From an uncultured Gemmatimonadales bacterium (lineage in GTDB: Bacteria; Gemmatimonadota; Gemmatimonadetes; Gemmatimonadales; Gemmatimonadaceae), in contig OY969695.1 of NCBI GenBank assembly GCA_963701965.1, positions 3,072,001 through 3,136,000 of the forward strand: a DNA stretch of 64,000 nt, written 5' to 3'. Positions 1 to 64,000 of the stretch are shown in pieces. How positions within the stretch are numbered: position 1 is the first letter of the stretch; every line of letters starts with the position of its first letter. Position numbers and translations under genes: made by a program. The notes below the pieces were generated by a model. It was not told the DNA's origin. It was given only the letters and a program-made list of their open reading frames with translations, and made no database searches.

Positions 1-287
1 GTATGGCGCTCGGTGCTACGCCGGAGCGACTTCGCCGAGAGGTCCTTACTCGGGCGCTCGCCGTCTCAACATCGGGAGCGGCACTCGGCCTGGTCGGTGC
101 ACTGATCATGTCGCGATTCCTGCGATCGCTCCTGTTCGAAATCAGTCCGGCGGACCCGATTGCACTCGGCGGCGCGTGTGTGACACTGCTCTGCGTCGCG
201 GTGATCGCCGCGTACATTCCCGCGCGGTATGCCAGCCGCGTCGATCCCGCGCGAGTGTTGAAGCTGACTAGTTCTACGATCCGGTAG
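1..287 (+). CDS. C-terminal end of an ADOP/MacB-FtsX-type ABC permease (runs off the window start)
   Basis: MALGA...SLLFEISPADP...AYIPARYASRVDP tail typical of this family. Confidence 0.85.
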   Translation, partial: MALGATPERLRREVLTRALAVSTSGAALGLVGALIMSRFLRSLLFEISPADPIALGGACVTLLCVAVIAAYIPARYASRVDPARVLKLTSSTIR

Positions 288-504
288 TCGAGCGCGACGT
301 TCCTCATACTGAGACGCACGTCGTTCGCGATCGGTCTATTCGGGTTCCGGAATTTATGTTGGGCTTGCCAACGGTGAACGCCTACCGGAGACGGTGCTCA
401 ACCTGACGAACGGTTGAGTGACTCGAATGGCTATTGTGGCCTTGGTCGACAACGGCCGACGAGGCGAGCTGGCGGTTTGACCGCAATACCGAAGTTCAAT
501 GCTC

Positions 505-653
505 AGAGTTCCGATTTCAGGCAATTCCGCGGACGTCATCTGCGACCCGGATTCACGGCATTTTCCGTCATGTTGAGAGCGAAGGCACGGCACCGACGCC
601 CACATTCGCCAACAAGTGCGGTCTTTTGCAGGTTTTCAGGTAGACAACAGGAA
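505..653 (+). repeat. att left arm (L1 type); further copies at ~38573-38670 and ~39776-39880
   Basis: Near-identical ttcacggcattttccgtcatnttgagagcga...cggcaccgacgcc...attcgcca in three places. Confidence 0.85.
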
Positions 654-697
654 GACTGCTAACCGGGAGATCGCTGGTTCAAATCCAGCCGCCCCAG
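654..697 (+). repeat. att core copy 1: 3' half of tRNA-Asn (anticodon loop to discriminator; anticodon mutated to GCT here)
   Basis: gactgctaaccgggagatcgctggttcaaatccagccgccccag, with T-arm gctgg-ttcaaat-ccagc; no 5' half present. Confidence 0.9.
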
Positions 698-739
698 TTT
701 TTTAACTCTTTAAAAATCTGCGACTTGCAGAGCGAGCGC

Positions 740-1380
740 TCAGGCTTCGAGTGCTCGGGGGCGCGTTGGGGTGCGTAATACGCGCCCCCGACCGGTGACT
801 ACTTCCCACTGCTCTCCCAACTTCGACGGCTCGTTCATCACCGCGAGTATCGTGTCGGGATCGGGCTGCTGGTAGCACTTCAATAACATTTGCGTTCCTT
901 TCCACCCGCCTGCCGCTGCGACATCGACGAGCGGGAGATGCTTGCGCTCGGTCGCCCACTTTCGACGGTACGGGTGCCATGCGCCGAGCGGTAGTGGTCG
1001 GAGACCGGCTTTCTCTTCAGCAACGTGCAGCCAGAAGAGAAACATTCTTCGATTCATGAGCCGCAACGGACCGCGCTCACCGGTGAATATCGGTCCCGAT
1101 GTACCGAGCTGCAGCTGAAACGCGGGGATCTCGTCGTAGAGACGACTGGGCAACGGGATGATCCAATCGTTGTTTCGCCTATCTGCGTCGGCTCTCCAGT
1201 AGATACAGCCTTGCTGGAGGTCGATGTCTTCCCACTCGAGCGCTTGAATTGATCCGAGTCGTCGGCCGGTGGTTTCGGCAAGCAGTAGCGCGAACTCGAT
1301 TTTGATCCACCGATTTCTGACCGTCAGATCGTCCGCTTCGCGTGCCAGTTGCTGGAGCGCTGCACGCGTCTTTTCGAAAG
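740..1380 (-). pseudogene. Tyrosine recombinase/integrase, catalytic C-terminal part only (5'-truncated)
   Basis: One open frame with ETTGRRLGSI (Arg), WHPYRRKW (HxxR), GGW and CYQQPD (Tyr); no N-terminus or start; points into the att core. Confidence 0.85.
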
Positions 1381-1936
1381 GGAGCAGTTGGTGACGCTCC
1401 GGGGCGCGGCCACCTTCAATGTGGTGCCCCAGGGGTTCGGCATATTCCGAGTCGCTGCTGGGCGGGTATTCGTCCAGGTGCAGGGGACTCAGTTCAGCAT
1501 CCGGTCGTATCCGGGCGACTCGAGCGCCAGCGCTTTCGTTTCACGAGGGCGCGTGTTGGTGTCAGGCGCGGACCGTAGATCCGTGACCGTCAACACGGGG
1601 GAGCTGGCGCGCATCGTCGGTCGGACCGCGATAGTGGGATCTGGAAGTGCGGACGATCGGGTTTCCTGGGACGGAAGGACGCTGCGGTTTGATCGTGTCC
1701 CGTTGTCCGAGACCATCGAGGTGCTGAGGCACTGGTACGGCGTCCCGATTCGCCTGCGTGACGCGCACCTCGCAGCGCGTGTCGTCACCGCCTCGAATCC
1801 CGTTACTCAGGATGACGGTATAGCGGCACTCTGCGCTGCGGCGAATGTGGAAGGTCAACCATCAGGACGAACCGTCATTCTTTATGATTTTGGCGCCTCG
1901 CTGATAAGTGCCTCGAAGGCGCGGTCGCCGCGTTGA
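1381..1936 (+). pseudogene. FecR-family anti-sigma factor fragment (5'-truncated)
   Basis: VTLRGAATFNV, VQVQGTQFSI and LRFDRVPLSETIEVLRHWYGV are FecR-like motifs. Confidence 0.75.
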
Positions 1937-2002
1937 CCTCGTCGCGAACGATTTTACAAAATGTCGGCGTTTTTACAGATCTGTAACACTCCGCGATATC
2001 TG

Positions 2003-3737
2003 GGTTCTTCGGCAGTTTTGATGATGATCCTGGCTAGCTGGCGCCGGGCACTTCGCTGGCGACTTAGGCGGCGCGCCGGACTCGCTGGCGGAGGAACGCG
2101 AAGCCGGCGCGCCCGTAGCTCTGCCGCTTGAACAACTTCAGCCGGTTCACATGGCCCTCGACCGGTCCGTTGCTCCACCGGAAGCAGATCGCAGCGAGCA
2201 CCGCGGCAGCGTCGCGACGCAGCCCGGCCGCGAGGGACCGGAGTTCGCTCTGTTCGGCCGCCGCCAGCCATGCTGTCAGAGCGTTCGGGTCGCGCTCCCG
2301 GAGCATGCGGCGGAACTCGGCGGCGAGCACGCGCACGGCGGCGATCGGTGGACACGCCGCGCCGAGCGCGTCGAGGTAGTCGCGCTGGCGCGAGGCGACA
2401 GCCTCCGCCGGGGCGCTCAGCAGCCACGCCGTTTGTCGCGGCGACGGGCGACCGCGACATCGTACGATTGTGTCGCGGCCGTCGGTGGTCCCGCGCGTAA
2501 GCGCGCCGCCACCACCCAGTCCCGCACCGTCGAGCAGGCACCACGGAAGCCGCGAGTCGCGCAGAGCTCACGCCAGAGCAGCGTCGCGTTGTGGCAGCCC
2601 TCCGTCCAGCGCTGCCGGAGCAGTGGCATGCGGGCGAGCAGGGTGCGACGCGGCGGTCGCGCACGCCGTTCAGGAAAGACTCCGGCGTGCAGCCAGCGGA
2701 TGATCGTCGCCCGACTGACGCCGGTGGCGCGATGATCGCTACCCCTGAGAGGCCGCGTGCGTGTAACGCGACGATCTGTTCATAGCGAGCGTATCGTCGC
2801 GCGCGCGTTGTCGCGGTGCGTTGCGCCGGTAGCCGGGGCTGCGCCTGGGTTTGGCGACCGGGCCGCCTCGCTCGGTGGGCGTCGGGTTCACCGGCGGAGG
2901 TTACCGGAACCGCGACCGTGCGCACGGTCGCGTGATGCCGCTCGAGGACGCGTTCGACCGCGTCGGTCACGTTCGCAGCAGGTGAAAGCGATCGGCCACT
3001 TGGATCGCGTCGGGCGCGCCCGCCCGTGCACCGTCGGCGTACGCACCCGCCCGATCGCGGCTGATGATTCAACGCCGGGATGGCACGGAGCCACGCGGCG
3101 AGTGTGGCGGCCGCCGATCGGGGAGCACGTCAACCACTCGTCGGCGTTCCAGATCGATCAGCAGGGTGCCGACGATGGCGTCGCCACGCCCATCGTTGAC
3201 ACCCACCACGCGTGGTGTGGGCGCGAGGGGGACGGACTCCCCCTGCATGACCACCCGGCGCACCGTGTCGCCGCTCACGGCCATCCCGAGCCGCTCCGCC
3301 AACCGCGCCCCTGCCTCGCCCCCGAGTCCAAGTCCGATCGCATCCAACGCGGCGGTGAGCCGGGCGGTGCGGCGTGCCGACGGCGCCGCTGTGGCGGGAA
3401 GCCGTTCGGTGAAGATCCGCCGCGAGCAGCCAGCCAGGTCGCAAAAGTAGCGTCGCGTCGTGACGACGAGTTGTACGGCAAGCCCGTGCCAGGGGAGATC
3501 AGCCAGCGTGCGGGGTAGTGGCTGTGGACCCGAGCGGCGTGCGTTCCGCAGCGTGGACACGTCGCTCCTGGTCGGCGGGTCAGTGCGACGACGGTGATGC
3601 CGCGATCGTCGACGGCGAGGTGCGACAGGTGCAACTCCGGGGACGGGCGGCGGCGGCGTGGTGTCCAGACCGGTCTCCAAGGTCGCGCCGCCCATCAATC
3701 TCCGCCCGCCGCCGTTCACCAAAAGTCCGGCAGAACC
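2003..3737 (-). mobile_element. ISL3-family insertion sequence with a frameshifted transposase
   Basis: CPRCG zinc finger, RRIFTERLP and WSNGPVEGHVNRLKLFKRQSYGRAGF spread over several frames; terminal IRs ggttcttcggcagttttg / caaaagtccggcagaacc. Confidence 0.9.
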
Positions 3738-3769
3738 CAATTATCTCCGCCGTTGACAATCTATACTGT

Positions 3770-6252
3770 GGCGCGCGCTCTCGAGCCATTTTCCAAATCA
3801 ATCAGAGCGTCGTAGTACTGGCGGATGCGCTCTGCGCTCGGCGCATAATCATCGGAGCATGGTGAGCGGATGGTCGTCGTCCATGCCGATCACACGATCT
3901 ACTAACTTCGCTGAACACCCTGCCTCGTTTAGGATTGCTCGCGCCCTGTCGCTGTTAATGTTGTGCGCCCCTGTTTGTCTCTTTAGAATCACCTGCGCCA
4001 CGTCGGCAACGAGTTGTGAAGCCGTAATGCGAATCTCCTCTTCGCCCTGTTGAAGGCGTACTCCTGAAGCTGTTGGATCCTTCGAATACTAAGCGCCTCC
4101 TTTAAGCGTTGATCAATCGTTGCCCACGCTCGTTGCTGGATTGCCGGTCCCTCCTTGGTGTATCCCGTTATATCGTATCGCAACCCGTTTAAGCTGCGAC
4201 AGTGTGCAGCCACTGGGTCAATCCAACCACGGCGGTGCGACATCAGGATTACTTGGCGCTTCTCTTCCTCAACGAGAGCCCGCAGTTAATGAATTGAATC
4301 TCGTGCTCGTCATCCCATGATTGGATTGGGTCGTCTAGTACAATGAACTCAAAGGGGCCTGGTGCACGCAGTGCAGTAGCGACGCTCACGCATAACCCTA
4401 AAGCATTGAGTTTTGATTCACTCAGTGACGAGACGGCGCTCGCGAGCTCCACGCCGTAGGAAGCAGCAGCAACCTTGACACGACGGTTCTTGAAGTCGCC
4501 GGTCTTGGTGCGCTCCATGCCGAAGCCTACAAAATGAACGTCAGGGTCACTTGTGGTTCGGATCCGGCTGTACCAGTTCATCACATCGCCAGTCAACTCG
4601 CTTGAAAATGCCTCCTCCATCGTTTGCCCGACGGTATGATCGACTTGTTTCCTCAGGCTCTTTAGTCCGGTCACTACGTCTCGAATACGCAAGCCGCGGT
4701 TGATGTCACTACGACTATTCAACATCTCAATGAGCAGGCTGAGCTCTGCGGTTCCTGCTCGCGCGTCGACGGCTTTTTCTAGAAGGCGAGAAGGGTCTGC
4801 TAGCGTCGGTTCGAGTTCGGAAAGCTTGCGCGCGTATTCGTCGGCCGCACTCAGATAGTTCATGCCAGCGTCAATGAGGAGTTCGATCTGCGACACTTCC
4901 TCGTGCCTGGTTCGCACAGCATCTGCGCACACCTCGGCCGCATTGATCACTTCTGACGCCGCTTGCCGCAATTGGGTGAGGACAGGCGTGATCGCTGCAC
5001 CGGCGGCCGCGACTAGGAATAACTCGTGTTCGTGCCCCTTTCCGAACAGTGCGTTGATTTGCGCACTACGCTCCGGCGTGTTGGCTTCAACCAGGTCCGA
5101 ACATCGGGCGCTGTACAATGCGAGGTGCGCGGTAACACTATTGCTAAGATCCTTTAGGCCGGCAGCGACCTGACTTCGGAGAACTCCTGGTTCCGCGTCT
5201 GCGCCAAGTGAAGCGATCAACACCGCATAGCGCTGGGCAATTCGGTCGCGCGTGGCAGCATCCAACGATTGTTCGCAGAGCGGGCAACCGGCGGGCCGAT
5301 CCTCGAGCAGGTCCACGCCGAGCTGTAGCAATTGCACTTCTTTCCTTAACCTTACAGAGACATCGGCTACAGCCAAGCGGATGTAGTCAGTACGCGATTC
5401 GGCGGCTATCGCGCGTTCAATGCGATCGCGTGCGGAGGCGGCGCGTTGATTCTCCGTCGTGGGCAGGGGTTTAATGCCCACTGACCCGGCGAAGACTTTC
5501 TCTGCGGCCGCACTGCGCAGCTCTACGAGTTTCATTGAAACGATATCCGGATCGGCGTTGACACCGATCAATCTGATCGCCCTTTTGTGAAGCCTATCCC
5601 ATGCGTCTGGCAGTCCGTTGCTACCTTGCGCCAACGACTTGGCTATCGCTCGTGTCTCTTTGATCGACTCGAGTCGGCCCTCGAACAGCTCTACGGATGC
5701 TAACAGCTCTTTTGCACGCGCCGGCAACTGCGCTTCTGGCTTCGTGCACAGATTGATAAGCGCAGCTTGCAGTTGGTCGATCTCGTGCAAACCGAGCAGG
5801 CGGGCAAACCCTTGGAACCGGTCTGACGGCGACGCTAGCAGTAAACTCTTCAACGCATGCTGCACTACAAACGGACGCGCGGCCTTTGCCGCGGCCGCAG
5901 CGAATGGCCACTCAGTCACAGCTTGGCCATTTACGAACCGGTGTATTTCTGACCCATGCAACTCAGCTCTTAGTGCTAAGTCATCTGCGTTGTCGCTACA
6001 CTCGGCTTCGACGAACGGTACTTGGTCTGACGCAAAATGCCGATTCGTGTACGAATCCTTGTACTCTTCTTTGGAGTCGGCAGATTCGACCTTTGAGGTT
6101 TGGCCAAAGATTAAGAATTCGAGTGCCTCGATGATACTGGTCTTGCCGTAGCTGTTTGGCGCGGCAATGAGCGTAATGTCGGCATCGAACTCGATTGTCT
6201 TTGTCGCGTTGAATCCGCGAAACCCGCCCACGGTCAGCCGTCTAAGCCTCAC
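3770..6252 (-). pseudogene. SMC/Rad50-like ABC ATPase with Zn-hook; 3' end frameshifted from ~4290
   Basis: Walker A APNSYGKT, coiled coil with CPLC, LSES signature, Walker B IVLDDP; H-loop VILMSH lies in another frame. Confidence 0.8.
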
Positions 6253-6427
6253 GGAGAATCTCTCTCACTATCGCGGCGAGCTCGTGTTCAAGTGAGACCC
6301 GTGAATCTAATGTGCGCGCTGCCTTTACTAGCCGTACATGAACCGGATCACTGACGCGCGCCGCGAGTGCCGTTAAGAACCTCTCGGCCGCCTCGGATCG
6401 TACCCCTTTGAATGGATAGGTCACCAT
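6242..6427 (-). CDS. Small hypothetical protein overlapping the ATPase start (possibly a truncated partner)
   Basis: 61-aa ORF whose stop overlaps the ATPase 5' end. Confidence 0.45.
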   Translation of the reverse strand: MVTYPFKGVRSEAAERFLTALAARVSDPVHVRLVKAARTLDSRVSLEHELAAIVREILREA

Positions 6428-6919
6428 TGGCGAGGCATGAGATTAGGCGTAGCTGTCAGTCGCAGTTAGCGCTGTAACGCGCCGGCCTGGCGGACCTTGG
6501 ATGCGCGTTCCGTTAGCGGTGGCTTGCATCGACCGGTGTCCCGCTAGCCATCGTGGGGCGACTTCGCAAAGGACAACGCAATGCCGGCGTCGGGGTTGAC
6601 GAATGGGTGCGCATCGCGTGCATGGTGGAAGCGTCGCCGCGAGGCTCACCGCGCCTCGGTCTTCGCGTGGCGCCGACCCCGTATCTGTTCGCGTTGGGCA
6701 GCGCGGAGCGCCCGTTGTGCGGCGCGGCTCGCGCGCAGTATTGCGGTGGCGAGACTGCGGTAGGACAAAGGGCCGATCCTCGAAGAGGGAAACAGATGGG
6801 ACCGCCTAGGCGCCAAATGTTCGCACGAATTTGGACAACGCGCAAGCCCGGTTGGAGGGTCATCGCTTGCTGTTAGATCGACGACGCTTACGTTCGCTCG
6901 TAAGTACGATATCACGTAC

Positions 6920-6948
6920 TTTACAAGAGTATCTGTTGAAGATATAAT
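6920..6948 (+). promoter_or_regulatory. Sigma70-type promoter of the HTH-hipA operon (probably leaderless)
   Basis: TTTACA-17 bp-TATAAT, with the ATG 5 nt downstream. Confidence 0.7.
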
Positions 6949-6953
6949 ACATA

Positions 6954-7295
6954 ATGCCAAGATGGGTGCCAGCCCTACCATTGCCGGTCAGGCGGACGCT
7001 CGCACGGCTGGGCGGCGACATACGCAATGCACGACGACGGCGCCGCCTCCCCATGGCTGTCGTCGCGAATCGGTCGGGCATCGCCCGCCAAACCCTTCAA
7101 CGGGTCGAGCGCGGTGATCCTGCTGTATCGCTGGGCATCTACGCCACTGTGTTGTTCGTTCTCGGCCTGGTCGATAAGCTGGCTGTCGTCGCGGCTGTGG
7201 AGGGTGATGCCGTCGGGCTCGCTCTTGAGGGGGAGCGACTTCCCAAGAGGATAAGACAAACAGCTCGCCACGACTCTTCGTCGAAGGAAGAGTGA
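6954..7295 (+). CDS. XRE/HTH antitoxin (HipB-like)
   Basis: IRNARRRRRL...GIARQTLQRVERGDPAVSLG HTH; GTGA overlap with hipA. Confidence 0.85.
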   Translation: MPRWVPALPLPVRRTLARLGGDIRNARRRRRLPMAVVANRSGIARQTLQRVERGDPAVSLGIYATVLFVLGLVDKLAVVAAVEGDAVGLALEGERLPKRIRQTARHDSSSKEE

Positions 7296-8575
7296 GTCCA
7301 CCAACGGCTCTTGTCTATGTAGATCTGCTCGGTATCACGCACCGAGTGGGTCGATTGTGGGCCGTGAGCTCCCACGGAAGAGAAGGGGCCAGCTTTGAGT
7401 ACGACGGAGAGTGGCAGCGGCATCCTGAGCGTTTCGCACTGGAGCCGGCTCTCGAGGTCGGACCCGGAGCGTTTCACACAGCGGGCGACCGTGCGCTCTT
7501 CGGGGCGCTCGGAGATTCGGCGCCGGATCAATGGGGGCGTTCGCTTATCGCTCGGAGTGAGCGGCGTAACGCTGCGGCGGAAGGCCGGGCGCCACGGACT
7601 CTCCGTGAGATTGACTACCTCCTCGGTGTGTCCGACGTAGCTCGGCCTGGCGCCCTACGGTACAAACGCGATCCGGATGGGCCGTTCGTGGCGGACGGCG
7701 ACCAGACGGTCCCGCCGCTGGTTGCGCTGCCCCGGCTGCTCTCTGCTGCGAACCACGTAGAAGCGGCCGACGAAACCGACGAGGATCTCCGCCTCCTGCT
7801 CGCACCAGGCTCCTCTCTGGGCGGGGCACGACCCAAAGCCTCAGTCCGCGACAAGAAAGGGCATCTCCTCATCGCCAAGTTTCCCTCGCGAAGCAATGAC
7901 ATCAACGTGGTACAATGGGAGGCGGTAGCGCTAGAGCTTGCGCGTCGAGCGGGGATTCCGGTGTCACTCTCGCGCGTAGAACGAGTGGGAGAACAGGACG
8001 TCCTTCTCGTTCGGCGGTTCGATCGGGAAACCGTTGCAGCCAGCCAAGGTGATATTTCCGAACAGCGGGTGCCGTTCTTGTCGGCAATGAGCATGCTCGA
8101 CGCGGCTGACCGCGAGGTGCACAGCTATCTCGAGATTGCGGACGCGCTCCGACGCTATGGGGCTGATACCGTGACGGACCTTGTCGACCTTTGGCGACGC
8201 GTGGTCTTCAATGTGCTCGTGTCCAACCTCGATGATCATCTCCGAAATCACGGCTTTCTCTACGCTGGACTTAACGGGTGGCGCCTGTCGCCGGCATACG
8301 ATCTCAATCCAGTCCCGGCCGACGTGAAACCACGATTCTTGACAACCACTATCGCTGCGGACGAGGACGCATCCGCCTCTATCGCGCTGGCCCTCTCTGT
8401 CGCGAAAGATTTCGGCGTTCGAGAAAAGGAAGCGCACACGATCGTGCGCCATGTTGGCGAGGCAGTGCGACCATGGCGAAGCGTCGCGTCGCACTGTGGA
8501 CTCACCCGTTCCGAGTGCGACCGCATGACAAGTGCGTTCGAACACGAGGACGCTGAGATCGCGCGCCACGGATAG
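7292..8575 (+). CDS. hipA: HipA-family serine/threonine kinase toxin
   Basis: GSSLGGARPK P-loop, IAKF, NLDDHLRNHGF, LSPAYDL. Confidence 0.92.
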   Translation: MSPPTALVYVDLLGITHRVGRLWAVSSHGREGASFEYDGEWQRHPERFALEPALEVGPGAFHTAGDRALFGALGDSAPDQWGRSLIARSERRNAAAEGRAPRTLREIDYLLGVSDVARPGALRYKRDPDGPFVADGDQTVPPLVALPRLLSAANHVEAADETDEDLRLLLAPGSSLGGARPKASVRDKKGHLLIAKFPSRSNDINVVQWEAVALELARRAGIPVSLSRVERVGEQDVLLVRRFDRETVAASQGDISEQRVPFLSAMSMLDAADREVHSYLEIADALRRYGADTVTDLVDLWRRVVFNVLVSNLDDHLRNHGFLYAGLNGWRLSPAYDLNPVPADVKPRFLTTTIAADEDASASIALALSVAKDFGVREKEAHTIVRHVGEAVRPWRSVASHCGLTRSECDRMTSAFEHEDAEIARHG

Positions 8576-8990
8576 AACGCCGACGAAGGTCGCCGTGGGC
8601 AAAGGTGAGACGTCAGTACGCGTGCAATATCTGACGAAATTGCCCGATTTCGGCATTCAACCTGTAGTTAGTGCACTCACATTTTCGGCATCACAGCACC
8701 AGTACCCGATCCGGCTCCTTCTCGTAAGATGTCGCGGACTGCTCGTACAGCCGACATCCGGCGTGCTCCGGCAATGAGCTCGCAATGGAACGCGCGTCGC
8801 GCTCGGCGTCCAAGATCTGTCCGCTGTCGTCGACACAAGCTATGTCGAGTTTATCTCCGTCAGTCCGAGGTCTTCCTGCGAGCGGTGCCTCGGGCGGCAC
8901 GATCCGGCCGACTGCTCAACGTGATATCGTCCGCACCCGCGCTCATTAGTTGGTTCGATCGCGGGGAGCGCACAAATTTTAACGTTGTAC

Positions 8991-9587
8991 ATGGTTAACC
9001 AATCAGGCCAGGAATTGAACGCTATTTGGCCGGCGCACGAGGCCTTCTATATCGACAGCATGTTGTTTATTAGCTCGTCGGCGGTTGCTTCCATCGATCA
9101 GGTTGCAGAGGCGCTGACAGCGGTAGTGCGCGGCGACGTCGCGCCTGACGCGCTTGATCAGGATGCAATTTTGGATCTACTCCAGCATGTCCTGATCCAA
9201 GGTGCTGCACTCTCCCGGTACTTTTGGCCTGCCCGGCGAGGTCATGAGGCGAGAGCGAAATATCTTCGCTCAGCGCTCGCGGTCACGGATACAAGCGCTC
9301 TCCGGAGCCGCGGCTTGCGGAACGCGATCGAGCATTTTGACGAGCGCCTCGACGTATATCTCTCGGGCCACGTCGTGGGTCACATTCTCCCGCACTACGT
9401 CGGGCGCACACCGTCACAAGATGCTGGGGTGCCGCTACACCTATTCCGGGCCTACTTCGTCGATCGGGGCGTCTTCTCGCTCTTAGGCGAACAATACGAA
9501 ATGCAGCCCATGGTCGACGAAATAGGTCGCATCCATGATTTGCTAGTCGCGTGCGCGGAGGCCGGGGGTCGGCTGCAGACGACGTAG
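8991..9587 (+). CDS. Hypothetical protein with a HEPN-like Rx4H motif
   Basis: Intact ~198-aa ORF containing LRNAIEHFDER. Confidence 0.65.
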   Translation: MVNQSGQELNAIWPAHEAFYIDSMLFISSSAVASIDQVAEALTAVVRGDVAPDALDQDAILDLLQHVLIQGAALSRYFWPARRGHEARAKYLRSALAVTDTSALRSRGLRNAIEHFDERLDVYLSGHVVGHILPHYVGRTPSQDAGVPLHLFRAYFVDRGVFSLLGEQYEMQPMVDEIGRIHDLLVACAEAGGRLQTT

Positions 9588-10024
9588 CGTTGTGTAGCGA
9601 GCTGGTCGCGTGAGGGCGTGTCGAGTGAGGCGTGAGCAGGCACCGTTGAATTCCCGGGAGAGCTGCCACTGGGTGTCTCGCCTAGGAGTTCGAATGCAGG
9701 TGGTTCAGTCCCTGCGACTAGCTGTTATCCCGCGGCTCGTTGACCTCAATACTCAACGCCAGCAGCCGGACGCGCTCCTCAAGCTTATCGAGAAGGTCTT
9801 TGATAGCGCGCTGGGCTAGGAACGGCTTTAGCGACTCGCGATGCTCGGGCGCCAGTGGCGGGAGATTCGCGCGGCCAGGGTAGTGCTGATGCAATCGTAT
9901 CCCGGCCTCGCCCGCGGTAAGAAACTCACTCTTGTCACCGTCTTGTCCTACGAGCGACCCCCGTGGAACACAAAAGCCGTCGGCCCACGCGCCGAGTTCG
10001 ATGGGACGGTCGATCCCGTGTGCA

Positions 10025-10345
10025 AGGAGCTGGCGCGGGGAGCGGTGCGGGCGGGAGGAGCGATCGCGCAAGCCGGCGCGCCCCTCCACGCGGTAGCGGC
10101 GCACCCATTTGCGCGCACTCTGCGCACTGAGCCCGAACGCGGCGGCCGCCTCCGGGACCGTCCACCCGTCGGCGAGCACGCGCATGACGAGACACACTCG
10201 CCCCGTGAACCCCAGGCGCGCATTCTTGTGACTGTTCACTCGGTCCTCTGGCAGTTGCTGGTCGGTGGTCCAGACAACCCCAGCTTGTAACCGCTACGAC
10301 CGGGTAAACACCCCCAACCCCGAAACAACGTGTCCGGTAATCACA
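10025..10345 (-). mobile_element. IS481-family remnant (left end and transposase N-terminus) fused to an unrelated gene fragment (~9718-10025)
   Basis: MNSHKNARL...KWVRRYRVEGRAGLRDRSSRPHRSP; TGT-starting end tgtgattaccggacacgttgt on the minus strand. Confidence 0.8.
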
Positions 10346-10429
10346 TCTAGGGGCAGCTGCACTCCCCGAGACCCGTTTCCAAATGCCAGGATTCTGCTGG
10401 ACCACGATGTGGATCTCTTGCAATCGTGG

Positions 10430-10514
10430 CATTGCCGTCGGATAACTCCGACACCGACGCTCGGTCTTGCTTTCAAGTACGGCAAATTGTTGATTTATAA
10501 GGACTTACACGAGC
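10430..10514 (+). repeat. att left arm (L2 type) with an IHF-like site
   Basis: caccgacgc-13-caagtacggcaaattgttgatttataaggactta; reverse complement AATCAAcaatTTG matches WATCAAN4TTR. Confidence 0.85.
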
Positions 10515-10558
10515 GACTGTTAACCGGGAGATCGCTGGTTCAAATCCAGCCGCCCCAG
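10515..10558 (+). repeat. att core copy 2: 3' half of tRNA-Asn(GTT)
   Basis: gactgttaaccgggagatcgctggttcaaatccagccgccccag. Confidence 0.92.
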
Positions 10559-10740
10559 TTTGTAATCCTAACTCCATCAGTGAGTTAGAAGGGCGCCATC
10601 GCTGCCCGCGCTTCTCGTCCGTTGCCACAGCCGACGGCACCCGTTCGACACCCAACGGCACCTCAAGCGACTCCACTCACGAAGTGTCGCCTCAACATGT
10701 CTGATCGCCCGGTGCACGACCAGGCGATCGACCGCTCGGG
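10559..10740 (+). repeat. att right arm (R2 type); further copies at ~18429-18600 and ~23733-23895
   Basis: Shared ...gagttagaag...caacggcacc...cgcctcaacrtgtctgatcgcccggtg. Confidence 0.85.
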
Positions 10741-10768
10741 CGAACGCGTCAATGCCTCAGTCCCACAC

Positions 10769-11329
10769 CTACAAGTTCGATGCACCGCGAGATGACGCCT
10801 CCGCATCAGCGCCGAAGCCTATGCGGCGCGACGGCTCATCCGGCGGCGATGCCACGAGCTCGCGTATCGCGTCGAACACGACCGCGAATTGCTGATCGTA
10901 TCGAGATTCAAGATCGTCGAGACGGCACGCGAGTTCGACCTGCGTTAGGAGCATCGACCGCAGTCGGCCGAATGCTCGCATGATCGCGATGTTCACCTGT
11001 ACGGCGCGCTCACTGGTGAGCACGCTTGAAAGCATAGCGACGCCGTACTCCGTGAACGCCAGGGGTGGCTTTCGCACGCCCATCCGTTCGCGATTGGATA
11101 TCACAATCTGTGATTTCCAATCTTCGATCTCGTCCGTTGTGAGCTGGAACATGAAATCGGACGGGAAACGATCAATGTGTCGCCGGACTGCCTGGTTCAG
11201 AGTTCGTGTTTCGACGTCGTACAGCTCGGCGAGGTCGCGATCGAGCATCACCTTCCGGCCCCGAAGGAGAAGAATGCGTTGCTCGATGACAGCAGTGCGC
11301 GCGACGATGGCAGATGTGTCTTTCGGCAC
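10769..11329 (-). CDS. ORF6N-domain (KilA-N-like) DNA-binding protein
   Basis: RGRKVMLDRDLAELYDVETRTLNQAVRR...FPSDFMFQL...AFTEYGVAMLSSVL. Confidence 0.9.
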   Translation of the reverse strand: MPKDTSAIVARTAVIEQRILLLRGRKVMLDRDLAELYDVETRTLNQAVRRHIDRFPSDFMFQLTTDEIEDWKSQIVISNRERMGVRKPPLAFTEYGVAMLSSVLTSERAVQVNIAIMRAFGRLRSMLLTQVELACRLDDLESRYDQQFAVVFDAIRELVASPPDEPSRRIGFGADAEASSRGASNL

Positions 11330-11569
11330 AGCGGGTCAAGGATGATAGGTGTTTTTTTGTCAACATAGCGACCTTTGCCCGCGCTCGCGCCATCGCCGAC
11401 AGAGCGGACGCATCGAACAAACGTGCAACCTATTCCACCACCGCGTTGAGCGAAACGTCGATATTCGAACGGCGGCCAGTATCGAGGGTGCCGGTGTGCT
11501 GGTCAGCATTCGACGCGAGGCCGGGATCGCAACCGTCTCGCGCGTGCCTGTCGACGGCGTTCAGCGCAT

Positions 11570-11738
11570 CGGCAACGACACCAGCAGTAGGCGACACGGA
11601 GCCCTTTTTCACCGTCGAGACCTGAAACGGGCCGATGTCCGTGCTGTGTCGCTCCTTCGTGTAGCGGATCCCGTTCGCCGCGAGCACCACGACACCTAGC
11701 ACGATGAGTACGACCCCGACGAACCCTGTGAGCCGCAT
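11570..11738 (-). pseudogene. Small membrane protein (DUF3185-like), apparently 3'-truncated
   Basis: GVVLIVLGVVVLA...YTKERHSTDIGPFQV; the expected second hydrophobic helix is missing. Confidence 0.45.
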
Positions 11739-11815
11739 TACCTACCCCCTTTCTCCGGGTCACCGGCCTAAGGGCAAGAGGGATACCCGAGGACGCTCCC
11801 TGCTGCGTTTGGACT

Positions 11816-12283
11816 CTAGCGCGTGTCGCCGCGCCGAAAGGCTCGTAGCGCCGCGCGCCACCAAGACAACTGATACGCGGACCGCAGCGTCAAGCCCGCG
11901 CCTGGCCCTGGCCGCTCGTCCGCCAGTCGCTGCAGACGCGGCAAGCTCAGCATGGCGGTGTACCGGTGCGCGAGGTATCCCTCGAGCAACGCGGCCTCGG
12001 CCAGACCGCCCCCGGGGGCCGTCTGGGCGTATGCTCGTTGAAAGAGATCGTCGATCGCTCCCATCGACGCGGTCGCGCGCTCCGCGTCCGGCTCCCCGCG
12101 CGCCAGCACGTGCGTCAAGCGGCTCAACTCGGTGAGCTCATTGGCCGACCACGGCACGCGACCGCGCGGTGGCAGGGTCGCGGTCGGCAGCGCGGCGACG
12201 AAGTCGAGCAAGCGAATTGAGAGGTAGGACAGTTCGCCGGCGGTCTCGCGCCACTCTGTCCCTCGGTCGTCCGAACTCACCAC
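11816..12283 (-). CDS. Hypothetical protein
   Basis: 155-aa ORF with plausible composition and no recognised motif. Confidence 0.4.
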   Translation of the reverse strand: MVSSDDRGTEWRETAGELSYLSIRLLDFVAALPTATLPPRGRVPWSANELTELSRLTHVLARGEPDAERATASMGAIDDLFQRAYAQTAPGGGLAEAALLEGYLAHRYTAMLSLPRLQRLADERPGPGAGLTLRSAYQLSWWRAALRAFRRGDTR

Positions 12284-12439
12284 TTGGGCCGCTCCGCTTG
12301 GCGGGATGCGCGCGCTGTCATGAAGCCGCGCGCTGATGGATCATACAGGAATGCTCGCGCAGGCGCCTCCCAACTCCGGCGTTCCGCCGGTCGTTCGCTC
12401 CGCCCGGGGTGCGGGCCGCTCGTATCACTTCACCAACCT

Positions 12440-12510
12440 CTGTGTCTCTTTCCAGTCGCCCAGTTTTCGACGGCTCGTTCATCGCCGAGAATCCTGTCGG
12501 AGTCGGGCCG
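12440..12510 (-). pseudogene. Short 3' remnant of the same integrase
   Basis: ttcgacggctcgttcatc identical to ~822-839 (MNEPSK). Confidence 0.7.
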
Positions 12511-12529
12511 CTTGGGGGCCGTTTCCTGC

Positions 12530-12781
12530 CGCCGATGTCGCGGATGGCAGGCATACATGTCCGGAAACTCTAGCACCGACGCTCGGTTTCCTTCGCAAGC
12601 CCGGCAAATGGTTGGCTTATAGTGACTTACACGTGCGAGTGTTAACCGGGAGATCGCTGGTTCAAATCCAGCCGCCCCGGTTTTTTTAACTCTTTCAAAA
12701 TTTGCAACCTGCAGAGCGAGCGCTCAGGCTTCGAGTGCTCGGGGGCGCGTTGGGGCGCGTAATACGCGCCCCCGACCGGTG
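12530..12781 (+). repeat. att junction 3: L2 arm, tRNA-Asn core (12637-12680) and R1 arm
   Basis: Core plus ~100 bp nearly identical to 698-797. Confidence 0.92.
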
Positions 12782-14013
12782 GACCCCCGCCCCGCCAGGT
12801 CGGACACGGCGTCGATGGCCGTGTCGACTTCGGCCTCGGTGTTGTAGTAGTGCGGCGAGAGGCGCAGGCACCAGTCGACGTGCTTGTCGGTGAAATCGTA
12901 CTGCGCGAAGTCGTGGAAGCTGAGCGCCGAGTTGATGCGGCACGCGTCCATGGCCCGCTTGCACGGCTGCGCCTCCCAGCCGGCGACGTCGAAGGTGACG
13001 AGCGCCGCCGGGTCAGGACCGCGGTCCAAGACGCGCACGCCCGGGAGCGCGGCGAGGCCTTCACGCAGGCGTGCCGCGAGCCCCGTCGCGCGCGGGGCGA
13101 TCACGTCGAGTCCCACGCGCAAGGCGTAGCGCGCCGCCTCCGCGCAGCCGAGCACGGTGGCGTAGGGGAACTCCCATTCCTCGAACCGTGCCGCCGTCTC
13201 CACGGCAGCGTATTGCAGCGGCTCGACCCAGCGTGCCCCGTACATGTCGATGAACAGCGGCTCGTAGCCCGCGCGCAGCACGCGGTCGGCGACGTAGAGG
13301 AATCCCGAGCCGCGCGGACCGCGGAGGAACTTCCGGCAGGTGGCCGTGAGCAGGTCGCAGCCGATCGCCCGGACATTGATCGCGCGCTGGCCGAGCGACT
13401 GGCAGGCGTCGACAATGTAGAGCAGGTCGAGATCACGGCAGTGCCGCCCGATGTCTGCCACCGGCTGCACGAGGCCCGAGTTTGTGGGCACGTGCGTGAC
13501 GGCGACGAGCCGTGGCCGCCGGGCGCGCATGAGCGCCACCATCGCGTCGACATCGACGCCGGCGCCGTCAGGCAGGTCGGGCGCGTGCACCACGTCGACT
13601 CCGCTGCGCTTCCGGAGCGCGAGGAAAGCGATCTGGTTCGAGATGAAGTCGTTCCGCGTTGTCAGAATGACGTCGCCCGGCTGGAACGGGATCGCCGAGA
13701 GGGCCTTGGAGTAGGCGTCCGTTGCGCTGCCGGCGAACGCGATATTGCGCGGCGCGGCGCCGATGAGCGCCGCCGTCTGATCGTAGAAGCCGCGCACCGC
13801 TTCGGCGCGCGCCGCCGCGGCTTCGTAGCCGCCGATCCGCGCCTCCAGCTCGAGGTGATCGAGCATTGCTTGGAGGACGGGACGGGCGAGGAGGCCGCAG
13901 CCGGCGTTGTTGAGGTGCACCACTTCGGCACATCCGGGCGTGTCGGCCCGCAACGCGGCGACATTGAGAAGTGGTTCGCTTGTGCCGCCGATAGCGCTAT
14001 CGTATGTTGACAT
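12724..14013 (-). CDS. Class V PLP-dependent aminotransferase / cysteine desulfurase-like C-S lyase
   Basis: HLNNAG, IVDACQSLG, ATCRKFLRGPRG, LRLSPHYYN; likely start MSTYDS at 14013. Confidence 0.9.
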   Translation of the reverse strand: MSTYDSAIGGTSEPLLNVAALRADTPGCAEVVHLNNAGCGLLARPVLQAMLDHLELEARIGGYEAAAARAEAVRGFYDQTAALIGAAPRNIAFAGSATDAYSKALSAIPFQPGDVILTTRNDFISNQIAFLALRKRSGVDVVHAPDLPDGAGVDVDAMVALMRARRPRLVAVTHVPTNSGLVQPVADIGRHCRDLDLLYIVDACQSLGQRAINVRAIGCDLLTATCRKFLRGPRGSGFLYVADRVLRAGYEPLFIDMYGARWVEPLQYAAVETAARFEEWEFPYATVLGCAEAARYALRVGLDVIAPRATGLAARLREGLAALPGVRVLDRGPDPAALVTFDVAGWEAQPCKRAMDACRINSALSFHDFAQYDFTDKHVDWCLRLSPHYYNTEAEVDTAIDAVSDLAGRGSTGRGRVLRAPTRPRALEA

Positions 14014-14017
14014 ATAT

Positions 14018-15454
14018 ATGAGTAGCGTTATCGACACCCTCGTGTCAACCCTCCGCACCGAGATTGCCCGGCGCGCGCCCGGCGAACAGCTCCCGAGCAG
14101 CCGCGACCTCGTGCGCCGCCACGGGGTCGGCCCCGTGACCGTCGCCCGTGCGATGGCGCGGCTCGCCGCCGAGGGGGTGGTGGTCACGCGCCCTGGCAGC
14201 GGCACGTTCGTGGCGCCGCGCGGACTGCGCGCCGCCGGCGACACCATTGACACATCGTGGCAGGCGGTTGTGCTCGGCGACCGCAGTGTGGATGCGCGCG
14301 CAGTGATTGCGGCGTTTCGCCCGCCGCCCCCCGACGCCATCGCGCTCGCCAGCGGCTACTTGCACCCCTCACTCCAGGCGACGGGGGTTCTCAGTGCGGC
14401 GCTCGCTCGCGCTGCGCGCCGCCCAGACGCGTGGGACCGCGCGCCAGCGATGGGGCTCCCGCCGCTGCGCGCGCTGTTCGCCCGGTTCGTGGGAGGCGAC
14501 GTCACGCCGGATGATGTGTTGATCACGAGCAGCGGGCAGACCGCGCTTGCGACCGCCGTCCGGGCGCTCGCGGCCCCGGGCAGTCCGGTGGTTGTGGAGA
14601 CGCCAACGTACCCAGGCGCCATTGCCGTCATGCGGGCCGCCGGACTGCGCCCGGTTCCCGTGCCCATAGACGCGGACGGCATCCGTCCAGACCTGCTTGC
14701 TGAAGCGTTCGCGTCCAGCGGGGCCCGAGCACTCTACTGCCAGCCGACCTTCCACAATCCGACCGGCACTGTCCTCGCCGCCGAGCGGCGGACGGCGGTC
14801 CTCGACGTCGCACGCGCGTACGGCGCCTTCGTGATCGAGGACGACTTCGCCCGCTTCCTCGGCCATGGCGGTCGCGTACCGCGCCCGCTCATCGCCGAAG
14901 ATCGCGACGGCGCCGTCGTCTATCTGACCTCGCTCACGAAGCCGGCCGCGCCGAGTCTGCGCGTGGGGGCGCTGATCGCTCGCGGCCCGGTGATGGAACG
15001 GTTGCATGCCATGCGGCTCATCAACGACTTCTTCGTTGCGCGCCCGCTGCAAGAGGCGGCTGTCGAGCTGCTCGGCGCTCCCGCGTGGGAGCGACACATC
15101 CGCGCGCTCGGCGCCGAGCTCCGCGCGCGCTGCGCCGCGCTCGTCGCGGCCCTCGCGCGCGAGACGCCCGAGTGGACCGTGACCCGCGTTCCCACCGGTG
15201 GCCTGCACCTGTGGGTCCGACTTCCGCCAGCGGACGCGGAGGCCGCCGAGCGCGCCTCGGCGTCTGGCGTGGTGGTCGGCGCAGGTCGCGAGTTCTTCCC
15301 CGCCGAGGAACCGGGTCCTTACTTGCGCCTGAGCTTCGCTGCGGCGACCGATGTGGACGAACTCGCCGAGGCTGCGCATCGCTTCGCCGAGGCGCGTCTC
15401 GGGAGTCACTTCCCGTCCGCTGCGGCGAAGGGGAGGAAGAAGAGGGCCCAGTGA
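14018..15454 (+). CDS. MocR/GabR-family regulator (GntR wHTH plus aminotransferase-like domain)
   Basis: GEQLPSSRDL...RPGSGTFV; PTFHNPTG, IEDD, SLTKPAAPSLRVG. Confidence 0.92.
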   Translation: MSSVIDTLVSTLRTEIARRAPGEQLPSSRDLVRRHGVGPVTVARAMARLAAEGVVVTRPGSGTFVAPRGLRAAGDTIDTSWQAVVLGDRSVDARAVIAAFRPPPPDAIALASGYLHPSLQATGVLSAALARAARRPDAWDRAPAMGLPPLRALFARFVGGDVTPDDVLITSSGQTALATAVRALAAPGSPVVVETPTYPGAIAVMRAAGLRPVPVPIDADGIRPDLLAEAFASSGARALYCQPTFHNPTGTVLAAERRTAVLDVARAYGAFVIEDDFARFLGHGGRVPRPLIAEDRDGAVVYLTSLTKPAAPSLRVGALIARGPVMERLHAMRLINDFFVARPLQEAAVELLGAPAWERHIRALGAELRARCAALVAALARETPEWTVTRVPTGGLHLWVRLPPADAEAAERASASGVVVGAGREFFPAEEPGPYLRLSFAAATDVDELAEAAHRFAEARLGSHFPSAAAKGRKKRAQ

Positions 15455-16419
15455 GAGCCGCGGGCGACGGGGCGCGCCCGTGCCTCGCGTCAAATGACGC
15501 GGCGAGGACGATGCCGTTGACCAAATGAACGTGGTCGTCCCGAAACAGCACGCCATTTTCTGCCACCTCTCGCGCGAGCTCGCGGAGGACGGTGTCATGT
15601 ACAACGCCGTTTCGGGGCCGTACGTGCCTCACGATTCTATTTACAGGACGACGCTAGACGGTCCGTCGGCGAACTCCGCAACGAGCTAAGTCCCGGCCCA
15701 ATCGTAAGGGGGCCAAAATGGCGAGCAGTCGCGAGGGCCGGTGGAGCGTGCTACAACTCTGTTTTGCTACCACTGCAAGCAGTCTATTGTGGTCATAGAG
15801 GAATGATGGGTTAGCGGCCGACAATGGCGTGAAGCGGAGATCGGCGGAGACCTAACGTGGCGGGGAATATTTTGGTGGCTGCGTCCGGCGACGCAGATGT
15901 CTACCGACGTTCCCGGGGTCGATTAGCGCATGTCTGGTAGAAGCAGGACGTAGCACTTGGGCAAACTGCCCGTGAGCCGCGGCCGTCATGGCGCGCGCCT
16001 GAACGCGCGCCCCTTGATGCCCCGTGTCTTATACGCGGTATGCGATTGGGGTAGGCCGACAAAGCCCGACAGTGGCCCAGAGGAAATCGAGTTATCAACA
16101 TCGTAGATTCGTCGTAATGGTCACATATAAATCCCCGGTTCTCTCGGGCTGCGGCCGGTGGTTGGAAGTTGACCTCTGTATTCCCCATCAGACGGTCGGC
16201 TGGACAGTAATCGGAGGCGGTCAACGTCAAGCACAGCGCGTTTTCTGGCACAGCGTCGGCGGCGAGGATTTGGGGCTGGGGGTGGATGCGAGGCAGCTGT
16301 TCGAAGACCGGCGCCGGCAGCGAGCCGGGGATGTCGAGGGTGTGGGCTTTCTAACAGGTTGTGTACTAGCAGAGTTCGTCGAAAGACAATGCCATCGTGG
16401 TCCGTTGTCGGCGAGGTGC

Positions 16420-16835
16420 ATAGCCACTGTGGGATTGAGGAACGCACTCAGGATTGGTAATCCGCCAAGTCCGGACGCGATCTCTCCAAGTACGATCAAC
16501 ATTCTCTTGCAGACTTCCTGTCCACTAGTGAGTGTGCTTCGTTGGAGACCTTGTCGCTCGTGGCAGAGGCTCGAACCTTAGCGATGTTAGAGGGACAGGT
16601 TCCGAGCGCAGTGGATTCCTCGTTCGCGACGGGCACCGGAACAGATTGCATTGTTGTTGCTTCCCCTCTGCCCTCGAGCAGCGGACCCGGACGTTCCTTC
16701 GCGGGCAAACACACAGTGATTGGCCATCTCATTGGTTCTTGCGTCTACGAGGCGGTAACTCAGGGGATTCGGCAGCCCTCAGCAGGGAGTGGGCACGGCC
16801 TGAGCGGAGCGGCCCTCACGGCACCTCACCCTTGA
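16420..16835 (+). pseudogene. cbiZ: Adenosylcobinamide amidohydrolase (CbiZ-like) fragment
   Basis: TINILL, AEART, ATGTGTDCIVV and AGKHTVIGHLIG in two frames; N-terminus absent. Confidence 0.75.
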
Positions 16836-16966
16836 CGCACTGTTCCGGCGTTTTGATCCCGCCAACCACATAGGACACCGACGAACCGCGTGAGCTGGGT
16901 GCAGAGCATCGGGACGCTGTGGCATTGTCGGACAGAACAACCTTGCGGCGACTGGCACTGACGCGG

Positions 16967-17095
16967 TTACCCGCCGGCCGTGGCGATGACGAAGATGTAG
17001 TCCCCAACATCATCACGAGCCTCTGCCACGACACGATCGATGCGTCCCGACGCGAGATCCGCTTCGAGCCGAGCGAGTCCCGACGCCAACTCTTG
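16967..17095 (-). pseudogene. 3' remnant of a methyltransferase paralogous to 38816-39604
   Basis: GLARLEADLASGRIDRVVA...DDVGDYIFVIATAG shared by both copies. Confidence 0.8.
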
Positions 17096-17486
17096 GGCGT
17101 GTAGGCGATCACGCAGGGGTTGGTGCGTGCGTCGATGGTCTTCTCGCCAATCGCCGGCTCCGGCCACACAAGCGACAGACCGGTCTGCGTCATCCGCGAC
17201 CAAACTCGGGCGTGCGGTGACGCCACTGGGAAGGGCAGGCGACCACTTACCGTATCGTCCACAGCGCGCTCCATCGTCGAAGGAGGCCGAGCATAACGAC
17301 TTCTTCGTGCGCGATGTATGGGCGAATCGACACGGTGATCGCGTCGGTATCGCCGAACGAACTTCGAGGCGGCTCAACTTGTAATGAGTCCAATCGACGT
17401 GAATCTCAACGGTTGCGGGAATATCGTGGAAGGTTTGCATCGCTGTCCACTGCCGATTACGCGCAAGTCAGTCCGCCCCGATGTTG

Positions 17487-17928
17487 TCAGTGGTGATGCG
17501 GGTGGTCATTGTCGTGCGTCTGCCAGGGACCCACCGCCGTGCCGATGATAATCGTATCCACGTCGGCGCCCATTGTATGCTCCACATTGGCAGGCACGAA
17601 GACGTAGCTCCCGACCGGGTAAATCGTTGATTCCGTTTTGTCAGGACTCGGTCCCACAGCAAGCCTCAGCCCCCCGGAGATCACCGCCACGTGGGCGTCC
17701 TGATTGTGCGAGTGGGCGTAGTGGTCCCAGGATCCGGCGGGAATGAATGCGGCGTAAGTGAACTCCTTGCCGGGCGCATTCTTGTCACCTTCCAGAACTG
17801 AATACTTCGATCCGTCCGGAAAAGTGTGCTGCCAAGTGATGTTCTTGGCATCCCAGGACTTTAGTGTCGGACTGCGCTAGAGCGGACGACGAGGCAAGTA
17901 CCACACACACTGCCAGGGCGATCTTCAT
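17487..17928 (-). pseudogene. Secreted cupin-domain protein, frameshifted near 17870
   Basis: Signal peptide MKIALAVCVVLASSSALAQ; HSH...VISG...GSYVFVPANVEH cupin motifs in a second frame. Confidence 0.7.
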
Positions 17929-18419
17929 AAATCCTCGCTGAAGTTACATGATGTCGTGATTCCGACTGGCAGAATCACGCGCAGTCAACGTAAGTCAAGC
18001 GGGATGGAGTCACCATCCGATTCTTGCGCTCAAAGTGTTGTGTTCCTCGCGCCTACTCGTGACCCGCTCCCGCCACGCGCCAGTCGTGACGTGGCTTCCT
18101 CAAGTCTGCACGATCCTGAGCGAATCGAGCTTGACGTGCGACCCAATCGTTGCCGGTGGAGTCCTGGCTGAAAACTGCTGGAGAATTCCTCTTGTTCATT
18201 CTCTTGTATCGGTCTTCTCGCCTGGCTTCAAAAACGAGGCGTCGTTCAGGTACCTGTCGCGATGGACGGCACCGACGCTCGCTCTTGACAGCGCTGGCGG
18301 GGCACCGCGCCTTCGCACTTCAGTCCCGTGAGGCCGAGGGCAAGGTGTCGCGCGACGCCGATGCAGCGGCTGAGCCTGCGTTACGGAATCGGGTCCTTTT
18401 CAGCGCTTAGGACTATACC

Positions 18420-18600
18420 CCGCCCCAGTTTGTAATACTCACTACGTCACTGAGTTAGAAGGGACGCGATCGCCGCCGAGCAATTCTTCGTCCGCGACTT
18501 CCAACGGCACCCGTCGCGACGCCAACGGCACCTGAAGCCACAGAACCGCGAAATGCCGCCTCAACGTGTCTGATCGCCCGGTGTACGAACGGCGATCGCC
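18420..18600 (+). repeat. att junction 4: last 9 nt of the tRNA core (ccgccccag) plus R2 arm
   Basis: ccgccccagtttgtaat...gagttagaaggg matches 10550-10593. Confidence 0.85.
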
Positions 18601-18707
18601 TGCGCCAACACAACCGCGGGGTCGGGTCTAACTCGTCGCCCGGCGTGCGGTCAGGCGTGCTGCAGTCTGTTGTGATCGGGGACGCATAGAGACAGGAGAC
18701 CATCACC

Positions 18708-19075
18708 ATGACCGCCAACGCTCGCCCGCTCGATTTCACCAAGCCGCACGTGCTGCGCAACGCGATGGAGCATCGCGCCGCCGTTCGCGAGATCGACACG
18801 CTCCTCGACCGCGATTCCCGGCGCAGCAGCGACGAGTAGGACCGACCGAAGTTTCTGTCGGTTCTCGTCCAGCGTACGAGGACGAGCATTTCCCGTGGGA
18901 GGAGCTGGAGCGCAGCGGCACGCCGCAAAGCGCGGTCGCGTTCGTGCTGGAGCAACGCGGAATGACGCGCGCGGAGCTCGCGTCGCTCATGGGTGGACGC
19001 AGTCGCGTGTCCGAGCTCTCGCCGGCAAGGTCAGTCTATCCTTGACGCAGGTTCGGACACTCAGCGCCGACCTTG
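18708..19075 (+). pseudogene. HigA-family HTH antitoxin with an internal stop and frameshifts
   Basis: YEDEHFP...LEQRGMTRAELASLMGGRSRVSE; in-frame TAG at ~18837; GGAG RBS. Confidence 0.75.
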
Positions 19076-19160
19076 CGCCCGGCCAGCGCCGCATGACCCG
19101 GCTGCGTGATGGCCAGCCGGGACGATCCATTGGAAAGAATGATGATCTGGAAATGTAGAC

Positions 19161-19189
19161 TTGACTTTGCTGTCGGCAGACGACAACAA
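19161..19189 (+). promoter_or_regulatory. Promoter and palindromic operator of padR
   Basis: TTGACT followed by ttgcTGTCG-gcaga-CGACAacaa just before the ATG. Confidence 0.6.
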
Positions 19190-19195
19190 TAAGAC

Positions 19196-19525
19196 ATGAG
19201 TCCTGACGACCGGCTCCAAGGCACGCTGGACCTGCTCATCCTGCGCACGCTGGCTGGTGAGCCACTGCACGGGTGGGCGATCTCGCGGCGGATCCGCGAG
19301 CGGTCCGGCGATGTCCTCCAAGTGAACCAAGGGTCACTGTACCCTGCGCTGCACCGGCTAGAGAGCGAGGGCTGGTTGGCAGCCGAATGGTTGGTTGCCG
19401 AGTCCGGGCGCCGGGCAAAAGTGTATAAACTGACGCCGCCGGGACGCCGTGCGTGCGAGCGTGAAGAACGGGGCTGGCTCGCTTTCGTCGCCGCGGTCAC
19501 GCAGGTGCTCCAACCGGCGTTATGA
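19196..19525 (+). CDS. PadR-family regulator (acidobacterial type)
   Basis: LQGTLDLLILRTL...HGWAI...GSLYPALHRLE. Confidence 0.92.
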   Translation: MSPDDRLQGTLDLLILRTLAGEPLHGWAISRRIRERSGDVLQVNQGSLYPALHRLESEGWLAAEWLVAESGRRAKVYKLTPPGRRACEREERGWLAFVAAVTQVLQPAL

Positions 19526-22077
19526 GTCTGCTGCGTCGCGTTCGTGCCGTACTCTTCCGCCCCGCCGCCGAGCGCGATCTCGATGACGAGATCCAGCTGC
19601 ATCTCACGCTCGAAGCCGAGCAGTTGCAGCAGCAAGGTCTCGATCCCCGCACGGCGGCGGCGACGGCGCGACGGAGGTTCGGCCGGGTCGAGGCCGTGAA
19701 AGAGGCGCTCCGCGCGATCCGCGGCGTCGAACCGATCGAGGATCTGCGCCGCGATCTGGCGTTCGCCGCACGCGCACTCCGCCGGCGCCCCGGATTTGCG
19801 CTGGTCGTCCTGCTGACGCTCGTGATCGGCCTGGCCAGCGCCACAACGATCTTCGGTGTCGTCTACGGCGTACTCTGGTCGCCGCTCCCCTATAGCGACG
19901 CGGACCGCATTGTCACGGTCTATCAGACCAATCACACGCAGGGCGTCGAGTACGCTCCGGTCTCGCTGCCCAACTATCTCGACTGGAAAGCGCGCTCGCG
20001 CGCCTTCTCGGCGCTCGCCGTCGCCGAGCGGTTCGGCGTACGCTACAGCGCGCCCGATGGCCCCGAGCGCTTCGCGGCGTGGCGCGTGACCGCGGGATTC
20101 TTCGGTGCGCTCCGCGCACGGCCACTCCTCGGCCGCACGTTCTCCGCTGACGAATTTCAGCCCGGGCGCGCGCCGGTGGCGGTGTTGGACTACGATCTCT
20201 GGCGCACCCGGTTCAATGCCGACTCCAGCCTCGTCGGCAAGACGCTCATCCTGGCTGACCCGCCGGTGCAAGTCATTGGCGTTATGCCGCCGTCGGTTCA
20301 CCTTCCGGGGCCAGGGATGTGGCTTCCAAAGATTCCCGGGCCAGACGAGCTCTTGTGGCGCGGCGCGGCCTACTATGCCGCCATCGGACGCCTCGCGCCT
20401 GGCGTCTCGCTGGATCGGGCGCGCGAAGACATGCGCCGCGTCGCGGCGGATCTCGCGCGCGAGTACCCGGACGTCGATCGCGATGTCGGCGTCTCGCTCG
20501 TGCCGCTGCGCGACAGTCTCGTCGGCCACGTCCGTGGCCGGCTGTTGCTGCTCTTCGTCTCGGTCGGACTGCTGCTCCTCCTGACCGGCGCGAACCTCAC
20601 GGCGCTCCTGCTGTCTCGCGCCGTCGAACGCGAGAGCGAGCTCCGCATCCGCGTCGCGCTCGGCGCCGGCCGCGGGCGCATTGCGCGGCAGCTGTTCGCC
20701 GAGCACGCGCTCCTCGCCGGACTTGGCTGGGCACTGAGCATCGTACTGACGTTCTTCGCGCTACGAGGCATCCGCGCGCTCGGCGCCGGTCTCTTGCCGC
20801 GCGCCGACGAGCTCCACGTCGGCCTGCCGGCGGCGCTCTTTGCTGGTGTCGTCGTGCTCGGCCTCGGGCTCATGCCGACGCGAACCCCGAGACGGGGACG
20901 GAGCCTGCAGCGCGTGCTCGTTGTCGGCGAGGTCTCGCTGGCGCTCGTACTGGTGATCGGTGCGGGGCTTTTCGTGAAGAGCGTCCGCGCGCTACTCAAC
21001 GTCGACCCGGGATTCCGGTCGACGAATATCCTGGCTGTCACCTTCCAGACGGAACATCTCTACCCCGCCGACTCCACGCGTGCGACGTTCGTGCGCACGC
21101 TCCAGGATCGTCTGGCTGCGATCCCCGGCGTCAAGCATGCCGGCATGACCACGTCGCTGCCATTCGGCGGCACGATCGGACCGGACGAGGCGACGTTCGA
21201 AATTCGCGGACGGCCGCTCAGCTCGAGCCGCGCGCGGCCCAGCGCGCATACGGCAGCCATCACGCCCGGGTTCTTCGATGTGCTGCACATTCCCGTCGAA
21301 CGCGGCCGCGCGTTCGTGGCGACCGACGACCGGAACCACCCACGCGTCGCGATCGTCAACGCGGCGTTGGCGCGGCAATATTGGGGGACCGAGGACCCGG
21401 TCGGCCAATGGCTGAACGTGGCGTTCGACACCGATTCCAGCATGCGTCAGATCGTGGGCGTCGTCGGCGACATCCACGATATGGGCCTCGACCAGCCCCC
21501 GCTTCCGATGCTCTATCTCCCGTACGCGCAGACACCGACCGGTGGCGTCACCTTCGTACTGCAGACGTCCGTGACTCCGCGGTCGTTGCTGCGCCCGGTG
21601 CGCCGCGAGCTCGCCGCGTTGAACGGCGCCATGCCGATCGTATCGGCGACGACACTCGACGACCTCCTCGCCGCGTCGACCCGCGCCCCGCGCGTCGTGC
21701 TTACCGTACTCGGGATGTTCGCGGGACTCGCACTGGCGCTGGCCGCCGTAGGCATATTCGGCGTCATGAGCCACCTCACGCGGGCGCGCACCAAAGAAGT
21801 CGGCATCCGGCTCGCACTCGGCGCCTCCTCCCGCGGCATCCTCGGCCTCATCCTCGGCGAAGCGGTCGGGCTCGCCGGAATCGGCGCAGCGATTGGTATC
21901 GTCGCGGCTGCGATCGCGAGCCGATCCGTTACGGCTCTGCTGTACGCAGTGTCTCCGCTCGACCCCACGACGCTCGCGGCCGGTGTGACATTGCTTATGG
22001 CCGTCGCCGGCGTCGCGGCGTATGTCCCGGCGCGCCGCGCTGCGGCCGTGGACGCGGTGCGCGCGCTCAGAGATTAG
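19522..22077 (+). CDS. ADOP-family duplicated ABC permease
   Basis: ERDLDDEIQLHL N-terminus and two MacB/FtsX repeats; ATGA overlap with padR. Confidence 0.92.
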   Translation: MSLLRRVRAVLFRPAAERDLDDEIQLHLTLEAEQLQQQGLDPRTAAATARRRFGRVEAVKEALRAIRGVEPIEDLRRDLAFAARALRRRPGFALVVLLTLVIGLASATTIFGVVYGVLWSPLPYSDADRIVTVYQTNHTQGVEYAPVSLPNYLDWKARSRAFSALAVAERFGVRYSAPDGPERFAAWRVTAGFFGALRARPLLGRTFSADEFQPGRAPVAVLDYDLWRTRFNADSSLVGKTLILADPPVQVIGVMPPSVHLPGPGMWLPKIPGPDELLWRGAAYYAAIGRLAPGVSLDRAREDMRRVAADLAREYPDVDRDVGVSLVPLRDSLVGHVRGRLLLLFVSVGLLLLLTGANLTALLLSRAVERESELRIRVALGAGRGRIARQLFAEHALLAGLGWALSIVLTFFALRGIRALGAGLLPRADELHVGLPAALFAGVVVLGLGLMPTRTPRRGRSLQRVLVVGEVSLALVLVIGAGLFVKSVRALLNVDPGFRSTNILAVTFQTEHLYPADSTRATFVRTLQDRLAAIPGVKHAGMTTSLPFGGTIGPDEATFEIRGRPLSSSRARPSAHTAAITPGFFDVLHIPVERGRAFVATDDRNHPRVAIVNAALARQYWGTEDPVGQWLNVAFDTDSSMRQIVGVVGDIHDMGLDQPPLPMLYLPYAQTPTGGVTFVLQTSVTPRSLLRPVRRELAALNGAMPIVSATTLDDLLAASTRAPRVVLTVLGMFAGLALALAAVGIFGVMSHLTRARTKEVGIRLALGASSRGILGLILGEAVGLAGIGAAIGIVAAAIASRSVTALLYAVSPLDPTTLAAGVTLLMAVAGVAAYVPARRAAAVDAVRALRD

Positions 22078-22414
22078 AGATTAATTGGTCACGCGACTGG
22101 CGTCGCCTGGCCAATCAGCCTGTCGCCTTGCGGCGCCAGATCGCTCGAGTGCTGCTTGGATCATGCGGCGATTCATGAGCTCCGTCGGCTTCCGCTCCGA
22201 CGTGAAGATCGGGCACCAATCCCGCCAAGCATTCGCCGAAAGTGCACGACCTCCTCTTGAAGTCGTTCGGGCATGGGTACCACCCAATCCATGCCGCGTT
22301 TGTCGTGTTCTGCACGCACTACGTCCCGCAAACCGCCTTTACGCCCGTGTACCGCCAATCACCCGACCTGAATGTGATCGGCAAACGCTAACGGTGTGCT
22401 GGTGGGTTCAGCCG

Positions 22415-23131
22415 CTAACTGTCGAGCAAGATCCAACGGTCTGACGATCGATCGAAGTAGCGCCGGACGCGAGTGCCGTCCCATTCATAGACCAGGTGAG
22501 ACGTCTGCCGTGGAATCCCAACCACCGTTGGACGGAAAGCGCCAATACATCTCCCTCCGGAATGACGGACGCTCCAGTAATGCACGCCATTGCTTCCTTG
22601 CGATCGAAGGGCCGCCGCAAAAGGCTGCGACGCAGCGTACGAGTCAGGATCAAGGAGGGGTTTACTCGATCTTTCGTCGAGTTGTGCAACGTCGTGGAAA
22701 TGCGCGTCGATGCGACTGACTAAGACACGCATTTCTTCGCGACGTGGCCCGTCTGCCGAGTCGCGTGCGATCTGGCTGAAATGAAAAACCGTCTCTGTCA
22801 CCGCAGTAGGCAGGTTATGTGCCGCATAGTAAACGCCATATGAGCCGTCCGAGAATCGCGACCCCCATGGCTTGATGTGCGTAAAGGCGGCCATAACGAA
22901 AGTGGCGCCCGCTCCGCTGACACGTTGGTCAGGAGGAACTAGGTGAAGATTGCCCACCTGATCTCGGACACGAGGATTGACCAGCATTTCCGCGACAATC
23001 AACGCTTCCCACACCGAGGGATCCGGCGAAACGCGCTCGTACAGGTCGATGGGTGGGTACCGCGACGCGACGATTCTGGTTGCCGCGCTGAATCGGATCC
23101 TGCGTACTGGAACTGTCGAAGTCGGTGTCAC
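22415..23131 (-). CDS. RES-domain toxin (NAD+ phosphorylase type)
   Basis: SRFSDGSYGVYYAA...ETVFH...YAASQ...GVHYWSVRH; likely GTG start at 23131. Confidence 0.9.
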   Translation of the reverse strand: MTPTSTVPVRRIRFSAATRIVASRYPPIDLYERVSPDPSVWEALIVAEMLVNPRVRDQVGNLHLVPPDQRVSGAGATFVMAAFTHIKPWGSRFSDGSYGVYYAAHNLPTAVTETVFHFSQIARDSADGPRREEMRVLVSRIDAHFHDVAQLDERSSKPLLDPDSYAASQPFAAALRSQGSNGVHYWSVRHSGGRCIGAFRPTVVGIPRQTSHLVYEWDGTRVRRYFDRSSDRWILLDS

Positions 23132-23138
23132 GAACCAT

Positions 23139-23540
23139 TTACCACGGTGCCCGAGCGGCATCGAGGTACTGGCGAACAGCGGCAAGGTCCGTCACATCAC
23201 CAGCGCTCATGCGCGCCAGTGGTGTTTGCCCATTGAAGAATCGGTTCGGTCGGTGGATCCAACTATCGGCCTGATGCGGGTCGCTATACAGAATCTCAAG
23301 AGCTTTCCAAATCCCGCTGACATAACCGATGCGTCTAATCGTATCCATCGGTACCGCTCCGACTTCACCGGCCTTCCACTTGTAGAATGTGCGCTCGGGC
23401 GGCTCACCGAGGATCACGCGGGCAGTGGCATTGTCAATGTTCCATCGATCCATGATGCCAAAGAAGCCCACAAAGAGTGGTCGGATCTGATGAGCAGCGA
23501 TCGTCGGACGATCACTTATCTGTTCCGCGTGGGCGTGCAT
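23139..23540 (-). CDS. Xre/MbcA/ParS antitoxin
   Basis: ADSWIHRPNRFFNGQTPLARM...VRQYLDAAR. Confidence 0.9.
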   Translation of the reverse strand: MHAHAEQISDRPTIAAHQIRPLFVGFFGIMDRWNIDNATARVILGEPPERTFYKWKAGEVGAVPMDTIRRIGYVSGIWKALEILYSDPHQADSWIHRPNRFFNGQTPLARMSAGDVTDLAAVRQYLDAARAPW

Positions 23541-23554
23541 AGCCAGCTCCTCTA

Positions 23555-23597
23555 ATGCCTATAGGCATAATATGACATAGTAGCGGCCTTCAGGCAA
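23555..23597 (-). promoter_or_regulatory. Promoter and operator of the xre-res operon
   Basis: Minus strand TTGCCT-17-CATATT followed by the perfect palindrome ATGCCTATAGGCAT. Confidence 0.6.
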
Positions 23598-23639
23598 TTA
23601 GCGATGTCTGCAGACGTGATGCGTGGTAACCTTGCCGCG

Positions 23640-23990
23640 TTGTTCAGTCATTCATGTCCGGGAACTCCGGCACCGGCGTCCGGTCTCCCTAGCAAGTACG
23701 GCAAATTGTTGGTTTATAGTGACTTACCCGAATGTCAGTGGGTTAGAAGTGCGTCGCCGTCGCACGCGCAATTGGTACGTTGCCACTCCTAACGCACCCG
23801 TTGCGACCTCCAACGGCACCCCAAGCTACTAGAGTGGCGAAGTGTCGCCTCAACGTGTCTGATCGCCCGGTGTACGAACAGGCGAGCGACCGCATGCGCG
23901 AACGGCTCGATGTCTAAATCCCAGTCCTACCGGTTCGATGCGTCGCGCAATGACGCCTCCGCATCCGTGCGGAAGCCGATGCGGCGCGAG
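23640..23990 (+). repeat. att junction 5 lacking the core: L2 arm joined directly to R2 arm, then a 3' remnant of the ORF6N gene
   Basis: caagtacggcaaattgttggtttatagtgacttac followed at once by gtcagtgggttagaag; 23925-23990 matches 10765-10830. Confidence 0.85.
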
Positions 23991-24176
23991 GTCCTCTGGC
24001 ATCGAAAATGCGAACGGTACTGTTGGCTCCTTCGTGTTGAGCGGCCAGTTGCTCGTCGCCAAGACCGTGTAGCAGTCAGAGGTTCCCCGACGCGTGTGTG
24101 GGATCCCCCCGACAGCGCCGCTGCATGCCGACGCCCAACATTGGGTAGTAGACTGCGGCGATTCCGGAGCTGTCCT

Positions 24177-25085
24177 ATGCCACGCGTCAATGGATCGTTG
24201 CCGCTCAGGGCCCTGGTCGCGGTCGATGGAAGCCAGGCCTCACGGGGGGCGGTTCGCGCGGCGGCGGCGTTCGCGGACGCTGGCCTCATCGTGCCCGAAG
24301 TGATCGCGGTCGATCCCATCGATCTTACAGCCACGGGCGGGATCGCACTCGATGTCGACGAAGCCATTGAAGCGCGGCTGGGCTCATCGGGCATCCTCGA
24401 TTGGCGGGGGAGTGTACAAGCCGATCTGTTTGCTGGCGGCGGTGGAAATTGGCCGATCCACCTCCGTGCGGGTGCCCCGGTCTACGCTGTCATCGCCGGT
24501 GAAGCCGAGCGAGGCCGCTTTGATCTCGTGATGGTCGGATTGCGGCATCGCGGTCTCCTAGCGCAACTGACGCGGCGGGATACCGCTCGACGCATTGTCG
24601 AGTCGACCGACGTCGCTGTGCTGTCTGTGGCTGCGGGATTCGCCGGCGTCCCAAACCGCATCGTGGTGGGGGTCGACTTCGGCGACGCGAGCGAGCGTGC
24701 CGCTCAGGCCGCCGCCCGAATGCTCGGCAAGGGCGCGACTCTGACACTGGCGTTCGTCGATCTGTCCCTGGGCGAACCGACCGAAGTAATCGAAGGATAC
24801 GAGCGCTTGCACGACCAGGGCTTCCGCGTCCTGATGGAGCAACTCACCGTGACGCTCACCGTCCCGCCTGGAGCGCGAGTCGAGCATGTGCGCCTGAGCG
24901 GCACTCCCGCGACGACGCTGCTTGCGTTGGCCGATCGGACTGACTCGGATCTGATCGCAGTGGGCCGGCAGCGAACCGGCCTCGCGCGGACGCTCCTCGG
25001 CAGTGTGGCGGGTGATCTCTTGCGCGACGGCCGACGGTCCGTCCTCGTTGCGTCACGTGTACCCCTGAGGCGTCGCGAAGCGTAA
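24177..25085 (+). CDS. Universal stress protein (tandem USP domains)
   Basis: LVAVDGS, IVVGVDFG, DLIAVG...LLGSVA. Confidence 0.88.
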   Translation: MPRVNGSLPLRALVAVDGSQASRGAVRAAAAFADAGLIVPEVIAVDPIDLTATGGIALDVDEAIEARLGSSGILDWRGSVQADLFAGGGGNWPIHLRAGAPVYAVIAGEAERGRFDLVMVGLRHRGLLAQLTRRDTARRIVESTDVAVLSVAAGFAGVPNRIVVGVDFGDASERAAQAAARMLGKGATLTLAFVDLSLGEPTEVIEGYERLHDQGFRVLMEQLTVTLTVPPGARVEHVRLSGTPATTLLALADRTDSDLIAVGRQRTGLARTLLGSVAGDLLRDGRRSVLVASRVPLRRREA

Positions 25086-25148
25086 TTCCCCGGCGCCGCG
25101 GCGCCATTCGCCGGCCGATCCGCGCGCAACTCCTTTACAGGCCCAGAC

Positions 25149-25600
25149 CATGACGACGAGTATGACGCCGATCCCACAAGGTGCCGCGACGTATCAGCCC
25201 TTCGCCGAGGTCCGGTGCTGCTGGCTACGGCCGGTAACGATCCCTCCGATACATCCGTGATCGCGGCGCGACTCCTGGCGGAGCGGTTGGGTGAGCCCGT
25301 CGAGGCGCTGTCGGTTCTCGAGGCCGGGCGTATGCCTATACGGCGCCGGCCATCGTGATTCCGGTGGTGGTGGACGACGACGTTCGTCGCCGCGTACGTA
25401 TGGAGCAGGTCCGACGATATCTCCTCCCGTACATGCCTAGCCGTACGGAGTGGCCGATCATGATCGCGTTTGGGTCCTAGGCCCGCGCTATAGCCGACCG
25501 GAGGAGGACCCTCGGCGCTAGCGCGATCGTGGTCGGCGCGGCCCAACCGCTGGGCACGCGTCACCGTGTCGCTGGGCATTGCGCCGCTGATGTCCTGTCC
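25149..25600 (+). pseudogene. Degraded universal stress protein
   Basis: GPVLLATAG...AARLLAERLGEPVEALSVLE followed by frameshifts. Confidence 0.55.
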
Positions 25601-25634
25601 TGCGCGTGACGCTGCGCGACGGCGCCGCGCTCTA

Positions 25635-26096
25635 TCAGCTCGGGCGGCACTCCCGTCCGGTGATCTCAGCGGCGTGAATTCGAAAAACGATGGTTCGAAA
25701 GGGGACTGGGTCGTCCGCGGTCAACGTTCCGGGCAGGAGTGCCTGTAACGCCGCAATCCCTCGCGTCCAGGCATCGTGTTCGGACGGCGGGGCCTGTTCA
25801 TGCGCATACCACGCGCCGTGCACTACGACGCTTCGCCAATCGAAAAGGCCGGTGACCTCATTGACCTCGAAGGCGACCCATCGATTGTGCGCGACGATCT
25901 CCATCTTGGCGCCTGGCGACGTGCGACCGTATATCCAACCATCGACATAGACGTAATGCAGCGGCGTGATGTCGACGCGGTCATGACGTGCGAAGGCGAC
26001 CCGGCCGACATGCTGTTGACGGAGGATCACTTCGCAGCGATCCCGCTCGAGGGGGCGGATCGTCGGACTGTTCGGGATCGAACGGTCAATAGTCAT
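25635..26096 (-). CDS. Pyridoxamine 5'-phosphate oxidase-like (NimA-type) flavoprotein
   Basis: VGRVAF...PLHYVY...VAFEV...WRSVVVHG...FRI...ITGR. Confidence 0.88.
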   Translation of the reverse strand: MTIDRSIPNSPTIRPLERDRCEVILRQQHVGRVAFARHDRVDITPLHYVYVDGWIYGRTSPGAKMEIVAHNRWVAFEVNEVTGLFDWRSVVVHGAWYAHEQAPPSEHDAWTRGIAALQALLPGTLTADDPVPFRTIVFRIHAAEITGRECRPS

Positions 26097-26856
26097 ACGT
26101 CACGTTGGTAATGCGCCCGCGCCAATAGGGGAACGGTCCCGTTGGAAGAACCCATTCGGCCTCGCCGACCATCGGGATCATGAGGCCACGCATCCGCTGA
26201 TACTTGTGGAAGCGTCCCGTCCACGGCGTCAGGACGAGCGCCCCGTCGACCTCCCGAAAGCGATCGGCAGACACCTGAAGGATCTCACCCGTCGGTCCGA
26301 AACGGAAATTGGCGATCACGCTCGTGCCGTTCGCATGCATCGTAGCGCGCGCGGTGTCCTCATCGAGCGCCACCCAATCAACGCCATGACCCGGCAGCAG
26401 CGCCGTGGGGAGCCATGCCAGTTCTGCCAGGTACCGTTGAAGGCTGGCCGTCGCGAGCTCGGGTTTACCCAATGCTGACGCCACGGGAAAGAGACCAAAG
26501 AGCCGCGCCTCCATCCGGGCCTGTCCCGCGATCTCCATGTCGCGCACGCGAATCGACATCAAGGGGCGCGTATGGATCGAGGCGTCCCAGACGAATTGAG
26601 GCGGATCGACGGTAAAGTATTCCGTCGCATGAAACGGGAACCAACCGCCATCGGCAGCAAAGCGAAACTCGCCGTCCTGCGAAACACGGGCTTGTCGAAT
26701 CGAGAACTGCCCATCGGCCAGCGCGAAGTAGAAGTAGCGCTGTACCACGGTGGGCAGCGCGTCCATCTGCTCGATGGCGACGGGCATAACGTCGTAATGT
26801 CCCCGTGGAAGGAGGCTATCGACGATCCGTCGCGTGGTGCGATTCCATGGCATCAT
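26086..26856 (-). CDS. DUF6544-like protein
   Basis: LPTVVQRY, FVWDA, LQRYLAELAWLPTAL. Confidence 0.75.
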   Translation of the reverse strand: MMPWNRTTRRIVDSLLPRGHYDVMPVAIEQMDALPTVVQRYFYFALADGQFSIRQARVSQDGEFRFAADGGWFPFHATEYFTVDPPQFVWDASIHTRPLMSIRVRDMEIAGQARMEARLFGLFPVASALGKPELATASLQRYLAELAWLPTALLPGHGVDWVALDEDTARATMHANGTSVIANFRFGPTGEILQVSADRFREVDGALVLTPWTGRFHKYQRMRGLMIPMVGEAEWVLPTGPFPYWRGRITNVTYDY

Positions 26857-26918
26857 CGGATTGATCGAATGTCGCGCGCCGGTGAGCCTCGCGGTGTCCG
26901 AGTTTACCTGACGTCGTG

Positions 26919-27581
26919 TCAGGGCGTGGCGAGTAGGCCGAGCTTCAGCGCAAATCGCACGTAGTCGGCGCGATGCGACAGGCCCAGCTTCTCGTTGACC
27001 CGTTGCTTGTAGGTATCGACCGTCTTGGCGCTAATGGAGAGCTTGGCCCCGATCTCTGGAGCGGTATACCCTTCCGCAGTGAGTCGCAAGACGTCGCGCT
27101 CGCGATCACTCAGGGATTCGTAGCGCTCGCGATCGATCTTGGCGGGGTCCTTGCGCACAAGACCTAACGCTAATACTCGAGCCGCTGCCTGCCGCACGTA
27201 CAGATCTCCTTTGGCGACGGCGCGAACGGCGTCGACCAGCTCTTTGTCGGCCGCCGTCTTGACCACGAACCCGGCCGCACCCGCTTGCAGCACCGGGACG
27301 AGGTATTCCTCCTCCGTGTGCATCGTGAGCACGAGAATTCGAGGACGTGGGCCTCTGGCCACGACCGCCTTCGTGACCTCGACTCCGTCGCCGTCGGGCA
27401 TGTCGAGGTCGAGCACGAGGACGTCAGGATCGCAGCGTTGCGCCATCGCGATGGCCTGCTGACCTGTGGATGCTTCCCCGACGACCATCATGTCCTTCGC
27501 CGTGGCGAGAACGGCTTTGGCCCCGGCGCGTACGACCGCATGGTCGTCGGCCAGGAGCACCCGAATGACGTCGCTTGACAT
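26919..27581 (-). CDS. NarL/LuxR-family response regulator
   Basis: LADDHAVVR, LDLDMP, LSDRERDVL...ISAKTVDTYK. Confidence 0.93.
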   Translation of the reverse strand: MSSDVIRVLLADDHAVVRAGAKAVLATAKDMMVVGEASTGQQAIAMAQRCDPDVLVLDLDMPDGDGVEVTKAVVARGPRPRILVLTMHTEEEYLVPVLQAGAAGFVVKTAADKELVDAVRAVAKGDLYVRQAAARVLALGLVRKDPAKIDRERYESLSDRERDVLRLTAEGYTAPEIGAKLSISAKTVDTYKQRVNEKLGLSHRADYVRFALKLGLLATP

Positions 27582-27612
27582 AGCCCGAATATCGGCTGAG
27601 GGGTGGCAGCGG

Positions 27613-27695
27613 TTGTCAGGGAGTCCCTGACAACGCATCACCGACCAATCTGTCGTCAGGGAGAATCGGACGGCAATGTCGGGCGATCACCGACA
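27613..27695. promoter_or_regulatory. Cluster of three TGTCAGG-N5-CCTGACA-type boxes between divergent genes
   Basis: Perfect ttgtcaggga-g-tccctgacaa plus two degenerate copies. Confidence 0.75.
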
Positions 27696-27729
27696 CGCCC
27701 GGCGTGTCGGTGGTCAATGCTAGGCTGTG

Positions 27730-28539
27730 ATGGTTCCTCGAGAAACGGAGCAGCATCGACAGGTACTAGTCGTGGCCACCAATGGCGGAGCCGCATCGGC
27801 CGGAGCCTTGCGCTGTGCTGGACGCCTCGCTGAGAGGGACGATGTGGTTGTCGAGCTCGTGAGTGTAGGATTCCTTGGCGGCCCGGGGCGGCGTGTGCAG
27901 CGGCTTCTCAGCGATACATTCGTCAGCGTGCCCGAGTGGAATCACACAGTTGCGGACGGTGACGTAGCCGACACCCTCGCGTACTTCAGCCAGCGCTCCG
28001 AAGCTACTCTCGTTCTCGTTGGACTCTCCAACCACCACGGAGCGCGAGCCGACATCTATCGGATCGTCAACACGGTCAGTGCTCCAGTGCTCGCTGTTCC
28101 TCCGTCCGTGACGGACCTTCCTCGGCGGGGTGCCGTCGCGATGGACTTCAAGGAAGCGAGCATCCGTGTCGCGCGGACCGCACTCCACGTCATGGGCAGG
28201 CCGGCGGAGCTCCTCATCGTGACAAGCTCTGTGGCCGCATCAGCGGCACCGATTCCCTCACCAGCCGCCCTGTTGTTCGACGCGCTGCAGGACACCCTCG
28301 GCGGACCCGCTGACGTTACTGTCCGGCACACACCGGTGAGTCAACCGCTGACGCCGCCCCTTGTGGACTTCGCCGTGCGTCAGGTGGTCGACCTGATCGC
28401 CATCGGGCGCCATCGATCGAGTCGCGCTGCGTCGACACGCCGACGTATCTTGGGCCCCACCGCGGCCAATGTTCTCGCCGCGGCGCCCTGTAGTGTCCTT
28501 ATTGGTTCGGCAGAGGATAAAGCAAACCTGGTGGCCTAA
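27730..28539 (+). CDS. Universal stress protein
   Basis: LVVATNG, APVLAVP, DLIAIG...ILGPTA...APCSVL. Confidence 0.8.
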   Translation: MVPRETEQHRQVLVVATNGGAASAGALRCAGRLAERDDVVVELVSVGFLGGPGRRVQRLLSDTFVSVPEWNHTVADGDVADTLAYFSQRSEATLVLVGLSNHHGARADIYRIVNTVSAPVLAVPPSVTDLPRRGAVAMDFKEASIRVARTALHVMGRPAELLIVTSSVAASAAPIPSPAALLFDALQDTLGGPADVTVRHTPVSQPLTPPLVDFAVRQVVDLIAIGRHRSSRAASTRRRILGPTAANVLAAAPCSVLIGSAEDKANLVA

Positions 28540-28656
28540 GCTTGCGGTCGACGGGGCCTCGCGCCACATACTTGTTGGCCCGGCGGCGTTTCGCCAGACT
28601 CCAGAGGGATTTGCGACCGAGTCGGCAACGCCTCGCGGAGATGGTAGGTTCTCGCG

Positions 28657-31140
28657 ATGAAAACCCCCACCGATCGTCCCCCAAGCCCTGTGCCCTTGGA
28701 TTCGGCGCTGGTCCAGTCCGCCTTCGAGCAGTCCCGGGTCGGCATGCTTCTCCTCGACCCCCGCGCCTGCATTCTGATCGTCAATCGGTCGGCCCGGGGC
28801 TACCTGGGAATCGCCGAAGATCAGGAGGTCGCGGGGCATCCGATCTGGGAGTTCGTGGGGACCGCATCTCGAAACTCGGACGCGGCCTGGCGCGGCCTGA
28901 CTGAGGGCGCGGCCGCAGGTCGCGTGGAGTTCCGCGACATCGGGTCAGACGAGGTCATCGAGTGGACCGCCCAACCCATCCAAAGCTCGGACGGGGTCGT
29001 CGTTGGAATAGCGATGGAAGGTCGCGACGTCACCGCGCTCCGCCGGACCGACGGTGAGGCTCGGCTGCTCACAAAGCTCGCGTTGGCGATCGGTCATACC
29101 GATTCGCTTGAACTCGCGATCTCGGCGGCCTTGCGCATCGTCTGTGAATCTGCCGGCTGGCTCGTGGGCGAGGCCTGGCTCCTCGACACTAGTACGCCTG
29201 GAGAGCCGCACTTGACGCACGGCGGCGCCTGGACCGTTCGAGACCCGCGTCTCGACGCGTTCGCCTCGCAGAGCATCGGATTTCGATTTGCGCGCGGTGA
29301 GGGCCTCGCCGGCGTTGCGTGGGAGCGGCGAGAGCCCGTGTCGGCACAGCAGTTCAGCCAATCAACTGAGTTCACCCGGAGCCCCCTCGCGGCGGCTGCC
29401 GGCATCAAGAGCGCCATCGCCATCCCGGTATTGGCGGGCGATGAGATCGTAGCAGTACTCAACTTCTTCATGGCGTCGGCCTCGATCAATGCGGGCATGG
29501 CCAAGGTCACCACGGCGGCGGCGGCGCAGCTCGGTCCGCTCATTCTTCAGAAGCAAGCGGAGGAGGCCCATCGGGTAGCCGAAGCGAGATTGAGAGGGAT
29601 CGTTTCGATCGCGCTCGATGCGATCATCTCGATCGATGACGATCGGCGCGTCACGCTCTTCAATTGGGGCGCCGAGCGCATTTTCGGCTATTCAGCGGAT
29701 GAGATGATAGGCCAGCCTTTGGACGTGCTCTTGCCGGAAGCATTGCGGGCGCGTCACGCCGCCCACATCGCGGGATTCGCGACGTCGGCCTCGGCGGCCC
29801 GCCGCATGGGCGAACGCTCCCCGATCGTTGGGCGCCGCAAGAATGGCGAGATTTTTCCGGCGGAAGCGTCCATCTCGCGGTTTCGCGCCGGCGGTCACTG
29901 GACCTTTAGCGTGATCTTGCGCGACATCACCGACCGCCAGCGCACGGAAGAGGGTCTTCGGTTTCTCGCCGAGACGGGTGCCCTCCTGACGGACCTCTTG
30001 CGTGATCCCACGGTGCTCGATCGCATCGCGCGACGCGCGGTCCCGACCCTTGGTGACGTCTGTGTCATTGACCTGGTCGACGACACGCGGGTGACCACCG
30101 CCGCCGTCGCCGCTGTCGACGAACGACTCGCTGAGATCGTTCGGTCCCATCAGGACGTACACGCCCTCCGTTGGGACGGGAATCATCCGGTCGTCGCGGC
30201 CGTCCGCCGGTATGAGACGCAGCTCATGCCAGATCGCGCTCACGATGATCTCGGTCTCGGATCGATGCTTGTCGTGCCTCTCATCACGCGCGGCCAGGTG
30301 TTGGGCGCGATGAGCTTTGCGATGGCGCAATCCGGCCGACGGCATGACACGAGCTATCAAGCCCTCGCGGAGCAGCTGGCCGTGCGCGTGGCGCTGGCTG
30401 TCGACGGTGTAGGACTGCTGGCTCGCACCCGGCGAGCCGTCGCTGCACGCGATGAGGTGCTGGCAGTCGTGTCGCATGATCTTCGCAATCCGTTGAGCGC
30501 AATCAACATGTGCGTGGGGGTTTTGCGCGGGCAGCCTGCGCCCGACGCCGCAGTAGCAAAGGAGCTCCTCGAGACGGTGCATGAATCGACCGCACTCATG
30601 TCGCGCATCATCCAGGATCTGCTCGACATCGCGAGCATCGACGCGGGACGTCTGTCGATCGACCGCCGCCCGCAATCGCTGCGGCCGGTCCTCGTTCACG
30701 CGGTGCAGATGCTCCAGCCGATCGCGATCGAGCGGCAGCTCACGTTGACACTCGACGAAGTCGACTCGGCGCTGCCGAACGTCGCGATGGATGCGGATCG
30801 CGTGTTACAGGTGCTCGCTAATCTGCTGCACAACGCCTCCAAGTTCACTGAACCCGGCGGCGCTGTCCGCATGGCAGCCGAGCGGGTAGGTGACCAGGTA
30901 CAAGTGTCCGTCCAGGACACGGGGCGTGGCATAGCGCGCGACGACCTGCCCCGCGTGTTCGACCGCTTCTGGCATGATCGTCAGGCTTCGACGATTCGGT
31001 CCACGGGGCTGGGCCTCGCGATCGCACGCGGGATCGTCGAGGCCCATGGGGGTCGGATTTGGGTCGAGAGCGCGACCGACCGCGGTAGCACGTTCACGTT
31101 CACCCTACCTCTCATCGACTCAGGGCACGACCAGCACTGA
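28657..31140 (+). CDS. Soluble PAS/GAF sensor histidine kinase
   Basis: PAS-GAF-PAS-GAF, SHDLRNPL H-box, N/G1/F/G2 boxes; the second PAS is FixL-like (HAAHI...RRMG). Confidence 0.93.
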   Translation: MKTPTDRPPSPVPLDSALVQSAFEQSRVGMLLLDPRACILIVNRSARGYLGIAEDQEVAGHPIWEFVGTASRNSDAAWRGLTEGAAAGRVEFRDIGSDEVIEWTAQPIQSSDGVVVGIAMEGRDVTALRRTDGEARLLTKLALAIGHTDSLELAISAALRIVCESAGWLVGEAWLLDTSTPGEPHLTHGGAWTVRDPRLDAFASQSIGFRFARGEGLAGVAWERREPVSAQQFSQSTEFTRSPLAAAAGIKSAIAIPVLAGDEIVAVLNFFMASASINAGMAKVTTAAAAQLGPLILQKQAEEAHRVAEARLRGIVSIALDAIISIDDDRRVTLFNWGAERIFGYSADEMIGQPLDVLLPEALRARHAAHIAGFATSASAARRMGERSPIVGRRKNGEIFPAEASISRFRAGGHWTFSVILRDITDRQRTEEGLRFLAETGALLTDLLRDPTVLDRIARRAVPTLGDVCVIDLVDDTRVTTAAVAAVDERLAEIVRSHQDVHALRWDGNHPVVAAVRRYETQLMPDRAHDDLGLGSMLVVPLITRGQVLGAMSFAMAQSGRRHDTSYQALAEQLAVRVALAVDGVGLLARTRRAVAARDEVLAVVSHDLRNPLSAINMCVGVLRGQPAPDAAVAKELLETVHESTALMSRIIQDLLDIASIDAGRLSIDRRPQSLRPVLVHAVQMLQPIAIERQLTLTLDEVDSALPNVAMDADRVLQVLANLLHNASKFTEPGGAVRMAAERVGDQVQVSVQDTGRGIARDDLPRVFDRFWHDRQASTIRSTGLGLAIARGIVEAHGGRIWVESATDRGSTFTFTLPLIDSGHDQH

Positions 31141-32016
31141 GGACGTGGCACTGCGCATCACGGCCTCGGCCGTGCTACCAATCATCAAGCGATCGCGCAG
31201 GCCGCCACGGTGTGTCCCGACCGCAACGAGATCCGCATACTGGGCGCGCGCAATATCTTCGATCGCGTGGGCGGGGCGACCGTGGACGTCGTGCGTCACT
31301 ATTCGGGCGCGTTGCGGCGCGGGCAGCTGGTCACGCAACTCCTCGAATAGTTGGGTGACGCCGGCATGATAGACGGTGGACCACGTGTCGAGTTCGGCCG
31401 CTGGCGAATCGGGCCACGACGACGCGTGCACTATGTGAATCGTGGCGCCGTCGGACGCGAACGCCATGGCCAGGATCGCGGCTCGGTGGGCCGCGGCGCT
31501 GAAATCCGTTCCGATGACGATCGTGTCCATAGTGGTCGATGCGTCGGGCGCGACTGTCAGGATTGGTATCGCGATCTTACGATGCACCGCCATGCCGACT
31601 TCAACTCCGGACAGCCGATCCAGCAGACTATGGTGTTCCCCGCCGAGCACCACCAGGGATGCGCGCTGTGCGACCGCGTGATCGGCGATCAACTCGGCCG
31701 GAAAGCCTGTCATCACGCTGAACGGAATGTGGCCGGCGTTCGTGCGTGTCAACTGGTCCGTCAGGCTGCCGCGTAAGGCATCACAGCACGCGCCTTCGCC
31801 ATCCTCGAACGTGACGCCCTGCGCCATGATCTGCGGTGAGATCGGTGGAACGAGGGCGAGCGCCTCAATGGACGCGTGTTGACGCGCAGCGAATGCGACG
31901 GCAACCCGGATAGCCGCGTCGGTCGCTCGGTCGCCGCGCGTCCCGACGACGACGTGGTTCGCCGTAGGCAGTGCGGGACTCGCTGTCGCCGATGATGTAT
32001 CTCTCGATGCCGTCAT
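31120..32016 (-). CDS. Universal stress protein (tandem USP domains)
   Basis: IVIGTDFS, ADLVAVGTH...IGSTAEAVMR. Confidence 0.88.
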   Translation of the reverse strand: MTASRDTSSATASPALPTANHVVVGTRGDRATDAAIRVAVAFAARQHASIEALALVPPISPQIMAQGVTFEDGEGACCDALRGSLTDQLTRTNAGHIPFSVMTGFPAELIADHAVAQRASLVVLGGEHHSLLDRLSGVEVGMAVHRKIAIPILTVAPDASTTMDTIVIGTDFSAAAHRAAILAMAFASDGATIHIVHASSWPDSPAAELDTWSTVYHAGVTQLFEELRDQLPAPQRARIVTHDVHGRPAHAIEDIARAQYADLVAVGTHRGGLRDRLMIGSTAEAVMRSATSSVLVVP

Positions 32017-32756
32017 GCGTCCTCCTGGCCCTGATCGGACGGTGTCGCGTGTCGCCCGAGCGCGATGAGGTCGACAGCCTCCCGACGCACCATGTCCCGC
32101 AGCACCCGGACCGCGGATCCAACCATGAATCGCACGGGTGTGTGGTGTCGGGCTTTTGGTGGGAGAGCGGCACGGGTGACGGTGCAGAGCTCGTTCGCCG
32201 CGTCGAGATAGGCGTTCACGGCACCGTCAGGAATGACGTGGACCAGCTGCGTCGCTTTGTCATTGGGCGCGAGCGCGCACGCCTGACTATTGGCCTGCAT
32301 GCTCGTGCCCCCGAAATCCGCAGTTAGCACGACGCGGTCGATCGAGGTTGTGTCGGGCGCGACCGCCAAGACTGGACAGCGAGCCCAACGTAGGATCGTG
32401 CGTACCGCGGCGTGTCGTCGGAGCGGACTGCCTGATCCGAGGCCAATGACGATGAGCGAGGCCCCCAACTGTTCCGAGGCGTGTGAGACCGCGGGGCCGA
32501 GTGTCCCGCGACACACGTCGGTGGGTATCGCGTCCGGAGCGACCCCCGCTTCCGACAGGCGGCGATTCAAGCGTCGACGTGAGACTTCGAGTCTATTCGT
32601 GCGTCCGACGACCGACAATGTCGCCAGCCCAGCCCCAAGATGAGTGGCAATCGCTCGAGCGACGACGATAGAGGCCGTCGAACGCATGCGCGCGTTGAGC
32701 ACAAGGAGCACGCCTGTCTGCTCTTGGTTCTGTGGGGTTGCTAGATACTCGTCCAC
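32013..32756 (-). CDS. Universal stress protein-like protein
   Basis: ASLIVIG, ARCPVLAV, DLIALGRH; start uncertain. Confidence 0.7.
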   Translation of the reverse strand: MDEYLATPQNQEQTGVLLVLNARMRSTASIVVARAIATHLGAGLATLSVVGRTNRLEVSRRRLNRRLSEAGVAPDAIPTDVCRGTLGPAVSHASEQLGASLIVIGLGSGSPLRRHAAVRTILRWARCPVLAVAPDTTSIDRVVLTADFGGTSMQANSQACALAPNDKATQLVHVIPDGAVNAYLDAANELCTVTRAALPPKARHHTPVRFMVGSAVRVLRDMVRREAVDLIALGRHATPSDQGQEDA

Positions 32757-32775
32757 GGTCAACTCCTCCGTGCGG

Positions 32776-33045
32776 TCACGGTGATGGCGGTGCCCAGGAC
32801 GCCGGTCCAGCACTCACGTATCGGTCACTGAGTGTCAGCCCATTGGCGAGCGCTTGCACGCCGGCGACTCCGCGAACCGTTGCCGTGGCCTCGTGTCGGT
32901 CCGCATTGGTGTCGACGTGGCCGGCCAACGAGGCGACTCCATTCCGGACGGTGACTTCAATGCGCAGAGCGGTGAGGCCGAGAGCGGCGCGGAGCGCTCC
33001 GCGTATGCTGGCGTGAAGCGCGAAATCGGACGGCATGGATGTCAA
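32776..33045 (-). CDS. BON-domain protein
   Basis: IEVTVRNGVASLAGHV...VAGVQALANGL. Confidence 0.8.
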   Translation of the reverse strand: MTSMPSDFALHASIRGALRAALGLTALRIEVTVRNGVASLAGHVDTNADRHEATATVRGVAGVQALANGLTLSDRYVSAGPASWAPPSP

Positions 33046-33189
33046 TATCGGCGGGCGGGCGTGCCGAGACAGTCAAGGGTCTTCCGGACCCGATGTCAGG
33101 CGATCACCGACGTATCTCAGGGATCGCCCGGACGGCGGTCCACGGCGCGATTTGTCATCGTGCATGCGTCCCTTGCGAGAGGTGAAGCA

Positions 33190-33672
33190 ATGCTCCAGGA
33201 TCGCGCGATACACGAACAGGTCTTGGTTGCCCTGTGTCGGGAGCTGGACGTCGGGATCGAGACCGTCAGCATTCGGGTCGACCGTGGTGTCGTGTTGCTG
33301 AGTGGGGTCGTGGACACTCCGGCCGAGCGCCAGGCGTGCGAGCGTGCGGCGTGGGGGGTTCCCGGTGTCCGGGCTCTGGTTCAGCGCCTTGCGGTTCGGC
33401 GCGCCCGCCCCGGCGGCCCGACGGATCGAGAGCTCGCCGTCGCCGTTCTGAGTGCGTTGGACGCGCGCGGTCGTCAGGACATCCGGGTACGTGTCCAGGA
33501 GGGATTGGTGGCCATCGGCGGCACATTCGGCTCGGAGGACGAGCGCGATAGTCTCGCGGGCCGCCTCACGGCCATCCCAGGAGTGGTCAATGTCGTCGCG
33601 ACCGACTGGGCGACGAACGCGCCGCGGGGCGTGGCGGGTCGCGCGACGCTCGGCGGCATCCCCATCGCTTAG
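33190..33672 (+). CDS. Dual BON-domain (OsmY-like) protein
   Basis: VDRGVVLLSGVV...VPGVRAL; IRVRVQEGLVAIGG...IPGVVNV. Confidence 0.82.
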   Translation: MLQDRAIHEQVLVALCRELDVGIETVSIRVDRGVVLLSGVVDTPAERQACERAAWGVPGVRALVQRLAVRRARPGGPTDRELAVAVLSALDARGRQDIRVRVQEGLVAIGGTFGSEDERDSLAGRLTAIPGVVNVVATDWATNAPRGVAGRATLGGIPIA

Positions 33673-33782
33673 GTACTCAGAAGTCGGTGCCTGTCGTCAG
33701 GGCATCCACGCTGCACGCGGCGATCATACACGAGGGCGACCGCTTCACGGCGTGGCGGCAGAATGCGCAGGGGCCGTGCCTG

Positions 33783-33896
33783 TCATTCGACGTGGCGGCC
33801 GCGGACCAGCATGATGACGATTGCGGCCACCGCGATAACCGCGGTGACGACGAGCTCCAGTTGGGCGGGAGTGGGGAATACTGCTGACATCGCCAT
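33783..33896 (-). CDS. 37-aa single-pass membrane peptide (below the ORF-track cutoff)
   Basis: MAMSAVFPTPAQLELVVTAVIAVAAIVIMLVRGRHVE with an AAGGAG RBS. Confidence 0.55.
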   Translation of the reverse strand: MAMSAVFPTPAQLELVVTAVIAVAAIVIMLVRGRHVE

Positions 33897-34092
33897 CGGT
33901 GCTCCTTGGTTAGGGATCCCTGGAGGGAAGATCGGCGTAGCGAAGTCTCTGCAATGTCAGGCCAGATGAGTAAGACGGTCAGGGATGACCTGACACGCGG
34001 TGGAGCGCTGACGAGTTGGAGCTGGTGTGGTACGGCCGAATGTCGGGGATTCGCTTACACGGCACCGACGCCCGAGTAGCGAGTTTGCAGCT

Positions 34093-35952
34093 ATGGCGTC
34101 CGATCAACCTTCCAAGCTTTGGGTCGTGCTGCGACCCGTTGGAGTCGTAGCGGCGCTCATTGGCGGCGGCGCACTCCAGCTCAGTGCCACGACACGTTCG
34201 GTCGGGCACGCGCTTTGGATGGTTGCTCTCGTAGTCGCAGGCGCGCCCACCATTTGGCAGGCCGTGCGGGCGCTAGTGTCCCGACAATTTGCGGTGGACG
34301 TGGTTGCCGCCTTGGCGATCGGCGGCGCGGTCCTGATCGACCAGCCGCTGGCCGGGCTTATCATCGTTCTCATGCAGAGCGGTGGAGTGGCGCTCGAGGC
34401 CTATGCCGCCGGCCGAGCATCCGCGGCCGTCCGCGCACTGGAGGAGTCCGCTCCACGGATCGCGCATCGGGTCGCCGATGATGGCACGGAAGACTTGCCA
34501 GCCGAGGCCGTTCTCGTTGGAGATCTACTGCTTGTTCGACCAGGAGAGTTGATTCCATGCGATGCGGTCGTCGTGAGCGGGCTTTCGACGGTCGACACAT
34601 CGCGTCTGACCGGTGAGCCATTGCCTCTCAGCGCGCGAGAAGGCACCCGATTGCTCAGCGGTAGCATCAATGGCGACCGTCCACTCGAGGTGCGCGCCAC
34701 CGCAATCGCAGGCGAGAGTCAGTATGCCCGCATCGTCGAGTTGGTCCGCTCCGCACAGGCGAGCAAAGCGCCTCTCCAGCGTGTGGCGGACCGATACGCG
34801 ATCTGGTTTACCCCTCTCACTCTTCTGGTGTGTCTCGCCGCCTATCTCCTCACCCGGGATCCGGTCCGTGTTGTGGCCGTTCTCGTGGTCGCGACCCCGT
34901 GTCCACTCATTCTCGCCGTCCCCGTCGCCATTGTGAGTGGGATCAGCAATGCGGCCCGACATCGGATCATCGTCCGTCACGGTGAGGCGCTGGAACGACT
35001 CGCTGCGGTCACCGTCGCCGTCTTCGACAAGACGGGCACGCTGACGATCGGGGCGCCGCGCGTGCGTCGACTCCTCCCAGCACCAGGCATCGACGCACCC
35101 ACGCTGCTCCAAGGGGCGGCGGCGATCGAGCACGGCTCAGGGCATCTGCTCGCGCGCACCATCGTGTCCGCCGCGGAGGAGGCCGCACTCTCATCGTCGC
35201 CGGCGTGCGATGTCGTCGAGGTGTCGGGGCGCGGTGTCACGGGTTCGGTGAACGGACGGGCGTGGATCGTCGGGTCGCGAGCGTTCGTCGAGGAGCGTCT
35301 GCCGCTCACGCGATCGGCGTTTGCGGCGCTCGATGCTGAGGACGCGGTGCTCCTGCGCGCCTACGTAGCGGTGGACGGCCGGGCGGCGGGGGTCATCGAG
35401 TTCGCGGACGCCGCACGTCCCGAGTTAGGCGGCATGCTCAGCGAACTCAAACACGCTGGCGTCACCCGCGTGCTCTTGCTCTCGGGAGACCAAGATCGCT
35501 ACACCCAGGCCATCGCGCGGGCTGTGGGCATCGACGAGGCGCACGGTGATCTGCTGCCCGGTGACAAAGTACGGATTGTGAACGAGATCCGTCGCGCCGG
35601 CAGCGCGGTCATGATGGTGGGCGATGGCACAAATGACGCGCCGGCGCTGGCCGCCGCGGACGTCGGAGTCGCGCTCGCTGGCCACGGCGGCGGCATTGCC
35701 GCGGAAACGGCGGGCGTCGTCTTGTTGACGGACGACGTTGGAGGCGTCATCGATGCCGTTGTCATCGCGCGGCGCACCCTCCGGATCGCGAGGCAAAGCA
35801 TTTGGGTCGGACTGGGGCTCAGTGGAGCCGCCATGATCGTCGCCGCCGCGGGGATGATTCCGCCCACGATCGGCGCGGTGTTACAGGAGATCATCGATGT
35901 GACGGTGATCTTCAATGCATTGCGCGCGTCGCATGACCTTACCAGAACGTGA
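34093..35952 (+). CDS. Heavy-metal P1B-type ATPase (P1B-5 signature)
   Basis: LTGE, TPCP, DKTGTLT, GDGTNDAP, QSIWVGLGLSGAAM, QEIID. Confidence 0.92.
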   Translation: MASDQPSKLWVVLRPVGVVAALIGGGALQLSATTRSVGHALWMVALVVAGAPTIWQAVRALVSRQFAVDVVAALAIGGAVLIDQPLAGLIIVLMQSGGVALEAYAAGRASAAVRALEESAPRIAHRVADDGTEDLPAEAVLVGDLLLVRPGELIPCDAVVVSGLSTVDTSRLTGEPLPLSAREGTRLLSGSINGDRPLEVRATAIAGESQYARIVELVRSAQASKAPLQRVADRYAIWFTPLTLLVCLAAYLLTRDPVRVVAVLVVATPCPLILAVPVAIVSGISNAARHRIIVRHGEALERLAAVTVAVFDKTGTLTIGAPRVRRLLPAPGIDAPTLLQGAAAIEHGSGHLLARTIVSAAEEAALSSSPACDVVEVSGRGVTGSVNGRAWIVGSRAFVEERLPLTRSAFAALDAEDAVLLRAYVAVDGRAAGVIEFADAARPELGGMLSELKHAGVTRVLLLSGDQDRYTQAIARAVGIDEAHGDLLPGDKVRIVNEIRRAGSAVMMVGDGTNDAPALAAADVGVALAGHGGGIAAETAGVVLLTDDVGGVIDAVVIARRTLRIARQSIWVGLGLSGAAMIVAAAGMIPPTIGAVLQEIIDVTVIFNALRASHDLTRT

Positions 35953-35996
35953 ACACGTGGGAACGCCACGAAAACGCGGCCCTCGCTTTTTAGGAG

Positions 35997-36515
35997 CTAC
36001 CGAGAGATCACCTTGCCCATCCAGAGCACGTCCCAGTAGCGGTCAAACTTGCGGCCGACTTCGATGAACGTGCCAATGGTCGTGAAATCGAAGCGCTCGT
36101 GCAGGGTGTTCGAGGCCGCATTGGGTTGGGCTATTCCGGCGAGGACGAGATGCACGTCCTCCGTCGCCAGTGCTGCGAATAACGCCCGATACAAGGCGGT
36201 GCCGATACCTCGCCCAGTCGCATCCGGGCGACACTGGATGGTGACTTCCACCGTCGGGTCGTAGGCTTGCTTGGCTCGAAAGCGGCCGGTGGCTGTGTAG
36301 CCGGCGATCCTGCCCGCCGGATCCTCGGCGACGAGGATCCAATGGCGGTGGCCGTCGGAGTGGTCGTGAAACCACGTTGTGCGTTGGGAAGCGGTAGCCG
36401 GACGGACATCAAAGGTGACATGAGAGTTGACAACATAGTAGTTGTGGATCTCCGTCAACTGCGGGAGGTCGTCGAGGGTCGCGGGTCGGATGATCACGTC
36501 AGTCCGTTGCTCCAT
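35997..36515 (-). CDS. GNAT acetyltransferase (YncA/Pat type)
   Basis: GRGIGTALY, NAASNTLHERF, VGRKFDRYWDV. Confidence 0.88.
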   Translation of the reverse strand: MEQRTDVIIRPATLDDLPQLTEIHNYYVVNSHVTFDVRPATASQRTTWFHDHSDGHRHWILVAEDPAGRIAGYTATGRFRAKQAYDPTVEVTIQCRPDATGRGIGTALYRALFAALATEDVHLVLAGIAQPNAASNTLHERFDFTTIGTFIEVGRKFDRYWDVLWMGKVISR

Positions 36516-36668
36516 AGGTGTTCTGGGGGTCGGCGCCGACATGGGCGCCAAACCAATGATCCGACTGTGAAAATGGCGGCATGCTCGCCGACTTGGGTCG
36601 CAACCAGCGTGGTTCGCGACGAGCGCTCCGACATCGTCATCGTGGCTCATGGGTTGCTAGGGCCTGAG

Positions 36669-38348
36669 TCAGATCCTAATCGCGTCGATTGAATGCACAA
36701 ACTCGCGCGCGAGCTCGACACCTGCCGCAAGTGACGGAGCGATGTTCTCTGGGCCGACATCGTCGGCAACGGGTGATCGCTCGAGCGCTTGGCGAGGTTG
36801 CGCGTGGAGTTCCGTGAGGATGACCAAGGTCCCTTCGCGACGGAACCTGTGGACGATATCGGCTAGCGTGCGGAGCCCCGTCGCATCGATCGCCGGCACG
36901 CGCCCCATGCGGAGGATGATCACCCGAGGCCGTTTGGCAATGTCACTCAGCGCTTGCTTGAAAGTGGTTGCGGCGCCAAAAAACAGTGGCCCATGGATCT
37001 CGTAGACTGCGACGCCCCGGCCGGCGGCACGTTCGGCATTGGTGATGTCTGCCACGTGAACGGCATCGTTCGTGTGTCCGACGGCGTCGTTCGGCGAGAC
37101 CGACACGCCAGCGACTTCGGCCATGCGTCGCATGAAGAGAAATGCGGCCATGACCATCCCGACCTCTATCGCGACGACGAGCGACACCACGACGGTGAGA
37201 CCGAACGTCACGAGCAACACGGCCACGTCGCTCCTCGGCGAACGAAGCTCTGCCCGAAAAGTGCGCCACTCGCTCATGTGGTAGCACACGATCGTGAGGA
37301 TCCCGGCCAGACACGCCATTGGCACGAGCGCGGCCCATCGGCCGACGAAGATCGTGATCGCGAGGAGCGTGACGGCGTGGGTCAGCCCGGCGACCGGCGT
37401 CCGGCCGCCGTTCTTTGCGTTCGTCGCCGTCCGCGCGATCGCGCCGGTGGCCGGAATGCCGCCAAAGAGAGGCGTGACCACGTTGGCGATGCCCTGCGCG
37501 ATCAGCTCTGTGTCCGGACGGTGCTCGCCACCGATCATGCCGTCAGCGACGACGGCCGAGAGGAGCGATTCAATGCCGCCTAAGAGCGCGATCGCGATCG
37601 CTGGTTGGGCAAGATCGGTGACGGTCCGGATCGTAACCGCGGGGATCCGGAATGGTGGGAACGATGCGCGAATCGCGCCGAACCGACTGCCAATCGTTTC
37701 GACCGGCAAGTGAAAGATCTGCACGATCGCGGTTGCCGCGAGCAGCGCGATGAGTGGACCGGGGATTCGGCGGCTAACGGCCGGCCAGAGGACGAGAATA
37801 ACGATCGTTCCGGCAGAGACGGCAGCCGCGGAGGGGTTGATCGAGGACAGATGCTGCCCATACGCCAGCCACTTCTCGAGGAAGTTGGCGGGAACGTCGC
37901 TCATGCGGAGGCCGAGCAGGTCCTTGATCTCTCCCGAAAAGATGATGACGGCGATCCCGCTCGTAAATCCGGTGATGATTGGGAACGGAATGAACCGTAT
38001 CGTCGAGCCGAGCTTGAGCACGCCGAGCACGATCAGGATGACGCCCGCCATAATGGTCGCAACCGTGAGCCCATCAATGCCGTAGCGTTGCACTATAGCA
38101 TACACGATGACCACGAAGGCCCCGGTCGGCCCGCCGATCTGGACGCGCGATCCGCCGAGGGCGGAGATGAGGAAGCCCGCGATAATGGCGGTGTAGAGGC
38201 CGCGATCTGGTGTGACGCCACTGGCGATGGCGAATGCGATCGCGAGCGGGAGCGCGACGATACCGACAATGACGCCCGCGCCCACATCGGCGAAAAATTG
38301 GGCGCGGGTGTAGCCGCGGAGCGTCGCGAGGAGTTTTGGGGCGTACAT
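36669..38348 (-). CDS. SulP-family anion permease with STAS domain
   Basis: VALPLAIAFAIASG, QIGGPTG, ESLLSA, GPLFFGA, IDATG. Confidence 0.95.
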   Translation of the reverse strand: MYAPKLLATLRGYTRAQFFADVGAGVIVGIVALPLAIAFAIASGVTPDRGLYTAIIAGFLISALGGSRVQIGGPTGAFVVIVYAIVQRYGIDGLTVATIMAGVILIVLGVLKLGSTIRFIPFPIITGFTSGIAVIIFSGEIKDLLGLRMSDVPANFLEKWLAYGQHLSSINPSAAAVSAGTIVILVLWPAVSRRIPGPLIALLAATAIVQIFHLPVETIGSRFGAIRASFPPFRIPAVTIRTVTDLAQPAIAIALLGGIESLLSAVVADGMIGGEHRPDTELIAQGIANVVTPLFGGIPATGAIARTATNAKNGGRTPVAGLTHAVTLLAITIFVGRWAALVPMACLAGILTIVCYHMSEWRTFRAELRSPRSDVAVLLVTFGLTVVVSLVVAIEVGMVMAAFLFMRRMAEVAGVSVSPNDAVGHTNDAVHVADITNAERAAGRGVAVYEIHGPLFFGAATTFKQALSDIAKRPRVIILRMGRVPAIDATGLRTLADIVHRFRREGTLVILTELHAQPRQALERSPVADDVGPENIAPSLAAGVELAREFVHSIDAIRI

Positions 38349-38572
38349 CTGTGAACGATGACGATCTGGTGCGGCCTGGCTGTCAGGCCGCGGCGCAGTT
38401 GCTGTAAGGGGTTTCCTTACAGGACAGGCCGGTCTCCGCGTTCCTCGGGCGATGCAAGCTAGTAGCGCTTGTGGCAAGGCTGCGAGACCGGGTAATCCCG
38501 CGCTGACCCTTTTGGTCAAACTCCACGAATCGAGGCGCGTGGTGGAGCTTTAGGCCGACCGGCCTCTGACAC

Positions 38573-38670
38573 TCCGGTTCACGGCATTTTCCGTCATCTT
38601 GAGAGCGAGACTACGGCACCGACGCCCGTATTCGCCACCAAGTACGGTCTTTTGCAGGTTTTCAGGTAGT
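38573..38670 (+). repeat. L1 att arm without core
   Basis: Matches 547-643. Confidence 0.85.
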
Positions 38671-38815
38671 ACGGCAGCGCGTGTCCCTCGGAATCACCAG
38701 TCGAAGCGACTCGCCGTGCACCGCAACCTAACGGCGACCACCTGCCGCACTGCGACCTTCGGCGATTGCCGGCCAGATCACCTTCTCCGTGCGCTCAAAA
38801 GCCGCGCTGACGCGG

Positions 38816-39604
38816 CTACGCACCGGCCGTCGCAATCACGAAGATGTAGTCCCCGACATCATCATGGTCTGCCACGACGCGGTCGATGCGCCCCGACGCG
38901 AGATCCGCTTCGAGTCGAGCGAGTCCTGACACCAACTCTTCAGCGCTTGCTAACAGGCGAAATCCGGACGATCCGGCCCGCACTTCGGGCCGGAGATACT
39001 GGGCTGGGCGATGCTTGTGCGAATACAGGAAGTGATCCTGCAGATCGTCCCGGACGATGTAGGGCTCCGTCGTGACAGACGCGAATCCGGACTGCTCGAG
39101 TAGCGCGCACAGCGCCGGGACCTCGGGGACGCCGGCCGCCGCTCTGGCGAGCATGTTCGGGAAATATTCGTTGAGCCAGTAGTGCTGGAGCTGCTCGGGA
39201 GTAAACGTGAACAGTACGAGCCGGGCATCTCTTCGGAGTACGCGGGCGATCTCCGCGAGACCGGCGGCGTCGTCGGTCCAGTGATGCATGGTCAGCATCG
39301 CCAGCGCGCCGTCAGCGCACGCATCCGCGAGCGGCAATCGCTCGGCGGCGGCCTGAACGATAGCGGCGCCAGAACACTGCGCCCGCGCCGTTGCCACCAT
39401 GGTCGCCGATGGATCGACGCCTATGCAATGCAGGCCGCGACGCGTCAACGCGGCCAGGTAATTCCCCGTGCCGCACCCGATGTCGAGGTACCTACCATGC
39501 GGCGAGGGGACGAGGTGCGCCACAATGCGGTCCGTGATGTAGGGGTCGGCCGCACGGGTCGCGTTGTACCCGCTCCCAATTGTGTCGTACACGGGCACGG
39601 TCAT
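38816..39604 (-). CDS. Class I SAM-dependent methyltransferase
   Basis: LDIGCGTG, GVDPS, AERLPL. Confidence 0.9.
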   Translation of the reverse strand: MTVPVYDTIGSGYNATRAADPYITDRIVAHLVPSPHGRYLDIGCGTGNYLAALTRRGLHCIGVDPSATMVATARAQCSGAAIVQAAAERLPLADACADGALAMLTMHHWTDDAAGLAEIARVLRRDARLVLFTFTPEQLQHYWLNEYFPNMLARAAAGVPEVPALCALLEQSGFASVTTEPYIVRDDLQDHFLYSHKHRPAQYLRPEVRAGSSGFRLLASAEELVSGLARLEADLASGRIDRVVADHDDVGDYIFVIATAGA

Positions 39605-39775
39605 GAAATCAGTATAACCGCGTCCACGCTCGTTCACCGTGATCGAGGCCTGGCGCTTCTTCGCTCGCCGCCCGATTAGCCCTGTGAAGATCGACCAATC
39701 GCGATCGAGTTGAACGATGCAAAGGGATCACGCCGGACGACTATCAGCAGTCGTGTAGCGTGGCCTTGGATCAGG

Positions 39776-39880
39776 AGAGTTCCGATTCAGGGGTTCGCGC
39801 GGACGTCATCCGCCACCCGGATTCACGGCATCTTCCGTCATCTTGAGAGCGAGGCTACGGCACCGACGCCGCATTCGCCA
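39776..39880 (+). repeat. L1 att arm without core
   Basis: Matches 506-612. Confidence 0.85.
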
Positions 39881-39902
39881 ACTTTTACAAGACACGTGCA
39901 GT

Positions 39903-39945
39903 TATACAGATCTGTAAAATCGAGCTATTTGCAGATCTGTAAAAA
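39903..39945 (+). promoter_or_regulatory. Two ACAGATCTGT-type palindromes upstream of the AbiE-like operon
   Basis: tacagatctgta and tgcagatctgta, 25 bp apart. Confidence 0.65.
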
Positions 39946-39964
39946 GCGCCATATATTGTAAACA

Positions 39965-41064
39965 ATGCCCGAGCGTGCCTCGCATCATTTGTTGAATCGC
40001 GCCCTCAGATTCTTGCGAGGTGCGGCGCCTGCCGTGCGCGTGCTCCCCCTCAGCAGCAACGAGGCGACGGGCATCATCACCGTCGAGGGACCCGGCGACC
40101 AGGCGAGTCGGTTGCAGCTCGTCCGGTGGGACGCACGCGATGCAGGAGAACGGCGCGCGCCCAACGCCGATTCGCGCGCTACCCGCGTGTGGGTCGTGGC
40201 CAAAGCCTCGACTCGCCAGCGGCAGCTATGGCGCGAGCGCAACGAGAATTTCATAGATCTAAGCGGCGCCATTCGACTCATCCTGCCCACGTTCGTGGTC
40301 GACCGGACCGACTTGGCGGCAGCGACGCGGCCTGAGGCGGATACCGTGGGTCACACGCGCAATCCCTTCGCGGACCGTGCATCGCTCGTCGTTCGGACAC
40401 TACTCGAGCGCCCGGACGAGTCATGGAGTGTCACGGCGCTCGCCAAAGCGGCCGAATCGTGTCGGTCCCCACCGTCTCGCTCGTGGCCGAAGGGTTGCGA
40501 GAGATGGGCGTGCTCTCGCCGATCAGTCGGCGTGGCGTGATCATGCTCAATGATCCGGTGGCTCTCGATCACCCAATGGGCGCGCCGTTATGACTGGCGT
40601 CAAAATCGGGCGATCGAGTTTGCTGCACCGATGGGAAGTCCTGCCAGGTTCCTGAGGCGACTGCCAGAGATTCTCGGACCGTCCGCGCTGGAACGCAGCC
40701 GACCCGATCACATCCCAGCGAGCGGCGTTGGGCGCTCACACTACAGGCCGGGGCCTCGCTCGTCGACCCACATGCCGACTGGGATATCGTGCACATCTAT
40801 GTCGATGCCGAATCAGTAAACGACCTTGTCGCGATCGGAACGCACGCGGGATGGCCGACTTCCTCGGGGGGAAGAGTGGTACTGATGCTGCCCCGCTACA
40901 GGACTTCGGTTTGGTACCACGCATCGGTAGTCCGCGCTTTGCCAGTCGTGAGCCGCGTGCAACTCGTGCTCGATCTCTGGCACTATCCGGTCCGTGGACG
41001 GGAGCAAGCGGAGCATCTGATGCGCGACGTCGGCTTCGGGGGCGCGAGGGCGAGCCTCCGGTGA
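39965..41064 (+). pseudogene. Type IV TA AbiEi-like antitoxin, frameshifted
   Basis: NFIDLSG, NPFADRASLVVRTLL and VSRVQLVLDLWHYPVRGREQAE over three frames. Confidence 0.7.
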
Positions 41065-41964
41065 GCGACGACGGGAAGAAGCCGGACCTCGAGCATGCGA
41101 TGGCGCGTCTGCTGTGGATCCTGCGCGATTACCTCTCAGACCTCGTCATCATTGGCGGTTGGGTTCCATATCTCTACAAGCATTACAGTGGCGATCCGTG
41201 GGTTGGGCGTCAGTCGCGCACCACGGAGATCGACGTCCTCGCGATACCGCCTGTCCCCATACGTGCAGGGTGCACCGCTCGATAGCATACTCACGGCAGC
41301 GGGGCTCAGACCCGCCCGCAAAGAGGGCCCGTCCGCGGTCTGGTCAGCCGCCGATCAAACCGGTGAGGAGATCGAGTTCCTTACACCGCTCTTGTCCGCA
41401 CGGCAGCATGGACAGACCGTCGCCGTGACCGGGCACGGCCAGATCGGCACAATCGGCCTGCCGCTCCTCGGCCTCCTGGGACACCATTCGACGACGCTCA
41501 CCATTCCGGTCGGGGAGTTCGACGGCCGATTGCAAGAACTCTCGGTCCGAGTGCCACGGTTGGGTGCCTACGTTTTGAACAAGGCCGCCACTGTCCAGGC
41601 GCGCACTGCACACGTGGACGGGGGCAATCCCAAGAAGGCAAAGGACCTCGTGTACCTTCACGACGTCATGGCCGCCGGGGACGTGGTTCGGCAACGGGTC
41701 GAGTCCGACATCAGGCTCATGCTACAGCGTACAAAGAAGACGAGCGTTGAACAGCATGCGATTCGAACTGCGATCAGTACACTAGTCACGCTACTCGATC
41801 AACGGCGGCGCCACGAGCTCGTCTCGTTAGCAGCCGCGGAACTGGGTACCCGCGACGGATTGGCGTTGGTCAATGCTGAGGCGCAGATCCGCGGACAGCT
41901 GACGGATCTCTTGGAAATGTTCCGCGAGATAGTGGCATCGCGTCGACGCCGCCCCACCGGTTAG
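41061..41964 (+). pseudogene. Nucleotidyltransferase-fold toxin (AbiEii/GSU2403-like), frameshift near 41255
   Basis: LVIIGGW...RTTEIDV, IEFLTP, KKAKDLVY; GTGA overlap with the upstream gene. Confidence 0.7.
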
Positions 41965-42103
41965 TTCGCCATAGCGCGACGGAAGTGCAGGGAGTGGCAA
42001 TCGAGGTAGACGCGCTTCGAGTCCCAGCGGTGCGTTGGGCCGCGCTACTTCGATCGATCTTCGCGCATCTGATCGGGATGAGAATACCTGGTGTGCTTTT
42101 CGC

Positions 42104-42167
42104 CTTTTACGGCAATCGACTCATACTTTTTACGGCAATCGACTACGACTTTCTACGGCAATCGACT
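42104..42167 (+). repeat. Three direct repeats of ttnTACGGCAATCGACT with a 23-bp period
   Basis: TAC of each unit at 42108, 42131 and 42154. Confidence 0.9.
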
Positions 42168-42249
42168 TCGAGATGTGCCGCAAAACGTCCCCAGTAGCCT
42201 CCAAGTGTGCACGATTTGTGGCAACTCAACACCGGGCGGTGTGAGGCAG

Positions 42250-42575
42250 TCCCTTCGAGCGCGACGAGCGGCCCGCGCTCCAGCCGCTCGCGCCCCGCCC
42301 GTATCCGCGGGTCGTCCTGCCGGCCGCGCCCAGCGATCCCCCCGCGGCCCCCATCCCGACCCGCATCGTCGTCGTCGAACGGCGTCCGCTCGCCGCCTAC
42401 GCCGCGCTCGCGGAGGCTGTCTCATGACCGGGCTGACCGTCGCGAGCGCCTGCGCGCGCAACTCGCCGACCTCAGATGCTAGGGGCCTTGAAAGCGCTCG
42501 ACACCGTCCTCCAGCGCGTGGATGCGGGCAGCCTCCCCGCCGCGGCCGCACTCGAAGCCCTGCTTGGCGCCGCGT
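42250..42575 (+). mobile_element. IS21-family remnant (istA 3' end and istB 5' end)
   Basis: VVERRPLAAYAALAEAVS* overlapping MTG...RERLRAQLADL...GALKALDTVL. Confidence 0.65.
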
Positions 42576-42791
42576 TGGGCGTCGTCGGTCCGCGCTCGCC
42601 GGTGAAGATCAGATCTGAGGTGCCGCGCGGCAACTCTCTGCGCGGGACGGCGAGCCGTAGTGCGAAGATCGTGGTGCGCGTAGCGATCGCGGCCACTGTG
42701 TGCTGTGCCTGCGTGGCGCAGGTTGCCATTTAGGGGAACCAACCCAAGCCTACAGTCAGATCGCCATGAGGGCGTCGTGTAGCGGTGTATG

Positions 42792-43769
42792 TCATCTCGA
42801 CGTCAATGTTGTCCTGTTCGTGGTGCGGACGGGCGATCGTGTCGCTTGGGCGTCGCCTGTCTCGGCGTGCACTCCCTGCTCTCGGCCGATCGGAAAATGG
42901 CTCTGGATCAACGCCATCCATGCGCGCAGGGTCGGAGCGTGCGGTCCGTCGTTTCTGAGAAGAAAGCCGATCGTACGAAATCGTCGCGGCCGGAGACGGG
43001 ATGCCCGGACTCCCGGTGGGGAATTGTGAATGGACAGACGCGGCACGATGGTCACTCCCAATCCCTCTGCGACCATGGCGAGAACCGTGTTGACCTGCTT
43101 GACCTCCCGGTGGAGTGGCAGTCCGAGCCCGGCATCGCGAAACAGCTGTCGAATGTGATCTTCGCATCCGCCGCCCGACAACAGGAATGGGTGCCAATGC
43201 AACGACTCGAGCTCGACGCCGCCGACCGTGATCGGCCGTGCTGCCGCGGGAACAACGGCCATCCACTCGTCGCGCGTCATGACCTGTTGCAGGAGTCCTG
43301 GCTGCGGCAACGTGGCAAATCCGATGTCAGCCGCTCCGCTGGCGCACCACTCGCCGACCTCGCCGTCCGTGCCCTCGAACAAGGAGATCTCGATGGCGGG
43401 AAAGCGGCTGTGGAACTCGCGGATGAGCCGCGGCAGGAGTGTGCTGCCGACGCTCGGGACGGCGGCAATGCGCAGATGGCCTTCGCGCAGTTCGGTCAAC
43501 CCGGCGATCTCGTGTCGGAGCGCCTCCACAGACGCGAGTATCCGCTGGACGTGAGGCAGGATGCGCACGCCAGTCTCAGAAAGGCGTAGACCCCTCCGAG
43601 TCTCTCGCGTCGTCAGTGTCGCGCCCAACGTCTCTGCGAGGACCGCGAGCGTGTGGCTGGCGCCGGATTGGGACATTCCAAGCTGACACGCCGAGCGAAC
43701 AAGCCCGTCACCCCGTGCGACTTCCGCCAAGAGGCGCAGTCCACGAATCGACGGCTCACCAACGGCCAT
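42792..43769 (-). CDS. LysR-family regulator
   Basis: LGMSQSGASH HTH, GHLRIAA, MVAEGLGVTIVP. Confidence 0.9.
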   Translation of the reverse strand: MAVGEPSIRGLRLLAEVARGDGLVRSACQLGMSQSGASHTLAVLAETLGATLTTRETRRGLRLSETGVRILPHVQRILASVEALRHEIAGLTELREGHLRIAAVPSVGSTLLPRLIREFHSRFPAIEISLFEGTDGEVGEWCASGAADIGFATLPQPGLLQQVMTRDEWMAVVPAAARPITVGGVELESLHWHPFLLSGGGCEDHIRQLFRDAGLGLPLHREVKQVNTVLAMVAEGLGVTIVPRLSIHNSPPGVRASRLRPRRFRTIGFLLRNDGPHAPTLRAWMALIQSHFPIGREQGVHAETGDAQATRSPVRTTNRTTLTSR

Positions 43770-43850
43770 CTTCAATGTTCGATTTTCATCATGATTCATA
43801 TGCTATCATTCGATTTGACTCATATCGAATATACCACCATCATAACCGTC

Positions 43851-44591
43851 ATGCTCATGTCCCCACGCCACAGCGTCACGGCCGTCGCGATCATCGGCGA
43901 CTACGACCCGCACTTTCCTCCGCACCCGGCAACGACGGCCGCGGTACTGCATTCCGCCCACGCCCTTGGCATCAATGTCAGAGCCGACTGGATATCGACC
44001 GAGGTCGCTGACGTCCCGGCGCTCGCCAAGTACTCGGCACTATGGATTGCCCCCGGAAGCCCCTACAAGAACATGCGGAAGACGCTGGACGCCATTCGGT
44101 ATGCGCGGGAGAGCAATGTCCCGTGCCTTGGGACCTGCGGAGGGTTGCAGCACATCGTCATTGAGTACGCCCGCAATGTGCTGGGATACGTAGACGCCCA
44201 ACATGCGGAGTACGAACCGAGTTCATCGGCTCTCTTCATCTCTGCCCTGGCGTGCTCGCCCGCTGGCCGGGAGATGCACGTCGCCCTGGTTGCCGGCTCC
44301 AAGGTCGCGGGTTGTTACGGCTCCCTCCACGTCATGGAGCGGTATTATTGCAATTTCGGTGTGAACCCGCTGGTCGTGCCAATGTTCAGCAACGGACCAA
44401 TGCGAATCGTCGGTTCCGACGAGGATGGGGAGGTTCGAGTGCTCGAACTCGAGGATCACCCGTTCTTTGTCGCGACGCTGTTCGTGCCGCAGAATCGCTC
44501 ACGGACAGACGCGCCGCATCCGCTGGTGACGTCATTCATTAGCGCCGCGCATGGCGCTGGCATCCTGCCGTCGAGCGGTGATATTCCATGA
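43851..44591 (+). CDS. Stand-alone CTP-synthase-like glutamine amidotransferase domain
   Basis: IIGDY, PGSPY, LGTCGGLQH, HPFFVATLFVPQ. Confidence 0.85.
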   Translation: MLMSPRHSVTAVAIIGDYDPHFPPHPATTAAVLHSAHALGINVRADWISTEVADVPALAKYSALWIAPGSPYKNMRKTLDAIRYARESNVPCLGTCGGLQHIVIEYARNVLGYVDAQHAEYEPSSSALFISALACSPAGREMHVALVAGSKVAGCYGSLHVMERYYCNFGVNPLVVPMFSNGPMRIVGSDEDGEVRVLELEDHPFFVATLFVPQNRSRTDAPHPLVTSFISAAHGAGILPSSGDIP

Positions 44592-44800
44592 CGCATTGGA
44601 GACCGTTGGTCGAACGCCAATGGTCGAGCTCGCGCGGTTGGCGAGGGATCGTCCGCATTGGGTCATCGCGAAGCTTGAAAGCGCAATCCCGGCGGCAGCG
44701 TCAAAGTCCGACCGGGCATTGTGCTCATCGAGGATCCTGACCGAGGAAGCTGTCGTCGACCGTTGCCGTCTCAACGCTGACATCGTTGAGGTCGCCGTGA
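44575..44800 (+). pseudogene. Cysteine synthase-like N-terminal fragment
   Basis: VGRTPMVEL...AKLE...KSDRA; truncated. Confidence 0.6.
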
Positions 44801-44849
44801 AGGAGCGCGCTCAGGCGCCCAGCCGTAGGGTGTAGCGGCTTCGATTGTG

Positions 44850-45090
44850 CGCGCGGCCGGCATTGAGGTCCACCGTTTCGGGGGCGCGACGGTCCGAATC
44901 TACAGCGCGGCTAAGACCGTCGTGGACTGTTTCAAATTCCGCCGTAGGGTCGGCCTCGACGTCGCCCTTGAGGCGCTGCACGATTATCTGAAGCGGCGTG
45001 GCTACGCGGCGAATGCGCTCTGGCGTTACGCTCAACTCGAACGTATGACCACTATCATGCAGCCGTACATCGAAGCACTGCTCTTTTCAT
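44850..45090 (+). pseudogene. C-terminal fragment of an AbiEi-family antitoxin
   Basis: VRIYSAAKTVVDCFKFRRRVGLDVALEAL...QPYIEAL. Confidence 0.75.
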
Positions 45091-45969
45091 GCAGCACCAT
45101 ACACGATCGACATATCGTCATTCTGACGCGCAATGTCAGATTTGACATTTAATCGGTTATTGTAGGGTCTCGCTACGCGACGGCGTCGTCGAGTCATTGT
45201 CGACGCGCCCGATGCGTTCGCCGGGCGCGTGCTATGGTCACAGGCTCCAAGACGATTCAATTTCCGGCCCAAGCGGCCGATAGAGGGTGCATCAAATGGG
45301 AGGTCTCTTTGATCATCCAGGCTATCTCGGATTGACATCGCTGGGGGTAATCGCGATTCATGCAGACTGGCCAGTGTATCCTGCCGAGCATGGAAGCGAG
45401 GTCGCCCTGCGGACGCTCGGCCAGTTTCCACGCGACAACTCGCTGTCGGTCGTGGACAGCATAGATCAGTGTTTCCTGTTGCGTCTCGATACGCCACGGG
45501 ATATGAAGGACCCCTTTTACTGCGCGATCTGGCACAAAGATGCGCTCGAGTTGTTGACGGCGGGATTCATTCGTGGTCGCTCAAACCTTATTCCTATCGA
45601 CTGGATCAATGCGCACGGAGCGCGTCCCCTGACTATCGGTCTGATCTCGGCTCGTCAACTCGTCGGCCAGCGCTAGCATGCTGACGCGCGCTTGGATAAG
45701 CTTCTCCCTGGTGTCCATGGGCTTCACCCCCGGTAAGTGTGGTTGTCTCGACAACACCAGCTTACCACCGGGCGAGGATCATGGGCACCTCGCTTTTACG
45801 TCACACTGTCCGCCGATCTCCCGCTAAGTACACTTTTATCCGCGCGGCGCACGGTCCTGACCAACGTCACCTCCAACCACGAGCCCGAGAGTACGGAACG
45901 CTACGGGGTCCTTCCCACACTTGTCATCTATCTCCGCCCCAGTTTTGGTGGGTTGCTACTGGTAGCACT

Positions 45970-47370
45970 TCACTCAGGGGCCGCTCTTGACTTCACGTCC
46001 GCGTGCGCCTCGGCGTTCAGACTGACAGACTCCTTCGCTCGCGCCGCGAGCCGGGCACTGAAAAGGTGCTGTCGAGCGACCTCCTCGCCACGACTGGTCA
46101 GCACACTCTCTCCCGTCTTTTGATCGCGTCGGAGATGAGCGAGTCGGCGACCGTGCAAAACGCCCGAAGTGCGAGTGTCGTAGCCGTGTCGCTTGAGGAG
46201 GCGGGCGAGCTCTCGCCGACTGATGCGTCCGCCGCGCTCGTAGATCTCTGCGATGATGACGTTTGTGCCGGGAGCGGGTAGGGGCGGTGCTGAGTCAGCG
46301 GCAGCCACGGCGCGCGTATAGTATCGTCCCCTCCGCTGTCCGTGCGCGCGCAGCAGACCATGTGCAGCCAGTGCGTCGACATGGTATCGGACCGTGCGGT
46401 ACGGCATGCGCAACTGCACGCCGATCGCCGTGGTCGTCGCGCGGCCGAGCGTCGTCACGAGATCCAGCACCTGCTGTTGAATGTCGGACAGCTCGATCAG
46501 CGAATGCTCGACCCGAAGCTTCGCCTCGAGCGATCGTTGCTGTGCGCGCTGCGCCTGGAGCAGGAAGAGGAGCCAGCGACCGAATGACGCTGGGTCATCG
46601 CGCATGGCGATCTGCGATTCTCGCAGGGCGGCGTAGTACGCGGCCTTGCTTTCTTCGATGACCCGTTCATGTGACGCATAGGGCACATAGTCGTATCCCG
46701 CTCGCAGTAGCAGCAGTGTCGTCAGAGCTCGTGCGAGGCGTCCGTTGCCATCCTGGAAGGGATGGATGGCGATCAAGTCGACAATGAAGCGCGCAATGAC
46801 GACGAGCGGGTGGATGATCTGGCCCTCGAGCGCCTGGTTCGTCGCGGCCACGAGCGCAGCCATGAGACGAGGTGTATCGAATGGACTCGCGGTCTCGAAG
46901 ACCAGCTCCGTATGCCCGTCAGGGTGTCGCGCCTCGACATTGTTCGGAAATTTTTTGTACTCCCCTCGATGACGCTCATCCTTTTCCGAGTACTTCAGTA
47001 GGACGCTGTGAAGTTGCCTGATATGGTTTTCGGTTAGCGCGATCGCAGTCCAGCTATCGTAGATCAGCGTCACCAGCTCACCATATCCGCGCACCTCCGA
47101 CTCGTCGCGCGCACGGAACGAGTCGATGTGTAATCCCTCGAGTACTCGTGCTACCTCGGCGTCGCTGAGCTCGGCCCCTTCGATCCGGGTTGAGCTGGCG
47201 GTCGACTCGATCGTCGTGACTTGGCGCAACTGTGCCAGGCGCTCGGTCCGGACTTCGTTCACACGCCGCCAATGCCCTTTGAACTCATCGATCTCGCCGA
47301 TGAGCCGGAGCATTTCGGCGGTTTGAACACGACTGAGGCTAGGAAGAAAATCGTCGGGCGAGAGTGTCAT
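45970..47370 (-). CDS. Fic-family protein with C-terminal HTH region(s)
   Basis: STRIEG inhibitory motif, HPFQDGNGRLAR. Confidence 0.92.
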   Translation of the reverse strand: MTLSPDDFLPSLSRVQTAEMLRLIGEIDEFKGHWRRVNEVRTERLAQLRQVTTIESTASSTRIEGAELSDAEVARVLEGLHIDSFRARDESEVRGYGELVTLIYDSWTAIALTENHIRQLHSVLLKYSEKDERHRGEYKKFPNNVEARHPDGHTELVFETASPFDTPRLMAALVAATNQALEGQIIHPLVVIARFIVDLIAIHPFQDGNGRLARALTTLLLLRAGYDYVPYASHERVIEESKAAYYAALRESQIAMRDDPASFGRWLLFLLQAQRAQQRSLEAKLRVEHSLIELSDIQQQVLDLVTTLGRATTTAIGVQLRMPYRTVRYHVDALAAHGLLRAHGQRRGRYYTRAVAAADSAPPLPAPGTNVIIAEIYERGGRISRRELARLLKRHGYDTRTSGVLHGRRLAHLRRDQKTGESVLTSRGEEVARQHLFSARLAARAKESVSLNAEAHADVKSRAAPE

Positions 47371-47580
47371 ATGTGTTGCCGACAGGTAGCCGACAAGCCA
47401 TAAGCCGGCCGTCAATAATGTTGCCGATAGATTGCCGATAATTAACCGCATTTTCGGGTTCGCGCCAGAGGGGCGAGGTGCCCGGCTGCTTCTACTACGG
47501 ACGTTTCATGCCACCCAACGTCGACAGAGCGATCGAAGCCGAATCTGCCTGCCCACCACACCGCACAACGAGGGACATCG

Positions 47581-47700
47581 GTGGCTTACTACCTTGATCC
47601 ATACTCGCCACAAACCTACGAAGCGTTCAAAAACTCTGCACACTCCCTCTCTGGTTTTCGCCTCAGGCAGAAGAGCATTGCCGAACGAATTAGAGAACAC
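47581..47700 (+). pseudogene. N-terminal fragment of an EVE-like domain protein
   Basis: MAYYLDPYSPQTYEAF...SGFRLRQKSIAERI with a GAGG RBS; truncated before the att arm. Confidence 0.45.
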
Positions 47701-47784
47701 AGTCTTTTCTCGCGCCACACCGACGCGGCTGGAGTGGACGTTCGGACGTCGTTGTGGTGCGCGATACCAATAACTCGGGGACGT

Positions 47785-48145
47785 CTATCGGGAAACGACG
47801 GCACCGGCGCCCAGTCTCCCTCCCGAGTACGGCAAATTGTTGGTTTATGGTGACCTACCTGGTCGACTGTTAACCGGGAGACCGCTGGTTCAAATCCAGC
47901 CGCCCCAGTTTTGAACTAACGCAAAATCATCGACTTGCGCCTTCGACACTCAGCCCACGAGTGCTCGGGGGCGCGTTGGGGGCGCGTAATATCCGTCCAC
48001 GGCCCGTAGCGATTTCCCACTGCTCACCCAACTTCGACGGCTCGTTCATCACAGCGAGTATCGTGTCAGAATCGGGCTGCTGAGAGCACTTCAATAACAT
48101 CCACGTCCCTTTCCATCCGCCTGCTGCGGCGACATCGCCGAGCTA
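47785..48145 (+). repeat. att junction: L2 arm, tRNA-Asn core (47865-47908), R1 arm and integrase 3' remnant (minus strand, ~47950-48145)
   Basis: Core gactgttaaccgggagaccgctggttcaaatccagccgccccag; 48014-48136 matches 802-925. Confidence 0.92.
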
Positions 48146-48183
48146 GGCGTTGGTTGTGAGTGTAACCGCGGGTGTATCAGCGT

Positions 48184-49362
48184 TCATCGCTGCGCAGCTT
48201 TGGCTCCAGATCTCGCCTCACTGACGACATCGAGGATTTCACGGGCGAGGTACACTCTGCCTCTGGCGTTCCCAGTCACCTCTGCAAGAATTCCATTGCG
48301 TTGGAGAGTGTTGATGCAACTTTGCGCTGTGCGGAATGTGACCCCTAGGAAGCCTTTCGCCAAATTGGCCGTTGTTACTGGCACGACGAACAATTGATCA
48401 ACCAGCTTCGTGGTGAGCACTGAGGCGCGCGCGACTTGGCACCGGTTCCGAAATTCATCTCTCAGCGCAAGCAGCTTAGTCAATCGAGCAACCGCGTCCG
48501 TGGCTTGTTCGCTTACTCCCTGCAGAAAGAATGTGATCCATCCTGTCCACTCGCTGCGCTGGCTTACCGCAAGCAGGTGATCGTAGTACGCCGTGCGGTG
48601 GTTCTCGAAATAGGCGCTGAGATAGAGTAGCGGCTGGGTCAGAACTCCATCGATTGCCAGTAGCAATGCGATCAGCAGCCGGCCAATGCGTCCGTTGCCG
48701 TCAAGGAATGGATGAATCGCCTCGAACTGATAATGAATGAGCGCGAGCCGGATCAGGGGGGGGATGCTTGAATGTTGATGGAGGAAGACTTCGAGGTCAT
48801 TCAAGCATATGCGCATTTCGTCCGGCGGTGGCGGAACGTAGCGCGCGTCGCTCAACGGGCAGTTCGGGGCGCCGATCCAATTCTGCGACGTTCTGAACGC
48901 GCCGGGCGTCAGGTGGTCGCCTCTGACGCCATCGAGCAACTTCGAGTGAAGCTCACAGAACAATCGCGAGCTGACCGGAAGCGTTTGCTGACGCGTGAGC
49001 CCGTACTCGAGTGCCCTGACGTAGTTCGCGACTTCTTGTACGTCCGGTGCCTGTGGTGTGACGCTTGGAGCGGCCTCGAAGAGAAACAGATCTGACAGTG
49101 AGGCTTGGGTGCCTTCAATACGGCTGGAGAGTACAGCCTCTCGCCGCATGAACGGTGCAATGAGCAGGTGCGGATTGGCCAATGTCTGCGCGACACCGGA
49201 GAGTCGTCCTACGGCACGATCCGCTTCGGACAGTTGCCTGATGAGTTCGGTGTCCCACTCGAGTCCGCTCGGAGGCAGCGGATCTGGGATGAATGCCCAA
49301 TAACCGGCAGGCATTTTCTGAAGTCTGCCGGAAGGGTGATCGTTGAACTCATTGCGGTCCAT
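48184..49362 (-). CDS. Fic-family protein
   Basis: EAVLSSRIEGT, HPFLDGNGRIGR. Confidence 0.93.
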   Translation of the reverse strand: MDRNEFNDHPSGRLQKMPAGYWAFIPDPLPPSGLEWDTELIRQLSEADRAVGRLSGVAQTLANPHLLIAPFMRREAVLSSRIEGTQASLSDLFLFEAAPSVTPQAPDVQEVANYVRALEYGLTRQQTLPVSSRLFCELHSKLLDGVRGDHLTPGAFRTSQNWIGAPNCPLSDARYVPPPPDEMRICLNDLEVFLHQHSSIPPLIRLALIHYQFEAIHPFLDGNGRIGRLLIALLLAIDGVLTQPLLYLSAYFENHRTAYYDHLLAVSQRSEWTGWITFFLQGVSEQATDAVARLTKLLALRDEFRNRCQVARASVLTTKLVDQLFVVPVTTANLAKGFLGVTFRTAQSCINTLQRNGILAEVTGNARGRVYLAREILDVVSEARSGAKAAQR

Positions 49363-49601
49363 TGGTTGGCTGTGCGTGAGTAATGGGGAAGACTGATCCG
49401 AGTCGACGAGCTGGTCGCGGGCTTCTTTGTAGTATGAAAGTACCACTAAACTGCCAGTTATTATATTATTCCACTAAAAAGTATAATAGCGGCCGGCGAG
49501 AAGTACGTGAGTACCGCTAGCCCGGCTTGGCAGTGCCACTAAAGTCGCACATATTAGTGTGACTATAGTAACACCCATCCAAACTCCTCAGAGAGGCTCG
49601 C

Positions 49602-49835
49602 ATGCCGATTCTTCTCAGCAAGACTCGCCCGCAAGGGGCCTCCGTCGTCACCACGCTGCCAGCCGAGGTCGCCCGTCGGCTCGGCATCGAGGCCGGCCAA
49701 GAGTTGGAGTGGATCGAGGATGGATTGGGCGGATTCCGCGTCATCCCGCACACACGAGAGACCGCCGAAGCACTCGAGGCACATGCCAAGGTCATGACGG
49801 AATACGTTAGCGTGTTCAGAGCCTTGGCGAAGTGA
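49602..49835 (+). CDS. AbrB/MazE-type antitoxin
   Basis: GASVVTTLPAEVARRLGIEAGQEL...VFRALAK. Confidence 0.85.
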   Translation: MPILLSKTRPQGASVVTTLPAEVARRLGIEAGQELEWIEDGLGGFRVIPHTRETAEALEAHAKVMTEYVSVFRALAK

Positions 49836-50242
49836 GCGCGGCACGCCCATCAGATGAACCGCGCTGGCTATCGGAATCCACTCTCTTCGCGATCCACGCG
49901 CAGCAGATCGAACGGTATGGCGGAGCGCACGGCGTGCTTGATCCGAACGTCGTGCACCCCGCCCTCGCGCGCGCCATCAACCGCTGGGCCTACGACTCTG
50001 ACGCCGATCTCGCCGATCTGGCCGCCGCCTACCTCGTCGGCTTCGCCCGAAGCCAAGGCTTCAGCGGCGGCAACAAGCGCACCGGTCTCGCGTGCGCGCT
50101 CGTCTTTCTCGCGCTGAACAACGCCGCCCTGCACGTCGCTCCGGCGGAGTTGTACGCGCTCACGATGTCGGTCGCCACTGGCACCGCCGATGACAAAGTC
50201 GTTGCCACCTACCTTCGGACTCGTCTCAGTCCTCAACCGTGA
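49832..50242 (+). CDS. Doc-family (death-on-curing) toxin with a divergent motif
   Basis: QIERYGGAHGV...LAAAYLVG...SQGFSGGNKRTG; GTGA overlap with the antitoxin. Confidence 0.85.
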   Translation: MSAARPSDEPRWLSESTLFAIHAQQIERYGGAHGVLDPNVVHPALARAINRWAYDSDADLADLAAAYLVGFARSQGFSGGNKRTGLACALVFLALNNAALHVAPAELYALTMSVATGTADDKVVATYLRTRLSPQP

Positions 50243-50460
50243 GGGACATTTGACAGACTGGGTGCGCTGGAGCGCTTGTCCGGATAGGCCGAGCCTGGCC
50301 GGTCGGGATGGGTCGTCAGACTACTCGGTGCGCGACCGGCCGATCGGTTGATCGTTGCACGGGGAAAGCTTTCCGTGCTCCGACGATGAGTCAGGATTGT
50401 AGATAAAAACGTGCGGACGTTCTATCGCTTTTTGTGCTCGCATTTTATACATTTACGGCT

Positions 50461-52047
50461 GTGACCGCGCAGCGTGGGACCCTCCGAGAGCGGGCGCTCG
50501 CTTGGTGGCGAACGCGCACCGACGCGCATCGGTATGTCGCCGGCCGACAGGACTTCCCTCCGACTGCCGAGACGCGTGCGCTCCGCTCGATGGGGCTTGT
50601 GGTCGAGGTCGCCGAAGGCGGCGTCTGGATCTTGGTTCGTCCAGACGACGCAGATCCGACTGCCCTCCTGCTCCGCAACTATTGGGCGGTGATCGCCGCA
50701 GTCGAACACGCGTACGCACCAGCTGTGGTGGAGCGGCTGTCCGCGGTGTACTTGCACACCGATAACGTGGACGCACAGCCCGAGCTCTCCATGCGGCATG
50801 GAGCCAACGCCAGTCGACGCACGCTGACATTGGTCGATGGATATACCGTGCGGCTGACACCGGGCGACGTCGGCGCAAGCAAGTCCGTAACGGTGCAGGG
50901 TGCGGTGATCACGCTCGACAGCGTGGCGCGTACGCTCGTACAGCTCAATGCCGGCAATGTTCGGCGGGACACGCCTGCCGTCGCGCTCTGGCTGCGGCAC
51001 GCTGCGGTGACGCACGCCGAACTCGCTGCGACGTATGCGGTCAACCCACGCCCGGTGCTGCTCAAGCGAATGGGCCTTCTCGCCCGCGCGAGCGGGAACC
51101 GGCGCCTGGCCGATCTCGTGGAGACCGTGCTCGCCGAACATGCCGAGCGGCCCGCATCGGCCTCGGCAACCGGCGTCGGCCGGTTGATTACGATTCCCGT
51201 CGGTCTCGAGACCATGCCACGGGGCGCGACGGCCTGGCTGGACCGCCACAGCCTCATGATGGCGGAGTTCCGGACCAAGATCGCAGGCGCGATCGGGACA
51301 AGATCCGCCGCGCTCCCTCGTGCATCGTTGGCGCGCGTACTCCGTGCGGCGAAAGCCGCCAAGGCCTATGACGCCTATCACTCAACGACTATCGAAGGGT
51401 ATCGGATCACGCGCGAGCAGGCCGACGCGATCGTTGCAGGGCGCCCGCTCGGCGACGAGAGTCTGGAGGGTCTACGCGAGAGGGCGGCACTGGTCGGCTA
51501 CTCGGCGGCATTTGACGAGGTCACGCGCGTGATGTCGGCGGCGCGCGGCCCCGTGCGCATCGACGAGGCGCTGATCTTCGATCTCTACGAGGCGCTCTTC
51601 TCCCCGTCCGTTGACGCGGGCCTGCTCGGCGCCAGCGACCTCCGCCAGTGGCGTCGGCAACCGGCATATATCCGGGGGAGTCCTCACGTACCGCCGGCCG
51701 AGGGGAAACTGCCGCAACTGATGTCGGCGTTCGTCGAGTCGATCAACCAGGACCTCGACAAAGATCGGGCGGTGGAGCGTGCGGTGTTAGCGCATCTGGA
51801 CTTCGTGACCATCCACCCCTTCGTCGACGGCAACGGTAGGATCGGACGGTTCTTAATGAACATTGCGCTCGTCGGTGCGGGCCTGCCGTGGGTGACAATT
51901 CGAGCCGACCAGCGAGATCGGTACTTCGCGGTGCTGAGGCAGGCCCAGCCGATGGACGCGGATCCGATCCCATTCGCGCGGTTCGTTTTCGATGGGGTCC
52001 GTGCGGCAACGCGTGCGATTACGGGTGAGTCGACAGGACGACAATAG
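50461..52047 (+). CDS. Fic protein with a long AbiEi-like N-terminal region
   Basis: YHSTTIEGY, HPFVDGNGRIGR; start uncertain (50434 or 50461). Confidence 0.88.
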   Translation: MTAQRGTLRERALAWWRTRTDAHRYVAGRQDFPPTAETRALRSMGLVVEVAEGGVWILVRPDDADPTALLLRNYWAVIAAVEHAYAPAVVERLSAVYLHTDNVDAQPELSMRHGANASRRTLTLVDGYTVRLTPGDVGASKSVTVQGAVITLDSVARTLVQLNAGNVRRDTPAVALWLRHAAVTHAELAATYAVNPRPVLLKRMGLLARASGNRRLADLVETVLAEHAERPASASATGVGRLITIPVGLETMPRGATAWLDRHSLMMAEFRTKIAGAIGTRSAALPRASLARVLRAAKAAKAYDAYHSTTIEGYRITREQADAIVAGRPLGDESLEGLRERAALVGYSAAFDEVTRVMSAARGPVRIDEALIFDLYEALFSPSVDAGLLGASDLRQWRRQPAYIRGSPHVPPAEGKLPQLMSAFVESINQDLDKDRAVERAVLAHLDFVTIHPFVDGNGRIGRFLMNIALVGAGLPWVTIRADQRDRYFAVLRQAQPMDADPIPFARFVFDGVRAATRAITGESTGRQ

Positions 52048-52254
52048 ATCGGATCCGTCCCCCACCTACCGAGAACAGAGCCGTTTTCTCGGATGCCTGA
52101 TCCGCGGGCAGCATCCGTGATGCCAACCCACGCGCTCGCGCTCGAGTACTAGCGTCGGCGGACTCTCGGTGTAGCGTTCTGAGCGTCGCCCCGTCGACTG
52201 CCTGTGGCGGGCCGACTCGAGTCGCGCGCCACGCGCACACCATAGGAGACACCA

Positions 52255-53445
52255 ATGCCGCGTACTGCTGTGAATCTGGTGATGGCTCTGACTCCGGTCG
52301 CGCTCGCTTGCTCGAACGTGCCCGACCGGGTCCTCGCGCCGAGCCGCGATCTGTCAGTCGCCGCCGGCGTGATCCCGTTCGCCAGCGGCGTGCACACGGC
52401 GGCCATTCCCGCGTTGGACCAAACACAACACACGCGGTATATCCCCATGGCGCTCAATGACTGGGGCTTGATCGTCGGCCAGCGGCTTTCGTCCGATACT
52501 CTGGGTACAGCGTTCAGGTGGAGTGCGCACTTCGGTCTCCAGCTCACGCAAAGCGGCGACACGGTGTTGAGGGTCAACAACGCCGGGGATGTGGCGCTGT
52601 CGGAGCCGGGCAATCCCGGAACCGACTCGCTTTTCCCTTCCGAGAACGCAGCCATCTGGGACTGGCAGGGCAATGTACGGCGCCTGCGCTTGCTCTCGAC
52701 GTTCTTCATTCCGGTCGTCATCGGGAGTGGAGATAACTCTCCCGCGTGCGCCGGCACGGGCGGTATCACCAATGCCGGCGTAGTGGTGGGATTTTGTGTC
52801 GTCGCGGGACAAGGTAGGGTGCCAACGATCTGGACGAAGTTCGGTACGCCATGGCCGATCAGCGGGCAATTGATTAAGGGGTATATGCCGCACGGGATCT
52901 CCAGCACCGGATTTATCGCGGCCGGCCCGGAAGGTATCGACGGTCACGCGCTTGTGCTCACGATGACCGGAGCCCAGCGAATGCTGCCAGACCCGCCTAT
53001 GGGAGCCGGTCACGCCGGGACCGATCAGACGGCGGCGTTGGCGGTCAATGACAGCGGATGGGCGGCGGGCTACCGGGTGGTGGGCGACACGGCGGGCCGC
53101 TGCTCGGGTGGCCAGAGCGCCCAGGCTGTCGCATGGCTCGCGGCGGACACGGCCATCGTTATCGGCGACTGCAGCGTGAGTCTCACCTTTCCGTCGGCAG
53201 CCGCAACTGGGATCTCCGACGACGGCATCGTCGTTGGCATTACCACGGATCCCGCGTCGTTGTCGCCATTCGCGTTTGTCTGGACGGCGACCCGTGGGCT
53301 GCAGCGACTCCCCGGACTGGAGGGGGGTGGGGCGCAGACGCAAGATTGGAGCGGAGCGGTGGCGATCAATCACAAGCATCAGGTGCTCGGCTGGGTCCGT
53401 ACGTCTGTCGGTGTGTATCGCACGGTGGTGTGGACGCTGCCCTAA
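52255..53445 (+). CDS. Secreted/lipoprotein with HAF-like extracellular repeats
   Basis: LAC lipobox; repeated ALNDWGLIVG, AVNDSGWAAG, GISDDGIVVG, AINHKHQVLG; GGAG RBS. Confidence 0.8.
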   Translation: MPRTAVNLVMALTPVALACSNVPDRVLAPSRDLSVAAGVIPFASGVHTAAIPALDQTQHTRYIPMALNDWGLIVGQRLSSDTLGTAFRWSAHFGLQLTQSGDTVLRVNNAGDVALSEPGNPGTDSLFPSENAAIWDWQGNVRRLRLLSTFFIPVVIGSGDNSPACAGTGGITNAGVVVGFCVVAGQGRVPTIWTKFGTPWPISGQLIKGYMPHGISSTGFIAAGPEGIDGHALVLTMTGAQRMLPDPPMGAGHAGTDQTAALAVNDSGWAAGYRVVGDTAGRCSGGQSAQAVAWLAADTAIVIGDCSVSLTFPSAAATGISDDGIVVGITTDPASLSPFAFVWTATRGLQRLPGLEGGGAQTQDWSGAVAINHKHQVLGWVRTSVGVYRTVVWTLP

Positions 53446-53492
53446 GTCGGCGGAGCCGGGGGCGCGTGCCGCGTGACGCCGTTTCGTGGCAG

Positions 53493-53635
53493 CGACGTCG
53501 CGAATTGCAGACAGACATGTCCGTAAGCGCTTTGGCGAGAGGCTGTTGACCGGGAGAAAACTCGCGTATCGCGTCGAACACGGCCGCGGACTGCTGATCG
53601 TATCGAGATTCAAGGTCGTCGAGACGGCACGCATG
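53493..53635 (+). repeat. Degenerate att junction: left-arm piece, core start (ggctgttgaccgggaga, 53541-53557) and ORF6N remnant
   Basis: 53493-53523 resembles 12533-12563; 53560-53632 matches 10859-10930. Confidence 0.7.
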
Positions 53636-53777
53636 CTCGACCCCATTCAGTGAACTGACGGGTCGAGGTAGCATGTCGTGTTCTCTCCATGCCCGGTCAT
53701 TTTGGGCCGCGAAAGGGCTCAATACTGTTGCTACGGAAGACGATCGCTCGTGCGCGCGCTCGACGAGTCGTGCCTGC

Positions 53778-56168
53778 TCACACATCGCGCAGCACATTTG
53801 CCGGGCTGAGTGTTACGGCTCTGCGGGTCGGTATGAAAGACGCGAGCATAGCGATGGCCGGCATGAGTGCACCGACGGCGACGTAGAGCGTCCAGTTGGT
53901 CGACCCGTCGACGTAGAATGCGTTCGCCAGCAATCGCGCAAAGACCTGCGCCAGGGCAACGCCACCTGCCAGACCAAGGCTAGTCCACATCGCAATGCGG
54001 CCAAGGACGAATCCTATCACTTGCGGTGCGCGTGCGCCCAGTGCGATGCGCAGTGCGATCTCACGGGATCGTTGCGAGACGATGTAGTGCACCACGCCGA
54101 ATAGGCCAGCCGAGGCGAGAACGAGCGCGACGCTGGCGAAGCTGCCGAGGACCACGAGAAGAAAATGGCGATCAACTAGCGACGTGCTCAGCACGTCCTC
54201 CATCGTCTCGATGTCGGACACTGGCTGAGTCGGATCAATGCTTCGCACCGCGAGACGAATATCTGGCAGGATCTGCGCGATCGGGACCGTGCTCCTGACG
54301 ACCAGCGACATGCTCGTCACGTAGTCCGGCAGAGCGATCTGCGACAGAGGAATGTCGATTTCAGGAAACGGATCGGAGTCCAATGAAATTTGGTGCACGT
54401 CGCTCACGACACCGGCCACCGAGCCTGTGTACATGGCAGGAATCGCGATCCGTCGGCCGGTCGGATTCTCATTCCCCATGATCTGGCGAACGAGCGCCTG
54501 ATTGACCTCCAACACCGGCGGCGCTCCGTTCACGTCGCCGCTGGCAGACAGTGATCGACCGTCGACTTGGTGAATGCCCAAGGCCGCGTAGTAGTCCGGC
54601 GTGACGAGACGCAACTCGGCTAGCGGCGAGGACTGATGCGCCGCACGCGGTGCTGGTTCGATGGTGAAATCGCTGTTGTTGCCGGAGGACTGCAATGGAA
54701 GCATTGAGATGAGTCCCGCGTGCGCGACGCCAGGTATCGCCTGAACCCGAGCGAGCATCGGGAGATAGAACCGTTGCACGGCGTCGCCGCCAGATCGCTG
54801 GGGTGAGGCGCCGACGTGCATGGTCAGCACATTATTCGTGGCCATCCCGGACGGTACGGCCAACAATTGCCGCACAGTATTGAGCAGGAGCCCCGCGCTT
54901 GCCAGCAGGGCGAATGCAAGGCCGGTCTCCACGGTGAGCAAGGTGCCGCGCAGCCACTCGTTCGGTGTTGTAGCGCCGGCAAGACGGTTGCCTTCCGCTC
55001 CGAACGCGACACGCAAATTCGCGCGCCACGCGCGCCATGCTGGCAGAACCCCAAGCCCAAGGCCAATCGCCGCTGAGACCGCGAGAAGGAACGCGATCAC
55101 AGCTGGATGGACGGCATCGATACGCAACCCCGTCACATGCTCACTCAGTGGTCGCAGCGCTCGCAGGCTGACGCCAGCCATCAGTAACCCGGAGAGGCCT
55201 CCCGAGAGTCCCAGGGCGAGACCTCGCGTGATCAATCCGCGTGTTAGGCGTGCCGGTGATGCGCCGAGCGCCGCACGAACGGCCGTCTCACGCTCGCGCT
55301 CGCGTGCCTGGGCCAGGAAAATGATCGCCACGTTCGCGCACGCGATCACGAGTACCAGCCACGCCGCGGCCAGCATAAGCAGGACGGCCGGTCGCAACGA
55401 TCGCGTGAGATCGTCCGTGAGCGTAAACATGATCGCGCCCCTCGACTGGTCAGCGCCCGGCAACTGCGCGTTGAGTCGTCGAGCCGTTTGGTCGAGAGCC
55501 GCCTGGGCGCTGGCGATGGTGATACTCGGATTCAAACGGCCGAGGACAAATAGGTCGTGTTTGTCGCGATCGGCCCATTGCGTAGGGGATAGCGTCAGCG
55601 GAATCCAGACGTCCGTCGGTTGACGAGCCGGTAGGGCGAATGTGCTTGGCATGACGCCGACCACAGTATACGTCCGCCCGCTGAGGCGAATAACTTGACC
55701 TACCGCGCTCGCGTTGCCATCGAGGGACGAGCGCCAGAACGATTCGCTCACAACGGCGACCGGCACACTCACTTCGGTGTCACGTGGCGCGAGATATCGT
55801 CCGAGCAATGGAGTCACTCGGACCATACCAAAGACGCTGGGAGTGAGGAGTGTCACGGCGATCGAGCGCGCAGATGCTCCTTCGAATGCTTCTTGGTCGA
55901 CGGTGTACGCACCAAGGTCGAGTGTGCCGCGCATCGCCAATTCCCAGTCGCGGAAGGTCGCAGGCGCTACGGTGCCCACGCCTCCTTGGCCGAATCGTTC
56001 ATAGACCTGGACGAGGTGCGCGGGGTCCTGATAGGACGTGGGGCGCACGAGCGTGCGATCTACCACCGCGAACACTGCGGTCACACTGCCCGTTCCGAGT
56101 GCGAGACAGAGGATGGCTGCGCCGGTTGAGATGCTCCGGCGTCTCAGCGATGGCAACGCGACCGTCAT
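53778..56168 (-). CDS. ADOP-family duplicated ABC permease
   Basis: LALGTG, LVIACANVA, REIALRIALGA. Confidence 0.9.
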   Translation of the reverse strand: MTVALPSLRRRSISTGAAILCLALGTGSVTAVFAVVDRTLVRPTSYQDPAHLVQVYERFGQGGVGTVAPATFRDWELAMRGTLDLGAYTVDQEAFEGASARSIAVTLLTPSVFGMVRVTPLLGRYLAPRDTEVSVPVAVVSESFWRSSLDGNASAVGQVIRLSGRTYTVVGVMPSTFALPARQPTDVWIPLTLSPTQWADRDKHDLFVLGRLNPSITIASAQAALDQTARRLNAQLPGADQSRGAIMFTLTDDLTRSLRPAVLLMLAAAWLVLVIACANVAIIFLAQARERERETAVRAALGASPARLTRGLITRGLALGLSGGLSGLLMAGVSLRALRPLSEHVTGLRIDAVHPAVIAFLLAVSAAIGLGLGVLPAWRAWRANLRVAFGAEGNRLAGATTPNEWLRGTLLTVETGLAFALLASAGLLLNTVRQLLAVPSGMATNNVLTMHVGASPQRSGGDAVQRFYLPMLARVQAIPGVAHAGLISMLPLQSSGNNSDFTIEPAPRAAHQSSPLAELRLVTPDYYAALGIHQVDGRSLSASGDVNGAPPVLEVNQALVRQIMGNENPTGRRIAIPAMYTGSVAGVVSDVHQISLDSDPFPEIDIPLSQIALPDYVTSMSLVVRSTVPIAQILPDIRLAVRSIDPTQPVSDIETMEDVLSTSLVDRHFLLVVLGSFASVALVLASAGLFGVVHYIVSQRSREIALRIALGARAPQVIGFVLGRIAMWTSLGLAGGVALAQVFARLLANAFYVDGSTNWTLYVAVGALMPAIAMLASFIPTRRAVTLSPANVLRDV

Positions 56169-56460
56169 ATCAGTGACCCTCTAGTCAAAAGGCCCGGCTA
56201 GGTCCGAAGTCGTGAACGCCGATTTTAGCACCCAGACTGAGTACATGGCAAGTCAATCCGGCGTTGATGGGTACTGCGCTCTAGTCGACGCCGTGTGCGA
56301 CAGCTCGGTCGCTCGCTCCGGCATGTGTTGGCGGAGGATTCCTCGTAGCATGTCGATTTCTGGTGCCGGCACTGCCGATTTCGGTAGGTAGACGGCCTGG
56401 ATTCCGTCGCTGGGTGAAAAGAGCGCGTTCAGTTGGAGACGAGGGGTCGAACTCCCCGGT

Positions 56461-56863
56461 GTGATCGCGGCGTGGCTCTGGTTCATCCTTGCTGGATGTG
56501 GCGGCTTGTGGCTCATGATCACGACAGGGCCATGGCCACCGACTCACGGCTGGTTCGTGCTCTGCTCTGGCCTCTCCGTCTGGCCGGTGACCGCGTGGGT
56601 GCAGCAAGTACCTGAGCGTAACGCTGTCAGGCCGCGCACGCTTAGGTGCCGCCGTCTTGTTCGTTCTCGCCGGGCGTCTCACCGTCACGTTCCTCTGGCC
56701 CCGACCGGGACAACCGGTGAACCAACCAGATTGGGTCGCAATCCTCAGCGGCATTATCCTGCTCACGGCCGTTCTGAACGGTGTGCTGGCTCATAGCAGC
56801 AAACCGCCGTCTTCGCCAGATCTGGATCGGAACTTGAAGTGGGCGGCTGAGGGCTTTCGCTGA
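56461..56863 (+). pseudogene. Membrane protein, frameshifted
   Basis: Hydrophobic, Trp-rich segments in two consecutive frames. Confidence 0.4.
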
Positions 56864-56900
56864 ACCCTCAACGCCGGCGGCCAGATCCCGGGAGTGAGAG

Positions 56901-57353
56901 ATGCGTCCGGACCGATATCGCAACGCCGTTGTCGCCCACATTTACGTCGAGGGCGCCGCCGACGCGATCGCCTTCTACGAGAAAGCGTTCGGCGCTCAGG
57001 AGCTGTTCCGTGTCACCGGCAAGGACGGGGAAATGGTACACGGTGAAATCGCGATTTGCGGCTCCGTAGTCATGATCGGCGATCCTGGCGGCAGCGGTCT
57101 CTACGGTGAACCGCGCACCCTGGGCGGCTGCACCGCCTCACTCCATATCATGGTCGATGACAACGAAGCGCTGCTGCGCCGCGCGACCGACGCCGGTGCG
57201 GAGAAAATCCAGCCGGTGACGGACTTGTTCTACGGCGCCAGTTCGGGTTCGGTGCGCGATCCGTTTGGACATGTCTGGGTGCTTTTGTCGTGGAAAGAAG
57301 ATCCCGGCGTGGAGGAGATCGAGCGGCGCGGCGACGCGCTCCGAACTCAGTGA
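56901..57353 (+). CDS. VOC/PhnB-like glyoxalase-family protein
   Basis: AIAFYEKAFGA, DLFYG...VRDPFGHVW. Confidence 0.9.
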   Translation: MRPDRYRNAVVAHIYVEGAADAIAFYEKAFGAQELFRVTGKDGEMVHGEIAICGSVVMIGDPGGSGLYGEPRTLGGCTASLHIMVDDNEALLRRATDAGAEKIQPVTDLFYGASSGSVRDPFGHVWVLLSWKEDPGVEEIERRGDALRTQ

Positions 57354-57413
57354 CCATGCAGCCGGCGCCTTATACGTCGCGTGAGCGCGTTCGGCCGCTG
57401 ATTGTCGAGTAAG

Positions 57414-57463
57414 GTCCAACGGTCTGACGATCGATCGAAGTAGCGCTGGACGCGGTGCCGTCC
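57414..57463 (-). pseudogene. About 50-bp remnant of the RES toxin 3' end
   Basis: Near-identical to 22432-22482. Confidence 0.75.
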
Positions 57464-57558
57464 CTCACTGTTCCGCCTATGTGGAACAGTCGGATGCCGA
57501 AGGTCGCGCCGTGCGAGGAGCATAAGCGCCGCTCACTTCACAGATAAGCATTCCAAAA

Positions 57559-58035
57559 TTGTGCCGGGTCGTCGGGATTGATATAGTGCGCCCGGGCCTT
57601 TCCCTTGTGGCCGTCGCGCTGATCGGGCCGCTGACCGCGTCAGCGCAGACACGAAAGCAAGTCCCGCTCCCGGCGGCGCAGGGGACCTTCCCAAACATTT
57701 CGGGAGCTGTATGGGCCGGAAACCTGCTCTTTGTGAGTGGGTGGCTCGACCCGGATCTGGAGACACATCCCGACGTCAAGTCACAAACCTTGGGTGCGTA
57801 CAAGGATCTTCAACAATTCCTCGAGTCGCAGAAACTGACGCTGGGCAATGTGGTGATGATTCATGCCTACATCGGGACCGAAGCCGATCACGCCGGATAT
57901 TCAGCCGGATACAACGAGATCTTCGGCGCGGACCAACCGAACAAGCCCGCACACACCTTGTTGCAGGTGGTTCTGCCCGCTGCGAAGCGTGGCGCCCGGG
58001 TCGAGATCGACATCGTCGCAGTGCGTCGAACGTAG
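57559..58035 (+). CDS. RidA/YjgF-family protein with signal-like N-terminus
   Basis: GNLLFVSG, PAHTLLQV, RVEIDIVA; start uncertain. Confidence 0.82.
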   Translation: MCRVVGIDIVRPGLSLVAVALIGPLTASAQTRKQVPLPAAQGTFPNISGAVWAGNLLFVSGWLDPDLETHPDVKSQTLGAYKDLQQFLESQKLTLGNVVMIHAYIGTEADHAGYSAGYNEIFGADQPNKPAHTLLQVVLPAAKRGARVEIDIVAVRRT

Positions 58036-58306
58036 CGGCCATTCGCCACGTTTCCGGTGCCGGAGAGTTTCAACCCAGTGCGTTCTACCGGGTAAGCCCC
58101 TAGCGTAGCACGCCGGATTTCGTGAGCATCGCCGATTGGTCGCCGTCGTGACTTACGACCATCGTCACGCCTGCCTTCCCGGCGGCGTGCAGCCACTTGA
58201 GCTCCCCGGCGATTGCGCCGCGATCCTCGCGAATGGAATCGGGCTTCTGGGTTTCCGTCTCGATGCCCAAGTGATGCCAGGCCACATCGCCCGCACCAGG
58301 ATGACC

Positions 58307-58840
58307 TCACGCAGGAACGTACGTCAACCGCACCGCGTTCTCGCCGATTAATTCGTGGGCCACAAGCCGGAGCGGCGGCCGAGGGCCAGCGAAGAATGGC
58401 GTGCCCCGACCCATCACGCAGGGCAGGAAGTAGAGTCGATACTCATCGATGAGCCCCCAGTCGGTCAGGCTTCGCGCCAGGTGTGGCCCGGCAATGTGAA
58501 TCTCCCCATCGAGCCGGGATTTCAGCCCGCGTACCGCCGCCTCGACGTCATCCGCGATAAGCGTGGCATTGGGGCCGACGGACTTGAGCGAGCGCGACAC
58601 GACCCATTTCGGCGTGCGCCGCCACTCAATTGCGAAGTCGCGATCGCCCGCGTCCCAATCAGGCTGGTCATCATCCCAATACCGCATGATCTCGTACACG
58701 CGGCGACCGTACACCAGGCCCGTCCCGTCGCGCACCAGCCCGACGAAATGACGAGAGACCAAGGGAAGAGGTGCGCCCAATGCCGTGTGGTCGACATAGC
58801 CGTCCAACGACTGCATCAATCCGAATACAAGCTTCGCCAT
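58307..58840 (-). CDS. Dihydrofolate reductase-like (RibD C-terminal) protein
   Basis: SLDGYV, YGRRVYE, GLIDEYRL, GRGTPFF. Confidence 0.9.
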   Translation of the reverse strand: MAKLVFGLMQSLDGYVDHTALGAPLPLVSRHFVGLVRDGTGLVYGRRVYEIMRYWDDDQPDWDAGDRDFAIEWRRTPKWVVSRSLKSVGPNATLIADDVEAAVRGLKSRLDGEIHIAGPHLARSLTDWGLIDEYRLYFLPCVMGRGTPFFAGPRPPLRLVAHELIGENAVRLTYVPA

Positions 58841-59079
58841 GCGACAAGACCTCCATTCCGGGTTCTGAGTGTGACCGGCCGAAACCAGGCGCCAAACGAA
58901 TTACCGGCAACCGCGCGCGTTACAATGTACAATGCTGGCGGGTTAGTGGCCTCGCTGATACATCGCCCTTAGTCCCTGCTGCATTAGGCTCTCAGACACA
59001 CCTACTCACGGCCGGTCGCCCAGTCATGGCGCTCGCCATCGTGTGTATAATTGGTTGACCAGACAAAGGAGCCGCGGCG

Positions 59080-59643
59080 ATGAGAACAAAGGGCATACGG
59101 TGCAGCGTCAGCACTACTGTAGCGCTCGCCGTCTTAGCTTGCCAGCCGGCGAATTCCCCACAAGACCGCAAGTACACCCTCAAAGTTCCGAATGGACTCG
59201 CGTTCTCCGAGTTCGAGGGCTACGAAGGATGGCAGACTATTGCTGTCAGTCATAACGGAGACAAGCTGGCTGTGATCCTCGGCAACCCGGCGATGATCGC
59301 CGCGTACAAGGCCGGGTTTCCTGGTAACGGCAAGCCATTCCCCGATGGCGCCAGAATGGCGAAGGTCCATTGGAACATAGTAAAGGCCGACTCGGAGCCC
59401 GGGCAGCCGCTCGTGCCCGGTACCCAACATGACGTGGATTTCATGGTGAAGGATAGCAAGAGGTTCTCGGACGGCGGCGGATGGGGATACGCCGAGTTTG
59501 AGTATGACGCCGCGTCCAAGACGTTCAGGCCCGGCACTTTGGCGGATAGCCCGCCGCAAGCGAACGACGCCAAGTGCGGGCTCTCGTGCCACACGCTCGT
59601 AAAGGCGAAGGACTACGTTTTCACGAAGTACCCGACGCGGTGA
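59080..59643 (+). CDS. Cytochrome P460-family protein
   Basis: FPDGARMAK, MVKDSKRF...GWGYAEF, CGLSCH, DYVFT; LAC lipobox. Confidence 0.88.
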   Translation: MRTKGIRCSVSTTVALAVLACQPANSPQDRKYTLKVPNGLAFSEFEGYEGWQTIAVSHNGDKLAVILGNPAMIAAYKAGFPGNGKPFPDGARMAKVHWNIVKADSEPGQPLVPGTQHDVDFMVKDSKRFSDGGGWGYAEFEYDAASKTFRPGTLADSPPQANDAKCGLSCHTLVKAKDYVFTKYPTR

Positions 59644-59742
59644 CGTAGCCGGTCGGCAACGGCTGCTTGCCGTCGCGCCGCGGCAGCGGACGGGGTCACG
59701 TTTCCCTCGACGCCCGATGCCGCAGGACCGCTGCCGTTGCTG

Positions 59743-60135
59743 CTAACGTGCCCGTGACGGGAGTGTTGTTCCGCAGCCGACCACGATATTGAGCACCCTG
59801 TGACCGCCGTTCTTGAGTCCGGTGTACGAGATCGCCGCCGGCGCCTGACAGTTTGTGGGGACGTTGGACACCGCGATGCTGCCGTCTCCGGCTGGCACGT
59901 TATCCAAAGTGAACGCGCCGCTCGTCGTCGTCTGAACGGCTGGTAGCGCGCTTGCCACCGCCGGTGTCACGGTCACCGTCGCGTTCGCGACATCGCCGCC
60001 TTCTGAGCCCGTTATCGTGCCGGAAACGGTCGCGCCGCTGTTTGGTCCTGAAGGTGATCCGACACAGGCACCGAGCCACAACACAAGTCCCACCGCAGCC
60101 GCGCGCAGGCTGCGCGCATCCCGAAGCGTCTTCAC
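59743..60135 (-). CDS. Lipoprotein with a carboxypeptidase-regulatory-like beta domain
   Basis: LGAC lipobox; VSGTIT...ANATVTV...TTTSGAFTLDNVPAG. Confidence 0.75.
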   Translation of the reverse strand: MKTLRDARSLRAAAVGLVLWLGACVGSPSGPNSGATVSGTITGSEGGDVANATVTVTPAVASALPAVQTTTSGAFTLDNVPAGDGSIAVSNVPTNCQAPAAISYTGLKNGGHRVLNIVVGCGTTLPSRAR

Positions 60136-60254
60136 GTTTGCCTCTTCGTTGTTTGGTCGTTGTCTTTCGATCGTGCTTAGGTAGCGGCAAAACGCGGCCT
60201 TCCGGCTCATCGGCGGCCGCGCGGCTGGCCCGTAACGTCGCCTCCCGCCTCGGT

Positions 60255-61427
60255 TCATATTCTTCCGATCTTCGTCGCCGGCGGTTTCGCAGGTCGCACT
60301 CCGCGCTCATCCTGCTATCGCCGGGGCAGGGCTGCTTGCGCGCAGCGTACAGCGCCTGCAATCGATCGATCTCGGCTTTCGGCCCGATCATCTGTCGCTG
60401 ATCAGCGTCGTATCTCAGTTCAGCAAATACGCGGATGAGCATCGGTACCACGCACTCGGCGATGCGCTCATGGCACGCTTTCGCTCCCTCCCCGGCGTGA
60501 CCGCGGTGACTCCGAGCATCATCGGCCCGTTCATCGGGCGAAATTCTGGGCCGGAGGTTGGCAGGCGGAGGGACAGTCAGTCGAGGAGGTGACGTCGAAT
60601 CCCAGGACGCCGTTTCCCGCGGGAGGACAGGACTACTTTCGCACGCTCGGTATCCCGATTGTCCGCGGCCGGCCGTTTCGACGAGCGTGAGAGGCGCGAG
60701 CCAGTCGCTGTCGTGAGCCAGAGCTTTGCTCGGCTCTATTGGCCCTCTCGGGATCCAATCGGCAAGCGAATCCGGCTTGACGGGAGTCCAGACCACTCCT
60801 GGCGCACGGTAGTCGGTGTCGCGGGAGAAAGCCGGTTTCGTTCGCTGCGCGAGCCCACCCCCATGGTGTACGTTCCCTACGCGCAGTCCGTGTGGCAAGG
60901 AATGATCGTGCTCCGGACGACGACCGAGCTCCACGCGTTGGTGCCCGCCATCCGGCACGACATCGCCCACGTCGATTCGACAGCGACGTGGTGGACAGCA
61001 CGCACTATGGACGACATCTCGCCGGGCCGCTCGCACAGCCGCGCTTTAGTGCATTCCTCCTCTCGGCGTTCGGCCTTGTCGCTCTAGCGCTGGCGGCGAT
61101 CGGTCTCTACCGCATCATGGCGTTGCCGTGCGCGAGCAGACGCGCGAGATTGGCGTGCGGATGGCGCTCGGTGCTACGCCGGCGCGTGTGCGCGGCGAAA
61201 TACTAAGGCGAGCCCTCGCAGTGTCAGTGCTCGGCGCGGCGACGGGATCGCGGGAGCGCTTGCGGCGTCGAGGTTGTTGTCATCATTGCTCTTTCAGGTG
61301 AGCCCGAAGGACTCCCTCGCGCTCTGACGCGTGCGGCATCCTGCTCGTTGTAGCGGTGATTGCGGCCTACCTGCCGGCGCGCCACGCGAGCCGGGTCGAT
61401 CCTGCGAACGCTCTCAAAGTCGACTAG
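60255..61427 (+). pseudogene. ADOP-family permease, C-terminal half with multiple frameshifts
   Basis: DPIGKRI, LSAFGLVALALAAIGLY and MALGA spread over different frames. Confidence 0.85.
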
Positions 61428-62028
61428 GGATAGGGTGCAACCCTGGTAGTGAGGCGACACGATGAGGTCGTGAGTGTCCATTCCGCCCAGGCCGAACGCT
61501 TGGCCGATATCGGGTGCTATCGCCAGGTGTCCTTGCGGCCCTCGCATGTGACTGAGTGGGCTTGTCACGCGGTAACACGGAGGCGCGGGCCGGCCTGGCG
61601 GTCGACCGCTCCGCCGCGCATGACAGGCATGCCTATTCGCCGGCGCGCTCGGTGCGGCTCGCGTACCCTCCGGAAACTACGCCACGTCGCGACGGACGAC
61701 GTCCCAGCATCCGAGGATCGCGACGATTATGCCTCCGACAATGCCGACCAGCAACGCGGTCCCGCGAAGCGTTGAGGTTGCCTGACGGGCTAGCACCACA
61801 TACGGAAGCGACCACGGAAAGACGCTCGCGAAGAGCGGTCCGTGCGGCGTACTCGCGATATTCTTCAATGTGCGCAGTAACATGATGGCGACTACCGTAC
61901 CGCCAATCCCCAACGTCATGGGGACGGTGAAGCTGCGCCAGCGGCCTCGGTGGACACTTCATAACCGGCCACTGATGGACAGCTGATAACCGGCCACCAC
62001 GGTGGGGCGTCCGAGACTGGTGAGTGGG

Positions 62029-62796
62029 TTAGCGCGGCCCGATCGAGTCTGTGGACAAGCTGTCACCCTGGACCTTGGTGCGCCAGCTGCGGGGCCCGCA
62101 CTTGAGGATGTGGGCGTGGTGGAGGAGCCGATCGAGGAGCGCGGTGACCGCCGCGGTGTCGCCGAGCAGCTTGCCCCAGTCCTCGACCGGGCGATTGGAG
62201 GTGAGCAGTGTGGACGCCCGTTCGTAGCGGCGCATGATGAGTTCCAGGAGATCTTCAGCCGCCGTGTGGGGGAGCTTGCGCATGCCGAGATCGTCGATGA
62301 TGAGGAGCGGCACGGCGGCGAGTTCGGCGAGGTACGCTTTGCGCGTGCCGTCGAGCGTGGCGTCCGCCAGTTCTTCGAGCAGCGTGTGGGCCTCGCGATA
62401 GAGCACGCGGTAGCCTTGATGGATGACGGCGCGGCCGATCGCTTGCGCGAGATGGCTTTTCCCGCTGCCGGGTGGCCCGACGAACAGGGCGTCCTCCCGC
62501 TGGGCGACGAAGCGGGCGGTGGCGAGGTCGTAGACGAGGGCGCGGTTCATCTTCTTGTTGAAGTCGAAGTCGAAGGTGTCGAGCGTGCGATCCGGATCGC
62601 GGAAGCGGGCGTGTTTCTGCCGGCGCTCGAGGAGGCGATCCTGGCGGCGGAGGAGTTCATCGCTGACGAGGGCGGAGAGGAGATCGATGGGCGCGAGACG
62701 TTCGGTCTGGGCTTGGTGCAGCCGGGTCTCGAGAACCGCAGCCATGCCAGAGAGGCGGAGCTGGCGAAGGGCGTGATCGAGTTCAACGAGGTTCAT
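62029..62796 (-). CDS. istB: IS21 helper ATPase
   Basis: GPPGSGKSHLA, LLIIDDLG, LTSN, LDRLLHH. Confidence 0.95.
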   Translation of the reverse strand: MNLVELDHALRQLRLSGMAAVLETRLHQAQTERLAPIDLLSALVSDELLRRQDRLLERRQKHARFRDPDRTLDTFDFDFNKKMNRALVYDLATARFVAQREDALFVGPPGSGKSHLAQAIGRAVIHQGYRVLYREAHTLLEELADATLDGTRKAYLAELAAVPLLIIDDLGMRKLPHTAAEDLLELIMRRYERASTLLTSNRPVEDWGKLLGDTAAVTALLDRLLHHAHILKCGPRSWRTKVQGDSLSTDSIGPR

Positions 62797-64000
62797 GGGG
62801 GATCTCCGAGGTGGCGATCGATGAGGTCGCGGTAGAGGGTGAGTTGCCGGATGAGGGGATCGACTTGGCGGAGCGTGAGGGGGACGGGGACGCGGTGCTC
62901 GAGGTAGCGGCGGAGGAAGCGATAGGTGGGCACGCCCAGCTCGAGGGCGGCGTGCGCGGCCGCGTCAACGACGGCCGGGCCGTAGCGCTTGGCGAGGGCG
63001 AGGACGCCGAGGATGCGGCGGACGGCGAGCACGCCGTCCTGGCGGTGGATCGTGTCGCAGAGCGTGCCAATGTGCGGGCCGGCGCGCTGGGTCCGCGCGA
63101 GCAGGGCGACGGTCGTCAGCGGCGTCCGGGCGGGCCGATCGGTGTCGTGCACCCGATGCCGGCCGCGGGCCGTCCGCCGATGCTCCCGGAGGAGTTGCCC
63201 CGTGTCGGGGGCGAGGAGGCGCACCCAGAGATCGTTCCACTGGACCTGCACGCGCTGGCCGATCCAGCCGGGTGGAGCACTGTAGTACGCCGCCTCGACT
63301 TCGACGCACCCATCGAGATGCACGGTACGGGTGCCGTAGCGGTAGTAGCGGAAGGGTTCGAGCGGGAGCGGCCCGAGCGTGGGCTGTTCCTCGGCGAACA
63401 TCGCGGCGACCTGGCGCTTGGTCGTGCCGTGGATGCGCGTATCGGCCCAGCGCGTCTCCCACTGATCGAGATACGCCTGCGCCGCCTCCAGCGACTCGAA
63501 GCGGAGCCCCTTGAGCGGGGTCCGCTGCGTGTGGCCGATGCCCGATTCCACTTTGCCTTTGCGATCCGGATCCCGCACGCGACACGGCAAGGCCACGACG
63601 TGGTAGTGGGCCAAGACGTCGCGATAGAGTGGATTGAGCGTCGGGTCGTAGACGTCGGGCGTGAGGACGCCTTCGCGCAGGTTGTCGAGCACGATGACGC
63701 GCACCGTGCCGCCCAGCCGGCGGAAGGCGCGCTCATGCAGCTCGGCCCAGATCTGGGTGCTCGATCGCCAGACGAGGAGCCGGACCGACTTCCGCGAGTA
63801 GCCGAGCGTCAGGACGAAGAGCCGGACGCGCCGGTACTTCCCCGTGGCGGGGTCGCGCACCATCGGCCCCTCGCCGTAATCGACCTGCGCCTCGTCGCCC
63901 GGGGCGGTCGTGATCACCACGCGCGCCTCGACGGCCGCCGGATCGTGGAGCGTCCGGATGAACCGGCGGACACTCGCGTAGCGGGCCGCGAAGCCGTGCG
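62793..64000 (-). CDS. istA: IS21 transposase (5' end outside the window)
   Basis: EAQVDYG, LDNLREGV, KGKVE. Confidence 0.95.
   Translation of the reverse strand, partial: HGFAARYASVRRFIRTLHDPAAVEARVVITTAPGDEAQVDYGEGPMVRDPATGKYRRVRLFVLTLGYSRKSVRLLVWRSSTQIWAELHERAFRRLGGTVRVIVLDNLREGVLTPDVYDPTLNPLYRDVLAHYHVVALPCRVRDPDRKGKVESGIGHTQRTPLKGLRFESLEAAQAYLDQWETRWADTRIHGTTKRQVAAMFAEEQPTLGPLPLEPFRYYRYGTRTVHLDGCVEVEAAYYSAPPGWIGQRVQVQWNDLWVRLLAPDTGQLLREHRRTARGRHRVHDTDRPARTPLTTVALLARTQRAGPHIGTLCDTIHRQDGVLAVRRILGVLALAKRYGPAVVDAAAHAALELGVPTYRFLRRYLEHRVPVPLTLRQVDPLIRQLTLYRDLIDRHLGDPP

Follow-up and report, generated by a model that had tools for sequence, protein, structure and literature searches.

The tRNA-Asn gene of this uncultured Gemmatimonadales bacterium is followed by a stack of islands whose boundaries are chimeric att sites, and the stack was probably built by successive visiting elements carrying an integrase and an excisionase, with integrase-free modules likely carried along. 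The process, accretion, is a known one, and it is unusually deep and clearly laid out at this locus. Three traits are unusual: the depth of the stack; a conserved, non-coding type of right arm (RB, below) that is not followed by an integrase in any of 15 cases and yet is found next to the tRNA in two of six arrays; and an integrase-free module that is shared across species. The genome (G000) is a single contig of 5.1 Mb and is 94.96% complete. Behind the tRNA-Asn gene, the array comprises 12 marks over 77 kb, ten of them within the window (the whole stretch of 64,000 nucleotides analysed, to which positions refer) and two to its left, at negative positions. The intact tRNA-Asn(GTT) gene anticipated by the initial annotation does lie to the left, 23.6 kb from the window (genome positions 3048407-3048479), but it starts with TGGGGTG rather than with the predicted TGGGGCG.

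Copies of the 42-bp 3' half of the tRNA, from the anticodon loop to the discriminator, occur in the window at 656 (41 of 42 positions identical to the tRNA), 10517 (42/42), 12639 (40/42) and 47867 (41/42), next to the positions 654, 10515, 12637 and 47865 first given for full cores; two more full junctions are found at -21511 and -3444. Genome-wide, full copies number eight on the + strand and none on the - strand, namely the tRNA itself, the six array junctions and one remote copy at genome position 4293849. The nine co-oriented relics of the initial annotation all proved real and lie on the + strand, as does a tenth in the window, at 45934, that was absent from its list. Arms and cores are retained at six of the 12 marks; at the other six, little or nothing of the core is left. 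Core bases become fewer with distance from the tRNA as a trend only (Spearman -0.54, p 0.07, n=12), the distal core at 47867 being intact. Beyond the array, no more cores were found, and GC content is 0.61-0.66 as far as about window +130 kb. Among the relatives examined, neither a clear right-hand island boundary nor an empty tRNA-Asn site was found, and the search of viral contigs with the core gave no match. In a survey of 301 family genomes, the core pattern, which misses diverged tRNAs and arrays hidden in fragmented assemblies, matched in 72, and only G000 (8 copies), G005 (10) and G289 (7) hold three or more. No literature on such arrays in Gemmatimonadota was found.

The window opens with the 3' end of a gene for an ADOP-family permease (1..287, +). 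This gene belongs to module 3, which begins at junction -3444, is integrase-free and consists of an RB arm, an ORF6N gene, the permease gene and a left arm of type LA (534..650, +), with the motif CGGCACCGACG at 588. The junction core (656..697, +) is followed by a right arm of type RA (698..800, +), which overlaps the 3' end of a tyrosine-integrase pseudogene (740..1378, -; PF00589). Only the C-terminal half of the latter remains (profile positions 218-414 of 415), its N-terminal part being replaced by unrelated DNA. The cargo of module 4 (1954..10430) comprises an SMC-like ATPase, for which LmuB is the top PADLOC match, a HipA-like kinase, a piece of IS481 and other broken ORFs. It is closed by a left arm of type LB (10426..10512, +; motif at 10449) and a perfect core (10517..10558, +). 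The right arm there (10559..10760, +) is of type RB, non-coding and without integrase homology; its palindrome, CTAACT-N9-AGTTAG, lies at 10568, and repeats similar to CAACGGCACC start at 10632 and 10653. An ORF6N-domain gene (10769..11329, -), of a kind that frequently accompanies RB arms, faces it. Further on, an integrase stump of about 100 bp (12440..12545, -) is fused to the next LB arm (12548..12633, +; motif at 12571), after which come the 40/42 core and a 100-bp RA stump (12639..12781, +). A gene-free micro-module at 12451-12639 was considered and not retained: its apparent core tail at 12451 aligns equally well as integrase sequence. Module 6 (cargo 12724..18400) carries a class V aminotransferase, a GntR-aminotransferase regulator and a CbiZ-like piece.

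At 18390..18600 (+), the partial relic reported at 18420 consists of the last 9 bp of the tRNA, on the acceptor-stem side, followed by an RB arm, whose palindrome lies at 18438. Module 7 (cargo 19196..23540) holds PadR, an ADOP permease, an internal integrase fragment (22144-22322, -) and an Xre/RES toxin-antitoxin pair. At the arm-only site near 23.7 kb (23645..23989, +), the core is deleted, so that an LB arm runs straight into an RB arm, and a fragment of ORF6N follows. Module 8 (cargo 23910..38519) carries universal stress proteins, a response regulator, a PAS histidine kinase, a BON protein, a P-type ATPase, a GNAT protein and a SulP transporter. The sites near 38.6 and 39.8 kb are left arms only: an LA arm that has lost its core (38560..38669, +) and a truncated LA arm (39776..39882, +), which closes a 1.2-kb methyltransferase module. 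The additional junction (45904..45975, +) has a 9-bp tRNA end at 45934, then a 14-nt integrase remnant, and shares its upstream pattern with 18420. It precedes a 1.9-kb module with a Fic-domain gene as sole cargo (45970..47451, -). The stretch 47776..48143 (+) comprises an LB arm (motif at 47799), the core (47867-47908) and an RA arm with an integrase stump covering profile positions 368-415. Module 12 (cargo 48184..53445) contains a SoFic-like gene, an AbrB/MazE-like antitoxin with Fic/Doc, another Fic gene and a 396-aa ORF of unknown kind. The partial relic near 53541 is a decayed junction (53475..53642, +) made of an LB remnant (motif at 53487), a 15-nt core piece with one mismatch at 53543 and an ORF6N fragment; this 15-nt match occurs nine times in the 5.1-Mb genome, always on the + strand and at the tRNA or at junctions. 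The short tails could suggest a second class of elements: their upstream pattern is common to three ends, but it was drawn from those same three ends and is found in 0/200 other family genomes, so that the class remains a lead.

Junction anatomy was analysed on 29 junctions from G000, four relatives and five metagenome loci (the latter from 14 rows after removal of six repeats and of overlaps and double listings); the count behind it took in 35 copies. At each boundary, a left arm and a right arm flank the tRNA 3' half, which runs from the anticodon loop onwards. The base right before the loop is identical to the tRNA in 3 of the 29 junctions, the first loop base in 28. The tRNA-like sequence thus begins at the loop and lacks the 5' strand of the stem, as first described, which supports the earlier proposal of crossover in the anticodon loop and of attP-like chimeric junctions left by serial integration. 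The left-arm motif CGGCACCGACG lies about 68 bp left of the crossover point (-65 to -71) in 28/29 junctions, as compared with 0/6 tRNA flanks and a background of 0.8%. A left-arm matrix trained without G000 gives scores above 30 in that genome to eight array sites and one tRNA-Pro island end, and to no other site in the rest of it. In genus g76, the same motif precedes junctions beside homologous integrase pieces. To judge from its position, the motif is likely a candidate arm-type site of the integrase. As for the right arms, RA is coding sequence and corresponds to the terminal part of a tyrosine-integrase gene, and 8/9 RA-type ends show integrase homology. By comparison, none of 15 RB arms shows any within the next 250 nt against 122 proteins, which also disposes of RB as the end of some other integrase in that set. 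In 15/15 cases the RB palindrome sits at a fixed +9 position and the sequence of its 9-bp spacer varies freely, a pattern as would be expected of the site of a dimeric protein. One RB arm, in L041, is followed by an excisionase-like fragment. The IHF consensus is WATCAANNNNTTR. With at most two mismatches it is found at fixed positions, -34 and +16, in roughly one in three of 31 scored copies, an earlier set in which some sites were skipped; only one HU/IHF-family gene was found in G000.

In G000, searches by tblastn, by PF00589 and by a profile built for the clade revealed only fragments of tRNA-Asn-clade integrases and two frameshifted homologues; no intact copy of the full-length enzyme sought by the initial annotation was found. 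Integrase DNA remains at no fewer than seven places of the array, among them the PF00589 pseudogenes at 656 and -21511, which indicates that many modules are decayed autonomous elements and not born cassettes. These homologues, the two nearest in G000, belong to tRNA-Pro islands, and frameshifts interrupt each of them; sequencing error is possible, and 13/14 conserved genes outside the island are unbroken. In the relatives G001 and G005, a full-length integrase and an excisionase-like gene adjoin the tRNA, and in these two the integrase belongs to a mobile element entering at the tRNA end. Ten stretches were scanned, and their internal modules hold no full-length integrase; only the tRNA-proximal ones of G001 and G005 do. 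Module 1 of G005 encodes its integrase, a MobP-like relaxase and a T4 coupling protein, with no VirB4-type match among the ORFs scanned; with its own integrase and relaxase and no mating pore of its own, it counts as an integrative mobilizable element (IME). The array of G000 has no such IME.

Comparison of module order between relatives, as the initial annotation had suggested, shows that the integrase-free permease module behaves as a unit: it is the third unit in G000, the eighth in G005 and the third in L041, with different neighbours. Its difference at four-fold sites to G001 and L041 is 0.16-0.17, whereas the pair of genes on the left side of the tRNA differ by 0.51-0.54, i.e. its silent divergence is a third of the chromosomal one. 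Likewise, DNA of the rpoB/C region is 85% identical to G001, compared with 91-93% for the module; the control here consists of two flanking genes and one operon. In G001 the permease segment has lost its arms, and the L041 contig stops before the right end of the module. Unit 2 of G003 recurs in L039 at 86% identity, and the AbiEi/AbiEii cargo of its unit 1 in L040 and L035 at 80%. Distal cargo without bounding arms is close between species too (85-90%), hence island DNA may also move by homologous exchange without att recombination. The comparison of modules supports the view that these, mostly integrase-free, act as units between genomes, and they are likely exchanged from one species to another even when they encode no integrase.

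Other readings of the locus were weighed. That the repeats are assembly artefacts or chance has a negligible probability: same-type arms are 68-93% identical and never identical, the cargo is unique, and similar arrays with different cargo are present in other assemblies. The arms might instead be RNA or regulatory elements (terminators, promoters) copied along with tRNA halves. GC hairpins in RA and some other right ends would fit, as would folding z values of -0.9 to -3.6 for core plus right arm, a value that takes in the T arm of the tRNA. This reading is nevertheless very improbable given the coding nature of RA, the constant distance between left motif and crossover point, seen in two genera as well as at a tRNA-Pro island, and the free variation of the RB spacer at a fixed place. 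The integron-like platform of the initial annotation, on which a resident integrase encoded elsewhere would add, excise and reorder cassettes, is also very improbable. It would account for the many small arm-bounded units of 1.2-6 kb, for the presence of all four combinations of LA/LB with RA/RB at junctions, and for the left-arm motif common to the tRNA-Pro-linked integrases (50-55% identical). Integrons rely on IntI, attI and attC, mostly with single co-oriented cassette genes, and the attC consensus is RYYYAAC...GTTRRRY. No such boxes are present in 18/18 junction strings, whole junctions fold with z values of -1.0 to -1.8, the integrases P0002 and P0001 match no NCBIfam model (IntI included) at E 0.001 and only the generic PF00589, and no intact integrase of the tRNA-Asn clade was found in G000, both tRNA-Pro homologues being apparently broken. 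Moreover, the stretch from the tRNA to 47865 has genes in both orientations (14 +, 22 -), in multi-gene modules of up to 18 kb. The likeness to integrons is thus functional, in that small cargo units open to exchange are lined up at a single locus; here the att sites are lambda-like and built on a tRNA half, and the recombinase is mobile and missing here. Of the earlier estimate of non-autonomous units of roughly 1-15 kb, the general lack of integrases stands, but sizes range from 1.2 to 18 kb and many units are decayed autonomous elements.

A rather unlikely alternative is a one-way graveyard, in which each module entered once as an autonomous element and decayed in place without site-specific remobilisation, sharing being due to homologous replacement. 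The scattered integrase remnants, the six marks deprived of most or all of their core and the similarity of unbounded distal cargo between species all agree with it. The contrast between RB arms and RA-type ends does not. Nor does the place of RB-headed modules, which in two of six arrays (G000 and L041) are tRNA-proximal, and hence the expected youngest, without any integrase trace; an order with the most decayed units farthest from the target holds in G001 and G005. In addition, the half-integrases at -21511 and 656 share the replacement DNA (91% identical), so that this end was copied after the N-terminal half had been lost.

The absence of IntI matches and of attC, the presence in G000 of integrase stumps only and the IME next to the tRNA in relatives lead to the preferred reading, a tandem accretion of IMEs and modules resembling CIMEs. 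Each arrival would cross over in the 7-bp anticodon loop, rebuild the tRNA and shift older modules to the right. Because every junction keeps a left arm, a core and a right arm, a visiting integrase could take any two of them for attL and attR and cut out a single module or several adjoining ones. Excised modules may then travel with the mobilizable element in cis, or be reintegrated in trans by its integrase. As it has no intact integrase, the array of G000 would be frozen at present. The published model in which IMEs decay to CIMEs and accrete in three steps, as given in the available text of PMC5704250, fits this array. RA modules with integrase stumps fit an origin by deletion from ICEs or IMEs. 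RB modules show no such homology. It can be proposed, tentatively, that they form a natively integrase-free cassette family, in which a conserved non-coding left end of about 170 bp and a right end of about 100 bp capture cargo, inserted in trans at tRNA-Asn by a passing integrase. The tRNA would then be a genus-wide cassette exchange site, integron-like with an itinerant integrase.

The closest known case is CIME/IME accretion in streptococci, reportedly treated by Pavlovic in 2004 and Bellanger in 2011. Common features are integrase-free elements of 1.2-13 kb with att sites, stacked at one target gene, chimeric internal att sites and a functional IME adjoining the target (here in G001 and G005); at the six marks of G000 that keep arms and cores, internal elements likewise have att ends but no full integrase. 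Streptococcal composites comprise two or three elements, with CIMEs always farthest from the target, according to the portion of PMC7563491 at hand, whereas G000 has 12 marks, G005 has nine full internal cores and an integrase-free module is tRNA-proximal in two of six arrays. Since CIMEs were detectable in that study only where an ICE or IME stood in tandem with them, the contrast is less sharp than it seems. A shared non-coding left end without integrase remnant, such as RB, does not appear in the material available from PMC5704250 and PMC7563491. The ssrA islands of Dehalococcoides, 16 with and 15 without an integration module in the section seen of PMC3146451, are also tandem islands within 100 kb of one RNA gene, with repeats of its 3' end as boundaries, a conserved adjacent motif and a fixed, cargo-rich region past the last repeat. 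They differ in using a serine recombinase, the tmRNA T-loop and a 20-bp repeat, compared with a tyrosine integrase, the tRNA-Asn anticodon loop and a 42-bp repeat here, and their cargo consists of dehalogenases rather than general functions.

The Islander catalogue, in the parts available of PMC4383910, describes tyrosine integrases whose attP contains a 3' fragment of a tRNA. The present locus shows the same: an intact tRNA with co-oriented 3' fragments from the anticodon loop, and tyrosine-integrase genes by att sites, as pseudogenes at 656 and -21511 and as full copies by the tRNA in G001 and G005. Subsite A (anticodon) of that catalogue fits the 42-bp cores, and subsite J would fit the 9-bp tails at 18420 and 45934. 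Islander keeps tandems only if each member has its own integrase, and those same parts list four tandems of at least three members in 2168 genomes; the present array would be largely filtered out. With the tycheposon islands of Prochlorococcus, as far as the accessible text describes them (10.1101/2020.12.28.424599), it has in common the tRNA as seed, proximal entry, distal degenerate material and an integrase facing the end of the element. The host is different, and the relaxase and coupling protein found here point to conjugative mobilisation.

Tools that depend on finding an integrase are largely blind to integrase-free islands. To gauge how far these account for island growth in bacteria, the locus provides an unusually complete test kit: the full integrase and excisionase-like gene of the relatives, 29 aligned junctions with defined motifs and signs that an integrase-free module passed between species. 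If RB ends recombine with a visiting integrase, small att-bounded units would be active passengers and not debris. Otherwise, the array would be a case of ordinary accretion, deep and well documented, from a phylum that has received little study.

An intact tRNA-Asn(GTT) gene, predicted by the initial annotation to lie left of the window, is found at -23593 to -23521 in window coordinates (G000:C1:3048407-3048479) and is the target of the array. The genome under study (G000; 5.1 Mb, 67% GC, a single contig) has a second tRNA-Asn(GTT) at 1063835-1063908, unrelated to the targeted copy. To the right of the targeted gene follow 12 junction marks, every one on the + strand: full 42-bp cores, which are tRNA-Asn 3' halves matching at 40-42 of 42 bases, at -21511, -3444, 656, 10517, 12639 and 47867; 9-bp tRNA tails at 18420 and 45934; fused arms lacking the core at 23.7 kb; a left arm alone at 38.6 kb and at 39.8 kb; and a decayed junction at 53543. 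The nine sites noticed earlier are all real and all on this strand, 45934 being an added site. Module lengths range from 1.2 to 18 kb.

Thirty-five core copies (6 intact tRNAs and 29 junctions) were pooled from 12 stretches covering the G000 array and a remote site, four relatives of the same genus and five metagenome loci. As had been read from the window alone, tRNA identity starts at base 1 of the anticodon loop, with 3 of 29 junctions matching at -1 and 28 of 29 at 0. The motif CGGCACCGACG stands 65-71 bp left of the crossover point in 28 of 29 junctions; none of the 6 tRNA flanks has it, and its background rate at random positions in the islands is 0.8%. With G000 left out of training, a left-arm matrix scores above 30 at only nine G000 places, eight in the array and one at the end of a tRNA-Pro island. 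A second genus, g76, also carries the motif upstream of its tRNA-Asn halves, beside pieces of homologous integrase. Left arms can be sorted into a small number of types: LA, LB and one more known from relatives. On the right, arms of type RA consist of the integrase gene's 3' end, and 8 of 9 such ends match integrase proteins. Type RB is non-coding. CTAACT-N9-AGTTAG stands at +9 in 15 of the 35 copies, mostly with two or three CAACGGCACC-like repeats after it; none of the 15 RB arms showed integrase homology against 122 proteins, and an ORF6N gene or fragment comes immediately after RB in six cases. The motifs of both arms are putative protein-binding sites. IHF-like tracts fit the consensus, with up to 2 mismatches, in roughly a third of 31 scored copies, and one HU/IHF-family gene was found in G000.

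In the relatives G001 and G005, a full 430-aa tyrosine integrase is oriented toward the tRNA, preceded by a gene that, from its size, position and sequence, reads as excisionase-like; a family-model search with this gene gave zero matches. Module 1 of G005 has the make-up of an integrative mobilizable element (IME), because a MobP-like relaxase and a coupling protein join its integrase. No full integrase was found in internal modules across 10 stretches scanned. Of the six arrays with a visible tRNA, G001 and G005 have a full integrase at the start of the first module, G002 and G003 have a stump of the gene there, and G000 and the stretch L041 have RB with no integrase trace. The G000 array holds integrase remnants only: C-terminal halves at 656 and -21511, with common replacement DNA (91% identical), and stumps at 12.5, 12.7, 22.2, 45.96 and 48.0 kb. 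The nearest G000 homologues (50-55%) lie at two tRNA-Pro islands, each split by a frameshift as assembled, an assembly error being possible; of 14 conserved genes checked outside the island, 13 are intact. The targeted tRNA-Asn has a 30-bp T-arm stretch, 93% identical, in common with tRNA-Pro(CGG), and islands at tRNA-Pro(CGG) use an integrase homologous to the tRNA-Asn one. Elsewhere, G000 encodes relaxases and one VirB4-like protein.

Tandem accretion is the best-supported reading of the array. An element carrying integrase and excisionase would cross over in the anticodon loop, rebuilding the tRNA; each new arrival would shift older modules rightwards, and integrated elements would afterwards lose their integrase. 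Each junction is a chimera of the right end of one module and the left end of the next. In the boldest reading, RB modules would have been born integrase-free and inserted in trans, an origin that we consider rather unlikely. The integron-like platform initially envisaged is not borne out. The array differs from an integron in three features tested: the integrase gave no IntI-family match, 18 junction strings have no attC boxes, and the genes point both ways (14 on + and 22 on -). Tandem accretion matches, as far as the consulted parts of the sources go, the growth of IMEs and of integrase-free modules keeping att sites (CIMEs; PMC5704250, PMC7563491). It also agrees with the tycheposon island-growth model (10.1101/2020.12.28.424599), and the array resembles the ssrA arrays of Dehalococcoides, where 15 islands lack an integration module (PMC3146451), and fits the subsite A islands of Islander (PMC4383910). 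A 2026 preprint likewise takes tandem att-delimited islands as routine (10.64898/2026.01.13.699239). Depth differs: 12 marks in G000 against two or three elements in the S. salivarius composites described in the sections consulted (PMC7563491), and against four tandems of three or more in Islander, where integrases are required (PMC4383910). Besides its depth, the array departs from these accounts, within the parts compared, in having modules next to the tRNA that lack an integrase and an RB end that is common to many modules.

Full cores number 10 in G005, 2 in G001, 2 in G003 and 1 in G002; among 301 family genomes surveyed, at least three occur in only G000, G005 and G289, a g76 genome. In g76, tRNA-Asn-half arrays (G289 C85, C137 and C370, stretches L047, L049 and L050; G209 C440, L051) keep the same left-arm motif, and their homologous integrases are broken. 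Stacked 3' copies also stand at other G000 tRNAs (four at Arg(ACG), two each at Pro(GGG), Gly(CCC) and Gln(CTG)), and about ten further tRNAs have one each.

Three ends keeping 9 bp of tRNA (window 18390-18428 and 45904-45942; 6244-6282 of the stretch L040) have a common upstream pattern, absent from 200 other family genomes, and possibly represent a second element class crossing over at the T/acceptor junction. Cargo includes a 667-aa SMC-like ATPase (4249-6252; best PADLOC match LmuB, E 3.5e-21), beside which no partner nuclease was recognised, and four Fic-domain genes within 6 kb and two modules (45970-52047), one of which matches SoFic strongly. At 23910-35952, four universal-stress-protein genes cluster with genes for a two-component system, a BON protein and a P-type ATPase, resembling a stress or dormancy regulon. 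An IS21-family element (61943-64448) has four further copies at 97-98%, one inside an IS3-like element at -11614. Cargo is duplicated within the island at 86-91% (-6208 to -3565 and 66311-68959; 16955-17094 and 38804-38940; 22406-22482 and 57389-57464); the end of the first pair coincides exactly with the start of an LA arm, hinting at more erased junctions right of the window.

ADOP-family permease genes recur as cargo across the G000 island (e.g., 19522-22077) and those of relatives. A module built as RB-permease-LA occupies unit 3 in G000, unit 8 in G005 and unit 3 in L041, whose contig stops short of the module's right end; in G001 the permease gene lies within the island, its arms absent. 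Four-fold-site difference from G000 is 0.16 (G001), 0.17 (L041) and 0.35 (G005) for this module and 0.49-0.58 for two genes left of the tRNA, and the rpoB/C region is 85% identical between G000 and G001. Because the module diverges less than the flanking genes, and given the rpoB/C comparison, this integrase-free DNA most likely moved across species after their split. Distal cargo without arms reaches 85-90% identity between species as well, and transfer therefore need not be att-mediated. A lone tRNA-Asn junction (L004, G000:C1:4293790-4294231; partial LA, full core, integrase stump), 1.2 Mb from the array, sits in opposite orientation between two displaced tRNA-Pro(GGG) halves, and the genes ahead of it are 83-90% identical to genes of the distal tRNA-Asn islands of G003 and G005. 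This suggests that arrays at different tRNAs exchange DNA. The junction anatomy and the place of the integrase are observed; that an integrase binds, excises and mobilises modules at the array, we infer. With chimeric junctions, a later arrival could cut out one module or several in a row, which could be carried off or reinserted. The G000 array would be idle at present, and such an array may work functionally like an integron.
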